Part shown: in pieces, positions 1 to 63,150 of the stretch
How positions within the stretch are numbered: position 1 is the stretch's first letter
Layout of the letters: each line of letters starts with the position of its first letter
Origin: a bacterium
Lineage (GTDB): Bacteria > UBA9089 > CG2-30-40-21 > SBAY01
Reading direction: 5' to 3'
Length of the DNA: 63,150 nucleotides
NCBI GenBank assembly: GCA_040755795.1
Contig: JBFLXS010000001.1
Span: 1 to 63,150, forward strand
The notes under the pieces: generated by a model
Told to the model about the DNA's origin: nothing
Seen by the model: the letters and a program-made list of their open reading frames with translations, nothing else
The model's database searches: none
Made by a program: the position numbers and the translations under genes

Positions 1-3000
1 CATAAGGTTGGGTATTAATGGTGAATGTGGTTGAGAAACTGCCGTAGGCATCTGTTGAGGTAAAGGTAATACTTGGTGTCGTGCCAAATTTTATACGAAT
101 AGTTTGACTGGCTCCAAATCCATTACCAGTTATGGTTACGATTAACCCTACCGTTCCTTCTGTTGGTGTAATTCCTGTAATAGCAGGCTCTATTCCGAAA
201 GTAATATAAGCCGGATAATTCGAGTTCAATCCTGTTGCCTTAATCGTTGTCGTCCCATACTTCTGGGTATCGATAGTAAAGGTAAGCGTAATTGACCCTG
301 ATTCTGCGGCAGTAACTGTATTAATGGTCAGGGTAGTCCCAAAATCTATTTGCACTAATTCACTACTTAAATAACCATTTCCATAGAGAGTAACTATCGT
401 GCCAACAGTTCCCGAGGTGGGAGTAATCTGGACTAACTTCGGTGCTATCTTAAACTGCAATGAATACGCCGATGTGCCGGTATTTATTCCCCAGGCGGTA
501 ATAGTAGTCGTCCCAATCCGTTGAACATCTACGGTGAAGGTAGTTGAGAACGACCCACATCCTTCTGAAGTAGTCATAGTAATAGTCTGCGTAGTTCCAA
601 ATTGAATTTGCACTGGCTCATTACCACCAAATCCATTACCTGCTACTGTAACCACACTACCAACTGTTCCTTCAGTTGGGGCAACTAAGATAATATTTGG
701 TCCAATAAAGTAGGTATTGCTTGCCGATACATTTACCTCTTCCACATCAACAGCAACAACCGTTGTCGTTCCATAAGGTTGTGTATCAACTGTAAATGTA
801 GTTGAGAAACTACCTTGTGCATAAGTAGATGTCGTCGTAATTGTCCTATTTGTCCCAAAGAGGATATGAATAGTATGACTTGCACCAAAACCATTACCGC
901 AAACCGTAACAATTGACCCAACATTGCCACCTACTGGTGTAACTACAGTAACACTTGCCTTTATAGTAAATATCTCCGTTGCAGAATTAAGTGGACAGGT
1001 TGCCTTAATTGTTGTAACCCCACTTTGTTGGGTATTAACCGTAAAGGTAACAGTAAATGTTCCGGAGGCATTAGTAGAAGCGGTAGTAATTGACCTGGTT
1101 GTTCCAAAATCAATCCGCACTGTTGAAGCGGAGCCAAAGCCATCACCTTCTAATATTACTATTGTTCCCACTATGCCTTGTTTTGGTGTTGATGTATAGA
1201 TTTTTGCCATAACATAGAAGACGTTAGATGCTCGTTTTTCAAGTTCAAATGGATCAAGCTGTTCTGTATTCCATGCAGTAAATGTAGTTGTGCCTGCTGG
1301 CTGTTGAACATTGAAATTATAGACTAAACTAAATGTCCCTGCCTGACTGGCATAGATACCACCATAAGGAGGATTTAGATTAAGAATATCTCCATCCTCA
1401 TCTTGGACTGTCCCAAAGTCAACATAAATTCCTTGACTTGCCGCATAACCTGTCCCAAAGAGTGTAATTTGTGTGCCTACAGTACCCGTCGTTGGGGACA
1501 CCCAAACTAACTCTGGAATTATCTTAAACCAATCATCTACCCCACCTAAATCATCATCCTCAACCCCGGAGGCAATATCTACTGCAGTAATCGTCGTTGT
1601 GCCATAAGATTGCGTATCAACTGTCCATGTAATATAAAATTCACCCTTATTATTAGCAGATGTAGTCGTAATCGTTGGTGTCCAACCAAATCCAATTTGC
1701 ACCAATCCACTACCGGTATAACCATTACCAGAAACAGTAACGATAGTCCCAACCGTGCCTTTAGTTGGACTAATATTCACAATATGCGGTAATATGCGTA
1801 AGATATCTGTTGCTTGCTCACGAGCAGTAGGTTCTTTTGGACCTATACCTGTAGCCGTCGTTGTGCCAAAGACCTGAATATCAATGGTAAATGTCTTTGT
1901 CCATGTCCCGGATGCATTAGTCGTGGCAATAGTAATGGTCGGATTATTACCAAAGGCAATACGGATATCGGCATTTTGTGTGTAGCCTCTACCTTCAATC
2001 GTAATTGTTGTGCCTACAGTCGCAGATTTAGGTGTAAGTGTGGTAATTACCGGTAAGATGAAGAAGTAGTTTCGTGCCCATTGCTCTGTGGTCATACCAA
2101 TAACTTTAATCGTTGTCGTCGCAAACGGCTGAGGTATATCTACTACACTCTGATAGAACCTCGCCGTAAATGTTCCTTGTGGAGAGACTCGCGGAGTATC
2201 TGGTTCAACAATCACAAATCCTGTATTAACAACTAAACCATACTCTGTCCCATAATCAATTTTTAGATTTTCACCATTTACACCTTCTCTACCAAAACCT
2301 GTTCCTTTAATAGTAATTATCGTGCCTATAGTTCCTGTAGTTGGACTAACTAAAGTAATTTCTGGAATTAGCACAAAGTATCTATCCTGGTCAGGTCCCT
2401 TCTGCCAGTATTCTCCCCATTTATCTACTTCCTGCGTATTAAGTCCTGTAGCCACAATCGTCTTGGTACCAAAGTATTGGGTATTGACGGTAAAGGTAAT
2501 AGCAAAAGTCCCGGTATCATTAGTTGAAACTGCGGTGATAGTCAAGGTTGTGCCTAAATCTATCTGCACTACCTCATTAGCACCATAACCATCACCTTGA
2601 ATGAGTATGAAATCACCCACCTGTGCTTTCCATCTATCTGGCACATCAAAGTGTAGCACTTCTGATTGCCGACTAACTAAGGTAATATGGGAATTTATCT
2701 TGAATAAGTCATCATCACGATGATTATCCAGATCAAATAAATCAGCCGCAATGATGGTATGTGTCCCGGCAGGCTGTGTATTTACTGTAAAGGTAACACT
2801 AAATGTTCCACAGGCATTGGTTGATACCACCGTAATAGTAGTCGTATTACCAAAAGTTACCCGCACTGTAGCCGTTGCCGCATAACCATCACCGGCTATG
2901 GTAACAATTGTCCCTACTGATTGTGCCCTTGGCGTTACCATCCAGATATGTGAAATTATCTTGAAGCAATCTACATCCCTATATTCTTCTGTATCAAATT

Positions 3001-4000
3001 GCCAATATTGCATCCCTCCTGGTATTTCACGAAATGCCTTAATCGTTATGATACCATAAGGTTGTGAATTAATCGTAAAGGTAATAGCAAATGTCCCATT
3101 ATAATTTGCTGTTTGCTGTATTATCATCCATGTTGTTCCAAATTCTATCGTTACAGTCCCTTGACGATGATAACCATTACCATAGACCATAATTGGCAAC
3201 CCTACTGTGCCGCTCGTAGCAGTCACATAAACAATGTTATGCGTAATCTTGAAATCTGTATGATATTGAGTCTGGGTAGTTTCCCCAACTGCATTAACCG
3301 TATGTGTGCCATAGCATTGTTCATCAACTGTCCATTGTGTCACAAAACTACCATTACCTGCGGCACTAACATTAGTAATACTCATATTTGTTCCAAACTC
3401 AATACGGATAAGTTCACTACCACCATAACCTGTTCCTTTAACCTCTACTGGAGTCCCAACGGTTCCTGTAAGAGGTGTAATCGTAATTCCTGAGGTAATC
3501 CTGAAGTAATCATAATCATCTGTAATCTGGCCTGTGGCTGTAATAGTAGTTGTCCCCACAGGTTGAGTATCAACCTCAAATTTTGCACTAAAGGTGCCAT
3601 TAGGTCCTACCGTGACAGTAGTAATACTTATGTGTGTTCCAAAATCAATCTGCACAATTTCATTTACCACATAACCACTTCCTGTAATAGTAACCATAGT
3701 CCCTATTTGCCCTGCAGGAGGAGTAACACTTATAATCTCTGCTTTTATAAAGAAAATATTAAATGCCTCTTGGTTGGACATACCTACAAGTGTTCCTCTA
3801 CTTTTTACTGTAGTAGTTCCTGCTGGCTGGGTATTAATAGTGAATATATAAGTAAACTGTCCAATACCATTACATGTAGTTATTATATTAAATTCAGCTG
3901 TAGTTCCAAACTTAATTTTTAGTTCATCCCCTGCATCATAACCATCACCATAAATAGTCACCCAACTTCCTACTGTCCCTTCTGTCGGTGAAACGGTATG
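1..4000 (-). repeat. Super-repeat A, copy 1 (the clearly alignable part of a 5,610-nt, 21-domain unit).
   Basis: It aligns colinearly with 5611-9610. For example, gatgtatagatttttgccataacatagaaga occurs at 1191 and 6801 (offset 5,610). The antisense landmark PVVG at 2343 matches 7953 (offset 5,610). 3167 matches 8771 (offset 5,604, a 6-nt in-frame indel). By eye about 80% nucleotide identity, fading beyond about 4000/9600. Confidence 0.8.
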
Positions 4001-7000
4001 AATACGGGCGATAATAGTAAAACTACCCATCAAAACTCTGCCTGAAGTAAGTCCTGTTACCGTAACACTCTTTGTTCCAAAGGTCTGAGTATCAACGGTA
4101 AATGTCAACGAGAAACTGCCATAGGCATCTGAACTAACCGTAGTTATAGTCGTATTAGCCCCAAACCTGACATGGATAGTCTCTGTAGCGGCAAATCCAT
4201 CACCTCTAATAGTAACTATTGTAGTTACTGTGCCTATGGTTGGCGTAAATAGTGTAAATTGCGATAGGATATTAAATGTATTTCTTGCCTGCTGACCTGT
4301 ATTTATACCCCTGGCAGTAATGGTTGTAATCCCATATCGTTGAGGATTGATAGTAAATGTAGTACTGAATGACCCTGAATCAGTCGTCTTCGTCACAATG
4401 ATACTCACCGTTGTTCCAAAGTCAACCTGAATCTTTTCACTTGCTCCAAATCCACTACCGGCTACTGTAACTATTGACCCCACCGTATTGGCTTGTGGCT
4501 CAACCTTGAATAATTCAGGTTTGATAACTATCGCCCGAGAATCTCGCACCAAATCAACCTCATTTATATCTGTGGCGATAATGGTTGTCGTGCCGTAAGG
4601 TTGCGTATTGATTGTGAAAGTAATTGTCCATGAGCCTTGTGGTTTAGAGATAACCGTTGTAATCGTCTTTGTCGTTCCAAAGTCAATCTGAATAGTATGA
4701 GTTGCACCAAATCCATTACCTGCCACTGTAATGATAGTTCCTACCGTTCCTTCTGTTGGCGTGTAAAGTATTATCTGCGGCAAGATAGTGATGGTAGCAA
4801 ATGCCTCTTCACTGCCCTTTGCCTTGATGGTCGTAATTCCATATCTCTGTGTATCGATAGTAAATGTAGTCGTGAAGCTACCTTCAGCATAGGTTGAAGT
4901 AGTTTGAATACTTGGTGTCGTGCCAAAATCAATATGAACCTTCTTGTATGCCCCATAACCATTGCCTTTGACCGTAATAATCGCACCCACAGTTCCTGAT
5001 GTTGGCGTTACAAAGATAACATTTGACTCGATACTTAAAGTCCCTTCTGCCTTTATTACCTTACTATCGCTATGAGCAACAACAGTAGTAATTCCGTAGC
5101 GTTGTGTATCTATGGTAAAGGTAGTAGTGAAGCTACCTTCAGCATAAGTTGAGGTAGTTTGAATAGTTAGTGTTTTCCCAAACTCTATCCGAATGATGGT
5201 TGAGGCATCATAACCATTACCTTTAACCGTAATCACCGTCCCCACAGTTCCAGAGGTAGGCGTAATAAGTATGATATTAGGTAGAATAGTTACACTTCCA
5301 TAGCAATGTAAGCCCTGGTCATCACCATGAGCACCTACTGTCGTTGTGCCATAAGGTTGAGTATCAATAGTAAATGTTGTGGAGAAACTTCCTTGTGCAT
5401 AGGTTGAGGTAAGTTGAATTGTTGGTGTTGTACCAAATTCTATCCTTATCGTCCTTGAGTTGCCATATCCATTACCTTGAATAGTAATGATTGTTCCAAC
5501 CGTGCCTTGCGTTGGTGATAAGTAGATAATATTGGGTAAAATAGTCAATGTCTTCTCTGCATTAATACCATCGCCATGTCCCTTTACTGTAGTTGTCCCA
5601 TAAGGTTGAGTATCGATAGTAAATGTGGTGGTGAAGCTACCTTCGGCATAAGTTGAAGTAAGTTTAATAGTTGGTGTTGTCCCAAACTCTATACGAATCC
5701 TTCTATAAGCCTCAAAACCATCACCCCTCACCGTAACTACCGTTCCAACTGTCCCTGTATTAGCGGTAACATAAACGATATTTGGCAGGATAAAGAATGT
5801 CAGGTTATCGGCACAGGCACCTGTAATTATCCCTGTGGCTTTAATAGTTGTCACACCATAAGGTTGTGTATTGATGGTAAATGTAGTGGTGAAACTACCT
5901 TCTAACTCTGCTGTCACAGTGGTAATCGTCATTGTCGTGCCAAAATCTACCTGGATTAACTCACCGGCTTTATATCCACCACCGCGTAATGTAACTACTA
6001 CACCCACCGTCCCTTCAGTTGCAGTTATTGAGACTAATTGTGGCTTGATAACATACTCAAACTTCCAACTGCTCTTACCGGTCATCACCCCAATTGCCTC
6101 AATAGTCGTCGTGCCTATCGGTTGAGTATCAACCGTAAAGGTGGTTGTAAAGCTACCGCAGTATTCTGCTGAAACTAAGGTAATTGTCTCTGTCGTTCCA
6201 AACTTAATTCTTACTAACTCACTTGAACCATAACCATTACCTCGAACTGTAACTACACTTCCAACGATTCCTTCTTTTGGAGTAATCAGTATAATCTCTG
6301 GAATAATTGTGAGTCTATCATCATCTGAGGCAATATCTCCTGCAATAGACTGGACATCCACTGCCACAATGGTCGTCGTGCCATAAGGCTGTGTATCAAT
6401 GGTGAAGGTGGTTGAGAAACTACCATGTGCATAAGTAGAAGTCATAGTAATCGTCTCATTAGTTCCAAAGAGTATATGAATCGTATGGCTGGCGCCAAAA
6501 CCATTACCTGTTACCGTAACTATTGTCCCTACAGTTGCTACCGTTGGTGTAACTAATGTAATTATTGGCTTAATCCTGAATGATTCCGTCGCAGAGTTCA
6601 GTGGGCAGGTTGCGGTAATTGTGGTATTGCCACTTTGCTGAGTATCAACCGTAAAGGTAATTGTCCATGTTCCAGAGGCGTTAGCAGAAACCGTAGTAAT
6701 TGACCTCGTCGTTCCAAAATCAATCCTCACGGTTGAAGCAGAACCAAACCCATCACCTTCTAATGTCACAATTGTGCCCACCGTGCCTTCTTTTGGTGTA
6801 GATGTATAGATTTTTGCCATAACATAGAAGATATTGGAGGCTCGTTTTTCAAATTCTTTAGGTCCAATTAAAATAGAATTCCAGGCGGTAAATGTGGTTG
6901 TGCCTGCTGGCTGTTGAACATCAATTGTATATATTAGACTGAATGTCCCGGCAAGAGAAGCCGTCCCATACACAGGTAACCAGGTTGCGCTCTCAGTTGC

Positions 7001-10000
7001 GTAGTCTTTATCTAATACTGTTCCAAAATCAACATATATTCCTTGAGTAACTGCATAGCCTGTGCCAAAGAGTGTAATTTGACTTCCCACAGTCCCTTTA
7101 GTCGGTGAAACCCAGACTAACTCTGGAATTATCTTGAACAGGTCATCTACTCCACCAAGGTCATCATCTTCTACTCCCGAAACAGTATCAGTAGCATAGA
7201 TAGTCTTTGTCCCATAGGATTGTGTATCAATAGTAAAGGTAATATTAAATTCACCCTTTGGATTTGCCGTTGTAGTTGTAATCGTCCGTGTCCAGCCAAA
7301 TCCAATTAATACCTCTCCACCACCCGTATAGCCGTTACCGTAAAGTGTAACTATCGTTCCTACTGTTCCAATAGTTGGAGTAACACTGACAATATGCGGT
7401 AATATGCACAAAGTATCTGTTGCTTGTTCGCGAGCAGTAGGTTCTTTTGGTCCTATAGCCGTAGCCGTTGTTATGCCAAATGCCTGAATATCAATGGTAA
7501 ATGTCCTGGTAAATGTCCCTGAATCATTAGTCGTAGCAATAGTAATGGTCGGATTATTACCAAAGGCAATCTGAATATCTGCATTTTGTGTATAGCCTCT
7601 ACCAGCAATCGTAATTGTCGTCCCTACAGTAGCAGACTTAGGAGTAAGTGTAGTAATTATGGGTAAGATAACGAAGTAATTGCGTGCCCACTGTGCAGTA
7701 CTACTTCCATAAACGGTAATAGTTGTCGTCCCAAATGGCTGAGGAATATTTACTGATGAAATGTCAAATTTCAAAGTAAATGTTCCTTCTGAAGTTACAT
7801 ATGGTTGTTCAAGACTATATGGCTCAATTCCATCAGCTCCAATAAATGGCTCCGTTCCAAACCCAATCTTTAAATCTTCACCATCAATTGGATTCCTTCT
7901 CCCAAAACCAGTTCCCTTAATAGTAATTATAGTTCCTACGGTTCCCGTAGTTGGAGTAACTACAGTAATTTCTGGAATGAGAACAAAGTATCTATATTGG
8001 TCAGGTCCTTTATTCCAGTATTCACCCCACTTATCTACTTCCTGAGTGTTAAGTCCTGTAGCCACAATCGTCTTGGTGCCAAAGTATTGGGTATTAACCG
8101 TAAAGATAGTAGCAAATGTCCCGGCATCATTAGTTGAAATTGTGGTTATACTTATGGCTGCACCTAAATCTATCTGCACTACCTCATTAGCACCATACCC
8201 ATCACCCGTAATAAGTATCTCATCTCCTACCTGTGCCTTCCATCTATCTGGCACATCAAAATGAGGCACTTCTGACTGCCGACTGACTAAGGTAATATGC
8301 GAATTTATCTTAAATTCATCAATATCACGATGATTATCCAAATCATATAAATCAGCCGCCACAATGGTATGTGTCCCACTATGTTGTGTATTCACCGTAA
8401 AGGTAATACTAAATGTCCCACAGACATCTGTTGATACCACCGTAATAGTAGTAGTTTGACCAAATGTTACCCGCACTGTAGCCATAGCCGCATAACCATC
8501 ACCGGCTATGGTTACAATTGTTCCTACTGACTGTGCCCTTGGTGTTACTAACCAGATATGTGAAATTATCTTAAAGGAATCTATATCTCGATAGTCTGAA
8601 TTATCATAATCTTGAACAAGAATTCCCCTTTCGCGATATGCCTTAATCGTTGTTGAACCATACGGTTGGCTATTTACCGTAAATGTAATACTAAATGTCC
8701 CATTATAACTTGCCAACTTTTGTTTCATCGTTAGGGTAGTCCCAAATTCTATCGTTACTGTCCCCTGACGATGATAACCATTTCCATAGACTGTAATTGG
8801 CAATCCTACTGTGCCTTCTGTAGCTGTCACATAAACAATATTATGCTTAATCTTGAATTCCCGCTGAGACTCTGTCGTAGTATTCATACCAACTGCCTTT
8901 ACGGTATGAGTTCCATAGCACTGTTCATCCACTGTAAATTGGGTAGTAAATCTACCATTTACTTCTGAGGTAATTGTAGTAATGGTTCGATTTGTTCCAA
9001 ATTCTATGCGGATAAGCTCACTGCCACCATAACCTGTTCCACTAACCGTCACTATTGTTCCCACTGTGCCAGTATAAGGTGTAATTATAATACCAGATGC
9101 AATTGTAAAGTAGCTATAATCTTCCGTAATCTGACCTTTGGCATTAACAGTAGTTGTCCCAACCGGCTGAATATCAACCGTAAATGTGGCACTAAATGTC
9201 CCATTATGTCCTGCCGTCGCAGTTGTAATAGTCTTATGTGTTCCAAAATCAATCCGCACAACTTCATTTGCTAGATAACCTGTTCCTTTAACTACAACCT
9301 CCTGTTCTATCGGTCCAGAAGTAGGCTCAACACTTATCACATCAGCCATAATGAAGAATTTATTATATGCCTCTTGCTCAGAAGCATTATATCCTGGTTG
9401 TCCTTTACTCTTAACAGTCGTAGTCCCTGCAGGTTGAGTATCAACCGTAAAGTAATGTGTGAATTGTCCATTTACATTGCAAGCATAATCTTTAGGAATT
9501 TCAACATCAGTCCCAAATGTAAGTCTTATCTTTTCACCATCTGCATATCCATCACCCATTACCGTTACTTTCGTCCCTACTGTCTGCTGATATGGACTAA
9601 CCACATATATCCTGGCAATAACCTTGAAATAGCCATAATCTACTCTTCCACTATTCATCCCTGTTGCCTTTACGGTATGAGTGCCATAAACCTGTAAATC
9701 TACCGTAAAGGTAGTTGAAAAACTACCGTAGGCATCAGTAGAAGTCATCGTAATCGTAAGAGTTTTTCCAAAATCAATACAAATACCCTCACTTGCACCA
9801 TAACCATTTCCGGTAATTGTTACAATATCATATATCTTCTCACCACTAATAGCATTAATTAGATATTGGACCACACCACTGGTAGGAGTAATAAGTGTAA
9901 TCTTCTGTAAGATAGTAAATGTAAAGGTAGCAACAACATTTTCCGCTACTGACAATGTCGATGTTCCTCTACCTTTAACAAGGGTAGGACCATATTCCTG

Positions 10001-13000
10001 AGTATCTACGGTAAAGATAACCATAAATGCCCCTGCCCCATCTGTTCGGGTAGTAGTAATGGTTAAAGTTGTGCCAAAATCAACCTCTATGCCTTCTGAT
10101 GTACCAAAACCATTACCCGCCACAGTAACCAGGATACCAACAGTCCCTGATTGAGGAGTAACTGAAACAATATTAGGTAGTATCCGCAGGGTATAAGTTG
10201 AATATTGCGCCCTGGTATGGACACCAACAACTTTGATAGATGTAGTGCCATAAGGTTGAACATCAATAGTAAATGTTTTTTCAAAGGTGCCATCAAATGC
10301 ACTCATCCAAATAGTTCTTGTCGGATTAATTCCAAATTCTAACCGTAATTGCTCATTATAACCAAAACCTGTTCCTTTTACTTGAATTGATGCACCTACT
10401 GTTCCTGAAAGTGGCGCTACATCATATATATGCGGTAAGATAGTAATAAGTGTCGAAGTGCCATCCTGTGAAGTAAGACCAACCGCAAAAATAGTAGTTG
10501 TGCCATAAACCTGTGCATTTATAGTAAATGTAGTTGTCCATGACCCATTATTCTCTGCTACGGTAGTAGTTATTGTATTCTTAGTCCCAAATTGTATCCG
10601 AATTTGTTCATTAGAATAATACCCATTACCACTTATGGTAATTATTGTTCCTACACTACCCTGCGTTGGTGTAACAGAAATAATCTCTGACCTTATCCTG
10701 TAAATATATCTTTCATCAGACTGCCTGGTGGATGACCCTACGGCTATAATACTTGTAGTTCCATAAGATTGGGTATTAACGGTAAATATGGCGGTAAAAC
10801 TACCAAAGGCAGTGCTGGTAACCGGAGTAATAGTCCGTTCCGTCCCGAAGATAATACTAATCATTTCAGTAGCACCAAACCCATTACCCGCAACTGTAAC
10901 CCAACTACCAACAGTTCCTTCTGTAGGAACTATAGAGACAATATTAGGCAGGACAACAAAAGTAGAAGTTGCTGTAGCCGGATCTATCACACCTAAAACA
11001 GCCGCATCAGTTGCTATAACAGTAGTAGTTCCATAAGGTTGTGCATCTATCGGGAAGGTAACGGTGAATGAACCACCCTCTGTCATATCCATAGATGCAA
11101 TATTATAGGTAGTCCCAAAGTGAATCTTGGCATCATTTGCCGGGTAATTGAATCCATTACCATAAACCGTAACTACTTTACCGACTGTCCCGGAAGTAGG
11201 AGTAACATAAACTATTTGAGGTAGAATTTCATAGTTATTCATTCCAGAAGAAGATACATCCTTAGATATACCTCTTTCATCTATCGCCAGAATATCCCTT
11301 AAGGGATAATGTCTCTGTTCAGGAACCGTAAATGTAGTAGAGAAACTACCCTGTGCATAAGAAGATGTTAGTGTCACTGTCGCTCTATCAATTCCAATCT
11401 TACCAAATAACACAGCAATAGTCTGGGAGCCATTAAATCCATTACCGGCTATGGTAACCTTACTACCCACCGTCCCGGACCGTGGTGTATAGAAGACAAT
11501 ATTAGGCAGAATCTTAAATGTATGTTTGGCACTAATGCCTTTTGTATCAACTGCAAGAATAGTCATAGTTCCATACGGTTGTGTATCAATAGTAAATGTA
11601 ACCGTAAATGAACCAGCACTATCCGTTGATACTGAAGTAATACTTGATGTCGTTCCAAAATCTACTCTCACATAATCTGACCCTGTAAATCCATCACCCT
11701 TAATGGTAATTATAGTACCAACCGTTCCCTGATTTGGAGAAACATCAATTATTCTGGATAACATCTTAAAGAAGACGGTTGCAGTAGTTCCCGTATTTAA
11801 TCCTTTAGCCACAATAGTAACAGTTCCAACCGGTTGTCCATCAGCACTAAATGTAGCACTAAATGAACCATAATCACCTTCAGTTTGTACTTCGGTCCTA
11901 GTTATAGTAGTTCCAAATGAGATTCGTATTACTTCATTTGGCATTCCGACTCCACCAAACCCATTACCGGCAATGGTAATCTCAGTTCCCACATTTCCTT
12001 CTTGTGGATTAAAGACAACAATATTTGGTTGTATCTTAAACTTATCTACTGCCTCTACATTTTGTGCATCCTTAGCCTTAATCTTACAAGCATCACCACT
12101 TGCATAGTCTCCGTATGCATCAGCCCGCTGAGTATTGACGGTAAATGTAGTTGTCCAACTACCATACGCTGTAGAGGTAACAGTTGTAATTGACGAATGC
12201 ATACCAAATTGTACGACAATAGGACTTGTGGCATTGAATCCATTCCCACTCAAAGTCACGATTGTTCCTACAGAGCCTTGAGCCGGGCTGACATAGATAA
12301 TCTTTGGCAGTATCTTGTAGGTATTGGTAGCAAAGCCTAATGAGCCGTAGCCGGTGATGGTAGTTGTGCCGTAAGGCTGGGTATTGATGGTAAATGAAAC
12401 ACTAAATGTGCCGTTGACATTTGCTGATGTCGTCTGAATCGTCGGACTCGTTCCAAAGCCAATCCGCACCAACCCTTCTTTCGGATACCCATTGGCAGTA
12501 ATCGTCACCACACTCCCAACCGTGCCTTCGGTTAACTCTACCTTCCAGATTGCCGGCAGAATAGTAAAGTAACCGTAGTCTGATTTTTCTGCTGTTTCAG
12601 ATGCTTTAACCGTAGTTGTCCCACCTGGTTGAGTATTTACAGTAAATGTAATAGCAAATGTTCCATCTGCACTCGATTCTGCTGTCTGAACCTGATGTAT
12701 TTCATCTGTTCCAAAATAAATGTATATCTCGGATATACTTTGTCCGAAACCATTTGCTTCTCCTGTAACTATTGTCCCCACTGTTCCTTGAAGCGGTGAG
12801 ATTAATCTAACCTTCGATGTAATCTTAAATGTATTAGTAGCAGCCGATTCGCCACAGACAGTTCCTGTACCTATGATGAGTTTATTACCATAGCTCTGCG
12901 TATCTACGGTAAATATAGCGGTAAGCAATCCTATGTTATCTGCGGTAGCAATAGTAATAGTCCTTGTCTTACCAAAACCAATTAGAACCTGTTCTGATAC

Positions 13001-16000
13001 AGAATAACCGTTACCTGTTATGGTCACTTGAGTGCCTACAGAACCACTTGTTGGAGATACACTTATAATATTAGGTTTGATTGAGAAGGAGAAGGTACTT
13101 GTTGCCCTTTGTTCAGGACGGAATATACTTATCCCAATTATTGTTGTTGTTCCATAAGGTTGAGTATCTACCGTAAAGGATGTGGTAAATGAACCACTTG
13201 CTTCTGAAGTAAGCGTAGTAATTGTAGAATTAATACCAAACGCAATTCTTAATGCCTCACTCTTACCAAATCCATTACCATAAACTGTTACTTGACTCCC
13301 TACCGTTCCAAAAGTAGGATTAACACCCGTAATCTTAGGTATAATCTTAAAGTAACTAAATGCAGAATGTTGTGTTTGTGTGCCTATTGCCTCTACAGTA
13401 GTAGAACCATAAGGTTGGACATTTACTTTAAAGAAAGTAGTAATTGTTCCTATATTAGATGACTCCAATAACACATCATCAATATAAGGTGTTTGTCCAA
13501 AATGTATCCTTACTAGCTCTGTTGGTCCGAATCCATTTCCTTCTATAGTCACCGTTACACCTACCGTGCCGATTGATGGCGTAACAGAGGTAATATTAGG
13601 TATTATCTTATAGGACTTTGTAGATACTCTTCCACTATTCATCCCTGTAATTGTTACTGTCTTAGTTCCATAAACCTGAGTATTTACCGTAAATGTTGTA
13701 GCAAATGTTCCCACCCCTGAAGTAGAAACAGTAGTAATGCTTTCCGTATTGCCAAAATCTACCTCTATTAATTCACTTTCACCATATCCTGTGCCTTGAA
13801 TAGTTACAAAACTCCCTACTGTTCCCTGCATTGGGATAAACATAGGAATATCTATCTCTATTATAAACAATTTATCTGCTTTATGATTTACTATATCCTG
13901 CAAGCCATAGGCAGTTATCGTCTTTGTTCCATAGAATTGAGTATCTATAGTAAAGGTAGTATTGAATGTGCCACCTGTTGAATTTATAGTCACCAGAGTA
14001 ATAGTTTGCGTCGTTCCAAAATCAATCCTGATTTGTTCATTAGCACCATACCCTGTCCCTTCAACACTTACTATACTCCCCACCGAACCACAAGAAGGTG
14101 TAATAGTTATCTTAGAAGTGATAATGAAGATATTTTCTGCCTTCACTCTTTCTGGATTAGGATCCATCCCTCTAACGAGAACAGTAGTAATTCCATAAGG
14201 TTGTGAACTAACGGTAAACTGAATAGTAAATGTCCCATTTTCTGATGCTAAAGATTGTCCGCTATATGGATGTACTTGTGTATTACCAAAATCCAATCGA
14301 ATGATATCGCTTACTTTATATCCATCACCCATTACAGTAACGCCTGTTCCAACTGTCCCGGTTGGCGGTAAAACAGAAAATACCTTTGGCAAAATCTTGC
14401 AATAATTATACGCTACTACGGTTGAAGTAATACCATACGCCTTTATCGTATGTGTTCCCCATCTCTGCTTATTTATAGTAAAGACAGCGGTAAATGTGCC
14501 AAAGGCATCAGGTGTAGCGGTAGTAATAGTCAATCTCGTTCCAAAATCTATCTGAACTGTTTCGCTTGTCTTATAACCCATACCTCTAACCGTAATAGAT
14601 GTTCCTACTGTCCCTTGCTGTGGTGAAACAAAGAAAATAGTAGGTTTAACCGTAAATGTCCCTGTATCTGATGTTTGTGAAGTAAGACCATAAGCACGAA
14701 TAGTGGTTATACCCTGCGGTTGAGTATCTACCGTAAAGATAGCGGTGAATGTCCCATTGACATTAGCACTTGTGGTAGTAATAGTACGGGTAGTGCCAAA
14801 GTCAATCTGCACAAGCTCACTTTGACCAAATCCATCACCAGTAACAGTTACTAAATCACCTATTGTCCCTGCTGGTGGTACTATTTGAGTAATATGTCCT
14901 ATTATACTGAAGACAGTAGATGTAGCCCTTACATAAGGACGCGAGTAATTAAAAGCAATTATTGTAGTAGTTCCTGCAGGTTGAGGAATGTTAATGACAA
15001 AGGTTACATTTGTAAATGTTCCCCAATCTCCCCCATTAACATACCCTCCTGTTATTAGTGGTATTGTTCCAAAATCAATTTGAATCGAACTAGCACCTGA
15101 CCAGAAACCATCACCACTTATGGTTACTGTTGTTCCTACGGTTCCTTTGGTTGGTGTTACATTATAAATTCTTGGAACTAATGTAAATGAAATGGTTGCA
15201 ACACGATTAGACTCAAGTCCTGTAACAGTAACTATCTTTGGACTGGGATTATAACTTTGATTATCTACGGTAAATGTAGTCGAGAATGAACCATAAGCAT
15301 CTGTTGAGGTCATTGTAATGGTCTTTGTTGTCCCAAAGTCTATTTTAATCGATTCTGACTGTCCAAAACCATTACCCGTTATGGTTATAATAGTAGTAAT
15401 AGGTGTTCTATCAGGGGTAATAAGGGTAATATTAGAAAGTATATCAAATACCTTGAACGCCATCTGACCACTATTTAATCCTTGAGCAGTAATAGTAGTA
15501 GTCCCATATCGTTGTGTATCAATAGTAAATGTAGTTGAGAATGAACCATTGAAACTGGTAGAAGTAAAGGTAATTGTTCGGGTAGTGCCAAAGTGGATAT
15601 GGATTAACTCAGATACCCCAAAACCATTACCTGCAACAGTAATAATCTTACCTACGGTCCCTGATAATGGTTCTACTAACCAGATTGCCGGTAAAATAGT
15701 AAATGTCGCCTCATCTGTTACTACCGTTGGCTGGGTTATATCAATAGCCTTAATAGTAGTAGTCCCGTATAATTGTGTATCTACTGTAAATGTGCAGGTC
15801 CAACTCCCTTCTGCATAAGTAGAGGTTAACTGAATAGTTTTAGTCGTGCCAAAATTAATCTGGATAGTAGTGCTTGCTCCAAACCCGTTACCTCTTACTG
15901 TCACTATCGTCCCTACTGTTGCCTTATCTGGACTAACCAGAATAATATTTGGTTCGATAGTAACTGTGCCATAAGCAGGATACTCAGATATCTGACCTGT

Positions 16001-19000
16001 TGCTTTAATAGTGGTAATACCATAAGGTTGCGTATCTATGGTAAATGTAGTAGTAAATGAACCTATTGAACTTGCGGTTACACTCTTGATACTATAACTA
16101 GTCCCAAAGTCAATCCGTATCCCCTCACTTGCCTCAAATCCATCACCTTCTAATCTCACAATAGTACCCACTGTGCCTGTCTTTGGACTGATTAAAGTAA
16201 TTGCCGTAATTATCTTGAATGAAGAAGCCGCTGTTCCTGCTACAGGACAAATGGCTAAAATAGTTGTAGAACCTAATGGTTGGGTATTCACAGTAAATGT
16301 AGCTGTAAATGTTCCATAGGCATCCGTGGTAACCTGTGTAATATTTGGGGTAGTTCCAAAATCAATCTGGATAGACTGAGTAGCCCTAAATCCACTACCT
16401 CTTACAGTAACAATTGTTCCTACAGGACCTTCAGAAAGTATTACTGAGAAAATATTCGGTTTGAAGAAGAAAATATTTTCTGGAAGTAAATCCGGTAGAC
16501 CAGTCTTAGAACATTTTATCTTAACCGTTGTGGTCCCATAAGGTTGTGCGTTAACCGTAAAGATTATTGTTGTAGAACCTATCGAATCTCCTGTATACGG
16601 TACACCGGTATAATCTTTATTAGTCCCAAAATCAATCCAAATATTGTCTGGAGTATCGTATAATCCATTAGCTGCAATAGTAATAACTGTCCCTACTGTC
16701 CCTGATTTAGGTGTTACCAACCAAACCGCTGGTTCTATCTTAAATGTATAGGTAGCAAATAAGCTTGTATTGAATTTATCCGTTATCTTCACATTCCAGG
16801 TCCCATACGGCTGGGTATTAGCGGTAAATACAGTTGAGAACGAACCATTTACCGCACTCCAGATAGTAACACTCAAAGTCTGCCCAAATTCTATCACTAT
16901 CTCTTTACTTGAACTAAAGCCATTACCCGCCACACTAATCGGTGTACCTACTGTTCCAAAGTCAGGTGTGTATAAAAATACTTTATGGAGAATCTTGCAC
17001 GAGATTGTAGCTGGCCAGGAAGATATAAGTCCTGTAGCCATAACCGTAGTCGTGCCATAAGGTTGAGCATCAATGGTAAATGTGGTGCTGAATGAACCAT
17101 AGGTATTGGCTGTTACTGTAGTTATCGTCTTGTTTGTGCCAAAATCTATCCCCACCAACTCACTGCTACTAAATCCATCACCGGTCAAGGTTACTACTGT
17201 CCCTACCGTTCCTTCTGTCGGCGTGATAGCGGTCAGATGTGTCAAAATACGATAAATATATCGTTCTGAGAAAACACCGCTACTCATACCCACTGCCTTG
17301 ATAGAGGTTGTGCCGTAAGGTTGTGTATTTACGGTGAATTTCACGCTAAAGCTACCCTGAGCATAAGTCGAGGTAGTGACAACCGTTGGTGATGAACCAA
17401 AGATAATATGCACTAACTCACTGGCACCAAAGCCATTACCTCGCACCGTCACAAAACTCCCTACTGTGCCTGAAGTTGGAGTAATGGAGAAGACATACGC
17501 ATTTATCGCTACCGTGCCTTTAGCAAATACCCCTGGTAATCCAAAAGCCTGAATAGTGGTAATCCCACGCGGCTGGGTATCTATTGTAAAGGTAGTAGTG
17601 AAACTACCCTCGGCATAGGTTGATGTCTGTTGAATCGTTGGAGTAATCCCAAAGGCTACACGAATAAGTGTGCTGGCATTAAACCCATTTCCTCTGATAG
17701 TAATGATTGTCCCTACACTTCCTTCGGTAGGACTGATATAAATAATATTCGGCAGGATAGTAAATGTGCCTTCTTTATTTGCAGAACCACTTGAAGCCTT
17801 AATGGTGGTTATTCCCCAGCTCTGTGTATCTACCGTAAAGGTAGTTGAGAAACTACCTTCTGCATAAGTTGATGTCAGACGAATATCTGTTTTGTTGCCA
17901 AAGTTGATACTAATAGTTGTCGAAGCCTCAAATCCATTGCCAGTAATGGTAATGGTTGTTCCCACCGTTCCTTCTGTCGGCGTAATCAAGGTAATATTAG
18001 GCAGGATAGTAAATGTGCCAGAAGCATCTTCACTACCGTGTGCCTTAATTGTCTTCACAGAGTATGGTTGAGTATCTACCGTAAATGTGGTTGTCCAGCT
18101 ACCTTCTGCATAAGTAGAAGTAGATTGAATACTTGCAGTTCTCCCAAAATCTATCCAGATGGCCTTTGATGCCCCAAAACCATTACCTCTCAAGGTAACT
18201 ATTGTTCCCACTGTCCCTGTCTTTGGACTAATCTGAATAATGTTTGGCGTAATTGCAATCGTGCCACAATCAGACTCATCGCCATGAGCAACAACCGTAG
18301 TTATGCCAAAAGGCTGGGTATCAATGGTAAATGTGGTGGTGAACGACCCACACCCTTCACTGGAAACCTGTTGAATGGTGATGGTGGTGCCAAAATCTAT
18401 CTTGATTGTCTTTGAAGCACCATAACCATTACCGCTGATAGTGATAATCGTTCCTACCGTTCCTTCAATTGGTGATAAATAAATAATCCTTGATTTAATA
18501 AAGAATGTCTTTTCTGCCTGGGTGACAGTTCCATAGCCAGTAACAGTTGTGCTACCATAGGGCTGGGTATCAATAGTAAAGGTGGTGGTGAAACTACCCT
18601 CGATAGATGTCTGTGTAGTCTGGATAGTTGGGCTTCTACCAAATCCTATACAAATATCTTCATTTGCCTTAAACCCATCACCTCTAACCGTAACTACAAT
18701 TCCAACCGTTCCTTCAGATGGCGTAACATAAACAATATTAGGTTTAATTAATACCTCAAGGTTCTCTGCCCCAAATCCTGATGAGCACCCGGTTGCTTTG
18801 ACAGTGGTCGAACCATACGGTTGGGTATCAATGGTAAATGTTGTTGTCCAGCTACCTTCTGCAACCGCAGAGACTACAGTAATCGTTTGTTTTGAACCAA
18901 AATCTATTCTCACTAATTCATTTGCCTGATACCCACCACCGCGCAAGGTTACGATTGTCCCAACCGTGCCTTGCATTGGAGTAACTGAAACCAATCCTGG

Positions 19001-22000
19001 CGTAATACGGAAGGTAACTGTAGCTACCTGTTGCCATGTAAATATACCCACCGCAGTAATCGTTGTTGTCCCTAAACTTTGAGTATCAATGGTAAATGTA
19101 GTGGTAAATGACCCATAGGCTTCAGTTGAAATAATGGTAATAGTCTTTGTATTGCCAAAGTGGATGTGTATCCCTTCAGTTGCCCCAAAACCATTACCGC
19201 TAACCGTAACTATACTTCCTACCGTCCCGGATAGTGGGGTAACCAATATAATATTTGGTTTAATGGTAAAGCTATTTGTCGCACTTACTAACTCACCATC
19301 TATCGTCTCAAAAGCAGTAATAGTTGTAGTTCCGTAAGGTTGTGTAGTAATAGTAAAGGTGGTAGTGAAGGAACCGTAGGCAGTTGTAGATACTGTTCTC
19401 AGATTAAGTGTTGTGCCAAAATCAAGTTGCACCGTAGTAGCACTTCCGTAACCATTACCCCTAACCGTAACAATTGTCCCTACTGTTCCCTCTGTAGGTG
19501 TAACCGCAAAGATAGCCGGCAGTATCTTGAATACCTTAGTTGCTACTTCTGGCAATCTACCCCGACCGGTAATTGTAGTTGTCCCAAACCGTTGTGTATT
19601 AATGGTAAAGATAACCGTAAAGCTACCACTTATATTCGCTGATACCTGAACAATGGTAGGTGTAGTGCCAAATGTTATGCTCACCGTTTCAGAAGATGAG
19701 AATCCGGTTGCTTTTATCGTAACAACTGTTCCCACTGTGCCTGAAGTAGGTGTTAATAACCAAATTTCAGGCAGAATATAGAAAGTACTTGTTGCCCTAT
19801 TGCCATATCCCTGTCCATATTCAATTGCTACGATAGTCGTAGTTCCTGCTGGTTGCGTATCAATAGTAAAACTCCGTGTGAATGTTCCATTAATCGTAGT
19901 CGTTGTTGTAGGGGCATTAGTTTCATCGGTCATAGTCGTGCCAAAGGTAACAAATATATTTGTAGTTGCCAGGAATCCATCACCAAGGACCGTTATCAGT
20001 GTTCCCACTGTTCCTCTGGTGGGAGTTACTAAGCAAATATTGGGTAATATGGTAAATGTCTGTGTTCCTATCTGATTATTAGATAATGTTCCTGTGCCTA
20101 CGATTAATTTACCATCTCTTGTCTGGGCATTAACTGTAAACACACCGGTCAATGTCCCCCTTAATTCACCTGCGGTTATGGTTGCAATATTTTGAGTGCT
20201 ACCAAAACTTATTTGAACCTTATCATTTTTAGCATAACCATTGCCATAAAGTGTAACAATAGTCCCTACCGTTCCTTGAGTAGGTGAAACTTGATATAAT
20301 TTAGCCACGATACAGAAGGTATTGGTAGCCGCACGATGTTCTGTTGGAGCATTCTGTCCCACCACCACAATAGTCGGAGTCCCATAAGCCTGGGTATCTA
20401 CCGTAAATGTAGTATCAAATGAACCATTCCCTGAAGAAGTAGTCCAGCCAATACTCGTATACATACCAAATTCTATCTTAATTAGTTCACTGGCACCATA
20501 ACCATTCCCTTTCACTGTTACTTGTGAACCAACTGTCCCAGAAGTAGGTTGTATTTCAGTAATATTTGAAATAATATTAAATGTCCCAAAGGCTGAATCT
20601 GAAATAGGCGGAGTCCAAACGGTAATAGTTGTTATTCCATACGGTTGAGCATCAATCTTAAATACAGATGTAAATGTCCCCTCTCCAGTAGTATCTACTC
20701 CACTTTCTATAGAAATAGTTCTGTGATTACCAAAGTCAATCTGTATCCCCATTATAGGTCCATATCCTGTCCCACTTACTGTTACCGAAATTCCCACTGT
20801 CCCAAAGGGAGGTGAAACAAGTATAATATTAGGCATAATCTTAAACTTACCCACATCTTGTCGCTGAGTTCTTATACCATATACTCTGACCGTATGAGTG
20901 CCATAATATTGAGTATTTACTGTCCAGGTAGTTGAAAATGTTCCGTTTTCACTGGTAGTTACCTGTGTAATAGTAGAGGTATCTCCAAAATCAATCTGTA
21001 TTAATTCACTGCCACCATATCCATCACCTGTCACAGTAACTAAACTACCCACTGTCCCAAATGTAGGAGTAACTGAAGTAATATGGACATCTATACGGAA
21101 TTCCCAATTATCCTTCACAGAACTATGTCCTGATGAATCTATGGCAGTAATACTCTTTGTCCCAAAAACCTGAGTATCCACTGTCCAGGTAGTAGAGAAA
21201 CTCCCTTCTGCATAGGTTGAGGTAGTAGTTATTGTTTGATTAGCACCAAAGATAATACGAACTAATCCTGTAGATTCATAACCATTACCTCTAATAGTAA
21301 CAATAGAACCTACTGTCCCACAAAGTGGAGTAACATTAGTTACATTGGCTAATATAGTAAAGGTTCCATAAGAATTATTCTCACCAAGATCAGGCGTATA
21401 TCCATCTTTATGTCCTACTGCTTGAATAGTCGTTATTCCATACGGCTGGGTATTAATCTGAAAATCAAACATAAAGCTACCTGAAGAAGTAGTAGTAGTT
21501 CCAGGAGGAATATTTAATGTCTTGCCAAAATAAATGTAAATGTTAGAAAGAGGAGAATAATAACCATTACCATATACGGTTACCAAACTACCCACTGTCC
21601 CTTGAGCAGGTGTAACTAAAGTAAGTTTATGGGTTATCTTAAATGATGTATCTGTAGCAGTGGCATTAGATAGCACTCCTACGACTAAAATAGTGGTTAT
21701 ACCCCAGGGTTGTGTATCTACAGTAAATGTAGTCGTCCATGAACCGGCTGACTCGGCACTAATGATAGTAATTGTCGGATTTGTTCCAAAGGCTATCCGA
21801 ATTAATTCTGATGCCTGGTAACCAATACCTCTTATCGTTACCATTGACCCAACTGTCCCTTCTTTTGGTGTAACTAAAACAATACTTGTCTTGACATAGA
21901 AAGATGCGATGGCAAAGGTAATCCTATCAGTAGCCGTAATCGTATTAGAACCATAAGGTTGTGTATCTACTGTAAAGATGCAGGTAAATGTTCCCAGACT

Positions 22001-25000
22001 ACTACTACTTACGGTCATAATAGTCTTAGTTGTTCCAAAATCTATCTGAATCAATTCTGATGCACTAAAACCATTACCAGTAATAGTAACTCCTGTACCT
22101 ATTGTTCCATCCGATGGATATACTGAAGTAATTTTACCAATAATACCAAATATATTTTCTGCTAATTGTGTAGCTTCAGATATTGATTGAACAGTAATAG
22201 TAGTAGTCCCTGCTGATTGGGTTAAAATAGTAAATACAGCACTAAATGTACCTGCAAGAGAAGGATTGTCCTTATAAATTACAATTCTATTATAGGTAGG
22301 CTCAAAACCAGGCAATGCCGCTGATATTGGAATTGTCCGCAGGTTACCAAAATGAATAACTAATTTATTATCTGCCGTAGCTAAAGGATTACTCTTTCTA
22401 TATCCATCACCCCAAATAGTAACCACACTTCCAATCGTCCCTGATGTAGGGCTTACCTGCCATATTCTTGGAATTATGCAGAAGGTTTGAGTATGTGCCG
22501 CCCCTGACATATCCGAAGTAATAATAATATGTTGCGTCCCAAAAAGTTGAGTATCTGCTGTAAAGGTAACTGAAAAACTACCGCAGGCATCTGTTGAAGT
22601 CTGACTAATAGTAGAAGTTGTTCCAAATTTTATATAAATACCTTCAGTTTGTGCAAAACCGTTACCCGTAATGGTAATCAAAGTACTCACTATGCCACTG
22701 GTAGGTGTAGAAAGTGTAATATCTGATTTAATAAAGAATGTAGAAGTCGCTATTTTACCGCTATTCAAACCAGTGACAACAATAGTCGTTGCACCATAGG
22801 GTTGAGTATCAATACTAAAGGTAGTTGAAAATGACCCGGAGGGAGTCGTCGTAGCATACGATACCGTCTGCGTGGTACCAAACTTAATATGTATCTGTTC
22901 GGTAATTCCAAATCCTGTCCCAATTATAGTAACTTTTGTATTTACAGTCCCGGTATCAGGTGTAACTAAATGAATATTAGGTAAGAGATTATAAGTGCCT
23001 GTATTTTCTACTACTGAACAACTCAAATCTTGTGCCTTAATCGTCTTAATACCATAAGGTTGGGTATTAACCGTAAAGGTAGTGCTAAATGAACCTTGTG
23101 CCGCAGAGGTAATGGTAGTAATAGAAGGAGTTGTCCCAAAATGAATATAGATAAGGTGTGTCGCCCCAAACCCATTCCCGGCTACGGTAACAATACTACC
23201 TACTGTCCCGGAAGTTGGAGTAATCGAGAAGATATTTGGTTGGATAACAAATATCCTTTCTTCTGCAGAGATATTCGATTTAATATCCGTAGCCTTAACA
23301 GTCGTGCTACCATAAGGTTGAGTATTAATAGTAAAGGTTGTAGTAAATGACCCGGTGAAAGATGCACTCGCAGTAGTAATAGTATTTGTAGTTCCAAACT
23401 TTATTCGCACCCGCTCATTAGCAGTAAATCCAGAACCTTGTATAGTAACTATTGTCCCTACTGAACCTCTCGTTGGCGTTATATCTACTATATATGGAAT
23501 TATCCTAAAGAATATCGTTTGTGTTCCTACTGGAGTAGATGCGATAGCAAGGATAGTTGCAGTTCCTAACGGCTGTGTATCTACGGTAAAGGTAATGGTG
23601 AAACTACCTAATATATCTGTTGAGGTAAGAACTATACTGGGAGTCGTCCCAAAATCAATCTGAATATTCTTTGTTGCCTCATAACCATCACCATATAATG
23701 TTACTACCATCCCTACAGAACCTTCAGTAGGTGTAACCCAGGTATGTGGTTTAATGACGAATTTCTCTTCGGCAAAGATAAGAGTTTGACTGGCTATTAC
23801 ACTTATAGTTCCATAAGGTTGAGTTTCTAACTTATGTATCTGGTCCGCCGGAAAACTACCATCAGAATTCATTAAAAATGCATCAGCATAATAAGAAGTT
23901 ATACCTAAAACAATCCAACTTACTTGACCACCACCAAATCCATTACCATTTACAGTAATCATCCTTCCAATTGTTCCTTCAGTTGGCGTAACTAAGAATA
24001 GATGTGGCAGGATACCAAAGCTACTTGTAGCCTCGATATTTGAATCTGTTGTATCCCTGGCAGTAATAGTAAATGTCCCAAACGGCTGAATCGGTGCTGT
24101 AAATGTCGTTGAGAATGAACCATAAGCAGTCACCGAATTTGTTCCTAACTCTATAGTTTGTGGATTATTGTTTATACTCACCCCTGCCCAGGTTATCTGC
24201 ACATAACTCCCTGTCCCAAAGCCATTACCCGCAACAGTAACTATCGTCCCTACCGTCCCTTGTGCTGGAGTTACTTGATAGATATTGGGCAGAATAGTAA
24301 ATGGCCTTGATGTTGAGATAGGATTGCCCTGATATGCTGTCACTGTCGTTGTCCCGTAAGGTTGGGTATCTACGGTAAATGTGGTTGAGAAACTACCTTC
24401 GGCATAGGTTGAGGTCAGGGTCAAAGTCGGTGTTGTGCCAAAGATAATGCGGATGGATTGACTTGCACCATAGCCATTACCAGCAATAGTAACGATACTC
24501 CCTACTGTGCCTGATGTTGGTGTCAATGCAATAATCGTCTGCAATATCCTCACTGTCAGGTTATCTGCCACCCCTTGTGAACTACAACCTGTTGCCCGGA
24601 CAGTTGTCGTGCCGTACGGTTGCGTATCAATCGTAAATGTCGTGGTAAAGCTACCTTGAGAATCAGCCGAAACCGTAGTAATACTTATCGTCCTACCAAA
24701 ATCAACCCTGACTAATTCATTTTCTTTGTAACCAATACCGCGTAAAGTAACAATTGTGCCTACCGTCCCTTCGCTGGGCGTAACTGAGTCTAACTGCGGG
24801 CTAATGACAAAGTAGGTTTGTGTAGCGGCTTGCGTCTGCATACCAACCGCTAAGACAGTCGTTGTCCCCAGTGGTTGAGTATTTACCGTGAATGTGGTTG
24901 AGAACGACCCAAAGGCAGTTGAAGTAACTTTTGTAATCGTCCTGGTAGTGCCAAATAGTATATGTATTGACTCACTTGCCCCGTAGCCATTACCAGAAAC

Positions 25001-28000
25001 CGTAACAATCCGCCCTATTGTTCCACTCATTGGGATGGGAGCAAATATCTGCGGCAATATCTTAAATGTCCTGGTAGCAGAGTCTAATCTGCCATATCCG
25101 GTAATCGTGGTAGTACCGTAAGGTTGGGTATTGATAGTAAATCTTGTGCTGAAACTACCATTGACATTGGCGGAAACCTGAGTAATAGTTGGTGTTGTGC
25201 CAAATGCTATCCTCACCGTCTCAGATGATGAATATCCGGTTGCCTCAATAGTGATTATCGTGCCTACCGTTCCCTGAAGTGGACTTACAAACCAGATTTG
25301 AGGTAGGATGTAGAAGGTACTTGTTGCCCTCCCACCAAGACCTGTAGGATATTCAATCGCTACTATAGTCCTCGTCCCTGCGGGTTGAGTATCAACAGTA
25401 AAGTATTTTGTAAATTCCCCTGAAATGGTAGTCGTCCCGCGTAGATCTATGTCGTCATAACTTGTTCTACTTGTTCCAAAGGTAACATAAATCTCTACTG
25501 ATGCTCTATATCCATTGCCTTGAATAGTTATTCTTGTCCCAACCGTTCCAGTATTAGGTGATACTGAATAGACATTAGGTAAAATCCTGAATGTTTGTGT
25601 TCCTATCTGATGAGATATAGTTCCTGTCCCAACCACTAATTTATCATCAGGCACATCTCTTGGTTGTGTATTAACCGTAAATACACCTGTTAATGTCCCT
25701 GTTAATCCATTTGCAGTTAAAGTAGCAATATTTTGAGTGCTACCAAAACTTATCTGAACTGGCTCAGCTTTAGCATAACCATTCCCATAAAGTGTAACCT
25801 TAGTTCCTACCGTCCCTGCAGTAGGTGAAATTTGATATAATTTGGCGGTGATACAGAAATCGGTGGTATTAGTGGCACGATGTTCTGCTGGAAGATTAGT
25901 GCCTATAGCAACAATAGTAGTTGAACCATACGCCTGTGTATCAACAGTAAATGTCCCTACAAATGAACCATCTGCCAAAGATGTTATTACCCCAATACTC
26001 GTATGCATACCAAATTGTATTGTAATTGGTTCAGTCGCACCATAACCATCTCCTTTAACTGTTACTTGTGACCCAACTGTCCCATAATTAGGAGTAACCT
26101 CTCTAATTCTTGAGGTAATGGCAAAAGTCCCTATAGATGATACAGGATTATTAACACCTCTTGCTGTTATTGTAGTGATTCCATAAGGTTGAGTGGTAAT
26201 GACAAAGGTAAGAGTAAAACTACCCTTATTATCTGTATTCGGGTCAAAAGGTTCTGTAACTACTGTTCTTTGTGTCCCAAAATCAATCTTTATTCTCTCT
26301 AAACCGTCAGGATAACCATTACCTTTTACTGTTATGGTAGTCCCGACTGTGCCTTTTTGAGGACTAATGTAGATAATATTAGGCATAATCTTAAACTCAT
26401 CTGTATCTTCCCGCTGTTTATTTATGCCATACGCCCTAACCGTATGAGTTCCATAATGTTGAGTATCTACTGTCCATGTAATTGAAAATGTCCCTCTGCC
26501 ACTGGTACTTATTTGAGTAATAGTCGCGGTACTTCCAAAATCAATCTGAATTAATTCACTTCCACCATATCCATCACCGGTTACAGTAACCAAACTTCCA
26601 ACTGTCCCTGATTTAGGAGTAACTAAAGTAATATGAACATCTATTCTATATGTCCCCTCTACCTCTGCATGATGTCCTGATGTATCTACCGCAGTTATTG
26701 TCTTGGTACCAAAACTCTGTGTATCTACGGTAAATGTAGTTGCGAAACTACCCATAGGACTTGCAGTTATAGTTGTAATAGTCAAATTATTCCCAAATTC
26801 TATTCTTACACTCTGACTTGCTCCAAATCCCTCACCTGTAATAGTAACAAAAGAACCTACTGTACCGAATAATGGCGTAAGGCTACTTATATTAGCTAAT
26901 ATAGTAAATGTCCCATAAGAATTTGGTCCTATTAAATGACCCAAAACATCATTTTTACCACGAGCCTGAACAGTAATTATCCCATAAGGTTGAGTATCAA
27001 CAGTAAAGGTAATGGCAAATGTCCCCATTCCATTAGAATTACCTGTAACAATTGGAGATGAGTCAGAATCTTTATTCCCAAAACCAATCCGCATATCACA
27101 GGTCGGATAATAACCATTACCAAACACCGTTACCCGACTCCCTACTGTTCCAGAAAGAGGTGAAACAATAGTAAGTTTATGAGTTATCGTAAATGTAGCT
27201 GTAGCAGTGGCATTAGAATTCATCCCCACAGCAAGAATAGTAGTATTACCATACGGTTGAGTATCTATGGTAAAGGTAGTAGTGAAACTCCCTTCTGCTA
27301 CTGCACTAACAGTAGTAATAGTATTATTATTACCAAAGGCTATCCGAATTAATTCTGATGCCTGATACCCTACGCCTCGAATAGTAACAATAGTTCCCAC
27401 AGTTCCTGTCTGTGGTGAAGGAGCTGTAATACTTGTCTTAATATAGAAAGAAGCCGTAGCAGAGGCAATTCTACCTTGAGCAATAATAGTAGTTGCACCT
27501 ACCGGTTGAGTATCTACTGTAAAGGTACAACTAAATGTCCCAACATTACTACTACTTACTGTGGCTATAGTCCTGGTTGTCCCAAAATCTATCCTGATTA
27601 ACTCTGAGGCACTAAATCCATCACCCGTAACTGTTACTACCCAACCTACAGTTCCATCTTGAGGATTAACAAAGGTAATATTACCCGTAATAACAAATAT
27701 ATTTTCGCTATATTCCTTCTCTGCCCTGTATGATTGCACAGCAACCGTAGTTGTGCCTGCTGGTTGAGGTGAAGTAATGGTAAAGATAGCAGTAAATGTT
27801 CCAGAATCAGATGGATTTATCATCCCAGACACCAATCCCAGCGGTTCTGCCGCAGAAATGGTAATTGTTCTAATTGTTCCAAAATGAATGACTAAATAAT
27901 TCGGATTCGGCCAAACTTGCTTACTATATCCATCTCCTCGTATAGTTACTACCGTACCTATACTTCCCCAGGTAGGACTTACATAATGTATTCGCGGTAA

Positions 28001-31000
28001 CACCATAAACTTTCTTGTAAATGATTGACTAAAGGTTAATCCTTTAATCGTAATGGTATGTGTGCCATAAATCTGGGTATCAACACTAAAGGTAAGTGTC
28101 CATGACCCACAAGTCTCTGCTGAAACCTGTGCAATAGTTGTCGTCCTGCCAAAATCTATAGAGATTGTCTCAGATGTCCCAAAACCATTACCTCGTATAG
28201 TTATACAGGTATTTTCTATTACCCCAGTAGTGGGTGTAAGTAAAATAATATCAGGCTCAATAAAGAATGTAGAAGTCGCTACTTTACCACTACTCAAACC
28301 ACCTGCCACAATAGTTGTTGCACCATAAGGTTGAGTATCAATGGTAAAGGTAGTCGTCCATGACCCGGAGATAGTTGTCGTAGCATACGATACCGTCTGC
28401 GTGGTACCAAACTTAATATGTATCTGTTCGGTAATTCCAAATCCTGTCCCAATTATAGTCACCCTTGTATTAACACTGCCATTATCAGGTGTAACTGAAT
28501 GAATATTAGGTAAAAGATTATAAGTACCTGTATTTTCTACTACTGAACAACTCAAATCTTGTGCCTTAATCGTCTTAATACCATAGGGTTGTGTATTAAC
28601 CGTAAAGGTAGTGCTAAATGAACCCTGTGCCGCAGAGGTAATGGTAGTAATAGAAGGAGTGTTCCCAAAATGAATATAGATAAGGTGTGTCGCCCCAAAC
28701 CCATTCCCGGCTACAGTAACAATACTACCTACTGTCCCTGAAGTCGGTGTAATTGAGAAAATAGCTGGTTGGATAACAAATATCTTTACCTCTGCAGAGG
28801 TATTCGATTTAATATCCGTAGCCCTCACCGTCGTGCTACCATAAGGTTGAGTATTAACAGTAAAGGTTGTCGTAAATGACCCTATGGAAGATGCACTCAC
28901 AGTAGTTATAGTATTGGTATTCCCAAAACTTATCCTGACTTTTTCATTGGCAGTAAATCCAGAACCTGTAATAGTAATTACACTGCCTACTGTGCCAAAG
29001 GAAGGAGTAACTTCCACTATCTGAGGTATGATATCAAAGAACGCAGTAGTTGTCCCTGCCTCTAAATCTATTGCCAGAATAGTAACGCTTCCTAATGGTT
29101 GAGTATCCACGGTAAAACTAATAGTAAAACTACCATAATCATTAGTAGTAGCAAGAGTTATACTCTGAGTTGTCCCAAAATCAATCTGAATACTCCTTGT
29201 TGCCCTATAACCATTACCAAATACCGTCACCTGACTACCTACTGTCCCTGATAAAGGATTCACACCTGTAATATTTGGTAGAATAGAGAATGTACTGGTA
29301 GCATATAAACCAGTCGTCTGGGTTGCCATTACAGTTACAGTCCCATAAGGTTGACTCCTTATATTATTACTCCAAACATTTTGGAAACTGCCGTCTGATT
29401 GCATCGCAACTCCTTCCGTTACAGGATTATACAAGACAATTCCAATCTTAACATTAGCAGAATAATTACCATCAAATCCATTCCCATTGATACTAATAGT
29501 TGTTCCGATTGTCCCTCTTGTTGGAGTAACTAAGAATAGATATGGGAAGATAGTAAAGCTCCGGGTAGCACAAACACCTGAAATACTGGTATCTGTTGCC
29601 ATAACGATGTGACTTCCCCGTACTTGAACGGGTGCGGTAAAGGTAGTGGAGAATGAGCCAAAGGGACTAACAGGAGTTGTAGTGCGGTAGATTGTGCCAA
29701 AGTCTATATTGACACCAATACTTCCTGTCCCAAACCCATTACCTGCAATAGTAATTACTGTCCCAACAGAACCCTGATTAGGTGTTAATTCAATAAGATT
29801 AGGCAAAATAGTAAATGTTGCCTCTCGTGAAATAGGATTACCTTGATAAGCAATAACCGTCGTTAGACCGTAAGGTTGGGTATTAACAGTAAATGTGGTT
29901 GAGAATGACCCATTGGCATAAGTTGAAGTAGTATGCAATGTAGGTGTTGTGCCAAAGATAATGCGGATTGATTGTGTCGCACCATAACCATTACCCACTA
30001 TGGTAACTATAGAACCAACTGTGCCTGATGTAGGTGTAAATAAAACAATGTTTGGTAATATCCTGATACTCAGGTTATCTGCCCAAAGACCTGAGGCAAT
30101 CCCTCTGGCCTTAATCGTGGTTGTCCCATAAGGTTGAGTATCAATGGTAAATGTCGTCGTCCAACTACCATCAATCGTAGCAGATACCGTAGTAATCGTT
30201 CGCGTCGTTCCAAAATCTATCTGCACTAATTCTGATGCCTGATACCCAACTCCGCGCAAGGTGACGACGGTCCCTACCGTTCCTTCACTTGGAGTGATTG
30301 AGTCAAGTTGTGGTTTAATCACAAATAAGTTAGAGGCAGATGCCCCTGTTCTTGTGCCTACCGCAACAATCGTTGTTGTCCCCAAAGATTGCGTATCTAC
30401 TGTCCATGTAGTTGAGAACGACCCAAAAGCAGTAGAAAGTGTCCGGGTAATAGTGGGTGTTGTCCCAAATTGAATACAAATCCACTCGGTTGCTCCATAA
30501 CCATTACCATAAACAGCTACTACCTGACCTACTGTCCCGGATGCAAGCACAGGTTCAAAGACCTGCGGCAGTATCTTGAATGTATTAGTCGCTGGCTCTA
30601 ATTTGCCATAACCGGTAATCGTAGTAGAACCATACGGTTGTGTATCAACAGTAAATGTAACCGTAAATGTTCCATCAGCATAGGTTGAGACAGTAGTAAT
30701 GGTTCTTGTCGTCCCAAAATCTATCCTGACCGACTCTGTGCCACCAAACCCATCTGCCTTAATGGTTACTACTGTCCCTACTGTTCCTGAAGTTGGACTA
30801 ACAGAATAAATATGTGACAGGATATAGAATGTTGTTTCCTTCTCATTCACCTCACCATCTTCCTCGGCAATAATAGTTGTAGTTCCTTGCGGTTGACTAT
30901 CCACTGTATAATTATAGACAAAATTACCACTTAAAGTAGTAACAGTAGCCTTATCTCCACCTGCTATCCGTTTCGTACCAAAAGATATCAATATATTGAC

Positions 31001-34000
31001 TGAAGGGTTATATCCTGTTCCAATAATACTTATTAATGTTCCTACACTACCTCGTGATGGAGTAACCCAGAGATTAGGTTGAATAATAAACTGTCTATTT
31101 ATATCTTGTTGTTCAAAGGCAGAATCATTAACCGCGATAATCGTTGTCGTGCCATATTTTTGAGTATCTACGGTAAATGTTATGGTAAATGTCCCTGTTG
31201 AACTGGTAGTAACCTGGGTAATCGTCCTTGCCGTCCCAAATTCTATCCGCACCTGGACACTGGCACCATAACCATCACCGGTAACCGTTACAAGAATACC
31301 TACTGTGCCTGTGGTAGGCGTAATTTGAGTGATATTTGAGGTGATATTGAATGTTCCGCTATGCGGTTCCTTTGAAGTATTACCATAGGCAGTAATAGTA
31401 GTAATCCCGTAAGGTTGAGTATTAACAGTAAATGTGGCTGAAAAAGTGCCCTTACTCGTAGCAGTCGAATAGGTAATCGTAGTTAATTTACCAAATAGAA
31501 TCTGAATTCCTTCATTCATCCCATAGCCATTACCATAGATAGTCACTATCGTGCCTACATTACCAAATTGAGGTGTTACTTGATAGATATTCCCAAGAAC
31601 CTTAAAATATGCTAATGCAGATTCATTAGGTGGATATGGATTAGATGCCGTTATAGTAGTTGTCCCATAAGGTTCTTGATTAATGAGTGCAATTTGATCG
31701 CTAAAAGTTCCGTCTATTGTAGTTGTTCCACTAATTGAAATTTGATAAGTAGAACCAAAATATATACTTATATATGCTCCTCCTGAATAACCATTACCGC
31801 TTATAGTTACCGTAGTCCCAATTGAACCTGAACTTGGGGTTAACTCAATAATATTAGGAGAGATAGTAAATGTGCCTTCATCATAACTTGAGTTTCTACC
31901 AGAGGCAACAATTGTCTTTTGCCCAACACTTTGTGTATCAACTGTAAAGGTAATGGTAAATGTCCCTTTATTATGAGCAGAGGTAGTAGTTATAGTATTG
32001 GATTTACCAAAATCTATACGAATATCATCTAACTCTCCATAACCAGTTCCTTTAATCGTAACTATTGTGCCGACACTACCGGTGGTTGGAGATAAAAAGA
32101 TAATGTCGGGTATTATCTTAAATTCTGCAGTACTTGACCCATCACGACTAAGTCCGGTAGCTAAAACAGTCTTACTCCCATAAGTCTGAGTATCAATAGT
32201 AAAAGTAACATTAAACTTAGCATATACATTATCCGTCGTAGCCAGAGCAATGCTTCTGGTAACACCAAAGTCAATTCTGACCTCTTCACTGGCACCATAG
32301 CCATGCCCTTCTACCGTAACTATAAATCCAACTGTTCCATAAACAGCTGGCTGAACGATAATATTTGGTTGCAGGATAAAGTAATCAATATCTGTTATAT
32401 AGGTATAACCTAAATTTGTGGCTTTAATCGTGACCGTCCCCATAGGATAATCAATCATCGTCATATTTGGAGAGACAAAGAGATCATAAGAAATCGTAAA
32501 ACTTCCCCCTCCACTACTCATAATAAATCCTCTACCTGGTCCATTATCACCAAAATCAATTCTTACATCACAAGTTGCACGAAATCCATTTCCCATAACC
32601 GTCATCTTAGTTCCTACTGTTCCAGAAGATGGTGAAACTAATGTTATATTAGGTAAAATCTTAAAATTACCATATGCCATAGTATTAGAATTACTACCAA
32701 TAGCTTTAATCTGTGTATCTCCATAAGGTTGGGTATCAATACTAAACATAGAGGTAAATGCACCTGCCGCGTCTGTACTAACCATAGTAATAGTCTTATT
32801 AGTTCCAAATAAGATAGAGACCATTTCTGTAGAGCCATAACCATCCCCACGCACCGTAACAAGAGTTCCAACAATTCCTTCTGGAGGTGAAATTAAAGTA
32901 AGTTGTCCAACTATGCAGTAGAATGATATATCCGTAGCACCTGTCGATGAGCCAATAGCAGTAATGGTGACACTACCGTATGTTTGTGCGATAACCGTGA
33001 ACACCCCGGTAAATTGTCCTTTCTCATTGGTAGTAGTAGTAGTTACGGTTGTATCTTTACCAAAAATAATATGGACTTCCTCAGAACTTCCATAACCATT
33101 TCCTGTCACGGTCACTATCTTTCCTACTGAACCTTGTGATGGATTTACGGAAGTTATCTTCCCTAAAATAAAGAATGTCCATCTATTATCTTCCTTGCCA
33201 TAAAGTTGTCCTTCAACATAGACAGTCTTTGTTCCATAAGGTTGGGTATCGACTGCAAATGTAGTTGAAAATGTTCCATCACCACTTGCAGGAATAGTTA
33301 TTGTCAAACCAACCCCAAATACAATCCTTATCTCCTCACCATTTCCAAACCCATCACCTCGAACATTAACACTACTTCCTACTATCCCTCGTATTGGAGT
33401 TACCTCTACTACCTGAACTAATATCTTAAATTCTTTATTAGCAAATTTATTCAAATCATTAAATTGAATGCCCGTAACTGTCTTACTCCCATAATGTTGT
33501 GTATCAACAGTAAAGGTAAGGGTAAATGTGCCATCGCTATTAGTTGATATTTGGGTAATAGTGGGTGTTTTACCAAAGGCAATCCGAATACCCGTTGTGG
33601 CATCAAATCCAGTACCAATAACGGTAATTATTGTCCCAACTGTTCCTGATATAGGTGTAATAATAATCTCAGGAATAATCTTAAAGGAGGTTAATAAACT
33701 TGAAGTTGCTCGTTCTTGAGAGGTTAGACCAACGGCTATAATAGTGGTTGTTCCATAAGGTTGAGAATTTATCGTAAAGGTAACTGCAAATGTCCCCATA
33801 TCTGTAGAAGTAACAGTAGTTATAGTCATTGTTGTTCCAAAATGAATATGCACACTCTCTGAAGCATCAAATCCATTACCTTTTACTATTACCGAAACCC
33901 CAACTGTTCCTGTCTGAGGATAAAGATATATAATTTCACCTTTAATATAGAAATAATTATCTATTGCATCACCCCCATCAAAATCCGTTGCTCCAACAGT

Positions 34001-37000
34001 TGTAATCCCCGCCGGTTGGATATCAACTGTAAATGTATAACTAAATGTCCCATTTATATTTGGTAGAGGTCTTGAATATTGTGACGCTAAATGAATTACT
34101 TTCCCAAATTTAATCTCAACTTCTTTTGAGACACTAAATCCATTACCTTCTATTGTCACCCAGCTACCTACTGTGCCAGATGAAGGAGTAACTAAAATAA
34201 CTTTTGGTATAATCCTGAATAATCTATAACTATATGTATCATATTCTATCTCAGTAACACTAGTGGTAGCTACTTGTGATGTTCTGGTTCCTCTAGCAGT
34301 AATGGTGGTGATAAAATTCCAGGCTTGGGTATCTACTGTAAATGCTACCTGGAATTTACCCCTATAATCTGTTGAACTAAAGGCAATAGTTGGATGAGTG
34401 CCAAAATTTACCTCAATATTTTCTGTCTTACCAAAGCCATTGCCATATACCGTAATCAATGTGCCAACACTACCTTTGTTTGGCGAAACTCGATAAATAG
34501 CCGGGACAATAGTAAATGTCCCTCTACTCTCCGCTCCTGTATTTACATCTCTGGCAACAACCGTAGTTCTCCCATAAGGTTGGGTATCTACGGTAAATGT
34601 AACCGAGAAACTACCACCAAACTCACTGGCAGTAGTAGCGGTAATAGTCATCGTCGTGCCAAATTGTATTTCTACACGGCCATTAAGACTATAACCACTA
34701 CCATTCACCGTGACCATAGTTCCAACACTGCCGGTAACGGGTGTAATTGAATCAATCACCGCTAAGACACCAAAGTGCTTGACCGCTTCTGTCCTACTTG
34801 TTTGACCAATAGCAGTAATAGTTCTCGTTCCAGACTGGGTATCAACCGTAAAGGTAGTAGTAAATGAACCATACCAATTTGAAAATGTCGTAGTAATAGT
34901 CTTTGTCGTGCCAAAATGAACATAAATTTCCTCTGAGACATAATAACCATTACCATGAATAGTGATGATAGTTCCAACGGTTGCCTGTTGTGGCGTGACC
35001 CACTCTACTTGCGGGTTGATTTTAAACAGGAAGAAAGAATCTACATCATTAGCACTATGTGGTGCATCTCCATATCCTGTAGTAGTTGTTGTTCCCCAGG
35101 GTTGAGTATCAACACTAAATGTCGCAGAGAAGGTACCTGATAAATTAGTTGATGTAACAGCCACGGTAGTAACTCTACCAAACTTTATCCGAATCGTCTC
35201 TGTAGCTTTATATCCTGTCCCTCGAACGGTTACTACCGACCCCACCGTGCCACTACCTGGCTCTACCCAAAGATTAGAAGTAATACGCAAACTACTGGTA
35301 GCAGGAAGTTTTAAGGTAAAACCATAAACTACTATTGTTGTACTACCATAAGGTTGCTCATCTATATTAAACTTAGGTCTAATATTTCCATTATTATCAT
35401 ATACCTGGTCAAAATCAGTTATCGTAATTGATATTGTCGTTCCAAAATCTATCTTTAGTTTCTCATTTAGAGCAAACCCATTTCCCCAAACCTGTATTGA
35501 CTGTCCAACTGTCCCTGTGTCAGGATCTACCATGGTAATATTAGGCAGAATAAAGAAGCTGCTCCCTGTCGCTATCTGTGTAGTATAACTTATAATAATC
35601 ACCGTTGTTGTTCCACCTGGTTGATTTTCAACATTAAATTCTATAGTAAAAGACCCATGTTGAGTAAATGTATCACCATGATTTTGAGTAGCAGTAGTAC
35701 CAAACTTAATCTGAATATTCCCATTGGCAGGATAACCATCCCCATGTATAGTAATAGTACTGCCTACTGTCCCTCGCCCAGGATTTATAAAGACAATATG
35801 TGGTAAAATCTTCAAACTATTGGTTGCTTGTTCATAGGAACTTAATCCTATTGCAACTATTGTCGTAGTTCCATACGGCTGAGTGTCAATGGTAAATTTG
35901 ACTGTAAATGACCCTTCTGCTACCGAACTAACAGTAGTAATAGTAGGATTACTACCGAATTTAATGTGAATCAATTCTGATGCTTTATAACCATTACCTC
36001 GAACCGTGATAATACTACCTACCGTTCCTTCTTGTGGCATTACCTCAACAATATTTGCTTTGATATTAAAGAATTCATCATCCTGTATATTGTCAGTTTC
36101 ATAGGCAATAATAGTCGTAGTCCCTGCCGGTTGTGTAGTTACGGTAAAGGTAGCATAAATTATTCCTGCATTACCTTGTGCTGTTACCCAGGTAATTGAT
36201 AAAGTAATCCCAAAATGAATAGTAACAGTAGCTCCTCCATCATATCCAGCACCATCTACTTCTACTAAGCTACCAACCGTGCCAGAGGTAGGCGAAATCC
36301 ATCTAATACCTGCCTTTGTTAAGAAATAGTAAATTGCTAAAGTCTGAGTCTGACTACCGGTAGCCACAATGGTCTGAGTACCAGCTGACAGAGGGACTGT
36401 AAATATCGCTGTAAATGTTCCCCATGCATTTGAGATAGATGTTGTTATCGTAGGATAAGTTCCAAAATCTATCCTTATGTTTTCAGTGGCACCAAATCCT
36501 GTTCCTGATAGCACTATCGTAGTCCCTTGAGGACCTTCAAATGGGATAGGTAAAACAGGTATAAGGTTAGCTTTTATCCTGAGACTATTAATTGTCCCAT
36601 ATTGAGAATTCTGACCGGTAGCGATAATAGTAGTCGTTCCATATTTTTGGCTATTAATCGTAAATGTAACAGTAAATGAACCTTCAACTTCAGAGCTAAC
36701 AAATGTGATAGATAAGGTAAGCCCAAAATCTATCCTTATCTTTTCCTGTCTCCCATAACCATTACCAGAGACTGTAACTTTACTTCCTACTGTCCCCTCG
36801 GCTGGTGTAACCAAAAATACCTTTGGTAGGATAGAAAAAACGGTATTCGTAGATTGTTCACTATTAGCACCTTTACCAACAATAGTAGTTATCCCATAGG
36901 GTTGTGTGTCTATCGTAAATGTAAGTGTAAATGAACCATTGCCATTTACCGTCTTAGTGGCAATATTATTATTAGTCCCAAATTTAATCGTTATTGTTTG

Positions 37001-40000
37001 AGATGCAGTAAAACCATTACCTTCTATCGTAACCACACTGCCTACCGTTCCAGATATCGGGCTAACAGAGGTAATGAAAGGTTTGATGGTAAAAGTTCCT
37101 TCAGCCTCATCGGCAATACTTCCACCCTGTCCTTTTGCTTTAATCGTAGTTATACCATATCCTTGAATATCTACAGTAAATGTAACCGTAAAAGAACCAA
37201 TAACATCTGAAGAAGTAACGGTAATAGTTCTGCTACTACCAAAATGTATCATAATATCCTCTATTTGAGCATAACCATTACCTGCTACCGTAACAATTAT
37301 CCCTACCGTTCCTTCTTTAGGAGTAATTAAAAAGATATTGGGTATTATTTTTACCCATCCGTGTTTCTCCTCACCTTCATATATCTCAGTAGTAGCCCCA
37401 GTAGTTACACCGATTGCATGTATATTAGTATTTCCATACTTCTGTGTATCTACAGTAAATGTAGTTGAGAAAGAACCATCTGTATTGGCAGTAACCACAG
37501 CAATAGTAAGTGTATTACCAAATTTAATCCTGACTCTTTCTGAAGAACCAAAACCATTACCTTCAACAAATACACTTGCTCCAACAATCCTTTCTGGAGC
37601 TGTTTGTATCTTTGAAGGAGTAATTATCTGTGGACGAATATAGGTATATGTCCCTGCTGAAACACCCGTCCTTGTTCCATAAATAGTAATAGTAGTTGTC
37701 CCATACGGTTGTGTATTAATCGTAAAGTATGTAGTAAATGAACCAAATGGAGTAGTAAATCGTATATCTGTCGTCGTCATACTTCCTTCTGAACCAAATT
37801 CTATCCGTATAGTCTCCGACGCCCCAAAACCATTACCACTGATTATCAAACTTTGTCCTACCCAAGCATAATTCTCAATACCAGTAGGAAGGATATTTCT
37901 ATTATCAATAAAAATAATATTTGGCGTAATCTTAAATGTACTCGTTGCATAAAAACCATAGATAGCATTAGATGTAAATCCTGTAGCCGTGATAGTAGTT
38001 GACCCGGCAGGTTGTGTATTTACGGTAAATCTGACACTAAATGTACCATTAGTATCTGTGGTTACAAATGTCCAACTTGGAGTCGTCCCAAAATCTACCT
38101 TCACCCGCTCTACACTACCATAACCATTACCAAAGATGGTTACAAAACTACCTACCGTGCCTGCAGTCGGGGTTACTTGATAAATAGCAGGGAGGATGGT
38201 AAATGTCTCAGTGGCTATAACACCCACGATTCCACCAAAACTCTCTATTTTAATGGTAGTAGTACCTGCTGGTTGAATATTTACAGTAAATGAAGTACTA
38301 AATTGTCCCCGTGTGCCTACTTCATCAAAACTAACAGATTTAATTTCATTATCTTTTGTACCAAAATAAATATATATATCCTGAGAAGCAGGAAATCCAT
38401 TACCTTTCACTGTTACCCATGATCCTACGGTCCCTTCCTCAGGAGAAACATAATGAATTCTTGGTTGAATACTAAATGTCCCTTTAGCTAACACATCTTG
38501 AATAGAACTATATGCAACAATGGTGGTAATTCCATAAGCTTGGGTATCAATAGTAAATGTAGTAGTAAATGAACCGATGGCATCACCTGTAGTTAAGGTA
38601 ACAGTTTGTGCCATCCCAAATGCAATCCTTATTCCATCTGTTGCCACAAAACCATTTCCTTTCAATGTAATAATAATTCCAACCGTACCAGACGAAGGTG
38701 AAATCAATATAATATTAGACACTATTTTATATGATTTAGTCAATTCTCTTCCACCATCATATACCTTAACAGTCTTTGTCCCATAGAATTGTGTATCCAC
38801 TGTAAATGTAGTGGTAAAAGAACCACAGGCATCTGATGAAATGGTAGTAATATCCTGTTCTGCACCAAAATCAATATGTATCAACACACTTGATTTAAAT
38901 CCATCTCCCTGTACTGTAACGAAACTACCCACTGTACCAGATGTTGGAGTTATGGCTATCTTACTGGTAATATTAAATGTGGCATAAGAAAAATCAGTAT
39001 TACCTGTGGTTATGCCATAAGCAAGAATAGTTGTTATACCTATCGACTGGGCATTTACAGTAAATGTAACACTAAATGACCCGGCATGATTACTCGCTGT
39101 ATTTGTTATAGTATGTGTGGTACCAAAATGTATGTGAATAGTCTCAGTTTGACCATAACCATCACCAAATACTGTTACAAAGGAACCAACAGTTCCAGAA
39201 GTAGGAGTAATTCTAAGAATCTTCTGAATAATCTTAAAATTAATATAATTTTCACCTTGTGTCGATAGTCCTGTAGCAATTATAGATGTAGTCCCAAATG
39301 CTTGGGTATCAATAGTAAAGGTAGTTGCAAATGTCCCATTAGCATTTGTAGTGGTAATAGTTATAGTCTTATGCCCACCAAAATCAACCTGAATTCCTTC
39401 AGTTACCCCATAACCATTACCTGTTATAGTCACAACAGTCCCTACTGTCCCAAAAGCAGGAGTAACAGATGTAACCTTCGGTTCAATAGTAAATAGCTTC
39501 TGCCTATCAAGATGAATATCATGCCCATACACATTTACAGTTCGTGTTCCTAATGGTTGAGAATCAACAGTGAAGGTAATGGAGAATGTTCCACCTGCAG
39601 CTTGGTCATTATCAGTTATCCCTGTAGAAATGACCTGGGTAATACTCTGTGTTGAACCGAAATTAACTCGAATCAATTCCGTCGTATCAAATCCATCACC
39701 ACCTACTGTTACAAAACTCCCTACTGTACCCGCATCAGGAGTAATCCAAATATTAGGTAAAATAGTAAAAGTACCCCTACTTTCTTTTGAGATACCGGTA
39801 GCCTTTATTGTTTTTACCCCATATGGTTGAGTGTTTACATTAAATGTTAGTGAAAAGAATCCGTTATCATTTTCTCCTAGAAGATCATTTGCTACTCTTG
39901 AATTTTTATTCCCAAAATATATGTTAATAGGTTCATCTTTAGCACCATACCCAGTACCTTCAACAGTTACTATTATTCCAACTGTACCCAAAGAGGGTGA

Positions 40001-43000
40001 TATTAATGAAATATTAGGAGTTATAAAGAACAATACATTAGTATTTACTCCTGAGATAACACCTGTAACTTTAATTGTCTTCCATGAATATGGTTGAATA
40101 TTTATTGTAAAGGTAGTAGTGAAACTTCCTTCAGACGCTGCATTAACAACTGTAATACTCTGCTTTTTACCAAAGTCTATTCTAATTTCTTCTACTCCAT
40201 ATCCATTTCCCCATATAGTTACAAAAGACCCTACCGTTCCAGTATCAGGAGTAATCCAAATATTTGGCAGAATAGTAAAACTACCTATACAATACATTGA
40301 ATTAGCCCCATCAACTTTAATAGTAGTAGTCCCACAAGGTTGAGTGGTAACAGTAAATGTAACACTAAATGTTCCGCTCTTATTAGTAGAGGTAGTAACC
40401 ACCGTTGGAGTTGTGCCAAAGTCTATACGAATGTCATCTGTCGCTCCATAACCATTACCCGCTACCGTTACTATAGTTCCTACCGTTCCACTCTTTGGTG
40501 TAATTAAAATAATATTTGCCCATATAGTGAAGGTATAAGTTCCTCTATGTCCAGAGGTCTGACCTCTAACAACAATAGTTGTAATACCATAAGGTTGTGT
40601 ATCAACATTAAAGTCAGTAGTAAATGTCCCCAGATAATTACTCCCAAAGATTGCCCTCCCAAATGTTGTCCCAAAATCAAGTACGATTGTCTCACTTCCA
40701 AACCCTTCTCCAAAGACCGTTACTGTTGTCCCCACTGTCCCAAAAGTAGGTGTAATAGAGCTAATCTTACCCAGAACGATGAATGACTCAACTGCCGCTC
40801 TTTGAGATGAAAGTCCATAAGCTCTAATCGTAGTTGTTCCTGGTTGTGTTACTACAGTAAATGTTTGAGTAAATGTTCCTTCATCACTCGTAGTTATCTG
40901 ATTAATAGTAGCAATTGTCCCAAAATCTATCTGCACCAGTTCAGTTGCCCCAAATCCATTACCATTTACAGTCACTATAATCCCTATTGTCCCTGATTTT
41001 GGACTTATTTCAATTTTTGCGGTAATATGATATAACCAGGTATCTGATTCTCTATACCATAACCCTGTAGCCGTAATTGTCTGTTCCCCTTCTAATACAG
41101 GCACATTGAAGGTAACTGCAAATGTCCCACCTGAATTATCCACCACAGGACTTGCTGTCGTCATTGCTATAGTCATTTTTGTCCCAAAATCTATCCTGAT
41201 TGGTTCCGATTCACCATATCCATTTCCTTGAACAGTAATCAAAGTCCCAGGAGGATTATTGTCAGGTGTAATTGAAATAATTTTAGGTAAAATACGAAAC
41301 TTATCTTCTGGCATTTCTGGTATCGTTGGTGCACATCTCGATATTACACTCGTAGTACCAAAAGGTTGAGTATCTACAGTAAATGAAATAGCAAACGTTC
41401 CATAAAGAGAAGGTTCCTTATAAACTATGCTATCGTTTAACCCAAAACGAATTATTACCCACCAAAACTCTCCTGAAGGATATCCATCTCCATATACAGT
41501 TACCCATTCTCCTACTGAACCTTTCTCTGGAGTAACTAAAGTAATTCGTGGCTTAATAAAGAAATGCTCCATAGTATGTGTCCCATCAACCCCTGAAATA
41601 GCTGATGAACCATAAGTCAGTCCAACTGCATGCAAAGTAGTTAACCCATACGGTTGAGTGTCGATGCTGAAGGTAGTGGTGAATGACCCGCAAGTTTCTG
41701 CCGTAACTAAAGCAATAGTGCGATTTGTGCCAAATTGTATTCGGATAACCTCGCTTGACCCATAACCATTACCACGCAAGGTTACCCGCGTATCTACTGT
41801 CCCGGTTGTTGGCGTGAACGAAATTATCCGCTGACGAATATGGAAGTAAGAAATAGCCGATGTCCCTATCCTTATACCAACAGCGGTAATCGTGGTTGTG
41901 CCATAAGGTTGAGTATCAATGGTAAATGTTGTCGTGAATGAACCAAAGGCAGTTGAAGTGCAGTAAGTAATTGTCCGCTTTGTGCCAAAATTGATATGTA
42001 TTGACTCCGTAGCACCATAGCCATTACCACTAACCGTGATTATATTCCCTACCGTGCCAATAGTTGGTGTAACAAAAATTATATTCGGTCGAATAGTCAA
42101 AGTCTGCGTGGCAAATACCAGCTCATCAATAATCTGGACATCCGTTGCCCTAATCGTAGTCGTTCCAAAAGGCTGGGTGTCAATGGTAAAGGTAGTGGTA
42201 AATGACCCTTCGGCATAGGTTGAGGTAGTCTGAATAGTAACAATTGTCCCAAAATCTATCCGAATTAAATGCGTTGCCCCAAATCCATTACCGCGTAAAG
42301 TAATTATTGTCCCGACCGTGCCCGCACCTGGCGAAACTACTGTGATATTTGGCAGTATCTTTAATCGGTTGCTGGCATTAACATTTCCTTCATCCTGCCC
42401 ATAAGCCGTGATAGTAGTAGTGCCAAACGGTTGTGTATCAATAGTAAATGTGGTTGTCCATGTCCCTTCTGCATAACTTGATGTTGTCTGAATAGTCCTA
42501 TTCGTCCCAAACGCAATCCGCACCGCTACCGATGCCTCATACCCTGTCCCACGAATAGTGATAATACTGCCCACCGTTCCTTGAGTTGGAGTAACATAGA
42601 ATAATTCTGGTAGAATAGTCAATGTCCCTTCTGCCTTTCTAACAATATTATCTTGCCAGGCAACAATTGTCTTTAGACTATACGGCTGACTATCAATGGT
42701 AAATGTGGTTGTCCATGACCCTTCTGCATAACTCGAAGTTGTCTGAATAGTCCTATTTGTCCCAAATTCTATCCTGACCGTATTTGATGCACTATAGCCA
42801 TTACCCCTAATAGTAATTATAGTCCCTACCGTGCCTGAAGTTGGTGAGATATAGATAATATTTGGTAAGATAGTTGTGCTACCATAAGCTACTACCCCCG
42901 CCGCAAATCCTGTATCTTCTGCCATAATCGTTGTTGTCCCATAAGGCTGGGTATCTATGGTAAATGTGGTTGTCCATGACCCTTCAGCATAAGTCGAGGT

Positions 43001-46000
43001 TGTCTGAATCGTCCGAGTCCTCCCAAAATCTATCCGAATCGTATGTGATGCCCCATAACCATTACCCCTAACCGTGATTATACTTCCTACCGTTGCCTGT
43101 TTTGGTGTGACTAAAATGATATTGGGCAAGATAGTAAATGTCCCCAACGATTTTATACCTATATTATCCTGATGAGCAGTAATCGTGGTAATCCCATACT
43201 GTTGAGTATCAATGGTAAAGGTAGTGGTAAAGCTACCTTGTGCTACAGATGTAACCGTCTGAATAGTCCGAATGGTTCCAAATGCTATCCGAATTGTCCG
43301 ACTCGCACTATAACCATTCCCACTGACTGTAACCTTTGTTCCCACCGTTCCTTCTTGAGGTGAAATCCAGATAATATTTGGCTGAATAGAGAAAGACAGG
43401 TCATCATCCGAAATCGTAGATTCTGTTCCGTAAGCAATGATAGTCGTCGTTCCATAAGGCTGAGTATCTACGGTAAATTTAACTGTAAACGACCCAAGCC
43501 CATTGACATGAGTGGTAGTAATCGTCCGTGTCGTTCCAAAATGTATGGCTACTGTCTCCGATGTCTTATAACCATTTCCTTTAACCGTAACCCAACTTCC
43601 TACTGTGCCTGTAGTTGGTGTAACCGAAATAATCCGTGCTATAATCGTGAAATAATCCCAGTTTAAAACACCGGTTACACTTCCCACCGCCGTAATAGTT
43701 GTTGACCCATACATTTGTGTATCGACGCTAAACCAGGTCGTAAATGAACCATAAGCCTCAGTAGTTGTTGTATTTATTGTCTTAGTTGTCCCAAAATGTA
43801 TATAAATCTTCTCCGTCGCACCAAATCCATTACCTCTAACCGTAATCCTATCTCCCACTACACCAGTTAGAGGCGTAACCAAAATAATCCTGGGCAAAAT
43901 ACTCACTGTCCCTTCTGCCTGGATATGCGGGTCATATCCGTGGGCAATCACCGTTGTCGTCCCATAAGGTTGAGTGGTAATAGTAAATGTAGTGGTAAAT
44001 GACCCTTCGTAGGCAGAGGTAACAAATTGGATACTGGAGGTCGTGCCAAATTCTATCATCACCGTCTGTGAACTATGATAGCCATTACCACTGATAGTAA
44101 TTACTGCCCCTACTGTACCGGATGTTGGTGTAATTCGAATGATATTTGGTAGTATGCAATATGTTCCAACTGCTTGTTCACTACCATACGCCTTAATGGT
44201 CGTTATCCCCCACGGTTGCGTAGTAATGGTAAATGTAGTTGTGAAACTACCATATTTTTCACTTGAGGTAATTTGAATAGTAGGTGTTCTGCCAAAATTG
44301 AGCTTAATCGTCTTTGATGCCCCAAATCCATTCCCACTGACCGTAACTATTGACCCTACCGTCCCTTGTGTCGGAGTAATCAAAATAATATTTGATTCGA
44401 TACTCAATGATCCGTAACGATGTAAATCCTGGTCATCACCATGAGCACCAACCGTAGTTGTCCCATAAGGTTGGGTATCTATAGTAAAGGTAGTAGTCCA
44501 GGAACCTCGAGCGTAGGTTGAAGTAGTCTGGATTGTCCGACTGGTCCCAAACTTTATCCGAATAGTCCGACTTGCACCATAACCATTACCAGCAATGGTA
44601 ATTATACTGCCTACAGTCGCAGATGTTGGTGTGATTAAAATAATATTTGGTAAAATGGTAATCGTCCCTTCCCGAGATGGTGCCTGTCCATCAACCTGAT
44701 GTGCCCGAACTGTGGTTGTCCCATAAAGTTGGGTATCTATAGTAAAGGTAGTAGTCCAGGAACCTCGAGCGTAGGTTGAAGTAGTTTGAATTGTCTGACT
44801 GGTCCCAAATTCTATCCGAATAGTCCGACTTGCACCATAGCCATTACCACAAATAGTGATAATTGCCCCGACTGTCCCTGATGTAGGTGTAATCAGGATA
44901 ATATTTGGCAGAATAGTAACTGTCCCCGCAGAATTAATTATCTCTGTGCCCGTGCCTCTACCATAAGCAGTGAAAGTAGTAACCCCGTATGGTTGAGTAT
45001 CTATGGTAAATGTAGTGGTGAAACTACCCTGTGCTACAGATGTAACCGTCTGAATTGTCCGACTGGTCCCAAAATCTATACGAATGCTATCCGTAGCAGA
45101 ATAACCATTACCACTAACAGTAATAACCGTTCCTACCGAACCTTGAGTTGGAGTAATAGCGATGATATTAGGTAGAATTGTAAATGACCTGTCAAAGGCT
45201 GATTCACCAGGAATACCCCTATCTCTACCAGTGATAGTAGTCGAGCCATAAGGTTGGGTAGTAATCGTAAAGACAGCCGTAAATGAACCATGATAATAAG
45301 TAGAGGTAATAATCACCGAAGGTGTAGTGCCAAAATCTATCTGAACCAGATTAGTGGCACTATAGCCATTACCTCGCACCGTAACTTGAGACCCAACTGT
45401 CCCGGACAGAGGCGTCACCAGAATAATATTTGGCTTGATAAAGAATGTCACAGTAAATGACCCACCACTATTTATGCCCGTTGAGGTAACTGTCGTTGAC
45501 CCTGCTGGCTGGGTATCAATAGTAAAGGTAGTAGTAAATGACCCGGTGTAATCAGCCGTAGTTACGGCAATCGTAAATGTCCTGCCAAAGCTCACCCGAA
45601 TAGTTTCAGATGCCTGATACCCCTGCCCATTAACCGTCACCCAACTACCTACTGTGCCTGATGTCGGTGTAATGGTCAATCTACTGGTAATGATAAATGT
45701 TGTGGTAGCAGAAGCCCAATTAAAGTTTGAAGCCCTAAGTTTATGTCCGGTTGCCTTAACGGTAGTAATACCAACTGGCTGAATATCTACTGTAAACTGG
45801 GTAGTAAATGTCCCATCTTCACTTGTAGTAATTCCTGTAGTAATACTCTCTGTCGTCCCAAAATCAAGCTTTATCATCTCCGTCACCCCATATCCTGCAC
45901 CCTCTACCGTAACCACCGTGCCTACAGAACCTGATAGAGGTGTAGTAATTAATAAACGAGGGATAATAATAAATGTATTAGTCGCTCTAATATACTCACT

Positions 46001-49000
46001 TCCTATTAGATATACTGATATTGTTGTAGTTCCTGCACATTGAGAATTTACCTCGAACGAAAATTTATCTTCACCATCAGTAGTGTTCTTAACAATATCA
46101 GGTAAAGTTGTCTTCCCAAATTCACGCTTAAGCCATATTTCTCCACTAGGATATCCATCAAAATAAACCGTAATATTTGTACCTACCGTACCTATTGAAG
46201 GTGAAATCTCTCTAATCCGTTGTGTAATCTTAAAATCACTATAAAGCACCCTACCAGAACCTACCCCAAAAATTGTAATTGTTGTAGAACCATAAGGTTG
46301 GGTATCGATAGTAAAGGTAACCGTAAATGTCCCAAATCTATTTGAAGTTACAGTATTAATCGTTCCTGCAACCCCAAATGCAATCTGTATTAATTCAGAT
46401 GCCCCATATCCATTTCCTTGTATAGTAACAATAGTACTCACTGTCCCTGTTTTCGGAGTAACTAAAGTAAGTTTTTCTTTAATTACAAAAGTCCAGGTGC
46501 CGTGTCCTTCACCTGTTTCCCAATCACCATACCACGGATAGGAACTAAGTCCAATACCAACTATAGTCGTTGTTCCATAGGGTTGTTCATTTACAGTCCA
46601 ACTAACACTAAATGTCCCCTCTGATGATGGAGTAGTAATTGTAATCGTTCCCGTAGTCCCAAATAATATATGCACCTGTTCATTATTTCCATAACCATTT
46701 GCCGTAATAGTAACATTAGAACTAATGGTTCCCTCAGAAGGAGCGACATTAGTAATCTTTGGCATAATCACATATAAGAACTTCTCCGATTGACGACCAG
46801 AACCCTGACCTATAACTACAATAGTTTTGGTCCCAAAGCATTGTATATTAACATCAAAAGCAACTGTAAATGAGCCGGAAGAAGTAGCAGTAGCCCCATT
46901 TGGATATAATTGTGTTCCAACAAATTGTGAATTACCAAATTTAACCTTTAGCGATTCTCCTCCTTGATATCCATCACCAGATAATGTAACTCTACTCCCA
47001 ACTGTTCCTGAGGAAGGTGTTACTTCAAAGATACGAGGTAAAACATAGAAAGTATAGGTAGCAGATGCACCTGAGGCTAAATCTATTGCCCAAATGGTAG
47101 TCGTCCCCGGCTGAGTATCTACGGTAAAGGTTGTGGTAACTGACCCTGAGGCAAAGGCAGTTACAGTCGTGATAGTCAAAGTAGTCCCAAATCTTATCTG
47201 CAGTAATTGACTTCCAGTATAACCATTGGCATAAATAGTTACTATTGTCCCTACCGTTCCTGAAGTAGGTGTAATTGAAATAATATTAGGTAAGATAAAG
47301 ACGGTAGATGTAGCCTCGTATTGTGAATTCAAACCCAAAGCAATAATTGTTGTTGTCCCATAAGACTGGGTATTAATAGTAAAGGTAACACTAAATGTCC
47401 CCCCCAATGTATTCTCTGCGTCTACTATTGGAGTAGATGTTACTGTAATAATAGTAGTAGTAATACCAAATTGAATCCTTATCTTTTCTTCTATATCAAA
47501 ACCCTTACCTTTAATAGTCACAATTGTTCCTACCGTCCCGATAGTAGGTGTAGTTGAAATAATATTAGGAATTATATAGAATACTCTATAATGTAATGCA
47601 TTAAAAGGAGGCGCATCTTTAATGGTAACGGTCCTTGAGCCAAATGGATGATCATCTACTGTAAAGATATAAGTGAAAGAACCATTGGCTGGTGGAGATA
47701 ACATAGGCAGTACCTGAGCATCTAAGAAAATACCTACTACTTCATTAGGATACCCTGTGGCACTTATAGTTATATTTGTTCCTACTGTTCCTTTTGTCGG
47801 CGTAATTAAGGTTATTTGTGATATTATCTTAAATGTATTAGGCGAGGTTCGAGTTGCAACCGCCCCTGTATCAAACCCATATGCCACAATATCCGTATCT
47901 CCATACTTTTGTGTATCCACTGTAAATGTAGTTGTCCATGAACCGTAATATCCAGAATTTGTAGGATCAGTAGAGACTAAAGTAATAGTGGGATTCGTAC
48001 CGAATTTAATCCTGACTAATTCATTTTGACCATAACCATTACCCATTACCGTAACAACACTCCCCACCACCCCTTCTGTTGGCGTAACTAAAATAATATT
48101 TGCCGTTATACAAAAAGTGCCTTCCTCAGATAGATAAGGAGAAATATGCAACGCTTTAATAGTCTTTATTCCATAAAATTGGGTATTTACTGTAAAAGTA
48201 ATTGTAAATGAACCATAGTCAGTACTTGAACCTATGGTAATCCCTTGCATTCCTCCCTGAGCTGGGTCACCAAAGTCAATTCTCACCGTATCACTTGCCC
48301 GATACCCATCACCTCTTACCGTAACAATAGTCCCCACTGAACCTGAGGTAGGAGTAACAAATACAACCCTCTGTCTTATACTAAATGTCCCCTTGGCAGA
48401 AATATTATAATATTTATCCGTATATGGGCATCCCTGATTCTTCCATACCGCAGTTATAGAGGTTGTCCCGTAAGGTTGTGTATCAACTTCAAATACTAAT
48501 CTTATTAAACCCTTATTATAGTCTGACGACATACTCCTAATATGCCATTCCCACTCGTCATCAGCCCATGATGGAGATGATGCTCCTGCCCCTTGCACTG
48601 TTCCAAAATCTATAGCTATATACCCCGTAGATGGATAGCCTGTTCCTTCTACCGTTACTGAAGTCCCTACCGTCCCCGTAGTAGGTGTAACAAGAATAAT
48701 ATTAGGTGTAATAAAGTATGTATTCGTTGCCTGCTCATTATATCTACTACCTCTCGCCACAATAGTTGTCGTTGCATACGGTTGACTATCAACCGTAAAT
48801 CTCACCGTCCATGACCCATCCACACTTGCACTTGTCAAAACTATATCTGCTATTGTCCCAAACTTAACATTTATACTCACAGAGGTATCATATCCATTCC
48901 CATATATAGTCACATAGCTACCTACGGTCCCGATTGTAGGCGTAACTAAAAAGATATTTGGCTGGATACGGAATGTAGTTGTTGCGGCTGTTTCACCAAA

Positions 49001-52000
49001 AATCTCACCAGTTGCCCTGATAGTTGTTGTACTAAACGGCTGAGTATCTACGGTAAATGTCAAGGTAAATGAACCATTCACCGTCGCAGAGCCTGTAGTA
49101 AATGTTCCTGTAGTGCCAAACTTAAAGAGGATAGTTTCTGATAAACCATACCCATTACCAGATACTGTAACTACACTACCTACTGTAGCCGCAGTTGGTG
49201 TGATATTGATAATCTTTGGCTGGATTACAAATGGCAGTGTGGTAGTAGTATTAGTTGCCCGTTCTCCGCTTGCAGCACCTTTAGCCACAATTGTTGTTGT
49301 CCCGTAAGGTTGAGTATCTATAGTAAAGGTAAGAGTAAATGAGCCATAGGCTGTAGTTACCGCACTACTTATAGTTTGCGTGCCAGTGACCAGATTCTGT
49401 GTTGTCCCAAAATCTATCCAGATATTCTCGGTCATCCCATACCCATTCCCGGCTACGGTAACCACACTTCCTACTGTGCCTTTAGATGGTGTAACTACGA
49501 TAATATTAGCGATGATAGTAAATGTCCCTTCATTCGTAGGTAACCCGGATGTTAAACCATAAGCCCAAATAGTTTTCGTCCCATACGGTTGGGTATCCAC
49601 AGTAAATTTCGTTGTAAATGTTCCACCAGATACCTGACTGGCTGGAACGATAGTAATTGTTGTCTTATCCCCAAAACTTATCCGCACAGACTCATTACTC
49701 TTAAACCCATCTGCCGAAATAGTAACATAACTTCCTACACTGCCTCTTGTTGGAGTAATTTGATAAATCCTTGCCTGAACCTGGAATGTAGTGGTTGCCG
49801 CCCAAATTCCATTAACATCATCATAGGCAGTAATCGTACAGGTGCCTGCCGCCTGCGTATCTACGGTAAAGGTAATCGTAAATGACCCATATTGAGTACT
49901 GCTAATAGTATTAATCGTAGGAGTCGTCCCAAATTTTATCCTTATAGTCTGGGATAACCCAAATCCATTACCACTTACCGTAAGCACTGTTCCCACAGGT
50001 CCTGCTGGTTGATTCAAATAAATAATATTGGGTAATATCCTACAGGTCTTAGTTGCCGGATATTTATAGGTATTTCCTCTACCTATAATAGTTGTTGTTC
50101 CATAAGGTTGTGTATCAATAGTAAAGGTAACATTAAATGACCCTACTTCCTCAGCTACAGCAATCGTTATACTCTGTCTCGTCCCAAAATCTATTCTTGT
50201 TTGCTCCTGGTTGCCATAGCCCCTACCCCAAATAGTTATAATTGTTCCCACAATACCCTCTGGTGGCTCAACCTTCCAGATATCCGGTAAAATAAAGAAA
50301 CTTGAGTAAGCAGTAGGAGTTCCTTCACTTATTGAGTCCTTGTTATGAACTGTAATGGTCGTAGTCCCATACGGCTGAGATTTATCAATCACAAAGGTAA
50401 AATAACCAGGTGTATCGGCTTTATCAACACTCCCATCATTATTTATCCTCAGCCACTCATATTTATCTATCTCATTACCAAAGTCTAAAACTGCGTTCAG
50501 ATGTGTCCCATCGTAATAATAACCATCACCCCACACTGTTACCGTTATGCCTACTGAACCCTGAGTTGGCGAGACCAAATAAATTCTTGGAAGTATCTTG
50601 AATGTTCGAGTGCCTATCTGTTGAGTGAGCGTCCCTTTCATTTCTACAGTCTTTGACCCATACATTCGTCTATCTATGGTAAATGTAGTACTAAATGACC
50701 CAAAAACAGTAGTAGATATAGTTCCTCGTATACTCTCGGCAATTCCACCTCCACTAATTGTAATCGAAATCTCCTCACTTGCCCCATAACCATTACCTGC
50801 CACTGTAACTACTGTGGTTACAGAGCCAATGGTCGGAGTAAACAAGATTATATTTGAGTAAATCTTGAAGAAATAGTCTGATACCGTCCCATACTGTTGA
50901 CTACCAAGTCCTGTAACCTTAAGTGTTGTCGTGCCATAAGGCTGGGTATTAACAGTAAATGTAGTGGAGAATGACCCTTCTGCATAGGTTGAAGTAGTTA
51001 ATAAAGTAACATTAGTTCCAAAATCTATCTGGATAAGTTCTGTGGCACCAAATCCATTCCCGGCTATGGTAACTATTGTTCCTACTGTTCCGCTTTGTGG
51101 TGAGAATAGGAATAGATTAGAGGTAATTCCTACACTACCAATAGATTCAAAATACTCTCCATAAGTAGAACTTACTTTAACCGTATGCGTCCCAAAATGT
51201 TGAGTAGTAATAGTAAATTTAGTTGAGAAAGAACCATAAGCAGTAGAGTTAAATCCCGGAAGCGCATCTGTCCCAAAATTTATGGATATTTGTGTTGCAC
51301 TACCAAATCCATTACCAGTAATAGTCACAAAACTACCCACTGTGCCAGTTCTTGGTGACAAATAAATAATGATATTAACAATCTTGAAATAGCCGGTTGA
51401 AGTCCCTGATGCAGAAACACCCACAGCATTAATTGTCGTTGTCCCATAAGGTTGCGTATCCGTAGTAAATGAAGTAGTAAATGTCCCACAGGCATTGGCT
51501 TGACTTACGGTTATACTCCGTTTTGTCCCAAAATCTATCCGAATAGTCTCAGAGGCACTAAAACCTTCTCCATTTATGGTTACTACTGTCCCCACCGTTC
51601 CAAAAGAAGGTGTAACAAATGTTAAATTTGAAGTTATAGTAAGTGAAAAAGTCCCAGGAGCCTTTTGAGTGGTATCACTACCATAAGCCGTGATAGTTTT
51701 AAGACCATATCCCTGCGTATCAACCGTAAAGGTAGTTGTCCATGACCCAAAGGCTTGCGTTGAGGTCTGAGTTATGGTAGCAGTTGTCCCAAAATGAATC
51801 ACAATTACCTCACTTGCCCCAAAACCATTACCCTGGACAGTAACTATTGTTCCCACTGAACCGGAAACTGGACTGACAAAAAAGATGTTAGGCAAGATGA
51901 CTAACGAGGTATTTGTCTGAGTTCCTGGGCCCTTACTACAAATTGTCGTCGTCCCATATTTTTGAGTATCAACCGTAAAATATATGACAAACCTTCCCTG

Positions 52001-55000
52001 CCCAAATTGACCACCACTATTACCGGTAGTTATCGTCCTGGTTGTCCCAAAATGTATAGAAATAACTTCTGCACCACCAAATCCTGTTCCTTCTACCGTT
52101 ACTACCAATCCAACCGTTCCGGAGGTAGGTGTCACCCAAACATTAGGATTAATAGTAAAAGATTCTGTAGCTACTCGCTGAGAAGTAAGTCCACCAGCCC
52201 TTACCTCCTTATCTCCTACCGCTTGTGTATCTATAGTAAATGTTTGAGAAAAAGTCCCATTATTCGTCGTCGCCGTAGCAATACCCTCTGTAATTCCAAA
52301 TCTAATTTGGACATATTCTGAGGCCCCAAATCCTTGACCATAGATAGTCACAATTGTCCCTACCGTGCCTGCTCGAGGTGAAATATCGTAAATCTTACCT
52401 AAAACATGGAACAAGGTAGTAGCTGATGTGCCTGTATTAACTCCAGTTGCCTTAACCGTAACCGTCGCCGGCTGAGTAAGAACAGTAAAGGTGTAGCTAA
52501 AAGCACCATCGGAATCTGCACCTGTTGTTCCCGTATCCCCCGCACTCAGCGCCCCAAAATCTACATCCACTACCTCACTCAACCCATAGCCATTACCCTT
52601 TATCTCCACCAAAATCCCTATTGTTCCAGAAGTAGGAGAAATGCTGTAGATATTAGGTTGGATAGTAATTGAACCATAAAATGTCTGGATAGATCCTGCC
52701 GCGTAAACCTTGATAGTAGTAGTTCCAAAAGGTTGAATATCTACTGTAAAAGTAGTACTAATAGTACCTTTTGAACTTGCTCCAGTCATTTGACGATATG
52801 GATCTCCATCCGCCAACTTCGTCCCCATCTTAATTACTATAGTTTCTAGACTACTATATCCATCACCAGTTAAAGTAATATATGTTCCTACTGTTCCCGC
52901 ATTAGGAGATATAGAAATTATCCTTCCTTTTATCTTAAAATAATTAACCACTTCACGAATAATATCAAATCCCGTACCAGTAACAGTAGTTGAACCATAA
53001 GGTTGAGTATCAACATCAAACTTATTACTTGTTACTATATCTCCATACACATTTGCTTGTGCTGTGCAAATAGAACTCACTATACCAAATCCTATTTTTA
53101 TATATTCATTTTCTTTAAATCCATTACCAGAAACAGTAACTTTTGTCCCAATGGTTCCTTCAGATGGAGTAACACAGGTTATATTTGGAATAATAGTAAA
53201 TGTCCCCTCGGTTCTTATACCAGAAGTATCTGTCCCATAAACTGTTTTTGTTCCACCTGGTTGACCAGAAGAAATAGTCAGTTCCACTGTTAAAGAACCC
53301 GATGTAGCCGCCTTTTTAGTATTATCAATCTGCGAACCAATAACCAGTTGTATCACTCCAGGAGTAGGTGTAAATCCATTTCCAATAATAGTTACAATAG
53401 AACCAATAGTTCCTTGAGATGGAGTAACTAAAATCATCTTTGGTGTTATCTTAAAGGTAGTATTGGTAGCATAAGCTCCATCAGCACCTGTTGCAGAGAT
53501 TGTTGTTGTTCCATAAGGCTGAACATCGGTAGTGAATATTAAACTGATACTACCTAATCTATTGGAGGTAGTAGTAGTAATTGTCAGTGTTGACCCAAAT
53601 CCAATAGTCACTAACTCTGATGAACCATATCCATTACCCCAGACCATTACCTGAGAACCCACTGTCCCAGAACTCGGTGTAATATCCACTATCTTTGCCA
53701 GGATGAAGAAACTACTTGTCCCTCGGGTATAATTATCGGTTGCAACAATAGTATGACTCCCATAAGGCTGGAGGTTTACAGTGAAGGAAATAGTAAATGA
53801 GCCAAGGTTAGTTGAACTACCATAGGAGGTAAGTGGGCTATAATTACCAAAGTTAATAGTAATATCGGATGAAACTCCAAATCCATTACCAAAGACAGTC
53901 ACAGAACTTCCCACTGTCCCCAATGTAGGTTCCACCTTATAAATATTTCCAATTATGGTAAAGAGACAAACATTTTCTGATGAGGGGCTACTAAGCGATA
54001 CAGTAGTAGTTCCATAAGGTTGTGTATCAACCGTAAATGACTTAACAAATCCACCTGCCGCATTTGTTGAAGTAGAAGATATTGTTTTGGTAGTCCCAAA
54101 GTCTATATAAACATCTACAGATTGGGCAAAACCACTCCCGGTTACCGTAAGTATAGTTCCCACAGAACCTATAGTTGGTGAAATACTAATCTGTCCTCTT
54201 ATGGTAAATGTTCCTTCACCATAATGTCCAGAAGTAAACCCATAAGCAGTAATAGTTTTAACCCCAGCATTTTGTCCTGGAACAGTCAATGTCACGCTAA
54301 ATGAACCATTGGGACTACTGTATATTGTTGTCCAGGTTGTTGGACCACCAAAGGTTAATTTTATCTGTTCGTTATTCCCAAAACCATCACCTTTTACCGT
54401 TACTTCACTCCCTACGGTCCCTATTGTTGGAGTTATCTGCCAAATTCTACCTGTTACTACAAAAGTAGTTGTCGCTGTTAAACCTGATTTTATACCCGTA
54501 GCCTTAATAGTAGTAGTTGCCGCTTGAACATCCGCAGTAAAGGTAACTGAAAATGTCCCCTTTTCACTAAGTAAATTATAACCTACTTCCTTTCTATTTA
54601 TGGTAGTCCCAAAATCAATTCTAATGCCATCTGAATCACCAATAGATTTACTCCCAAAGCCTTCTCCATCTATAGTAATAGTTGTTCCCACTATCCCAGA
54701 AGTAGGAGTAATAACAATCTTTGTTTGAATCTTAAAAGTAGTAGCTGCTGTAGCACCACCTTGCCCTTCTACCATTACCACAATACTTGGTGTCCCAACC
54801 TGAGTAATGGTAGTAAATGTTACCGTGAAACTACCTTTTTCCGATGTAGTCCCTATTCCAACTACATCTCCCCCAAATTTTACCGTTATAGCCTCTGTTG
54901 GGCTAAATCCATCTCCCGAAATCGTTACTCGAATACCTATTGTGCCGCTTTGAGGTGAAATCTGAATTATGTTACCTCTCACAGTAAATGTAGCATATGC

Positions 55001-58000
55001 TTCTCGTCCTTCAGGAGGCGACATAATCCCCGCAATTCCGATTACTCTTTCCCCAAATGGATATATAGGAAATGATGTATAAGCAAATGAAAAATCTCCA
55101 TTAATTGTTGCTTGAGCAGAACCATCCTTGTCCACAGGAGTAGGAGTACGATCAATGGCATAGTAATAATATTCATTATATTTAAGACCATTCCCATAAA
55201 TTTCTACTCCCGTTCCTATTGTCCCATAACTGGGTGAAACTTTATAGATATTGGCAACTATATTAAAAGTATTATTTGTTGATGACTGGCCAGAACTTGA
55301 ACCAATAGCGGTAATAGTCGTTCCTGCCATCCGATTAGAAGACTGGGTATTCACGCTAAATTCTACCGTAAATGTCCCGGCTGAATTTGTTGTGGCAAAG
55401 GCAATACTACTATGATTACCAAATTCTATCCTGATACTTTCTGTCGTCAGATACCCATTTCCATAAACCGTTACCCTACTACTAACTACCCCTTTTAGAG
55501 GTGTAACTAAGTATATTCCTCCCACAATACAAAAAGCAGTCCCGGTTGCCACAGAAGAGCCTTGCAGACCTGTCAGTTTAATCGTAGTAGTGCCAAAAGG
55601 TTGTGTATCTATCGTAAATGTCGCGGTAAGAGACCCCGAAACTGTTGAATTAAATGTTCCCATATTATGCATCCAGAGTCCAAAGGTAATATTTATCCCG
55701 CTTGTAGCCTCAAATCCATTACCTTGTACAGTAACTAATGTCCCTACACTCCCTCTGTTTGGACTAACACTGATGATATGAGATAAGATACGATAAGTTG
55801 AGGTAGCTGCAGTAATCCAACTCATATTTACTGCCGTCACCTTTATAGTCGTCGTGCCATAAGGATGACTCCTTCCACCTGCGGTATTAGTAAATACAAT
55901 ACTAAATGTCCCATTGACATTCGTTGTCCCTGGATTTCCTGGATTTATCACCTGAATAGTACCAAAATCAATTAAAATCTGCCCATTAGCCAGGAATCCT
56001 TCACCTTCTACTGTAACTATTGCCCCTACTATCCCTGAAATTGGTGTTAGATAAGTAATCCTCTGTTTTACATTAAAGGTAGCCTCTGGTGTGGTCAAAG
56101 AAGCAATTCCTCTTGCCTTAACTGTCGTAGTTGCTGGTTGCTGAACTACAGTGAAAACAGCAGTAAATGACCCTATCGTATCTGTTGTCGTCTGTGCTAT
56201 TGTGGTCACTAATCCAAAGTCTATTTCTACCCGTTCCTCCTGCTTAAACCCATTTCCATAAACAGTAATCAATTCACCAACAGAAGCACTTCCAGGATTA
56301 ATCCGATAGATATTACCAATTATCTTAAACCTATCTGTATCCGTAGCACTTGCACCCCAGGTATCTCTAACATTGATAGTTGTTGAGCCAAAAGGCTGGG
56401 TATCTACGGTAAATGTTACCGAGAATGTCCCATAAGCAGAGGTAGTAAAGGTATTGCGTGGATGAGCAGGAATGCCTAAAGTTATTGTTCCCAATGTTGC
56501 CGAGCCAAATCCACTACCTCTTACCGTAACATAACTCCCTACTGTCCCTTGAGCAGGTGTAATCTCAGGAAATGCCGACATCACACTAAATGTCCCTTCG
56601 CTAAACCTACCCGAGGTAAATCCTCGAGCCAGGATTGTCCTTGTCCCATACGGCTGGTCCTGTGTAGTAAAAGCAATACTGAATGTCCCATTAGAATTAC
56701 TCGTCCCTATGCCTATATTTGTTATATTCCCAAAATCCAGTCTAATGGCTTCACTTATGCCATACCCCTGTCCCAATACTGTAATCACCCTGCCAATCGT
56801 TCCAGAAGAAGGAGTAACCTGATAAATTGATGCTTGAACAAAGAAGGCAGTTGTCCTGGTTGTTCCGGAGAGCATCCCGCGAGCTGTAATGCTTATCGTT
56901 GCGGGCTGTTGTAATACCGTAAGCACACAGGTGAATGACCCAAGTCCATCTGTATTAACCTGCCATTGATTGCTAAAGGTACCAAAATCTACCTGAACTT
57001 GCTCACTTGCCTTATACCCATTTCCATACAATGTTACCAACTTCCCTACTGTTCCAGTATTTGCTGTTACCCAGATATTACCAGTAATAGCAAATGTGGT
57101 TGTAGTGGCCTGAGCACCAGAAGAAATACCTTTGGCTACTATCGTTGCTGTGCCTAGAGGTTGTTTTGGCACAGTAAACTCAATGGTAAATGTCCCGGAA
57201 GAAGATACTGTCTTACTCCCTCTAAATTCAGCCGGAATACCAAAATAAACCTCCACTGTCTCACTTACCCCATAGCCATTACCGGATAAAGTTACAAAAG
57301 AACCAACTGTTCCTGAGATAGGCGTTACTTCAATTATATTGGCAAGAATAGTAATTGTATCTGTTGCTTCATAACCTCCTGAATTTCCAGCTACATCTTT
57401 AACCGTTATAGTAGCTGTCCCATATACCTGGGTGTTTATGGTAAAAGTAAAAGTAAAACTCCCTGCACTACCAGGAGAAGATGGACTCGTTCGCTCCTCA
57501 TCTCTTAAATAGACTATAAGATTAGCATTACCACTAAATCCATCTCCCATAACTGTAATTGTTACACCTACTATTCCTGATTGAGGTGTAGTTGAAGTAA
57601 TATGTGGTATTATCTTAAATTCTGTCTGTTTCTCCTGGTAGGAACTTGACACCCCCTTAACCTTGATGGTCTTACTCCCATACGGCTCTAAGGGAATAGT
57701 GAAGGTGATGGTAAATGAACCGCAGGCATTAGTGGTAACTACCGTAGTCAGCGTCCCGGTCGTGCCAAAAACAACATTTATCTGCTCTGTCGCACCGTAG
57801 CCAGTGCCGTTTATGGTTACCAAATCACCAACATTACCTATATACGGGCTAACCGGGGTAATATCCGCTCTGATGGCAAATGTGGTCGTAGCAGATTGAC
57901 CTGTGGCAACACTTATTGCTTTAATCGTATGCGTGCCATAACGCTGGGTATCAATTGTAAAAGTTACACTAAAACTACCATAAGGGCCAAAGGAACTCGT

Positions 58001-61000
58001 CGTAGTAATAGTCATTGTATTACCAAAATCTATCTGGATTAACTCTGTAGGCCCATAATTAACACCTTCCACTGTTATAACTGTTCCTACTGTACCGGTA
58101 GAAGGTGTAACCAGACTAATAGCCCTTACCTTCCACATAGTAATAGTGCCCAGTGTCTGGGTAGTTGAACCTAATATTCCTGTCCCCATTACAGTTGCAG
58201 TTCCGGTAATATAACCAGTCCTTGTTCCTGTCAAGGAAATAGTGGCATTATTTTTAGCCGGGTCAACCGGGATATAAACACAACCTGTCCCTGCATTTAT
58301 TGGCGTAGGAGTTCTCCAGCTACTACTTCCATAGACATCGGTTAAATTAGTCGATGTCGCTATAGTTACTCCGACATCATTCATCAAATTCCCAAATTCA
58401 TCAACTACCTTCACCTTTAAGACAAACTTTAAGCCATCACCATTGCTGGCTAAAAATGAAGGTATGGTTTGTGTGCCACCGGTAGCCGTGCCAACCTGAC
58501 TGCTTGTTCCCGTAACATAACCCTTCTTTGAGTATTGTGCCTGGAAACCTGTCCCTGTTCCAACCGCAATATACCAGGATGAGGTTGATGTTCCCCAAAC
58601 AGGTTGTTTAATATAAGATACCTCTGTAGTTGACCCTGGGATGAGTAATTTCACCGACTCGGTGCCAGTCGAAGGACCTTGTAATGTCAAAGTGCCACCT
58701 AACTCATCCTGCACCGTAGCTATTTTTACCGCATATTTCAAACTACCATCCGGCCCCATAAATTTAGGTCGCATCTGTAAAGTCTTGCTGGCAGTTACCG
58801 AAGCGGTTGACATAGTGATGACATAGCCATCTTTCCAGTACTGCCCCCAAACCGTGCCAGTAGCGGCGATGTACCAACTTCCACCACTGAATGTTTGTGT
58901 GCCACCATCGAGATAAGTAACCTCTTGTGTGCCCGTTGATGTCCCAAACAACCTCACCGTATCCGTCGCCGCAGGGGTTAAAGTATAACCCAACTCATCC
59001 ATCACATCACCACTGGAGACCTTAAAGGCAAAGAGAAGTTTTGGATTATGGGAAGTAGCATCAAAAGAATTTAAGGGACTATCAAAAGCAAGAGTTCTTT
59101 GATCAGCGCCACTACTTTGAGAAAACGTAAGGGTAGTAAGAGTTCCTACATATCCCTCTTTATCAATCCTTATCCTCCCACTCATGTCCGGAGTAATCGC
59201 TATATACCCCATTTGATTGGTAATAGTAGAGGTAATTATACTAAATGATCCTGTAGAACTGAAAGTTGTATTAGTTGAAGATAAAGCCAATGTGCCATTT
59301 AACTCATTAAGTGCACCAACAATCTTTAAATTAAATTGTAGACCTTTTATATTAGATGTTCCTAATTCAGAAATGAGAGTACTTCTGGCTGGATAATCAC
59401 CCATATTAATTATTATTTGGCCGGTAGAGGTAGCTATAATTCCATTAGATTCCTGCAATCCCACATTTGTATTTTCTGCATATACCCAACCTGAACGTCG
59501 TATGGACAATGTCCCCCTATCTTGAGTATCTTTCCAATACAATATATTTTGGACACTACCCGTATAGGTTTTTGTAGCCGGAATAGCTTCTCTAAATCTA
59601 CATGTAGTCAAAGAACTATAATCCACATTTTGCCCTAATTCATCTCTAACAACTACTTTTAATCCATATTTTAGCCCAGGTCCATCAAATCTGGCATTAA
59701 ATTTATCTGGCAAGCCTTCATCATAATCCACCGTACTCTGTGTTCCCGCAGATGGAGTTAAAGTAGCACCTGTTGTTACAAATCCTTTCACTGTAATATT
59801 TAATGTCCCATAAACAGTAGTTGTTGCCGCTACATAACCTATATTATTTTCAATCGTCCATGTCCCAATAACAAATCCACCTGATGCAGATATAAATGCC
59901 GCATCAGTAGGATTTATTAATCCTGCTAATGTTTCAGTTCCACCTAATTCATCCGTTACTCCAATTACCTTAATATTAAATTCTAATCCTTTAATGGTAT
60001 AAGTTGCCATTCGTGGAGTAAGAGAAGAAGTAGCAAGGGTAGAAGTTGCTACCATATCTATACAGACTTGATTAGCAGTACCAGTAGTTATACTTCCTAA
60101 CCCAAAATGGGTACAGGTAGCATTAACATATCCTGCCTTTTCAATGGTTAGAGTACTACCTGTTCCATTTGTATCTGCCCAATACAATGTAGTTCCCGTA
60201 TAAGTAGCCGGATTATAACCTCTAAATGTTGCCTTCCCTAAATTGAGATAATCAAAACTTGAAGTCCCGCCCAACTCATTACGCACTGTCACCTTTAATC
60301 CAAATTTCATTCTCGGTGCAATTTTCATCGCGGTAGGAAATTCTGTAGCAGTCCCAAATACTATAGTTGTCTGAGTCGCACCTGTAAGAGTTATAGTCGC
60401 ACTTGTATCTACATATCCAGTCTGTCGCACCGTTAAAGTCCCCGCTGGAGTAGTAAAACTTCCAGCCAAATACCAGATATTATCCTTAACTGTCTGCGTA
60501 GCAATTATAAAGCCTTCTGGAGTAAAAGGCAAACTGCTCGTCAAAGTCATTGTCCTGACTAACTCATCTGTTACTCCTAAAACTTTGATATTAAATTCTA
60601 AACCTTTAACCGTATATGTCGCTCTTGGTGGTGTTGTCTCTTCCTGCGTAATACCAAGAGGAGAAACAGTCCCTGTAGTATCCATCTTAATTACAATCTG
60701 GGTTTTAGAACCTGTCTCAATAAATCTCAATCCTCCATGCGTAACAGTTGCATATACATATCCTGTTTTATAAATATTTAATTCACCAATCCCATAAGTA
60801 TCCGCCCAATAATATGTTGTATCTGTTACTGTTGCTGGAGGTTGACCATCAAATAATTTAGTCGTCAAACTCTCACTCCCAAATCCCAATTTATTCCCTA
60901 ATTCATCTGCTACTATTACTTTCAAACCAAATGGTAAACAGGAAGCTACATAACTTGCTCCAATTGAAGGGAAAGGTGATGTATATTCTACACTCCTTAT

Positions 61001-63150
61001 CTCGTTATCTAATGGTGTAACACCTTTCTTTGAAATACTTATATAACCCTGTTTTGTTATAGTAAGAGTCCCTTGTTGACTTGTGGGGCTGCCGGCTATA
61101 TATCCTATATTGTTCCTTATTACTTGAGATACTATAGAAAAACCATCAGAAGAAGTAAATTCAGTATTATCTAACCCTAAACTATTTCCTAATTCATCTT
61201 TTGCTCCAATAACCTGTAAATTAAATTTCAATCCTTTAATAGTATAACTACCTCCATCAGAAATAAAGGTAGTTAATGTAGGATAATCTCCCATATCGAT
61301 AACAACCTGTCCATTAATACTGGTGGTAATACTCCCTAAGCCACTATTAATCACTTCAACAGGTATCCACCCTGTCCTCTGAACAGACAAAGTTCCCCCT
61401 ACACCATTAGTATCTGCCCAATATAATACATTATTTACTGATGTAGTAGTCGCACTTCCTCTAAAAGTTGCTTTTGTTAAACTTCCCAAATTATATCCAC
61501 TACTACTACCAAATTCATCTCTTACCACTACTTTCAATCCAAATGGTAATCCGGAGCCACTATAGTCTGCACCCCAACCAATGGATGGAGAAGAGTAAAA
61601 ATCAACCATTTTTTGTATGCTCCCTCCTACTTCTATATTACTTTTTGTTCTCTTCGTATATCCTGGAAGACTAACAGTAAGCGTACCGGTTGTAGTAGGA
61701 CTGGCTGCCATATATACTTTCCCGTCACAAATTGTTGATGTTGCTATGGTAAATACATCAGGTTCAAGTGTTATATCCGAAGTTATAGTTAAAGTATTAC
61801 CCAATTCATCAGTTATTCCTAATAGTTTTAAATTAAATGGTAGTCCCGTTGCAGTAAATGTCCCTCCTCCACTTGGGTTTGTAGTAAGAGCCGTTGTCCC
61901 TTTCAAAATTATTATCGTCTGAGTACCGTCGGTAGTTGAAACATCAAATAACCCGGAATCCGAATTAGAATCTACCTTTATATATCCTGTTTTAGTAGCT
62001 GCTAATTGTTTATTTGAAAGTGTAGTAATATAATAATGTTCATTACCTTCTATCCCTTGATTTGGGTAATTTGGAACCCCTCCATAATATAATACTGTAA
62101 CTCCCCTTAAGGGGTTCCCTAACTCATCATAAGTTATTACCTTCAATCTAAACTCCAACCCTTTAATCGCATAAATCCCTGCTGTAGAAATTGAACCTGT
62201 TCTAATCGTCTTTGTCGCATTATCACCACCTAAATCTATCACAATCTGACCTGATGATGTTCCGGTAATCCCACCGGCGGTAGTAATGTCTAATCCTGGA
62301 TGTGTCTTATTGGCATATATGTATCCTGATTTAAGGATAGACAAGGTTGCCGCTGTCCCCATCGTATCCGCCCAGTATAATGTTCGTGTTCCACCAGTAT
62401 CAGTATAAGTACCTGGATCTCTATTTCTAAATTTAGTGGTTAATCCCGTCGTCAACCCATTCCCCAACTCATCCCGCACTATCACCTTCAAGGCAAATAA
62501 AATGCCGGTAAAATCTACTGGAGTCTGCGATGAACTACTATAGGTAGCCGGCCCCGAAGTCGTCCTTACATAACCATCCACAACTAAACTCATTGTTCCT
62601 TGACCACTCGCCGCAACATAAATATACCCACCATCATATCTCCGCTCAACTTCACTTAAACCAGGTCCTAATGTAAGAGTTGAAGTAGCATCAGATGTCA
62701 AATACAAAGATATATTCCGTTCATTCGTAGCACTAATTCTAAAAGCCCCTGCTAATGTAACTTCACTTGTCACCGCACTTAATTCATTTCCACTTATCGT
62801 TGGAGCGGTCGTACTCGTCGGTAAATAACATGATACCGTCACCGTATATACATAGCTACCAGCGGCCATGGCAAAACTATACTTCCCACTACCAAGTTCC
62901 TTGAACTCTGTCGGCACATAGTCAACCCCTGCCTTCCTAAAAACAAACTTATCTCCAGGTAATCCTGTCGTCCCTACTCCATCCATCTTGCTGACCGTGA
63001 TGATTAAATTACCCTGTAATCTTACTTCACTTGTCACCGCACTTAATTCATTTCCACTTATCGTTGGAGCGGTCGTACTCGTCGGTAAATAACATGATAC
63101 CGTCACCGTATATACATAGCTACCAGCGGCCATGGCAAAACTATACTTCC
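1..63150 (-). CDS. Internal fragment of one giant ORF, open at both window edges (21,049 complete codons, from 63148 down to 2). It encodes a hyper-repetitive beta-sandwich-domain protein that looks like a surface fibre or adhesin.
   Basis: I translated the reverse complement by hand in the phase with codon first bases = 1 (mod 3). It was open at every stretch checked: 63148-61170 (about 660 codons), 58498-58081, 55258-54990, 50638-50341, 48718-48450, 33019-32960, 32638-32401, 11458-11221, 3058-2941, 790-481 and 60-2. The phase is identical at both edges (63148 and 7 are both 1 mod 3). The ORF track lists 11 minus-strand ORFs, all in phase 0 (mod 3), and none in this phase. Two or more in-frame stops would have produced listed M-to-stop ORFs, so the frame is essentially stop-free and was presumably omitted because it has no terminus in the window. 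The translation is a coherent repeated domain sequence rather than random text. All repeat offsets I measured (5,610, 5,604, 5,529, 5,799, 270, 264, 258 nt) are multiples of 3. Confidence 0.92.
488..709 (-). other. Representative single Ig-like domain of the array.
   Basis: Hand translation: FIGPNIILVAPTEGTVGSVVTVAGNGFGGNEPVQIQFGTTQTITMTTSEGCGSFSTTFTVDVQRIGTTTITAWG. The distance between the equivalent Gln of the preceding ..DTQPYG (781) and of this domain's ..DVQRIG (523) is 258 nt, or 86 codons. Confidence 0.75.
4790..5830 (-). repeat. Cluster of 4 'STYA[EQ]GSF' subtype domains (within super-repeat A, unit 1).
   Basis: The block ..ctaccttc.gcata.gttga.gta.ttt.aat.. repeats at about 4870, 5130, 5390 and 5650. 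Translations include TSTYAEGSFTTTFTIDTQRYGITT and TSTYAQGSFSTTFTIDTQPYGTTT. Confidence 0.6.
5611..9610 (-). repeat. Super-repeat A, copy 2.
   Basis: Same evidence as copy 1. The offset of 5,610 nt equals 1,870 codons, so the reading frame is preserved. Confidence 0.8.
17290..18780 (-). repeat. Cluster of about 6 'STYA[EQ]GS' / related subtype domains.
   Basis: Same subtype signature at about 17350, 17610, 17860 and 18110, with related domains at about 18350 and 18600. The expansion relative to the 4-domain cluster at 4790-5830 helps explain the longer super-repeat unit here. Confidence 0.6.
18501..24299 (-). repeat. Super-repeat B, copy 1 (about 5.8 kb, with one more domain than copy 2).
   Basis: 18801 (acagtggtcg...) aligns with 24600 (acagttgtcg...), offset 5,799. 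22851 (gtagcatacg...) aligns with 28380, offset 5,529. The 270-nt difference equals one 90-codon domain. It is present among the four domains at 18.8-19.8 kb, where copy 2 has three domains at 24.6-25.3 kb. Confidence 0.75.
22730..23400 (-). repeat. High-identity island within super-repeat B (copy 1 side).
   Basis: Over 90% identical by eye to 28259-28929, including an 83-nt perfect match (22848-22930 = 28377-28459). The sequence immediately below 22730/28259 is much more divergent (roughly 60% by eye). Confidence 0.8.
24300..29829 (-). repeat. Super-repeat B, copy 2 (about 5.53 kb, about 20-21 domains).
   Basis: Colinear with copy 1 (see above) and with 29830 onward. The order of domain subtypes is shared, for example the ..LRG[GIV]GY[QK]..EL[VI].[VI]DFG.. 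domain at about 18945, 24743 and 30258. Confidence 0.75.
28259..28929 (-). repeat. High-identity island within super-repeat B (copy 2 side).
   Basis: Partner of 22730-23400 at an offset of 5,529 nt (1,843 codons). Confidence 0.8.
29830..31100 (-). repeat. Super-repeat B, partial and more diverged copy 3.
   Basis: 29830-30850 aligns domain for domain with 24300-25330 (offset about 5,530). Homology is still recognisable in the atypical domain at about 30850-31100 versus 25330-25600, then is lost. Confidence 0.55.
42170..45250 (-). repeat. Run of about 12 consecutive closely related '..TSTYAEGS[FW]TTTFT[IV]DTQ..' subtype Ig-like domains.
   Basis: Adjacent domains share long near-identical stretches. 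44471-44590 versus 44729-44848 (offset 258 nt) have a 57-nt perfect match and 6 mismatches in 120 nt. 42440, 42700 and 42960 carry ggtaaatgtggttgtccatgacccttc[ta]gcataa.t.ga.gttgtctgaat.gtcc at a spacing of about 260 nt. Confidence 0.65.
58127..63148 (-). other. N-proximal block of about 16 tandem beta-sandwich repeats resembling carboxypeptidase-regulatory-like / PEGA (prealbumin-fold) domains.
   Basis: Hand translation gives repeated units such as GLPFGLKVVVRDEFGSSSGYNLGSLTKATFRG...LYWADTNGVGGTLSVQRTGWIPVEV and YTIKGLKFNLQVIGAKDELGNSLG...GTLTITKQGYISISK. The [LI]KV.V.DELGN core occurs 14 times. Its plus-strand complement (..ccYaaYtcatc) lies at about 62459, 62114, 61796, 61508, 61184, 60893, 60554, 60266, 59941, 59630, 59294, 58988, 58695 and 58388, spaced 288-345 nt apart. 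The pattern L.V.V.DE.G..L ... G.Y.[LIV].V...GY is typical of CarboxypepD_reg/PEGA-type domains. Not confirmed by any search. Confidence 0.55.
62760..62886 (-). repeat. Exact 127-nt direct repeat, copy 1.
   Basis: Base-for-base identical to 63024-63150. The offset of 264 nt equals 88 codons. It encodes KYSFAMAAGSYVYTVTVSCYLPTSTTAPTISGNELSAVTSEV. Confidence 0.95.
63024..63150 (-). repeat. Exact 127-nt direct repeat, copy 2 (runs off the window edge).
   Basis: Identical to 62760-62886. The match is cut by the end of the window, so its true extent is unknown. Confidence 0.95.

Follow-up and report, generated by a model that had tools for sequence, protein, structure and literature searches.

A stop-free 63-kb reading frame with 221 tandem IPT/TIG domains, the probable interior of a giant surface-protein gene from an uncultivated bacterium

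The 63,150-nt stretch of DNA analyzed here (the window) is filled by a single reading frame that is open at both ends, under purifying selection, and coding for a string of at least 236 small β-sandwich domains, 15 of them in a module near the right edge of the window (the N-module) and 221 in one long IPT/TIG array. We take the window to be, with a probability of roughly 70%, the interior of a genuine and selectively maintained giant gene from an uncultivated bacterium related to Candidatus Desantisbacteria, the product of which would be secreted by the type IX secretion system (T9SS) and anchored by its C-terminus as a surface fibre or adhesin.

A six-frame stop count over the whole window gave no stop in the 21,049 codons of one minus-strand frame (2..63148), which is offset 2 of the reverse complement and has its first codon bases at plus-strand coordinates equal to 1 modulo 3, from 63148 down to 2. 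The other five frames contain 866, 866, 1,533, 1,730 and 2,799 stops, with a longest open run of 426 nt, and at their stop densities a run of 21,049 codons would be free of stops with a probability of at most 10^-384. A first-pass annotation of this DNA had claimed exactly such a frame, one ORF running uninterrupted for 21,049 codons or more, its start and stop both out of view, and too long to have arisen by chance, and the counts bear it out on each point. It had also remarked that the giant ORF is missing from the ORF track while the listed minus-strand ORFs share another phase. Indeed all 11 minus-strand ORFs of at least 60 aa have end coordinates equal to 0 modulo 3, i.e. one phase that is not the open one, and the absence of the giant ORF is a mechanical artefact, because the ORF lister omits ORFs running off the window ends. 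The base composition of the open frame is strongly codon-position specific. Together with the dN/dS ratios of 0.24 to 0.31 between internal duplicates, the high-confidence structure model of two adjacent repeats and the many homologues (all described below), the frame is a true coding sequence.

The visible product has a mass of 2.22 MDa and a pI of 5.3, and consists of 18.8% threonine, 11.5% glycine and 10% isoleucine. From the N-terminal side it shows about 1.5 copies of an 88-aa unit, 15 copies of a β-rich domain of approximately 100 aa, and the 221 IPT/TIG domains of approximately 86 aa; these three repeat classes tile all 21,049 residues, leaving no array gap of 30 aa or more. No transmembrane segment was found in the visible 21,049 aa, where the highest 19-residue Kyte-Doolittle mean is 1.78 and the few 19-residue stretches with means above 1.6 are β-strand segments of the repeats. 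Nor did the scanned parts of the visible protein match any enzyme domain in Pfam or NCBIfam. With no transmembrane-like segment and nothing outside the three repeat classes, the visible part is probably extracellular and non-enzymatic in character. The 63-kb window holds no tRNA genes or Rfam families, and neither marker genes nor flanking genes. A phage origin was considered and dropped, since there was no PHROG match and no IMG/VR match (an exact 50-mer against viral contigs).

The bulk of the protein (aa 1676-21049; 2..58123, minus strand) is an array of 221 head-to-tail IPT/TIG-like Ig-fold domains delineated with a local HMM, the last copy being cut by the window edge. The period varies between 80 and 111 aa with a mode of 85-86, and the consensus includes ..VTPxxGTVGTxVTVxGNGYG..IxIxFGT...GSFTxTFTVDTQPYGTTTI... 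A 2,000-aa piece (window 51152-57151) matched the Pfam TIG family PF01833 in seven stretches with 149.9 bits (cut-off 20.9; E 2e-44), and two other pieces of 1,000 aa had no Pfam match at E 0.01. When single repeats were compared with PF01833, 58 of 148 matched at E<=0.01, the best with 5e-8; since the remaining ones fall below threshold, the array represents a divergent TIG subfamily. An AlphaFold2 model of two adjacent repeats (pLDDT 95.5, pTM 0.84) folds into two tandem all-β domains, for which DSSP gives seven strands in the first domain and lists six in the second. Foldseek matched this model to tandem Ig-like domains, namely intimin D0-D1, complement MG domains and the IPT domains of MET, and the repeat profile searched against the PDB found the E-set domain of cyclodextrin glucanotransferase (E 0.0017). 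It is clear from both sequence and fold that the array domains are IPT/TIG domains (PF01833) of about 85 aa with the E-set Ig-like β-sandwich fold, and the Ig-like repeat make-up proposed in the first-pass annotation is thereby made specific.

The repeats are well diverged from each other. Their mean pairwise protein identity is 41.6% (43% between neighbours), and at the DNA level they are approximately 60-75% identical, with TRF detecting almost no DNA tandem. There is no super-repeat in the TIG array, and the only periodicity is that of two recent duplications of repeat blocks, each with an offset of 21 repeats. The first (19517..30565, minus strand) pairs repeats 106-126 (25052-30565) with repeats 127-147 (19517-25051) at an offset of 5,529 nt and approximately 66% amino acid identity. 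In the second (698..9613, minus strand), repeats 186-197 (6299-9613) correspond to repeats 207-218 (698-4006) at an offset of 5,610 nt and approximately 72% identity. Comparison of the copies gave a dS of 0.89 with a dN/dS of 0.31 for the first duplication, and a dS of 0.88 with a dN/dS of 0.24 for the second, showing that the giant gene is under purifying selection.

The closest relatives of the TIG array were found in Candidatus Desantisbacteria MAGs, as fragments annotated “hypothetical protein, partial” that fill whole contigs (for example GCA_016208205.1 JACQYP010000058.1). One such MAG (locus-tag prefix AAB296) has 16 fragments with 19,195 aa in total, and of a 23.5-kb Desantisbacteria contig 15,961 nt were read, all of them open except at an N-gap. 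A locus scan with a consensus tri-repeat as query further identified contigs in unclassified MAGs, JAHIZN010000456.1 (55.8 kb), JASEHA010000001.1 (57.2 kb) and JASEHA010000002.1 (33.3 kb), which are pure TIG arrays and stop-free where read, i.e. outside JAHIZN010000456.1 16072-22057 and JASEHA010000001.1 1-16034. Common to all these public giant TIG-array ORFs and the window are the divergent TIG repeat, recognisable by ...TFTVDTQPYGTTTI..., and its period of approximately 86 aa. They are approximately 36-45% identical to the window and thus no closer to it than its own repeats are to each other, which is why we regard them as family members and not as orthologues. The suspicion that gene callers fragment such a gene is well founded, since the public relatives, where annotated at all, appear as many partial pieces. 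Among the Desantisbacteria and unclassified MAGs, dozens of these entries look like shards of giant TIG genes, in which case the completeness and gene-content estimates of the MAGs concerned are distorted.

Two of the relatives, L009 and L031, extend to the end of the gene, and both show the same order: a TIG array, a different repeat module of approximately 1,200-1,770 aa, a T9SS type A sorting domain, and the stop codon. The sorting-domain model TIGR04183 scored 26.7 bits in L031 (cut-off 23) and 20.4 bits, just under the cut-off, in L009, and the C-termini of both also match C-terminal domains of PorU, PorZ or M6-like cargo. In both relatives the gene following the TIG-array gene belongs to the PorV/PorQ family (NF033709, 141.1 and 134.5 bits; cut-off 90). 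The two neighbours are 48% identical to each other, and a profile match to PDB PorV 6h3i was obtained with E 0.0012. Smaller relatives with the window-type TIG repeat carry T9SS tails as well (PF18962). Three further candidates for gene ends (P0006, P0020 and P0041) were discarded because they proved to be interior pieces that stop at N-gaps or at a frame change. The region of the present gene that would correspond to the C-terminal module and T9SS tail of the relatives lies outside the window. Since neither the N-terminus nor the C-terminus is in view, the secretion route is borrowed from these relatives, whose recovered ends are all C-terminal, at the approximately 36-45% identity given above.

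Based on the relatives and on what is known about repeat adhesins and type IX secretion, we propose the following role for the giant protein. It would be exported by the Sec system and then by the T9SS, where a PorV/PorQ-family outer-membrane protein would assist in recognising a C-terminal sorting domain beyond the window, leaving the giant protein fixed to the cell surface via its C-terminus. The TIG array, putatively an extender or part of an adhesin, would act as a passive spacer of approximately 0.9 micrometre (221 domains of approximately 4 nm each). It would keep the N-terminal modules distant from the cell, where their binding target may be a surface, a polymer or a partner cell.

The N-module (aa 135-1675; 58124..62746, minus strand) was resolved by a local iterative HMM into 15 tandem copies of approximately 100 aa with the motif GLxFxLKVxVxDELG, in which long YWAD-bearing copies alternate with shorter ones. 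The domain type switches to TIG at aa 1675/1676 (window 58123/58124), precisely where a module junction at about 58.1 kb had been suspected. As a whole, the N-module gave nothing above threshold in Pfam and no match in NCBIfam or PHROGs. When 34 single copies were scanned (14 from the window, 20 from the protein P0001), three matched CarboxypepD_reg weakly and two matched Big_1; an identification as a carboxypeptidase-regulatory-like domain was therefore dropped. The AlphaFold model of the N-module is all-β with a pLDDT of 74.9, and with a model of this confidence (about 75) Foldseek found no match in the PDB at E<1. A profile search for the N-module in an index of 5.8 billion proteins had no match. 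The domain is rare, with only 168 carriers among 1.84 billion representative proteins. Of ten carriers looked up, three are named by taxon: two come from archaea and the third from an unclassified bacterium. The sole database protein matching the whole N-module comes from a Candidatus Aenigmarchaeota MAG and has a signal peptide and 21 domain copies; further carriers include Aenigmarchaeota proteins, with a PGF-pre-PGF domain, and Thermoplasmatota proteins. None of the giant TIG-array relatives shows the N-module, and among database proteins and contig scans no relative was found in which it adjoins a TIG array. Scans of genome and metagenome contigs with an N-module peptide gave no match, and the contig from which the window comes was absent from all collections searched.

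These archaeal carriers bear on the question of whether a real giant protein might instead be a structural matrix or sheath, coat the cell in the manner of an S-layer or tether the cells of a consortium to one another, since archaeal proteins of their type, with a signal peptide or a PGF-pre-PGF domain, usually form surface coats. A single monotonous domain type makes up more than 90% of the visible protein, in which neither a ligand-binding nor an enzymatic module can be recognised, and relatives may possess several arrays per genome (e.g. NODE_1, 2, 33 and 59 of MAG Yes70-11), all of which would suit a matrix or coat. On the other hand, no self-assembly or lattice domain was identified, and a single chain of approximately 236 domains anchored at one end has the geometry of extender adhesins and not that of lattice-forming S-layers. 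We consequently find a structural coat unlikely, while giving it some weight, and retain the type-IX-secreted, C-terminally anchored fibre or adhesin as the preferred reading.

The right edge of the window calls for a separate consideration, namely whether the 63 kb could have been assembled wrongly from shorter repeat genes or strains, as a chimera, by collapse or by artificial expansion. The N-terminal-most 134 aa in view (62747..63148, minus strand) comprise about 1.5 copies of the 88-aa unit, with aa 1-42 recurring exactly at aa 89-130; in Pfam this unit has sub-threshold matches only (TIG_plexin, E 0.01). As read directly from the sequence, the last 127 nt (63024..63150) are an exact direct repeat of 62760-62886 at an offset of 264 nt, or 88 codons, a feature that the first-pass annotation had missed. 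This is the longest exact repeat of the window, followed by one of 83 nt, and because it stops exactly at the window edge it is probably the end of a de Bruijn contig (k=127) in a near-identical tandem repeat. The right edge is thus probably an assembler break, and the number of 88-aa units there counts only the copies in view. Such a graph break, together with the heavy fragmentation of the relatives in short-read MAGs, with N-gaps and in one case a frame change, speaks for such an artefact. However, the divergence among the internal repeats noted above leaves 83 nt as their longest exact match, below usual read and k-mer lengths. Moreover, a random repeat chimera would rarely keep both a single frame over 21,049 codons and a perfect register of the domain boundaries, and independent assemblies of other organisms yield pure TIG contigs of 33-57 kb that are stop-free where read. 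An assembly artefact therefore appears improbable to us.

The complete gene may exceed 30,000 codons and encode the largest T9SS-secreted protein, with a longer Ig-domain array of one family than is known from any organism (more than 221 TIG domains, comparable in scale to titin). It would form micrometre-long fibres on Desantisbacteria or members of a neighbouring candidate phylum, a group from which giant genes are not known to have been described, and a number of the longest contigs of related MAGs would be pieces of one such gene. We offer this larger claim tentatively and consider it somewhat doubtful. For MAG Yes70-11, NODE_1 (57 kb), NODE_2 (33 kb), NODE_59 (9.7 kb) and NODE_33 (7.2 kb, array and C-terminal module) would be these pieces, an equally tentative assignment; the four contigs amount to approximately 107 kb and have similar coverage.

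The N-module also raises the possibility that the window encodes an archaeal giant surface protein of the DPANN type. Its one full-length match is the Aenigmarchaeota protein with the signal peptide, its domain recurs in the other archaeal proteins listed above, and a “Woesearchaeota” MAG contains one fragment of a TIG array. Nevertheless, the close matches to the TIG array are overwhelmingly bacterial (Desantisbacteria), the visible C-termini of the family are bacterial T9SS sorting domains beside PorV/PorQ genes, and short all-repeat contigs are easily mis-binned. We regard an archaeal origin as very improbable.

Among known systems, the visible protein can be compared with the giant adhesins MpIBP of Marinomonas primoryensis, SiiE of Salmonella and LapA of Pseudomonas. 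These are megadalton surface proteins in which Ig-like domains of approximately 90-105 aa form a rigid extender that projects terminal binding modules. They are secreted by the type I secretion system (T1SS) via C-terminal RTX signals, are retained by their N-termini, and have BIg repeats, which in MpIBP are nearly identical. A long tandem run of Ig-like domains is common to them and to the window protein with its 221 Ig-fold domains, but the window array consists of TIG repeats that are approximately 42% identical. The resemblance, a tandem Ig-like extender of domains of approximately 85-105 aa between different modules, could suggest that the window encodes an RTX-type adhesin of this kind with its N-terminus in an outer-membrane channel and a ligand-binding C-terminus. 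Yet both relatives with a visible C-terminus end in a T9SS type A sorting domain and lack RTX nonapeptides, a PorV/PorQ-family gene comes next in both, and no RTX, VWA or T1SS-related family matched in any scanned part. A T1SS adhesin is hence hardly probable, and the sorting domains of the relatives imply a polarity opposite to that of the T1SS adhesins, with anchoring at the C-terminus.

The first-pass annotation had drawn an analogy to the giant genes of Omnitrophota, which did not hold up, the nearest relatives being Candidatus Desantisbacteria and unclassified MAGs and the 221-TIG array lacking transmembrane, enzyme and SecA-like domains. Omnitrophota giants of 85,804-147,155 aa have been described (West-Roberts et al. 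2023, Nielsen & Lui 2026), which are transmembrane-rich, often multi-enzyme and often SecA-like, with no Pfam domain present in more than approximately 41 copies (10.1101/2023.11.21.568195; 10.64898/2026.06.07.730766). Within this group the “giant” class is defined by at least 30,000 aa, and its marks are numerous transmembrane regions and a divergent SecA DEAD-like helicase domain or multi-enzyme content (10.1101/2023.11.21.568195), and a “tandem-repeat scaffold” class shows DNA-level tandems dissolved by divergence (10.1101/2023.11.21.568195; 10.64898/2026.06.07.730766). With predicted proteins of 85,804 and 147,155 aa already reported, the earlier wording that the window protein is “among the largest predicted proteins” was overstated. 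Like the Omnitrophota giants, the window gene is a very long single ORF from an uncultivated bacterium, obscured by assembly fragmentation and gene callers; it differs in its length of at least 21,049 aa, in that the visible part contains neither a transmembrane segment nor an enzyme and repeats one domain 221 times, and in that its relatives belong to another lineage. To assign it to the Omnitrophota type itself, i.e. a membrane-embedded, multi-domain protein implicated in predation or episymbiosis, has next to nothing in its favour beyond the similar size class and the shared fate of being split or missed by gene callers, since the 21,049 aa hold no transmembrane-like segments, SecA-like, enzymatic or dockerin domains would find no space between the three repeat classes, the top single-domain copy number reported there is approximately 41 against 221 here, and none of the best homologues is named as Omnitrophota (all are Candidatus Desantisbacteria or “bacterium”). 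The window gene would extend giant genes beyond Omnitrophota, and a literature search found no paper describing giant genes of a Desantisbacteria-related lineage with more than 220 copies of one Ig-like domain.

Titin, an intracellular eukaryotic muscle protein of approximately 34-38 thousand aa encoded by many exons, combines I-set Ig, Fn3 and kinase domains. The window protein resembles it in carrying hundreds of tandem Ig-fold domains on one polypeptide with moderate identity between neighbours (approximately 43% in the window), but its origin is unrelated. The array itself provides a natural experiment, in which hundreds of neighbouring homologous domains are approximately 42% identical yet under purifying selection.

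With respect to the proposed secretion route, the closest parallel is SprB of Flavobacterium johnsoniae, a repetitive surface filament of approximately 6,500 aa that is a T9SS cargo by virtue of its C-terminal sorting domain and PorV-family partners. The family of the window protein shows the same combination in its relatives, a type A sorting domain and a neighbouring PorV/PorQ gene, while the visible window protein is more than three times longer, its host probably lies outside Bacteroidota, and it is not known from a gliding-motility context. Should the type IX link be true, the T9SS translocon would have to handle a protein of 2.2 MDa or more with no fewer than 236 domains, several times above any known T9SS cargo, and how the T9SS copes with such a cargo becomes a testable question.

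What the window shows is the interior of a real and conserved gene with 21,049 codons or more, which encodes a chain of at least 236 small β-sandwich domains. The first-pass annotation had proposed an unbroken minus-strand frame from one edge to the other, and a six-frame stop count bears this out, with 0 stops in 21,049 codons (plus-strand coordinates 2 to 63148, first codon base at 1 mod 3). The other five frames contain 866, 866, 1,533, 1,730 and 2,799 stops and no open run above 426 nt, and at those densities the chance of a stop-free frame of 21,049 codons is at most 10^-384. The giant ORF is absent from the ORF track, where, as already noticed in the first pass, the 11 minus-strand ORFs of at least 60 aa share one phase other than that of the giant ORF. 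The absence is a mechanical artefact, since the lister omits any ORF that continues past an end of its source sequence. Base composition in the giant frame depends strongly on codon position, and three pairs of internally duplicated segments gave dN/dS values of 0.31, 0.24 and 0.26 at dS of about 0.9 to 1.3; these duplicates are old and have been retained under purifying selection. Thr, Gly, Ile, Ser and Val are abundant in the visible protein (2.22 MDa, pI 5.3), in which neither a transmembrane-like segment nor a membrane or enzyme module was found. The window also contains no tRNA genes or Rfam families.

Residues 1676-21049 (2-58123) form an array of 221 head-to-tail repeats of approximately 86 aa, delimited by a local HMM, in which every spacer is shorter than 30 aa. 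The repeat belongs to the IPT/TIG domains as a divergent form: one 2,000-aa piece of the array scored 149.9 bits against Pfam PF01833, and 58 of 148 single repeats reached E ≤ 0.01. In the PDB, a profile of the repeat matches cyclodextrin glucanotransferase at its E-set domain. Two consecutive repeats were modelled with AlphaFold2 from an alignment of 110 di-repeats of the same protein; the model has a mean pLDDT of 95.5 and a pTM of 0.84 and consists of tandem all-β domains, with seven strands listed for the first and six for the second; its structural matches are intimin D0-D1, complement MG domains, PECAM, KIR, MET IPT and InvE. Compared in pairs, the 221 repeats share 41.6% identity on average, and adjacent repeats 43%. 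Two segmental duplications, of repeats 106-126 with 127-147 (19517-30565) and of repeats 186-197 with 207-218 (698-9613), share an offset of exactly 21 repeats (5,529 and 5,610 nt, respectively). No further super-periodicity of 21 or 7 repeats was found elsewhere in the array, and the offset common to two independent duplications may reflect a preferred recombination unit or coincidence.

The protein runs from right to left in the window and begins, as far as it is visible, with about 1.5 copies of an 88-aa unit of no assignable family (aa 1-134; 62747-63148). This is followed by 15 copies of a domain of approximately 100 aa with the motif GLxFxLKVxVxDELG (aa 135-1675; 58124-62746), here called the N-module, in which longer copies with YWAD alternate with shorter ones. 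Scans of the whole N-module gave no Pfam family above threshold and no match in NCBIfam or PHROG, and 34 single copies (14 from the window and 20 from the database protein P0001) gave only weak matches, to CarboxypepD_reg (3/34) and Big_1 (2/34). The AlphaFold model is all-β at a pLDDT of only 74.9 and has no fold match in the PDB. The domain is rare, with 168 carriers among 1.84 billion representative proteins and at most 30 copies per protein. The sole match to the whole N-module is P0001, from Aenigmarchaeota, which has a signal peptide at its N-terminus and carries the domain 21 times. Among ten carriers that were looked up, Aenigmarchaeota contributed a "PGF-pre-PGF domain" protein, Thermoplasmatota an "Ig-like domain" protein and an unclassified bacterium a hypothetical protein; the other names were uninformative. 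The named relatives of the N-module are partly archaeal, whereas those of the TIG array are bacterial; this may reflect a surface-protein module shared across domains, or mis-binning.

A homology search with 1,500 aa of the TIG array returned 145 proteins, none longer than about 2,600 aa, yet a family member of 5,854 aa is encoded on one fetched contig; the word-indexed search seems to miss very long proteins and to under-report giant relatives. The best matches were "hypothetical protein, partial" entries from MAGs of Candidatus Desantisbacteria, 33-43% identical to the query and each spanning its entire small contig, and one MAG (locus-tag prefix AAB296) holds 16 such fragments with a total of 19,195 aa. 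Three fetched Desantisbacteria contigs proved to come from the interior of larger open frames. In JACQYP010000058.1 (23.5 kb), the 15,961 nt read are open except for a 20-N gap, the frame of PFIC01000199.1 is interrupted by a 150-N gap, and JACQYQ010000083.1 (L003) has one frame change at about 9527-9597 with overlapping gene calls of 3,198 and 1,569 aa, explained either by an indel in the assembly or by a true frameshift or pseudogene.

Scanning the GTDB representative genomes with a consensus tri-repeat gave 23 loci, several of them stop-free wherever read and pure TIG arrays by the local HMM. These lie on JAHIZN010000456.1 (55,768 nt, about 50 kb read; L006, L007 and L014), JASEHA010000001.1 (57,225 nt, read from 16035 onwards; L011, L013 and L019), JASEHA010000002.1 (33,347 nt, nearly all read; L012, L015 and L017), and JASEHA010000059.1 (L020) and JAHIZN010000457.1 (L022), of about 9.7-9.8 kb each. 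The two MAGs concerned are GTDB representatives labelled only 'bacterium', and in one of them the arrays include NODE_1 and NODE_2, by name its two longest contigs; with similar coverage (about 16-25x by contig name), the pieces of this MAG, Yes70-11, could belong to one gene of more than 100 kb. Stop-free giant TIG arrays recur in public data, and no description of them was found among the listed titles and abstracts of Desantisbacteria papers or in the giant-gene papers. The compared relatives share 36-45% identity with the window, which is no more than its own repeats share with each other, and none of them carries the N-module; they are not orthologues of the window gene. Scans of genome and metagenome contigs with an N-module peptide, and of viral contigs with an exact 50-mer, gave no match to the window's own contig. 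The closest to the window (57%) are L010 (Cyanobacteriota MAG099, 1,548 nt) and L023, both too short for use. All-repeat TIG fragments also occur in MAGs of unrelated taxa, namely P0011 (Candidatus Woesearchaeota) and L010, and are most likely mis-binned short repeat contigs.

The C-terminus is visible at two relatives' loci, L009 (JASEHA010000033.1) and L031 (JGI Ga0180007_10002265). At both, the TIG array is followed by a 1,200-1,770-aa module of different repeats of about 100 aa (about 1870-7180 in L009 and 11185-14781 in L031; also in the database proteins P0048 and P0059), with the pattern LSWTGExGYxxDGVxPxxG...FxFxVxYxDxDxxxPxxGYPKVxI, 32% identity between the loci and only a sub-threshold Filamin match in Pfam. 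At the end of both proteins lies a sorting domain of T9SS type A (TIGR04183, 26.7 bits in L031 and 20.4 in L009, cut-off 23), and these C-termini also resemble C-terminal domains of PorU, PorZ or M6-like cargo. The next gene, directly downstream of the giant gene's stop (7270-8328 in L009, 14952-15998 in L031), encodes a PorV/PorQ-family outer-membrane protein (NF033709, 141 and 134 bits, cut-off 90). The two are 48% identical, and a profile built from them matches the PorV structure 6h3i. This pairing of cargo and PorV-like gene is conserved in two unrelated samples and merits separate study. T9SS tails (PF18962) also occur in smaller proteins with the same TIG repeat, combined with beta-helix, cohesin or dockerin modules.

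From these relatives, and from what is established for T9SS and repeat adhesins, we propose that the window protein would be exported first by Sec and next by the type IX system. A C-terminal sorting domain would be recognised by a partner of the PorV/PorQ family, and the C-terminus would attach the protein to the cell surface. The TIG array would then act as an extender of about 0.9 µm (221 domains of about 4 nm), presenting the 88-aa unit, the N-module and anything upstream at a distance from the cell. We give the T9SS route, borrowed as it is from distant relatives, a probability of roughly 0.55, and are less confident of an adhesin role as against a matrix or sheath. That the protein builds a structural coat rather than a fibre is unlikely and retains a minor share of the probability.

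An assembly artefact in place of a single continuous gene is improbable. DNA identity among the repeats is about 60-75%, and Tandem Repeats Finder detects almost nothing. A collapsed or shuffled assembly is unlikely because the longest internal exact repeat is only 83 nt, and such an assembly would rarely hold a single frame and perfect domain register across 63 kb. The longest exact repeat of the whole window, 127 nt, is a direct repeat at its right edge (62760-62886 = 63024-63150), with an offset of 264 nt, or one 88-aa unit, and stops exactly at the edge. The usual maximum k in SPAdes-type assemblers is 127, and a de Bruijn assembler at k=127 leaves a terminal repeat of exactly that length on contigs that run out in a near-identical tandem repeat. 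It is thus probable that the contig ended at the right edge because of such a repeat, and the true number of copies of the 88-aa unit there may differ from the number in view.

A T1SS RTX adhesin is very improbable, as the relatives end in T9SS tails and have no RTX repeats. An archaeal surface protein, suggested only by the N-module relatives and the one "Woesearchaeota" fragment, is just as hard to credit, being outweighed by the bacterial T9SS context. Least credible of all is the Omnitrophota-type giant protein to which the first pass had likened the frame, since the visible part has neither transmembrane segments nor anything SecA-like or enzymatic, the relatives come from a different lineage, and one domain is present in 221 copies against at most about 41 in the giant-gene papers (10.1101/2023.11.21.568195; 10.64898/2026.06.07.730766).

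Predicted proteins of 85,804 and 147,155 aa have already been reported (10.1101/2023.11.21.568195; 10.64898/2026.06.07.730766), and the size of the window gene alone is therefore not very surprising now. The architecture is new, with a single TIG-type domain more than 220 times in succession, and so is the lineage, which is Desantisbacteria-like and not one of the phyla to which work on giant genes has drawn attention. As kinds, neither giant genes nor megadalton adhesins of Ig repeats are new; new here is also the T9SS ending conserved in the family, as read at the relatives' loci, which, if it holds for these proteins, would make them by far the largest T9SS cargoes.

Follow-up and report, generated by a model that had tools for sequence, protein, structure and literature searches.

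The window (the whole 63,150-nt stretch of DNA analysed here) carries 58 kb of one repeated Ig-like motif, and this raises the question of whether so long an array is a real gene and, if so, what its product would do. A six-frame scan of the window showed that only minus-strand frame 3 was open, with 0 stops across +2..63148. The other five frames contained 866–2799 stops each, and the longest open run among them was 142 codons. The chance of a stop-free frame of 21,049 codons was computed as about 1e-637. The GC content by codon position in the giant ORF was 0.42/0.51/0.27. Both termini of the protein lie beyond the window and no other gene is present in it; the entire 63-kb window lies inside one giant gene of an uncultured, probably Desantisbacteria-like bacterium. 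The features were as follows.

2..63148, minus strand: single ORF fragment of 21,049 codons (2.22 MDa, pI 5.3), without start or stop
2..58126, minus strand: array of 221 tandem IPT/TIG-type Ig-like domains (aa 1675–21049), based on the self-HMM, Pfam TIG, the profile match to cyclodextrin glycosyltransferase (CGTase) domain D, AlphaFold2 and Foldseek
500..9556, minus strand: second segmental duplication in tandem, again offset by 21 domains, domains ~187–200 versus 208–221 (offset ~5.6 kb; 76% nt identity)
19446..30832, minus strand: old tandem segmental duplication of a ~21-domain block, domains ~105–126 versus 126–147 (offset ~5.5 kb; 70% nt identity)
58127..62515, minus strand: 14 copies of a beta-rich repeat of ~97–115 aa (~105 aa), aa 212–1674, with the motif GLxFxLKVxVxDELG...Y(W)A...G(Y/W)(I/V)
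62516..63148, minus strand: the N-terminal-most 211 aa of the window, repeats of 88-aa period with a near-perfect ~140-nt direct repeat up to the window edge

The domain array and the reality of the gene

With an HMM made from copies in the window itself, 221 domains were detected, of which 220 were complete; the window edge truncates the last, and the array therefore extends past it. The first-pass annotation had counted about 218 consecutive Ig-like domains at 2–58126, with the strand (minus) unstated, and had described a ~90-aa block running uninterrupted over 58 kb. Both descriptions agree with the HMM, in which the median domain length was 86 aa (range 81–111; unit of ~87 aa) and the biggest unmatched stretch between domains was 15 aa. 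The domains followed one another without linkers, and a Pro was conserved at every junction. Mean pairwise identity was 42% (aa) and that of adjacent domains was 43%, with only 4% of adjacent pairs above 60%; low identity between neighbours is expected in arrays that need to avoid inter-domain misfolding. No transmembrane-like, coiled-coil-like, low-complexity, RTX or LPxTG-type elements were found in the 21,049 aa of the window protein, which extends to the whole fragment the earlier observation that coiled coils and low-complexity spacers were missing. The accompanying statement that no other domain type occurred was correct inside 2..58126 but not for the ORF as a whole, since other beta-rich repeats are carried at +58127..63148. 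The top hydropathy windows (Kyte-Doolittle, 19 residues, ~1.7–1.8) corresponded to the 'IILITPTSGTVG' A-strands of the domains and not to helices, and transmembrane segments were rejected.

The possibility of a pervasive titin-like super-repeat was also rejected, because the two local duplications account for the whole of the lag-21 signal and nothing was seen at lags 42 and 63. The dN/dS between paired domains was 0.09–0.34 for the duplication at 19446..30832 and 0.13–0.22 for that at 500..9556. The divergence of the copies (~42% aa identity), together with purifying selection on the duplicated ones (dN/dS 0.09–0.34), argues for a real gene. Mis-assembly is common in repeat arrays, relatives of the gene are broken up in every short-read MAG, and the repeat at the window edge is near-perfect over 140 nt (+62747–62886 versus +63012–63150, 97.9% identical, with 125 nt at 100%); an array inflated by mis-assembly, or a decaying or unexpressed pseudogene, might therefore be proposed. 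However, the copies are ~60–76% identical in DNA and thus individually unique and assemblable. Self-comparison of the window gave long self-matches of at best 70–76% identity and no near-identical long repeat of the kind that signals mis-assembly, and a 63-kb stop-free frame with these dN/dS values is incompatible with a pseudogene. The artefact and pseudogene explanations are largely refuted and hardly credible.

Domain family and the N-terminal repeats

Pfam analysis of the first 2,042 aa of the array (the first 23 domains) gave a match to TIG (PF01833) of 143.1 bits against a cutoff of 20.9. Of 150 domains searched singly, 64 had TIG as their top family at E ≤ 0.01, the best at 3.3e-08. The TIG match was absent from two 1,000-aa samples, and many copies fell under detection, which points to a divergent subfamily of TIG. 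The profile of the array domain matched domain D of CGTase, a classic TIG/E-set domain. An AlphaFold2 model of three consecutive domains was all-beta with about seven strands per domain (pLDDT 92.7, pTM 0.82), and its Foldseek matches were tandem Ig-like arrays, namely MpIBP RII, SiiE, the Lap extender, plexin IPT (5l7n) and complement MG domains. The Pfam matches, the CGTase profile match and the likeness of the model to Ig-like adhesin stalks place the array domains in the IPT/TIG (E-set) Ig-like family, with a predicted seven-stranded beta-sandwich fold, in line with the family and fold first proposed by eye. With no linkers or gaps above 15 aa, a three-domain pTM of 0.82 and an adjacent identity of 43%, the modelled stalk looks like a continuous rod of rigidly concatenated domains.

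N-terminal of the array, the ORF continues with different beta-rich repeats (+58127..63148, aa 1–1674). At 58127..62515 these comprised at least 14 copies, arranged as two alternating subtypes followed by three divergent copies. The ~105-aa repeats had no significant Pfam, NCBIfam or PDB match, with scattered sub-threshold matches to Big_1, CarboxypepD_reg and MG4; a likeness to CarboxypepD_reg noted by eye was dropped as these matches were sub-threshold only. No homologues were found in a search of 5.8 billion proteins with a single sequence and with a profile. AlphaFold2 modelling of a repeat pair was of low confidence (pLDDT 42), with beta strands as the only secondary structure predicted. 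Comparison of the repeat with the TIG-like profile by hhalign showed no relationship (probability 3.7%).

Relatives and export signals

Related loci were searched with 10 consensus-like copies of the array domain as the query. Giant arrays of this kind were found in Desantisbacteria-like MAGs, in fragments in every case. Frames that were open throughout and filled with the array domain were present in MAG Yes70-11 (L011, L018 and L012), in Modern_marine.mb.176 (L008, L009 and L017) and in Ca. Desantisbacteria GCA_016208205.1 (L022). A metagenome scan revealed only small proteins with one or two array-type domains, and assembly accessions and MAG names returned nothing relevant in the literature. 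In short-read MAGs, genes of this type are systematically shattered into ~1-kb pieces labelled 'hypothetical protein, partial', so their prevalence is underestimated.

The relatives shared 36–41% identity with the window protein over long stretches. This is about the level between any two copies of the domain, so orthology is not established, and the termini of the relatives may not apply to the window protein. Contigs 315 and 457 of Modern_marine.mb.176 overlapped by 38 nt in frame and gave a merged ORF of 3,511 aa, which started with MDGRPKQFIFILIAALMVLGSVMTASA, a Sec-type signal peptide as judged by eye. In this relative the TIG domains followed the signal peptide directly, whereas the window protein has other repeats upstream of its array. 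On NODE_33 of Yes70-11 (L021), the array entered from the contig edge and was closed by a C-terminal domain of T9SS type, which matched the PorU-CTD region at E 1.4e-11 and CHU_C at 2.7e-4 and scored borderline for TIGR04183 (22.7 bits; cutoff 23). The next gene downstream scored 141 bits for the PorV/PorQ family, for which the cutoff is 90. L021 would belong with the giant Yes70-11 contigs, judging only from their common MAG and similar coverage. Smaller proteins with the same domain subfamily shared the C-terminal domain type of L021, with motif ends in L004, L006, L015, L016 and L020, and the C-terminal domain of L002 passed the Pfam cutoff for Por_Secre_tail (PF18962; 31 bits against 27).

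Proposed role and comparison with known systems

The product is probably secreted and probably forms a fibre of micrometre scale on the cell surface, or the stalk of an adhesin with a long reach. Both termini of the window protein are outside the window, and its sequence showed no adhesive domain, anchor, sorting domain or signal peptide. By analogy with the relatives, it would be exported via a Sec signal peptide, and a C-terminal sorting domain of T9SS type, together with a partner of the PorV family, would carry it across the outer membrane and attach it there. Given such C-terminal attachment, the C-terminus would be cell-proximal and the N-terminal non-TIG repeats would stand at the far end of the stalk. 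As in fibrillar adhesins, the array would serve passively to extend or tether, and would hold a binding region at its distal end well away from the cell; this region may contact a surface, a partner or a prey cell, or the protein may build an extracellular mesh. The stalk would measure ~0.8–1.0 µm if extended. The length of 0.8–0.9 µm in the first-pass annotation was reasonable arithmetic given that four repeats of MpIBP RII span ~190 Å, or ~47.5 Å per Ig-like repeat (PMC4083281), and it presumes an extended shape. Its proposal of a tether or adhesin gains indirect support only, from the Sec signal peptides, T9SS-type C-terminal domains and adjacent porV-family gene of the relatives; the window itself contributed neither an adhesive domain nor an anchor.

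The export evidence would also fit an extracellular coat or matrix (sheath, S-layer-like mesh or biofilm scaffold) made of many copies, placed alongside or around the cell or between cells, with the array as bulk material or spacer. The window has stalk-type domains only, with no recognisable adhesive domain, and its Thr content of 18.7% is compatible with a glycosylated coat. Known coats, however, are built of small self-assembling subunits, a polypeptide of more than 2 MDa would be a costly unit for a bulk coat, and the distinct N-terminal repeat block better fits a differentiated tip; a coat is considered unlikely. A scaffoldin-like platform, with the array as a cellulosome-like backbone docking other secreted proteins of the organism, was suggested by smaller TIG-like proteins of related MAGs (L003 and L005) that end in a dockerin-like 'GDVNNDGxVNIGD' (by eye only), by P0014, named a cohesin-domain protein by its source, and by the dockerin-type giant proteins described in Omnitrophota (10.1101/2023.11.21.568195). 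Pfam detected no cohesin or dockerin in the window, P0014, L003 or L005, and this explanation is judged very improbable.

Slightly less probable still is a giant RTX/T1SS adhesin of the LapA/MpIBP/SiiE class, with its N-terminus retained in the outer membrane and ligand-binding modules at its C-terminus. The polarity of such an adhesin is the opposite of that proposed above. The arrays of MpIBP RII, SiiE and the Lap extender are among the closest matches in structure, and the overall extender logic is alike. However, the 21,049 aa contained 0 GGxGxDxUx nonapeptides, although the C-terminal end, near which these normally lie, is outside the window; the domain family is TIG and not of the BIg/VCBS type; and the relatives have, instead of T1SS signals, Sec signal peptides at the N-terminus and C-terminal domains of T9SS type.

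With the surface fibre or adhesin stalk as the preferred reading, the protein was compared with known systems. Like the MpIBP, SiiE and Lap extenders, to whose arrays the three-domain model is structurally similar (5irb, 6xi3, 2yn5), it is a single polypeptide consisting mostly of a long head-to-tail array of ~85–105-aa Ig-like beta-sandwiches. If extended, the fragment alone would exceed MpIBP, the best-studied extender (~120 repeats, ~0.6 µm; PMC4083281), nearly two-fold; its array, with at least 221 copies, has nearly twice as many repeats, and these are diverged (42%) rather than identical. The domains are IPT/TIG and not BIg, the window has no RTX repeats, no MpIBP-type Ca2+-site motif or Ca2+-bridged junction was evident in the array, and the relatives point to Sec and a T9SS-type C-terminal domain instead of T1SS.

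SprB of Flavobacterium johnsoniae is a surface filament of ~6,500 aa and a T9SS cargo. Filaments of this type are very large, repetitive, beta-rich surface proteins that are exported by Sec, sorted by a C-terminal T9SS domain and served by PorV-family partners. The relatives show a T9SS-type C-terminal domain and a porV-family neighbour. In contrast to SprB, the part of the protein in the window already has more than three times the length, and its lineage is outside Bacteroidota. Among the stalk domains recognised in fibrillar adhesins is TIG (Monzon and Bateman, PMC9210967). The 221 TIG-like domains, predicted to be extracellular, form a tandem Ig-like stalk as in that class, but the window has no recognised adhesive domain or anchor and the copy number is orders of magnitude above that of typical members. 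Periscope proteins have highly identical tandem repeats, whereas the present repeats average 42%, with 4% of adjacent pairs above 60%. Titin resembles the array in its hundreds of tandem Ig-fold domains, low neighbour identity and local super-repeat duplications; however, titin is eukaryotic and intracellular and has mixed Ig/Fn3 domains, a kinase and a PEVK spring, whereas the array is of a single type and its relatives have bacterial secretion signals.

Among giant genes, the nearest likeness was to the 'tandem-repeat scaffold' class of giant proteins from Omnitrophota and other phyla (West-Roberts et al. 2023; Nielsen and Lui 2026). Shared features are a gene of more than 60 kb, an uncultured small-genome lineage near the PVC group, and a repeat-dominated product with repeats diverged in nucleotides. 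The Archaeovorin/Dockerin-type giants of Omnitrophota have many transmembrane regions, a SecA DEAD-like helicase, HEAT, TPR, dockerin/TSP3 and enzyme domains (10.1101/2023.11.21.568195); none of these was detected in the 21,049 aa, which sets the window protein apart from them. The top copy number of a single Pfam family in these giant-protein papers is ~41, against 221 here, and neither paper mentions a TIG array.

The window most likely encodes a known kind of protein, an Ig-like stalk, at exceptional scale. A bolder reading, conceivable but doubtful, is that this is the largest single-type Ig-domain array of any prokaryote and represents undescribed Desantisbacteria-type 'TIG giants', single-polypeptide fibres longer than 1 µm with T9SS-like export outside Bacteroidota, used by small cells as a 'fishing line' to a host or prey. 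In MAG Yes70-11, contigs of 57, 33, 13.5 and 9.7 kb each bear stretches of the same array, and full genes of this kind may exceed 100 kb. If the protein is real and extended, one polypeptide would reach ~1 µm, a length equal to or greater than that of the cell that produces it. The T9SS-type sorting signals of the relatives offer a hint of the way in which so large a protein (more than 2 MDa) might pass an outer membrane and remain there. If true, an Ig-stalk class would join the catalogue of giant bacterial genes, which is now mostly multi-enzyme, HEAT/TPR and dockerin, and the array would offer a natural titin-like system for how hundreds of adjacent diverged beta-sandwich domains avoid misfolding.

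Open reading frame and Ig-like array

Six-frame translation showed that one minus-strand frame was open across the entire window and overran both of its ends. The remaining five frames had 866–2799 stops each, and their longest open run was 142 codons. The main features of the giant frame were as follows.

Positions 2–63148, minus strand: single open frame of 21,049 codons with 0 stops
Positions 2–58126, minus strand: 221 TIG-like domains (aa 1675 to aa 21049), located with an HMM built from the window's own copies
Positions 58127–63148, minus strand: a second repeat type upstream of the array (aa 1–1674)

Given the base composition of the strand, a run of 21,049 codons without a stop had a probability of about 1e-637. 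GC at codon positions 1, 2 and 3 of the giant frame was 0.42, 0.51 and 0.27, and the encoded fragment was a protein of 2.22 MDa with a pI of 5.3 and very abundant threonine (18.7%). Open stretches of 138–142 codons on the plus strand, at window positions 3068–3919, 9275–9694 and 51905–52318, were shadows of this minus-strand frame; none was regarded as a gene. The array was located at 2–58126, where the first-pass annotation had placed it; however, these coordinates covered only part of a minus-strand gene, because one frame was open across the entire window.

Domain spacing in the array was mainly 83–91 aa, and the biggest gap unmatched by the self-built HMM was 15 aa. The domains had a median length of 86 aa (range 81–111, with loop insertions in the longer copies), and the final copy was cut off at the window edge. 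Screens of all 21,049 aa for RTX motifs, serine/threonine runs, helix-rich stretches and true transmembrane candidates were negative. The consensus was PxIxxVTPxxGTVGTxVTVxGNGYGxxExIxIxFGTTxTITxxxxxxxGSFTxTFTVDTQPYGTTTIxAxGxxxxxxxxxxFxI, and neighbouring domains were joined directly at the conserved Pro, without a linker.

On the first 23 array copies, Pfam TIG (PF01833) reached 143 bits against a cutoff of 20.9; it was the top family in 64 of 150 single copies, with Big_6 or Cadherin-like in a few. A Pfam search of two 1,000-aa array samples gave no match whatever; the array domain is therefore, by sequence, a divergent TIG subfamily that is partly missed by standard annotation. In the PDB, the 150-copy domain profile matched domain D of cyclodextrin glycosyltransferases, a classic TIG/E-set domain. 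The AlphaFold2 model of three consecutive domains, built on an alignment of 73 in-window triples, was all-beta with about seven strands per domain (pLDDT 92.7, pTM 0.82). Foldseek matched the model to tandem Ig-like arrays, namely those of MpIBP RII (5irb), the Lap extender (6xi3), SiiE (2yn5), plexin IPT (5l7n), Ig receptors and complement MG domains. The Ig-like (IPT/TIG-like) identity proposed in the first-pass annotation thus agreed with these results, and within 2–58126 neither a non-beta-sandwich fold nor interspersed domains of another type were found.

The statement that the protein held no other domain type was valid for this region but failed for the whole protein, because aa 1–1674 contained another repeat type. 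This comprised 14 beta-rich units of about 97–115 aa with the motif GLxFxLKVxVxDELG, preceded by repeats with an 88-aa period. For the N-terminal repeats, Pfam, NCBIfam and the PDB gave no significant match, and two large protein searches yielded no homologue. Their profile did not resemble that of the TIG-like domain, and their AlphaFold2 model was unusable (pLDDT 42). A near-perfect direct repeat at window 62747–63150 touched the right edge (125 nt 100% identical, about 140 nt at 97.9%, offset 264–265 nt). Either an 88-aa unit was duplicated very recently, or the repeat stems from an assembly problem where the window or contig ends.

Amino acid identity between array copies averaged 42% (adjacent copies, 43%). 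At the DNA level the copies were about 60–76% identical, and each was therefore unique and assemblable. The higher-order structure of the array consisted of two old tandem duplications only.

Positions 19446–25318 versus 24981–30832, minus strand: tandem duplication, offset 21 domains, 70% nt identity
Positions 500–3949 versus 6101–9556, minus strand: tandem duplication, offset 21 domains, 76% nt identity

The dN/dS of paired domains within the duplicated blocks was 0.09–0.34, indicating purifying selection on each copy since duplication. The two duplications (window 500–9556 and 19446–30832) were independent, yet the duplicated unit was precisely 21 domains long in each (about 5.5–5.6 kb); a preferred register of recombination or a structural period may lie behind this.

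Relatives and their termini

The nearest proteins were "hypothetical protein, partial" pieces on contigs of about 1 kb from Ca. Desantisbacteria, Nitrospirota and unclassified bacterial MAGs, with at most 57–68% identity to individual window domains. A GTDB genome scan revealed giant arrays of the same kind, with stretches of 10–20 kb wholly open and about 79 copies per 20 kb, on contigs of 57, 33 and 9.7 kb in MAG Yes70-11 and of 56 and 9.8 kb in MAG Modern_marine.mb.176. The 23.5-kb scaffold JACQYP010000058.1 of Ca. Desantisbacteria GCA_016208205.1 (locus L022) was open over the approximately 16 kb retrieved, gene calls occupied its entire length, and it seems to be a piece of just one gene. 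A 20-N scaffold gap (L022:9981–10000) divided one continuous open frame there into separately annotated partial proteins of 5,854 aa and 1,987 aa. The giant-array stretches all overran contig ends; fragmentation is therefore systematic in this family.

When 1.84 billion representative proteins were scanned exhaustively with HMMER, 8,664 contained the domain; among the best 150 of these, the copy maximum was 74 (7,284 aa), with at most 26 in the closest subfamily, in a library evidently without some giant fragments (the 5,854-aa Desantisbacteria product was not listed). On a 374-kb contig, L027:6001–24471 encoded a complete protein of 6,156 aa, probably archaeal, whose TIG-like domains (about 65) were more distant. 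Its gene neighboured one of Cdc6/Orc1 type and was itself followed by another gene with TIG domains (947 aa). MAGs carrying the labels Woesearchaeota, Cyanobacteriota and Nitrospira also contained array-family pieces (protein P0025, loci L007 and L002/L016). Mis-binning of such short repeat-rich contigs is probable, which leaves the family's taxonomic range uncertain.

In Modern_marine.mb.176, the final 38 nt of contig 315 (JAHIZN010000315.1, end of L028) were the initial 38 nt of contig 457 (JAHIZN010000457.1, start of L017), in frame. The two contigs, separate in the public assembly, merged into a 3,511-aa ORF that opened with a Sec-type signal peptide, MDGRPKQFIFILIAALMVLGSVMTASA (identified by eye), followed at once by a TIG-like array overrunning the end. 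In Yes70-11 NODE_33 (L021), the array came in from the contig edge and was followed by further repeats and a T9SS-type C-terminal domain.

L021:1850–6700: about 14 tandem repeats of about 115 aa between the TIG-like array and the C-terminal domain, motif "...F.F.V.YtD.d.d.P..GYPkV.I...G.Y.Y.FeA.D..G..A.G..."

These repeats had no match in Pfam or NCBIfam. The C-terminal domain matched T9SS sorting domains (PorU-CTD region, E 1.4e-11; CHU_C, 2.7e-4) and lay just below the cutoff for TIGR04183 (22.7 bits, cutoff 23). The next gene encoded a PorV/PorQ-family outer-membrane protein (141 bits, cutoff 90). The tail "YPNP...SGIYIY...KGKiGViK" also closed several smaller proteins with the same TIG subfamily, was above the Pfam cutoff in one of them, and was accompanied by signal peptides in several.

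Smaller TIG-like proteins of related MAGs had dockerin-like "GDVNNDGxVNIGD" C-terminal ends (L003:11900–12046 and L005:2150–2288), and the source of one such protein, P0014, names it a cohesin-domain protein. Pfam confirmed neither the dockerin-like motifs nor the cohesin label; they might be a sign that these organisms have a cohesin-dockerin system.

Proposed role and known systems

The window encoded at least 221 Ig-like domains, chained without linkers and kept under selection, and N-terminal to them a block of repeats of another type. Judging from the relatives, the protein would be exported by Sec and attached via its C-terminus after T9SS-type sorting; the N-terminal repeat block would then be the distal end. 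The array may serve as a passive extender, after RII of MpIBP, a region of about 120 repeats and about 0.6 µm in which four repeats cover about 190 Å (PMC4083281). At 3.5–4.5 nm per domain, the window array would measure 0.8–1.0 µm if extended, consistent with the length given in the first-pass annotation.

A coat or matrix role was considered unlikely, and a scaffoldin role was given little probability. RTX/T1SS polarity was judged less probable still. An artefact had next to no probability, and the giant gene is a real gene.

In function, the nearest known systems are the Ig-stalk adhesins MpIBP, LapA and SiiE, together with T9SS surface filaments. The fragment did not belong to the periscope proteins (mean copy identity only 42%) or to the Omnitrophota Archaeovorin/dockerin type (no true transmembrane candidate). 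Giant bacterial genes are well documented, the Omnitrophota products among them reaching 85,804 and 147,155 aa, and the described classes are multi-enzyme, HEAT/TPR, and dockerin or TSP3, with many transmembrane regions; neither paper mentions TIG arrays (West-Roberts et al., 2023, 10.1101/2023.11.21.568195; Nielsen and Lui, 2026). A literature search on Desantisbacteria giant proteins found no paper, and the highest single-Pfam copy number reported for the described classes is about 41. The window protein was rated as a case of the known extender principle, distinguished by its record copy number, its TIG-type domain and its little-known lineage.

Follow-up and report, generated by a model that had tools for sequence, protein, structure and literature searches.

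In titin, with its 7- and 11-domain super-repeats, and in nebulin, with its 7-module super-repeat, as at the locus described here, a long array of small β-sandwich or similar modules contains domains that are closer to their counterparts one unit away than to their neighbors. Duplication of several domains at once is the common mode of repeat expansion (PMC1553488), and the study of multidomain duplication in repeat proteins by Bjorklund et al. 2006 (PMC1553488) resembles ours both in its detection by domain autocorrelation and in what it detects, expansion in the middle of an array by several domains per event. The RII region of the giant adhesin MpIBP/MpAFP contains about 120 identical 104-aa repeats (PMC4083281). 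For the giant genes carried by Omnitrophota and related candidate phyla, elongation by domain duplication is listed as an open question (West-Roberts et al., bioRxiv 10.1101/2023.11.21.568195), and by a term search that preprint mentions neither TIG arrays nor Desantisbacteria nor super-repeats. The window analyzed here, a DNA stretch of 63,150 nt, appears to come from a bacterium that is uncultivated and whose closest relatives in the databases carry the annotation Candidatus Desantisbacteria.

A gene fragment encoding 221 tandem TIG domains

The window lies wholly within one gene of more than 63 kb. A single stop-free frame of 21,049 codons runs through it on the reverse strand (2..63148), open at both ends, whereas each of the five other frames contains 866–2,799 stops and no closed ORF in the window reaches 150 aa. 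All features described below lie on this reverse strand. Most of the frame (2..58129) encodes Ig-like domains of the IPT/TIG family (PF01833), 221 in tandem and each ~86 aa long, delimited by 221 matches to a self-derived HMM. The PF01833 profile itself matches 10 stretches in window positions 2–11221, with 173 bits against a gathering cut-off of 20.9 (E = 1e-51), and also scores 93.5 bits at the opposite end of the array. The AlphaFold model of domain 193 (pLDDT 95) is a seven-strand β-sandwich, and a fold search of the PDB with the TIG-domain model returned generic Ig-like sandwiches with weak E-values (6e-3 or worse), including intimin D00–D0, a large-adhesin extender (6xi3), and Bap. The predicted structure supports assignment to the Ig-like fold class, with no specific solved relative standing out.

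N-terminal to the TIG array, residues 1–1673 of the frame (58130..63148; about 1,675 aa) comprise ~14 copies of an unrecognized β-rich repeat of ~100 aa, with the consensus GLxFxLKVxxxDELGN and no family above threshold in Pfam and NCBIfam scans. This repeat has two alternating subtypes, as seen from the values at even lags (0.31–0.34) versus odd lags (0.26–0.28). Scans of the parts tested with Pfam and NCBIfam revealed no enzymatic or protease domains in this fragment, nor RTX or other families; the C terminus of the protein lies outside the window. The product is probably a surface fiber of tandem Ig-like domains.

Two blocks duplicated at a lag of 21 domains

Comparison of the array with itself revealed a second order of repetition. 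In a 12-mer offset histogram, 270 shared 12-mers fall at 5,610 nt and 38 at 5,604 nt (positions 3034–3639), compared with roughly 17–20 at typical nonrepeat offsets. At the domain level, lag 21 gives the only clean diagonal, with 26 domain pairs above 60% identity; the other lags above 2 contain 0–3 such pairs almost everywhere, with 5 at lag 49. In a multiple alignment, 27 pairs of mutual nearest neighbors lie 21 domains apart, no other lag has more than 2, and the lag-21 pairing of domains 188–196 has bootstrap support of 95–100%. The first-pass annotation had proposed a second-order periodicity in window positions 1–11220, with an off-diagonal at ~5.6 kb and positional homologs that group together, and both are present. 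The offset equals exactly 21 domains, consistent with its proposal that the copied unit was a block of about 21 domains and not a single domain, and neighbors are indeed far less alike than positional homologs (26–53% within a unit versus 54–88% between units in the first block, block A). The periodicity moreover reaches beyond the stretch originally noted, to a complete second 21-domain duplication at 19523–30820 (block B). Repeat finders, including Tandem Repeats Finder, mostly return the first-order domain repeat and are blind to the 5.6-kb period.

Block A consists of domains 186–200 (copy 1, 5600..9619) and, colinear with them, domains 207–221 (copy 2, 2..4012), the last of which is cut by the window edge. 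These limits closely match the colinearity of 1–4000 with 5611–9610 reported earlier. Only 15 of the 21 block A pairs are visible because copy 2 leaves the window at its left edge. Domains 186–198 and 207–219 form 13 consecutive pairs, all reciprocal best matches, and the pair 199/220 ranks fourth in both directions. The proposal that 1–11220 comprises two units is borne out for 2–4012 and 5600–9619 but not for the remainder, as 9620–11220 and 4013–5610 (domains 180–185 and 201–206) are not recognizably homologous, with match ranks of 4–179. Protein-level scans found no relatives of domains 201–206 and 217–221.

The sequence landmarks from which the period was first read are also recovered, those at 1191/6801 (51 of 56 nt identical) and 2343/7953 (50 of 56) at an offset of 5,610 nt and that at 3167/8771 (47 of 56) at 5,604 nt. 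As previously counted, 1191–1246 and 6801–6856 differ by three synonymous changes and the replacements L/F and V/I; a fourth synonymous change lies in a flanking codon. The offset of exactly 5,610 nt holds for 736 of 760 aligned codons at copy-2 positions 731–3019, where two short compensated indels interrupt it, but not elsewhere: it is 5,604 nt over 3026–3787 and 5,607, 5,601, or 5,598 nt in other parts, changing in in-frame steps. Over 1,255 codons, the two copies share 72% protein identity and 74% DNA identity (dS 0.87, dN 0.21). The block A junction is compatible with head-to-tail copying, and the end of copy 2 lies outside the window.

Block B is formed by domains 105–126 (copy 1, 25058..30820) and 126–147 (copy 2, 19523..25306) and contains a complete 21-domain unit, with 22 consecutive lag-21 pairs, 16 of which are reciprocal best matches. 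The copies abut head to tail, in frame and with no spacer, as in a tandem duplication, and the frame is open throughout. Protein identity over 1,902 codons is 66%, with dS 0.91 and dN/dS 0.30. Domains 105, 126, and 147 form a triple with a mutual similarity of 0.60–0.69, as expected of flanking and junction domains if a domain alike at both ends had mediated the crossover. Their divergence is too great for breakpoint mapping, and no recombination junction is identifiable at the nucleotide level.

The codon-aligned dN/dS of block A is 0.24 (95%, 0.20–0.28), in keeping with the purifying selection proposed for both copies, although a pairwise value cannot apportion constraint between them. Local positive selection was rejected, pN never exceeding pS in any 30-codon window. 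Along both blocks dS is strongly heterogeneous (p = 1e-8 for block A and 4e-16 for block B), and tracts of 650–680 nt with 87–91% identity sit inside the otherwise near-saturated blocks. The longest such tract of block A (682 nt, 7901..8584; 87% identical to 2291–2974) is a candidate for later homogenization, and a tract of block B (657 nt, 28259..28915; 91% identical to 22730–23386, with an 83-nt exact run) is a candidate gene-conversion tract. Domains 113/134 share 98% aa identity with a dS of 0.20, and the pairs flanking them are saturated. For the lost pairs 115/136, 122/143, and 110/131, replacement by a donor was rejected, as no close partner exists elsewhere.

A common register and its possible origins

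The in-phase comparisons support a fainter layer of similarity that joins blocks A and B into at least five successive in-register units, extending over domains 105–221 from ~30.8 kb to position 1. Four of these units have 21 domains and are delimited by in-phase identity and domain lengths: U1 (domains 105–125, 5,514 nt, 25307..30820), U2 (domains 126–146, 5,532 nt, 19775..25306), U4 (domains 175–195, 5,739 nt, 6821..12559), and U5 (domains 196–216, 5,610 nt, 1211..6820). Unit U3, placed by in-phase identity, has 28 domains (147–174, 7,215 nt, 12560..19774), with about seven extra domains around 153–162 (roughly 15695–18250, from a gap scan with a plateau for starts 152–156). The start of U6 (domains 217–221, 2..1210) continues past the window edge and has an in-phase identity of 0.635 with U5. 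The successive units U1–U5 and the start of U6 keep one period and register, with a weak old layer, a register set post hoc, and 28 domains in one unit.

In all 10 unit pairs among U1–U5, the in-phase register ranks first of 21 by identity. The weak unit pairs have z values of 3.9–5.1 (4.1–6.8 with length-blind identity), and the registers close transitively (42 + 28 = 70); because U1~U2 and U4~U5 depend on each other, these amount to about three independent register tests. Domain lengths pick the same register (Spearman 0.43–0.85, first of 21 in all 10 pairs), and phase-specific lengths persist across the old units, being 90–96 aa at phase 14 and 82–85 aa at phases 0 and 12. Outside the strong blocks, nine best partners fall at lags 21, 42, and 63 versus 3.2 expected (p = 0.005), with 1–5 at other lags. 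In-phase identity between old units is 0.42–0.49 versus ~0.38–0.42 out of phase, a small excess of about 0.04–0.08, and the same identity matrix served, post hoc, to choose the five-unit register with its anchors and to place the seven-domain insertion.

The 21-domain period is regional (domains 105–221) and does not characterize the array as a whole. An array-wide period was rejected, with lags 42, 63, 84, and 105 at background over the full array. TIG domains 1–104 of the same protein do not show it, domains 42–104 give no consistent in-phase signal as upstream units, and a sample of about 400 domains from related TIG genes, giant or large, is without the period as well. A 926-aa protein search returned only Desantisbacteria-type fragments at 35–40% identity, none of which was orthologous to any specific position when compared with the window by BLAST; longer relatives, from a subtype-alignment search, match at 36–40% in every register and are likewise nonorthologous. 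No orthologue by which a duplication could be dated was found among these relatives.

We consider it likely, with a probability of about 0.7, that the C-terminal half or so of the window's array (domains 105–221) was built by repeated head-to-tail 21-domain duplication, followed by divergence and patchy homogenization. A block of 21 domains (about 5.5–5.7 kb) would have been copied head to tail, repeatedly, as diverged domains one unit apart underwent replication slippage or unequal homologous recombination. After the first duplication, positions 21 domains apart would be the best-matching recombination substrate, and later events would tend to stay in register, making the period self-perpetuating, as in the higher-order repeats of satellite DNA. 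Purifying selection on the fold would have continued as the copies then diverged and acquired small in-frame indels, one unit gaining seven domains and patchy gene conversion rehomogenizing a few tracts. The two youngest or most homogenized relationships would be U1/U2 and domains 186–206/207–227, the second being the one noted in the first-pass annotation. The 657-nt, 91% tract predicts a site at which the gene could still come to vary in length by whole units.

Blocks A and B might instead be two unrelated two-copy segmental duplications that share a 21-domain lag by chance, the faint layer being a post hoc fit plus recurring subtypes. The background values at multiples of 21 across the array, the small effect in the weak layer, and the derivation of its register from the same matrix all speak for such a coincidence, which we nevertheless find rather unlikely: the A-versus-B register passes a permutation test scanning 21 shifts (0.438 versus a null maximum of 0.417 ± 0.005, p ≤ 0.001), domain lengths, a separate feature, choose the same register, and blinding the identity to length makes the signal stronger, not weaker. 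Moreover, after their own partners, the block A pairs 187/208, 191/212, 192/213, and 194/215 are closest to domains 166, 170, 171, and 173, respectively. Similarity made only by gene conversion between nonpositional homologs would account for the dS mosaic with its discrete high-identity tracts. It is very improbable given colinearity over 13–22 consecutive domains at a constant lag, saturated pairs included, matching phase-specific lengths, the lack of donors elsewhere for diverged pairs, and a lag-21 signal in the regions between tracts. In favor of a falsely duplicated or misjoined repeat is the difficulty of assembling giant genes that are repetitive, as well as the fragmentation of relatives in short-read assemblies. 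However, the copies differ at 26–30% of nucleotides, their longest exact shared runs are 35 nt (block A) and 83 nt (block B), their differences are mostly synonymous or conservative, all indels are in frame, and the 63-kb frame is open, which leaves almost no room for an artifact.

The period could also be functional, as in titin, with the fiber matching a periodic partner or regular assembly and each phase having its own role. The 21-domain unit, 80–90 nm long if each Ig-like domain spans ~4 nm, would then be a selected structural period of a micrometer-scale bacterial fiber whose phases space binding sites or match a lattice. That both strong blocks, though separate, share exactly 21 domains could reflect such a period and counts against growth by tandem copying; one register kept by at least five units, phase-specific lengths retained in old units, and purifying selection throughout also fit. 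A selected period would explain why independent expansions all keep exactly 21 domains and why those lengths persist, and the fiber would correspond, in a bacterium, to the molecular ruler of titin. In contrast, position-specific constraint is weak (0.42–0.49 for old pairs versus ~0.38–0.42), seven extra domains are tolerated in one unit, and any domain that folds should show a dN/dS below 1. The absence of the period from domains 1–104 and from the sampled relatives is better explained by historical contingency than by a structural requirement. Selection for this unit length or its phases therefore seems doubtful, and repeated in-register duplication is the reading carried forward here.

Comparison with known systems

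Like fibrillar adhesins (Monzon et al., bioRxiv 10.1101/2020.12.07.414375), this protein has a very long tandem Ig-like stalk, with the 221 TIG domains as its repeats. In contrast to those proteins, the window reveals neither an adhesive tip or anchor nor a secretion signal or RTX region, both gene ends lying outside it. The near-identical extenders of MpIBP/LapA-type RTX/T1SS giant adhesins likewise set that class apart from the present array, in which mean interdomain identity is ~40%. The divergence of the copies (about 40% identity between neighbors) explains why the gene is stable and open to assembly. We know of no description of a higher-order 21-domain unit in fibrillar adhesins or giant Ig-stalk proteins. 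The giant genes described from Omnitrophota and related candidate phyla (bioRxiv 10.1101/2023.11.21.568195) are similar in being tens of kilobases long, in belonging to an uncultivated lineage, and in encoding repeated extracellular-type domains, but differ from this fragment, which is without enzymatic or protease domains.

Compared with titin and nebulin, the host here is bacterial, there are no exons, and a much bigger unit of 21 domains (about 5.6 kb) is repeated; the period is also regional and not array-wide, has no known periodic partner, and leaves old units nearly without position-specific identity. The higher-order repeats of satellite DNA share with this locus a multimonomer unit spread by in-register unequal exchange, unit copies that are closer than the monomers inside a unit, and patchy homogenization. 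Here, however, the repeat is coding and under purifying selection on the fold, and its units are far fewer and far more diverged. The locus is a new example of known repeat expansion, an evolutionarily ordinary lengthening route for such fiber proteins, and provides a quantified case in which a bacterial gene of more than 63 kb would have lengthened by in-register copying of a ~5.6-kb, 21-domain unit and not by single-domain stutter.

A single reading frame of tandem TIG domains

A six-frame scan revealed 21,049 stop-free codons in one minus-strand frame, which runs from 63148 down to 2 and is open at both ends, with 866–2,799 stops in each of the remaining five frames. Because only this frame is free of stops and closed ORFs of ≥150 aa are lacking, the window is an internal fragment of one gene longer than 63 kb. 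Pfam identified the repeats as IPT/TIG domains (PF01833; E = 1e-51; score 173 bits, cut-off 20.9), and an HMM grown from the gene's own sequence delineated 221 tandem TIG domains of ∼86 aa each, spanning aa 1674–21049. The AlphaFold model of one TIG domain, for which the input alignment comprised 140 of the array's own domains, confidently predicts a seven-strand β-sandwich (pLDDT 95); fold matches in the PDB were Ig-like modules of a generic kind, with intimin D00-D0, a large-adhesin extender, and Bap among them, at weak E-values. Ahead of the TIG array, the fragment's opening 1,673 aa (58130–63148) contain ∼14 copies of an unrecognized ∼100-aa β-rich repeat (GLxFxLKVxxxDELGN), in which two subtypes alternate to give a two-domain unit and for which the sole family match was sub-threshold, to MG4. 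Within this region, 63011–63148 is a partial tandem copy of 62747–62884 (132/138 nt, offset 264 nt) that is cut by the window's right edge.

Two duplicated blocks at a lag of 21 domains

The first-pass annotation had described 1–11220 as two colinear units of about 21 domains at an offset of exactly 5,610 nt, with 5,604 nt at one landmark pair. In this region, which we term block A (copy 1, domains 186–200; copy 2, domains 207–221), the histogram of shared 12-mer offsets peaks sharply at 5,610 nt, with 270 k-mers, and at 5,604 nt, with 38 (3034–3639), over a baseline of roughly 17–20 k-mers at typical nonrepeat offsets. The landmarks 1191/6801, 2343/7953, and 3167/8771 match at 51, 50, and 47 of 56 nt, the earlier codon comparison (1191–1246 vs. 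6801–6856) proved correct, and the nucleotide offset converts to exactly 21 domains, as had been proposed for the copied unit. In the codon alignment, the offset is 5,610 nt for 736 of 760 aligned codons over copy-2 positions 731–3019, which include two short compensated indels; it is 5,604 over 3026–3787 and 5,607, 5,601, or 5,598 elsewhere; every step keeps the frame. Colinearity extends over 2–4012 and 5600–9619, but 9620–11220 has no homology to 4013–5610 recognizable by rank. Copy 2 extends past the window edge.

Comparison of all domains against all others gave a background identity of ∼0.40, with 26 pairs >0.60 at a lag (domain-to-domain distance) of 21 and 0–3 such pairs at almost every other lag >2. 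For domains 186–198 against 207–219, each of the 13 successive pairs is a reciprocal best match out of 220 candidates; the pair 199/220 ranks fourth in both directions. When domains were clustered from a multiple alignment, 27 mutual-nearest-neighbor pairs fell at lag 21 and at most two at any other lag, with column-bootstrap support of 95–100% for domains 188–196. As claimed earlier, positional homologues in the block A stretch are closer than neighbors (54–88% vs. 26–53% identity).

A second duplication, block B, lies beyond the range described earlier, at 19523–30820, where domains 105–126 pair with 126–147 at offsets of 5,514–5,550 nt. Its lag-21 pairs form an unbroken run of 22, against a unit length of 21 domains, with domains 105, 126, and 147 forming a triple; block B is therefore one whole unit duplicated head to tail.

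The copies are 72% identical in amino acids and 74% in nucleotides in block A (1,255 codons; dS 0.87 [0.76–0.99], dN 0.21), and 66% and 70% in block B (1,902 codons; dS 0.91, dN 0.27, dN/dS 0.30), compared with pS 0.68 and pN 0.41 for nonhomologous domain pairs. The block A dN/dS of 0.24 (0.20–0.28) bears out the purifying selection read previously from a few codons, and pN exceeds pS in no 30-codon window. The copies are old and both appear constrained. In block A the longest exact run common to the copies is 35 nt; combined with 26% divergence at the nucleotide level and a frame that stays open, this excludes an assembly artifact.

The copies are also mosaic. Synonymous divergence is heterogeneous in block A (P = 1e-8), with tracts of 116–682 nt that are 86–89% identical amid stretches with saturated synonymous sites, and parts of the copies were probably rehomogenized later. 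Block B is heterogeneous as well (P = 4e-16). Between its copies, a 657-nt tract (22730–23386/28259–28915) is 91% identical and includes an 83-nt exact run; domains 113/134 within it share 98% amino acid identity (dS 0.2), while the neighboring pairs are saturated and have fallen to background. This is likely a gene-conversion tract, and deletions or duplications of unit size might still arise there today. No donors for the lost block B pairs were found elsewhere in the array.

A common register across successive units

With the strong blocks removed, the top remaining lags were 49, 70, and 91, each congruent to 7 modulo 21, and unit A against unit B peaked at one cyclic shift (0.438, compared with a maximum of 0.417 ± 0.005 under permutation). 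One domain type with distinctive sequence is found repeatedly, at 105, 126, 147, 175, 196, and 217. Anchoring boundaries on it gave the successive units U1 (domains 105–125; 25307–30820; 5,514 nt), U2 (126–146; 19775–25306; 5,532 nt), U3 (147–174, 28 domains; 12560–19774; 7,215 nt), U4 (175–195; 6821–12559; 5,739 nt), U5 (196–216; 1211–6820; 5,610 nt), and U6 (217 onward; 2–1210), which continues off the window. The in-phase register ranked first of 21 cyclic shifts in all 10 pairs among U1–U5 (z = 3.9–5.1 for weak pairs, 44 for U1–U2, and 24 for U4–U5, U1–U2 and U4–U5 not being independent), and the registers close transitively (42 + 28 = 70). As the first identity measure was normalized by the longer domain, we repeated the analysis on 85 shared consensus columns; again 10/10 pairs ranked first (weak-pair z = 4.1–6.8). 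Domain lengths, a separate feature, choose the same register (Spearman 0.43–0.85; rank 1/21 in 10/10 pairs). Outside the strong blocks, nine best partners fell at lags 21, 42, and 63 (3.2 expected, P = 0.005), compared with 1–5 for other lag series. An unbiased scan placed the ∼7 extra domains of U3 at approximately domains 153–162 (about 15695–18250). Identity comparisons and domain lengths both support at least five units in one register, with anchors and gap picked from the same matrix and a small excess in the old layer. Upstream, domains 42–104 show no consistent phase.

Relatives and origin of the period

The closest proteins were partial fragments carrying the annotation Candidatus Desantisbacteria (35–40% identity), none orthologous to any particular position in the window. 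Most relatives are "partial" proteins occupying entire short contigs. Two overlapping TIG-array ORFs, 1–9597 and 9554–14261, fill one 14.3-kb Desantisbacteria contig (GCA_016208095.1, JACQYQ010000083.1); they probably belong to one larger gene that a frameshift or an assembly error has divided. In two contigs from unclassified bacterial MAGs, JAHIZN010000456.1 (55.8 kb; stretches L005, L011, and L012, 45.6 kb in total) and JASEHA010000001.1 (57.2 kb; one 19.2-kb stretch), every sampled stretch is open throughout its length and full of TIG domains, and these contigs look like carriers of comparable giant TIG genes. We found no clean multidomain diagonal in ∼400 domains from relatives and no colinear orthology between the window and the longer relatives; in L005 the top lag is 21, weakly (0.384 vs. 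0.361).

A homogeneous TIG subtype forms three clusters in the window, at ∼41.8–45.9, 17.5–19.5, and 4.5–6.0 kb (domains 47–62, 148–155, and 199–204), and similar clusters occur in L011 and L012. Neighbors within them are alike (e.g., domains 51/52, 81% amino acid and 79% nucleotide identity), and Tandem Repeats Finder reports a period of 255 at 4833–5445. These clusters look like local single-domain expansions.

The best-supported reading is that a 21-domain block was repeatedly duplicated by in-register unequal exchange within a giant Ig-like fiber gene. The duplicated blocks would then have diverged under purifying selection, acquiring small in-frame indels and one gain of seven domains and undergoing patchy conversion. 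Beyond the observed anatomy, period, selection regime, and mosaic, we infer the recombination mechanism and the surface-fiber function. A titin-like functional period of 21 domains is improbable, given that position-specific conservation is weak in the old units, that a 28-domain unit is tolerated, and that neither TIG domains 1–104 nor the sampled relatives show the period. The analysis confirms what the first-pass annotation described and supports its interpretation, which the second block and the register of at least five units extend. Elongation by duplication is posed as an open question in a preprint on giant genes of Omnitrophota and related candidate phyla (West-Roberts et al., bioRxiv 10.1101/2023.11.21.568195), in which a term search turned up neither TIG nor Desantisbacteria nor super-repeats. 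Repeat arrays usually expand mid-array by several domains per event, and the same autocorrelation approach detects such events (PMC1553488); the array described here is a new instance of this known kind of expansion, in which both the unit and the bacterial gene are unusually large.

Follow-up and report, generated by a model that had tools for sequence, protein, structure and literature searches.

Introduction

In the A-band part of titin, Ig and FN3 domains are arranged in super-repeats of 7 and 11 domains that are matched to the thick filament, and nebulin is likewise organized in super-repeats of 7 modules. Among bacterial proteins, MpIBP of Marinomonas primoryensis contains ~120 repeats (PDB 5irb). 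Other giant adhesins are SiiE of Salmonella, with 5,559 aa, and a Mobiluncus adhesin of 7,651 aa, with 51 Ig-like domains (PMC10619420). As to how repeat arrays grow, duplication in mid-array of a block of several domains at once has been described as a common mode (PMC1553488). The DNA analysed here, a stretch of 63,150 nt referred to below as the window, is very likely the interior of a giant gene for Ig-like domains, the C-terminal half of which would have been built by tandem duplication of a block of about 21 domains.

A giant reading frame filled with Ig-like domains

One minus-strand frame of 21,049 codons runs stop-free through the entire window and is open at either end, with 0 stops vs 866-2,799 in the other five frames, and no other complete ORF of at least 150 aa is present anywhere in the window. 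The region flagged by an earlier, sequence-only reading of this DNA is therefore interior to a gene of more than 63 kb, both ends of which lie beyond the window. In protein order, unclassified repeats occupy the first ~1,650 aa and are followed by 221 tandem Ig-like domains of ~86 aa, of a divergent IPT/TIG type, which cover 19,438 of the 21,049 aa almost without linker (Table 1). The composition is rich in Thr (18.7%) and poor in Cys (0.36%). An Rfam search gave no match, and the sole detection by Tandem Repeats Finder was a 255-nt array at 4.8-5.4 kb, the super-repeat units described below being beyond its reach in both divergence and length.

TIG (PF01833) was the sole significant Pfam family, with an E-value of 5.6e-94 on 5,000 aa; on aa 11001-16000 it scored 308.7 bits, vs a cut-off of 20.9, with 5 individually significant stretches. 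It was also the top family for three-domain pieces, being matched in 21 of 109 (best E-value, 6.2e-14). The short pieces S147-S150, S126-S128 and S134-S135 gave no TIG match of their own, so that the array domains, which can be assigned to the IPT/TIG family on profile scores, represent a divergent branch of it. The AlphaFold model of S147-S149 (pLDDT 96.5, pTM 0.87) consists of three beta-sandwiches of 6-7 strands each, i.e. a predicted Ig-like fold, and used as a Foldseek query it gave 278 PDB matches at E<=1e-3. The best matches listed were all tandem beta-sandwich arrays (Ig-like, fibronectin-type or macroglobulin), the top one being the array of the 1.5-MDa MpIBP adhesin. At the sequence level, phmmer found nothing in the PDB and a profile search returned a single weak match (E 0.003) to residues 499-536 of a cyclodextrin glucanotransferase chain, which we take to fall in the IPT/TIG-type domain of that enzyme; these PDB searches revealed no solved close relative of the domains.

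The N-terminal 1,644 aa, examined for an adhesive domain, proved to be a repeat type distinct from the array, with the motif GLxFxLKVxVxDELG and two alternating subtypes. They had no match in Pfam or NCBIfam and zero homologues in a set of 5.8 billion proteins, and as a query against genome contigs the region retrieved no close relative. The predicted structure of these repeats was of low confidence (pLDDT 58.7), too poor for a structure search.

Table 1. Features of the window (codon i, counted from 0, has its top base at 63148-3i)
Feature	Position	Strand	Remarks
Giant ORF fragment	1..63150	-	Stop counts in six frames
Segment N-terminal to the Ig-like array, outside the super-repeat	58217..63148	-	~14 repeats of ~100 aa
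S1-S103, tandem Ig-like domains, divergent IPT/TIG	31070..58114	-	No 21-domain periodicity
S50-S63, homogeneous sub-array	41540-45160	-	Within S1-S103
S104	30806..31069	-	Unit-closing domain type (cognates S125, S146)
Unit A, S105-S125	25292..30805	-	21 domains, 1,838 aa
Unit B, S126-S146	19760..25291	-	21 domains, 1,844 aa
Unit C, S147-S174	12545..19759	-	28 domains, diverged copy
Unit D, S175-S195	6806..12544	-	21 domains
Unit E, S196-S216	1196..6805	-	21 domains
Unit F (start), S217-S220	176..1195	-	Cut by window end
Extra domain S148, aa 14548-14634	19247..19507	-	87 codons, 261 nt; three-way protein alignment
Conversion tract, unit-A arm	28229..28969	-	End of S112 through S114
Conversion tract, unit-B arm	22700..23440	-	End of S133 through S135; ~92% nt identity

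Super-repeat units and their register

For 23 consecutive domains, the best match lies exactly 21 domains off, at a mean aa identity of 0.65 (background 0.42), and windowed similarity at this offset has a z of 18.8. Units A and B pair in 21 out of 21 domains without a domain-level gap (alignment score 108.6), cognate domains being ~69% identical in nt and ~65% in aa, vs 51 +/- 4% and 41 +/- 6% for random non-cognate pairs. Self-BLASTN aligns 19446-25318 with 24981-30832 over 5,974 columns at 70.5% identity, and 18786-19221 with 24585-25017 at an offset of 5,799/5,796. The N-terminal edge of the offset-21 similarity is at S104 (identity to S125 of 0.51, z 3.8), with none in S103 or the domains before it.

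The same register extends to the C-terminal side. Significant diagonals are found solely at offsets 21, 28, 42, 49, 70 and 91, as expected from consecutive units of 21, 21, 28, 21 and 21 domains. That all these offsets are multiples of 7 follows from unit lengths of 21 and 28; a sub-period of 7 domains was considered and rejected, no signal being present at offset 7 or 14 inside the units. In all 10 pairs formed by units A-E the in-register mean z (1.0-6.5) exceeds that of shifted registers (-0.7 to 0.6). For the diverged unit C compared with A/B (15 domain pairs) the values are 1.5-1.6 in register and -0.1 to 0.4 after a shift by 1-3 domains. Units D and E have a mean identity of 0.66 (self-BLASTN aligns 500-3949 with 6101-9556 at 76%); this young pair is the other ('first') super-repeat family of the sequence-only reading. 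Overall, identity at cognate positions is 0.45-0.68, vs 0.43 for adjacent domains: subtype order is fixed and the period constant, at 21 domains in 4 out of 5 units. At least 5.5 in-register units fill the C-terminal half, A/B being their youngest pair, and the pattern of similarities would imply the grouping ((A,B),C,(D,E)).

These results agree with the sequence-only reading on a super-repeat with a whole-domain difference, which both self-BLASTN and domain-level alignment recover, and on a more diverged unit at ~12.3-18.5 kb, which is unit C. Of the two resemblances it gave as examples, that of 12300-12560 (S175) ranks at the 97.8th-99.8th percentile and holds, while that at 12850 ranks only at the 52nd-84th. 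A separate 'second family' has to be abandoned, all of the five-plus units of the C-terminal half being homologous in register. Its copies were also numbered in the opposite sense to the protein: the gene being on the minus strand, 'copy 1' is the most C-terminal.

One extra domain at the start of unit C

Unit C opens with S147 (type a), S148, S149 (type b) and S150 (type c), which are the four domains that the sequence-only reading placed at 18.8-19.8 kb. In a three-way alignment of the junction a single gap of 87 residues falls exactly between two domains, at linker boundaries: unit C has S148 between types a and b, and A and B lack it. Structural-phase segmentation and DNA HSPs pin the extra domain to S148, and the partner of S127 is better sought in S149 (aa identity 0.62) than in S148 (0.49). 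The offsets of 5,529 and 5,799 nt noticed in the sequence-only reading are exact (S114/S135 and S128/S150, respectively), and one whole domain does account for the change. Its size is 261 nt or 87 codons, and not the 270 nt or 90 codons proposed, the other 9 nt being small in-frame indels. At the junction the offset jumps from 5,532-5,535 to 5,796-5,799 nt; elsewhere, the A-B offset varies between 5,502 and 5,550 nt through many in-frame indels of 3-24 nt. The step was thus rightly described as frame-preserving, all other A/B length differences being multiples of 3.

Units E and F have two domains between the flanking types a and c at the position of S148, so that the domain may equally well have been lost on the stem of A+B or gained in 'copy 1'. 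Relatives gave no outgroup for deciding between gain and loss, as none of the public fragments was colinear with S89-S183 above the shuffled-order null (best score 9.2; null maximum 7.9-8.7).

Age, selection and gene conversion

Cognate A/B domains have a dS of 0.5-2.1 and a dN/dS of 0.13-0.53: the two copies are old and each domain position is under purifying selection. When S148 is compared with each candidate donor, dS is saturated or no lower than 1.1, and even the domains closest to it have an aa identity of only 60-62%. Such divergence, with synonymous sites saturated, indicates that the one-domain event is ancient.

The sole recent exchange is a gene conversion between A and B over ~740 nt, where nt identity reaches ~92% at a fixed offset of 5,529, with exact matches of 83, 59 and 52 nt. 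In this tract dS is 0.18-0.22, vs 0.5-2.1 in the rest of the units.

Relatives in other genomes

Nearly all homologues are incomplete ORFs taking up the whole of short Candidatus Desantisbacteria contigs; on one contig of 23.5 kb, a stretch of 15,961 nt is a single open frame. The gene itself probably comes from a member of this group or from a close relative. Two of the relatives follow the domain order of the window: in P0005, 22 domains align without gap to S185-S206 (score 22.7), and in P0001, 36 domains align to S50-S88 (score 20.4), the maximum for shuffled orders being 8-9. Domain order is thus position-specific and conserved in some relatives from other genomes. A 63-domain stretch of a Desantisbacteria contig (L001) was neither colinear with the window nor periodic at 21 domains, and unit A as a query against metagenome and viral contigs found no close relative. 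A profile search among 1.84 billion representatives retrieved 11,328 proteins with the domain type of the array; the longest among the best 150 has 7,284 aa and a different architecture. Some smaller proteins with the same domain in related genomes (P0024, P0041, P0043) combine a signal peptide with a T9SS sorting domain (PF18962), which is only suggestive as to how the giant protein might be exported.

Origin and possible function

We propose that the C-terminal half grew through repeated tandem duplication of a block of ~21 domains (~5.5 kb), the likely mechanism being unequal homologous recombination between units already in register, by which a period of 21 would propagate itself. Two duplications, A/B and D/E, would be comparatively young, but still old in absolute terms since their synonymous sites are near saturation. 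Whole domains were also gained or lost with the frame always kept (one at the a/b junction, seven in total in unit C), alongside many loop indels of 3-24 nt. Since the duplications, purifying selection has acted on each domain position, and the ~0.74-kb conversion between A and B is the one recent exchange. On mechanism, the sequence-only reading was half right: unequal homologous recombination is the natural cause of such changes, whereas replication slippage, which it also offered, is implausible because the 261-nt units are merely ~55-58% identical to their neighbours.

A different reading of the same features is that the array is unstable at present, units or domains changing frequently in copy number in a length-polymorphic population, much as had been concluded from the sequence ('copy number evidently changes'). 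The one whole-domain difference and the many in-frame indels would fit, and the 740-nt tract, with 92% identity and exact matches of up to 83 nt, is a substrate for A x B recombination, an event that would lengthen or shorten the array by exactly 5,529 nt (1,843 codons). However, outside the tract the units are only 57-79% identical in nt, with a dS of 0.5-2.1; S148 shares at most 60-62% aa identity with any other domain and is saturated at synonymous sites (dS at least 1.1 where measurable); A and B have undergone no domain-level indel since their split; and a 22-domain stretch is gap-free between the window and another genome. We consider current instability improbable, and differences that old do not support a reading of present change. 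The tract is nevertheless the one place where unit gain or loss could occur today, which yields a prediction for long reads from a population. Still harder to believe is that the assembly itself made the units and the one-domain difference by repeat collapse, expansion or chimerism. Short-read assemblies of relatives do break in exactly such genes, but copies that differ at ~30% of nucleotides cannot be confused by assemblers, the frame is open through 63 kb and at every junction, substitutions between copies carry the signature of purifying selection, and the 740-nt tract alone is similar enough to mislead short reads; the chance of an artefact appears very slight.

The regularity of the units raises another question, namely whether the period is itself selected, the unit length being functional in a filament that runs along a partner with a repeat of its own, for example a lattice, a sheath or a helical polymer. 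Exactly 21 domains in four of the five units, a subtype order conserved in other genomes, a dN/dS below 1 at every position and a high pTM, suggestive of fixed inter-domain geometry, all speak for it. But in-register unequal crossing-over reproduces the period without selection, unit C has 28 domains, the 103 N-terminal domains have no such period and no partner is known, so this reading ranks a little below even current instability. To the same small degree we would credit a micrometre-scale molecular ruler or track, in which the 21-domain unit, with its order conserved across Desantisbacteria genomes, matches the repeat of a surface partner. This would be a prokaryotic counterpart of the titin/thick-filament register, and the longest prokaryotic tandem Ig polypeptide known. 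If ~4 nm per Ig-like domain is assumed, at least 221 domains would give a length of ~0.9 um.

Setting these alternatives aside for growth by block duplication, the product is one very long chain of Ig-like domains joined by rigid links. It most likely forms a filament or stalk outside the cell, in the manner of fibrillar adhesins, a function suggested by fold, composition and analogy. The long tandem Ig-like rod typical of such stalks is present, with 221 domains and a pTM of 0.87 for the three modelled. Within the window, which reaches neither end of the gene, there is no sign of a signal peptide, an anchor, a secretion signal or an adhesive tip; similarly, Pfam matches to RTX or retention modules are absent from the 11,644 aa scanned whole and from the 109 three-domain pieces, the true termini being outside.

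Comparison with known systems

Like titin and nebulin, the present protein is a tandem array of ~90-aa beta-sandwiches with a fixed subtype order, in which cognates are more alike than neighbours and growth would have occurred by multi-domain block duplication inside the array. It has no sequence relationship with titin, though, and unlike titin, with its mix of Ig and FN3, the array is bacterial, intron-free and made of a single domain family, and its unit is much longer than those of titin and nebulin (21 domains), with no known periodic binding partner. With the giant adhesins (MpIBP, SiiE and that of Mobiluncus) it shares a rod of many tandem Ig-like domains, Thr-rich and Cys-poor, and a protein size that far exceeds all others in the genome context. 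However, the extenders of MpIBP are near-identical, while the domains here are ~42% identical and position-specific; the window, from which the termini are missing, has no RTX/T1SS signal, Ca-binding, isopeptide or ester cross-link motif, or ligand-binding tip; and the number of domains, at least 221, is several-fold higher than in these three.

Giant tandem-repeat scaffold proteins of uncultivated bacteria such as Omnitrophota (10.1101/2023.11.21.568195; 10.64898/2026.06.07.730766) resemble it in having a gene of more than 60 kb in a candidate phylum, one dominant domain family and a gene that short-read assemblies fragment. They differ in that the phylum here is Desantisbacteria-like and the domain IPT/TIG-like, rather than TSP3, dockerin, WD or HEAT; neither paper reports a 21-domain super-repeat, and a text search of both for the word Desantisbacteria found no mention.

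The repetitiveness of the gene explains why public Desantisbacteria assemblies are shattered at this locus. Long domain arrays ordinarily grow in a way that leaves just such traces, a block repeat and a whole-domain indel, which indicate no new mechanism, and the kind is already known: the protein is probably a new member of the giant tandem-Ig surface proteins with super-repeats like those of titin and nebulin. What sets it apart is its size, at least 221 Ig-like domains encoded by a candidate-phylum gene of more than 63 kb, and a domain order that, even in so large a protein, is position-specific and kept between genomes, the domains not being interchangeable.

A single giant gene of Ig-like domains

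Six-frame translation revealed that one minus-strand frame is free of stops over all 63,150 nt, i.e. 21,049 codons, while the other five contain 866-2,799 stops each, and no complete ORF of at least 150 aa was found outside this frame in the window. The window is therefore the interior of a single giant gene which, the frame being open at both ends, is longer than 63 kb. The gene encodes 221 or more Ig-like domains in tandem. An HMM, built by iteration from a single repeat of about 88 aa, delineated 221 back-to-back domains accounting for 19,438 of the 21,049 residues. The array was then re-segmented in structural phase into domains S1-S220 (N- to C-terminal), each beginning with 'xVTPxxGTVG'. 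The product is rich in Thr (18.7%), Gly, Ile, Ser and Val, and Cys is almost absent.

Pfam matched the IPT/TIG family (PF01833) at an E-value of 5.6e-94 on a 5,000-aa piece, and TIG ranked first among the families in a scan of 109 three-domain pieces taken singly (21 hits, best E 6e-14). Many single domains are too diverged to score as TIG on their own in Pfam, among them those where the types that we call a and b meet (S147 and S149 positions). An AlphaFold model of S147-S149, for which the alignment consisted of the window's own domains, has a pLDDT of 96.5 and a pTM of 0.87 and displays three all-beta sandwiches, practically without linkers. When it was compared to the PDB with Foldseek, tandem Ig-like arrays were retrieved, the best being the 1.5-MDa Marinomonas ice-binding adhesin, followed by complement/macroglobulin MG arrays, ICAM, invasin, Bap and an S-layer protein; a sequence search of the PDB gave no closely related solved structure.

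The first ~1,650 residues are made of another type of repeat, with two alternating subtypes, 'YWAD' and 'GYIAG'. For this region there was no Pfam or NCBIfam match (MG4 is sub-threshold at E 0.003), and a search of 5.8 billion proteins gave no homologue at E<=1e-5; its AlphaFold model is all-beta, at low confidence (pLDDT 58.7). The direct repeat at the N-terminal edge of the window duplicates an 88-aa segment starting 'KYSFAMAAGSYVYTVTVSCYLPTSTTAPTISGNELSAVTSEV'. It is far younger than all other repeats of the window and may extend past it.

Features of the giant gene (window coordinates)
Feature	Domains or residues	Position	Strand	Remarks
N-terminal repeats	aa 1-1644	58217-63148	minus	~14 repeats of ~100 aa, motif GLxFxLKVxVxDELG
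Direct repeat		62747-62886 / 63012-63150		97.9% over 140 nt, offset 264
Unit A	S105-S125	25292-30805	minus	
Unit B	S126-S146	19760-25291	minus	
Unit C	S147-S174	12545-19759	minus	28 domains
Unit D	S175-S195	6806-12544	minus	
Unit E	S196-S216	1196-6805	minus	
Unit F	begins at S217	176-1195	minus	start of unit
Extra domain S148	aa 14548-14634	19247-19507 (plus-strand coordinates)		MAFFT three-way junction alignment
Conversion tract (~740 nt)	end of S133 to S135 / end of S112 to S114	22700-23440 / 28229-28969	minus	~92% nt identity
Homogeneous TIG patch	S50-S63	41540-45160		
Homogeneous TIG patch	S151-S155	17489-18730		
Homogeneous TIG patch	S200-S204	4508-5773		255-nt period at 4833-5445 (TRF)

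One ancestral super-repeat

Self-BLASTN returned an HSP that is 70.5% identical over 5,974 columns, 19446-25318 versus 24981-30832, and a second one, 18786-19221 versus 24585-25017, at an offset of 5,796/5,799; the chance level, from non-cognate random domain pairs, is 51 ± 4% nt and 41 ± 6% aa identity. In each of 23 consecutive domains the best match lies exactly 21 domains away (mean identity 0.65, with a single-pair z of up to 11.9 at this offset), and all 21 domains of unit A pair with those of unit B, none being skipped. These data confirm the super-repeat that a sequence-only reading had placed in copies starting at about 18501, 24300 and 29830. Both of its offsets hold to the nucleotide, S114/S135 lying 5,529 nt apart and S128/S150 5,799 nt, and its 'copy 1' is the C-terminal-most one, because plus-strand coordinates read a minus-strand gene backwards. 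Its interpretation was only partly supported.

One point to be revised is that these copies would form a separate, second family. In a double-centred matrix of domain identities, besides short offsets within homogeneous sub-arrays, the only significant diagonals are at offsets 21, 28, 42, 49, 70 and 91, as predicted by five-plus units of 21, 21, 28, 21 and 21 domains. For the 15 best-behaved positions, the in-register mean z is 1.0-6.5 for all ten unit pairs, against -0.7 to 0.6 in control registers shifted by 1-3 domains. Given this homology, A/B and D/E (500-3949 versus 6101-9556, 76% identity, i.e. the other family of that reading) are the most recent two duplications of a single ancestral super-repeat; unequal crossing-over in register, between units already present, would yield two such independent duplications sharing a 21-domain period. 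The identities between units group them as ((A,B),C,(D,E)). The weaker, more diverged unit suspected at 12.3-18.5 kb is indeed unit C, which is homologous in register with the others; as to the resemblances proposed for it, the one at 12300-12560 (S175), which lies at the 97.8th-99.8th percentile, is significant but the one at 12850 is not.

The three homogeneous patches, up to 39 kb apart, show 55-75% aa identity both within and between them, and could result from local single-domain amplification or from conversion between patches. Of the three, the S200-S204 patch alone is picked up by TRF.

An old, whole-domain difference

Alignment of the three junction regions showed a lone gap of 87 residues, which both starts and ends exactly between domains and corresponds to S148. 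Thus, the proposed gain or loss is a whole-domain, frame-preserving step, as had been claimed, but its size is 261 nt (87 codons) instead of 270 nt (90 codons). Since the A-B offset wanders from 5,502 to 5,550 nt through many indels of 3-24 nt, all multiples of three, the value of 270 is explained as 261 plus a net 9 nt from unrelated small in-frame indels. The partner of S127 is S149 and not S148 (aa identity 0.62 versus 0.49), in agreement with the offset-5,796/5,799 HSP, which covers S150 and nearly all of S149. Relative to A or B, unit C has seven additional domains, namely S148, about S151-153, S155-156 and S159. The a and c types (c being the S150 position) are separated by two domains in C, E and F, and by one in A and B. 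A single event on the branch parting (A,B) from the rest explains this pattern; it may have been a loss in the ancestor of A and B or a gain elsewhere, depending on where the grouping is rooted.

A recent local duplication as the origin of S148 can be rejected: its dS is at least 1.1 or saturated against every candidate source, and its nearest relatives within the whole protein reach just 60-62% aa identity. Codon alignment of the A/B cognate domains gave dS values of 0.5-2.1 and dN/dS values of 0.13-0.53; the A/B duplication is old and every position is under purifying selection. One tract departs from the ~68% nt identity found elsewhere between the two units. It has a dS of ~0.2 and exact matches of 83, 59 and 52 nt, and because dS is low while dN/dS is unchanged, we attribute it to gene conversion and not to stronger constraint. 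Within the region of the finding, it is the only stretch over which A and B could still plausibly undergo homologous recombination, and such an event would gain or lose exactly 5,529 nt (1,843 codons).

Relatives and conservation of domain order

No close relative was found in genome contigs with the N-terminal region as query, nor in metagenome and viral contigs with unit A. A search with unit A retrieved 116 proteins. Among the top ~40, nearly all are hypothetical proteins labelled 'partial', which come from genomes of Candidatus Desantisbacteria or from unclassified 'bacterium' MAGs and typically take up an entire contig of 3-9 kb; this is the signature of giant repetitive genes broken by short-read assembly. 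On the 23.5-kb Desantisbacteria contig JACQYP010000058.1, 15,961 nt form a single open frame, annotated as two genes (5,854 and 1,987 aa) 20 nt apart. In view of these contig-filling partials and of this frame, giant genes in a fragmented and under-annotated state are probably present in Desantisbacteria genomes, whose public assemblies contain dozens of 'partial hypothetical proteins' built from the same domain. A profile search of 1.84 billion representatives found 11,328 proteins with this TIG-like domain type, and the longest among the best 150 matches has 7,284 aa.

Domain-level Smith-Waterman alignment of the relatives' fragments against the window gave, for several of them, scores above the maximum obtained with shuffled domain orders (7.9-8.7): 22.7 for P0005 against S185-S206 (22 domains, gap-free), 20.4 for P0001 against S50-S88 (36 domains) and 14.5 for P0010 and P0025 against S206-S218. 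Cognate identity across genomes is ~45-55%, versus a background of 36%. The order of domains is thus specific to position and shared between genomes, and over this timescale whole-domain indels are rare. No fragment colinear with units A, B or C exceeded the shuffled-order null. P0001 appears to be without S56, S59 and S60, inside a homogeneous patch, which hints that whole-domain copy number may vary there between species. By eye, a block of ~4 domains is repeated in P0001, and P0005 and P0015 have long near-identical N- and C-terminal segments; judging from these repeats, block duplication seems to be a family trait.

Possible function, growth and known parallels

Beyond the anatomy, fold, ages, purifying selection, conversion tract and cross-genome colinearity, which are demonstrated, a function and a mode of growth may be inferred. 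Because of the linker-free tandem Ig-like domains, the confident inter-domain geometry and the Thr-rich, Cys-poor composition, the product probably forms a rod or filament outside the cell, similar in kind to fibrillar adhesins. In related genomes the same domain is also found in smaller proteins, which have a signal peptide and a T9SS sorting domain. With each Ig-like domain estimated at ~4 nm, the window's array alone would span ~0.9 µm. The rod was probably lengthened by block duplication, which would place near-identical domains 21 positions apart and not next to each other; neighbouring domains have a mean identity of 43%.

A literature search on Desantisbacteria, alone and with "giant", judged by titles and abstracts, found no published account of such a gene in this group. 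The super-repeat is in itself an ordinary finding; it is the host gene that deserves recording. Block duplication of several domains within an array is a documented, common mode of repeat expansion, of which the 7-domain unit of nebulin is the classic case, and multi-domain duplications have been proposed to be favoured by selection against misfolding of similar neighbours (PMC1553488). In Omnitrophota, giant 'tandem-repeat scaffold' proteins, whose repeats are old and diverged, have been described (10.1101/2023.11.21.568195; 10.64898/2026.06.07.730766). The closest architectural analogue of the 21-domain super-repeat is provided by the super-repeats of titin.
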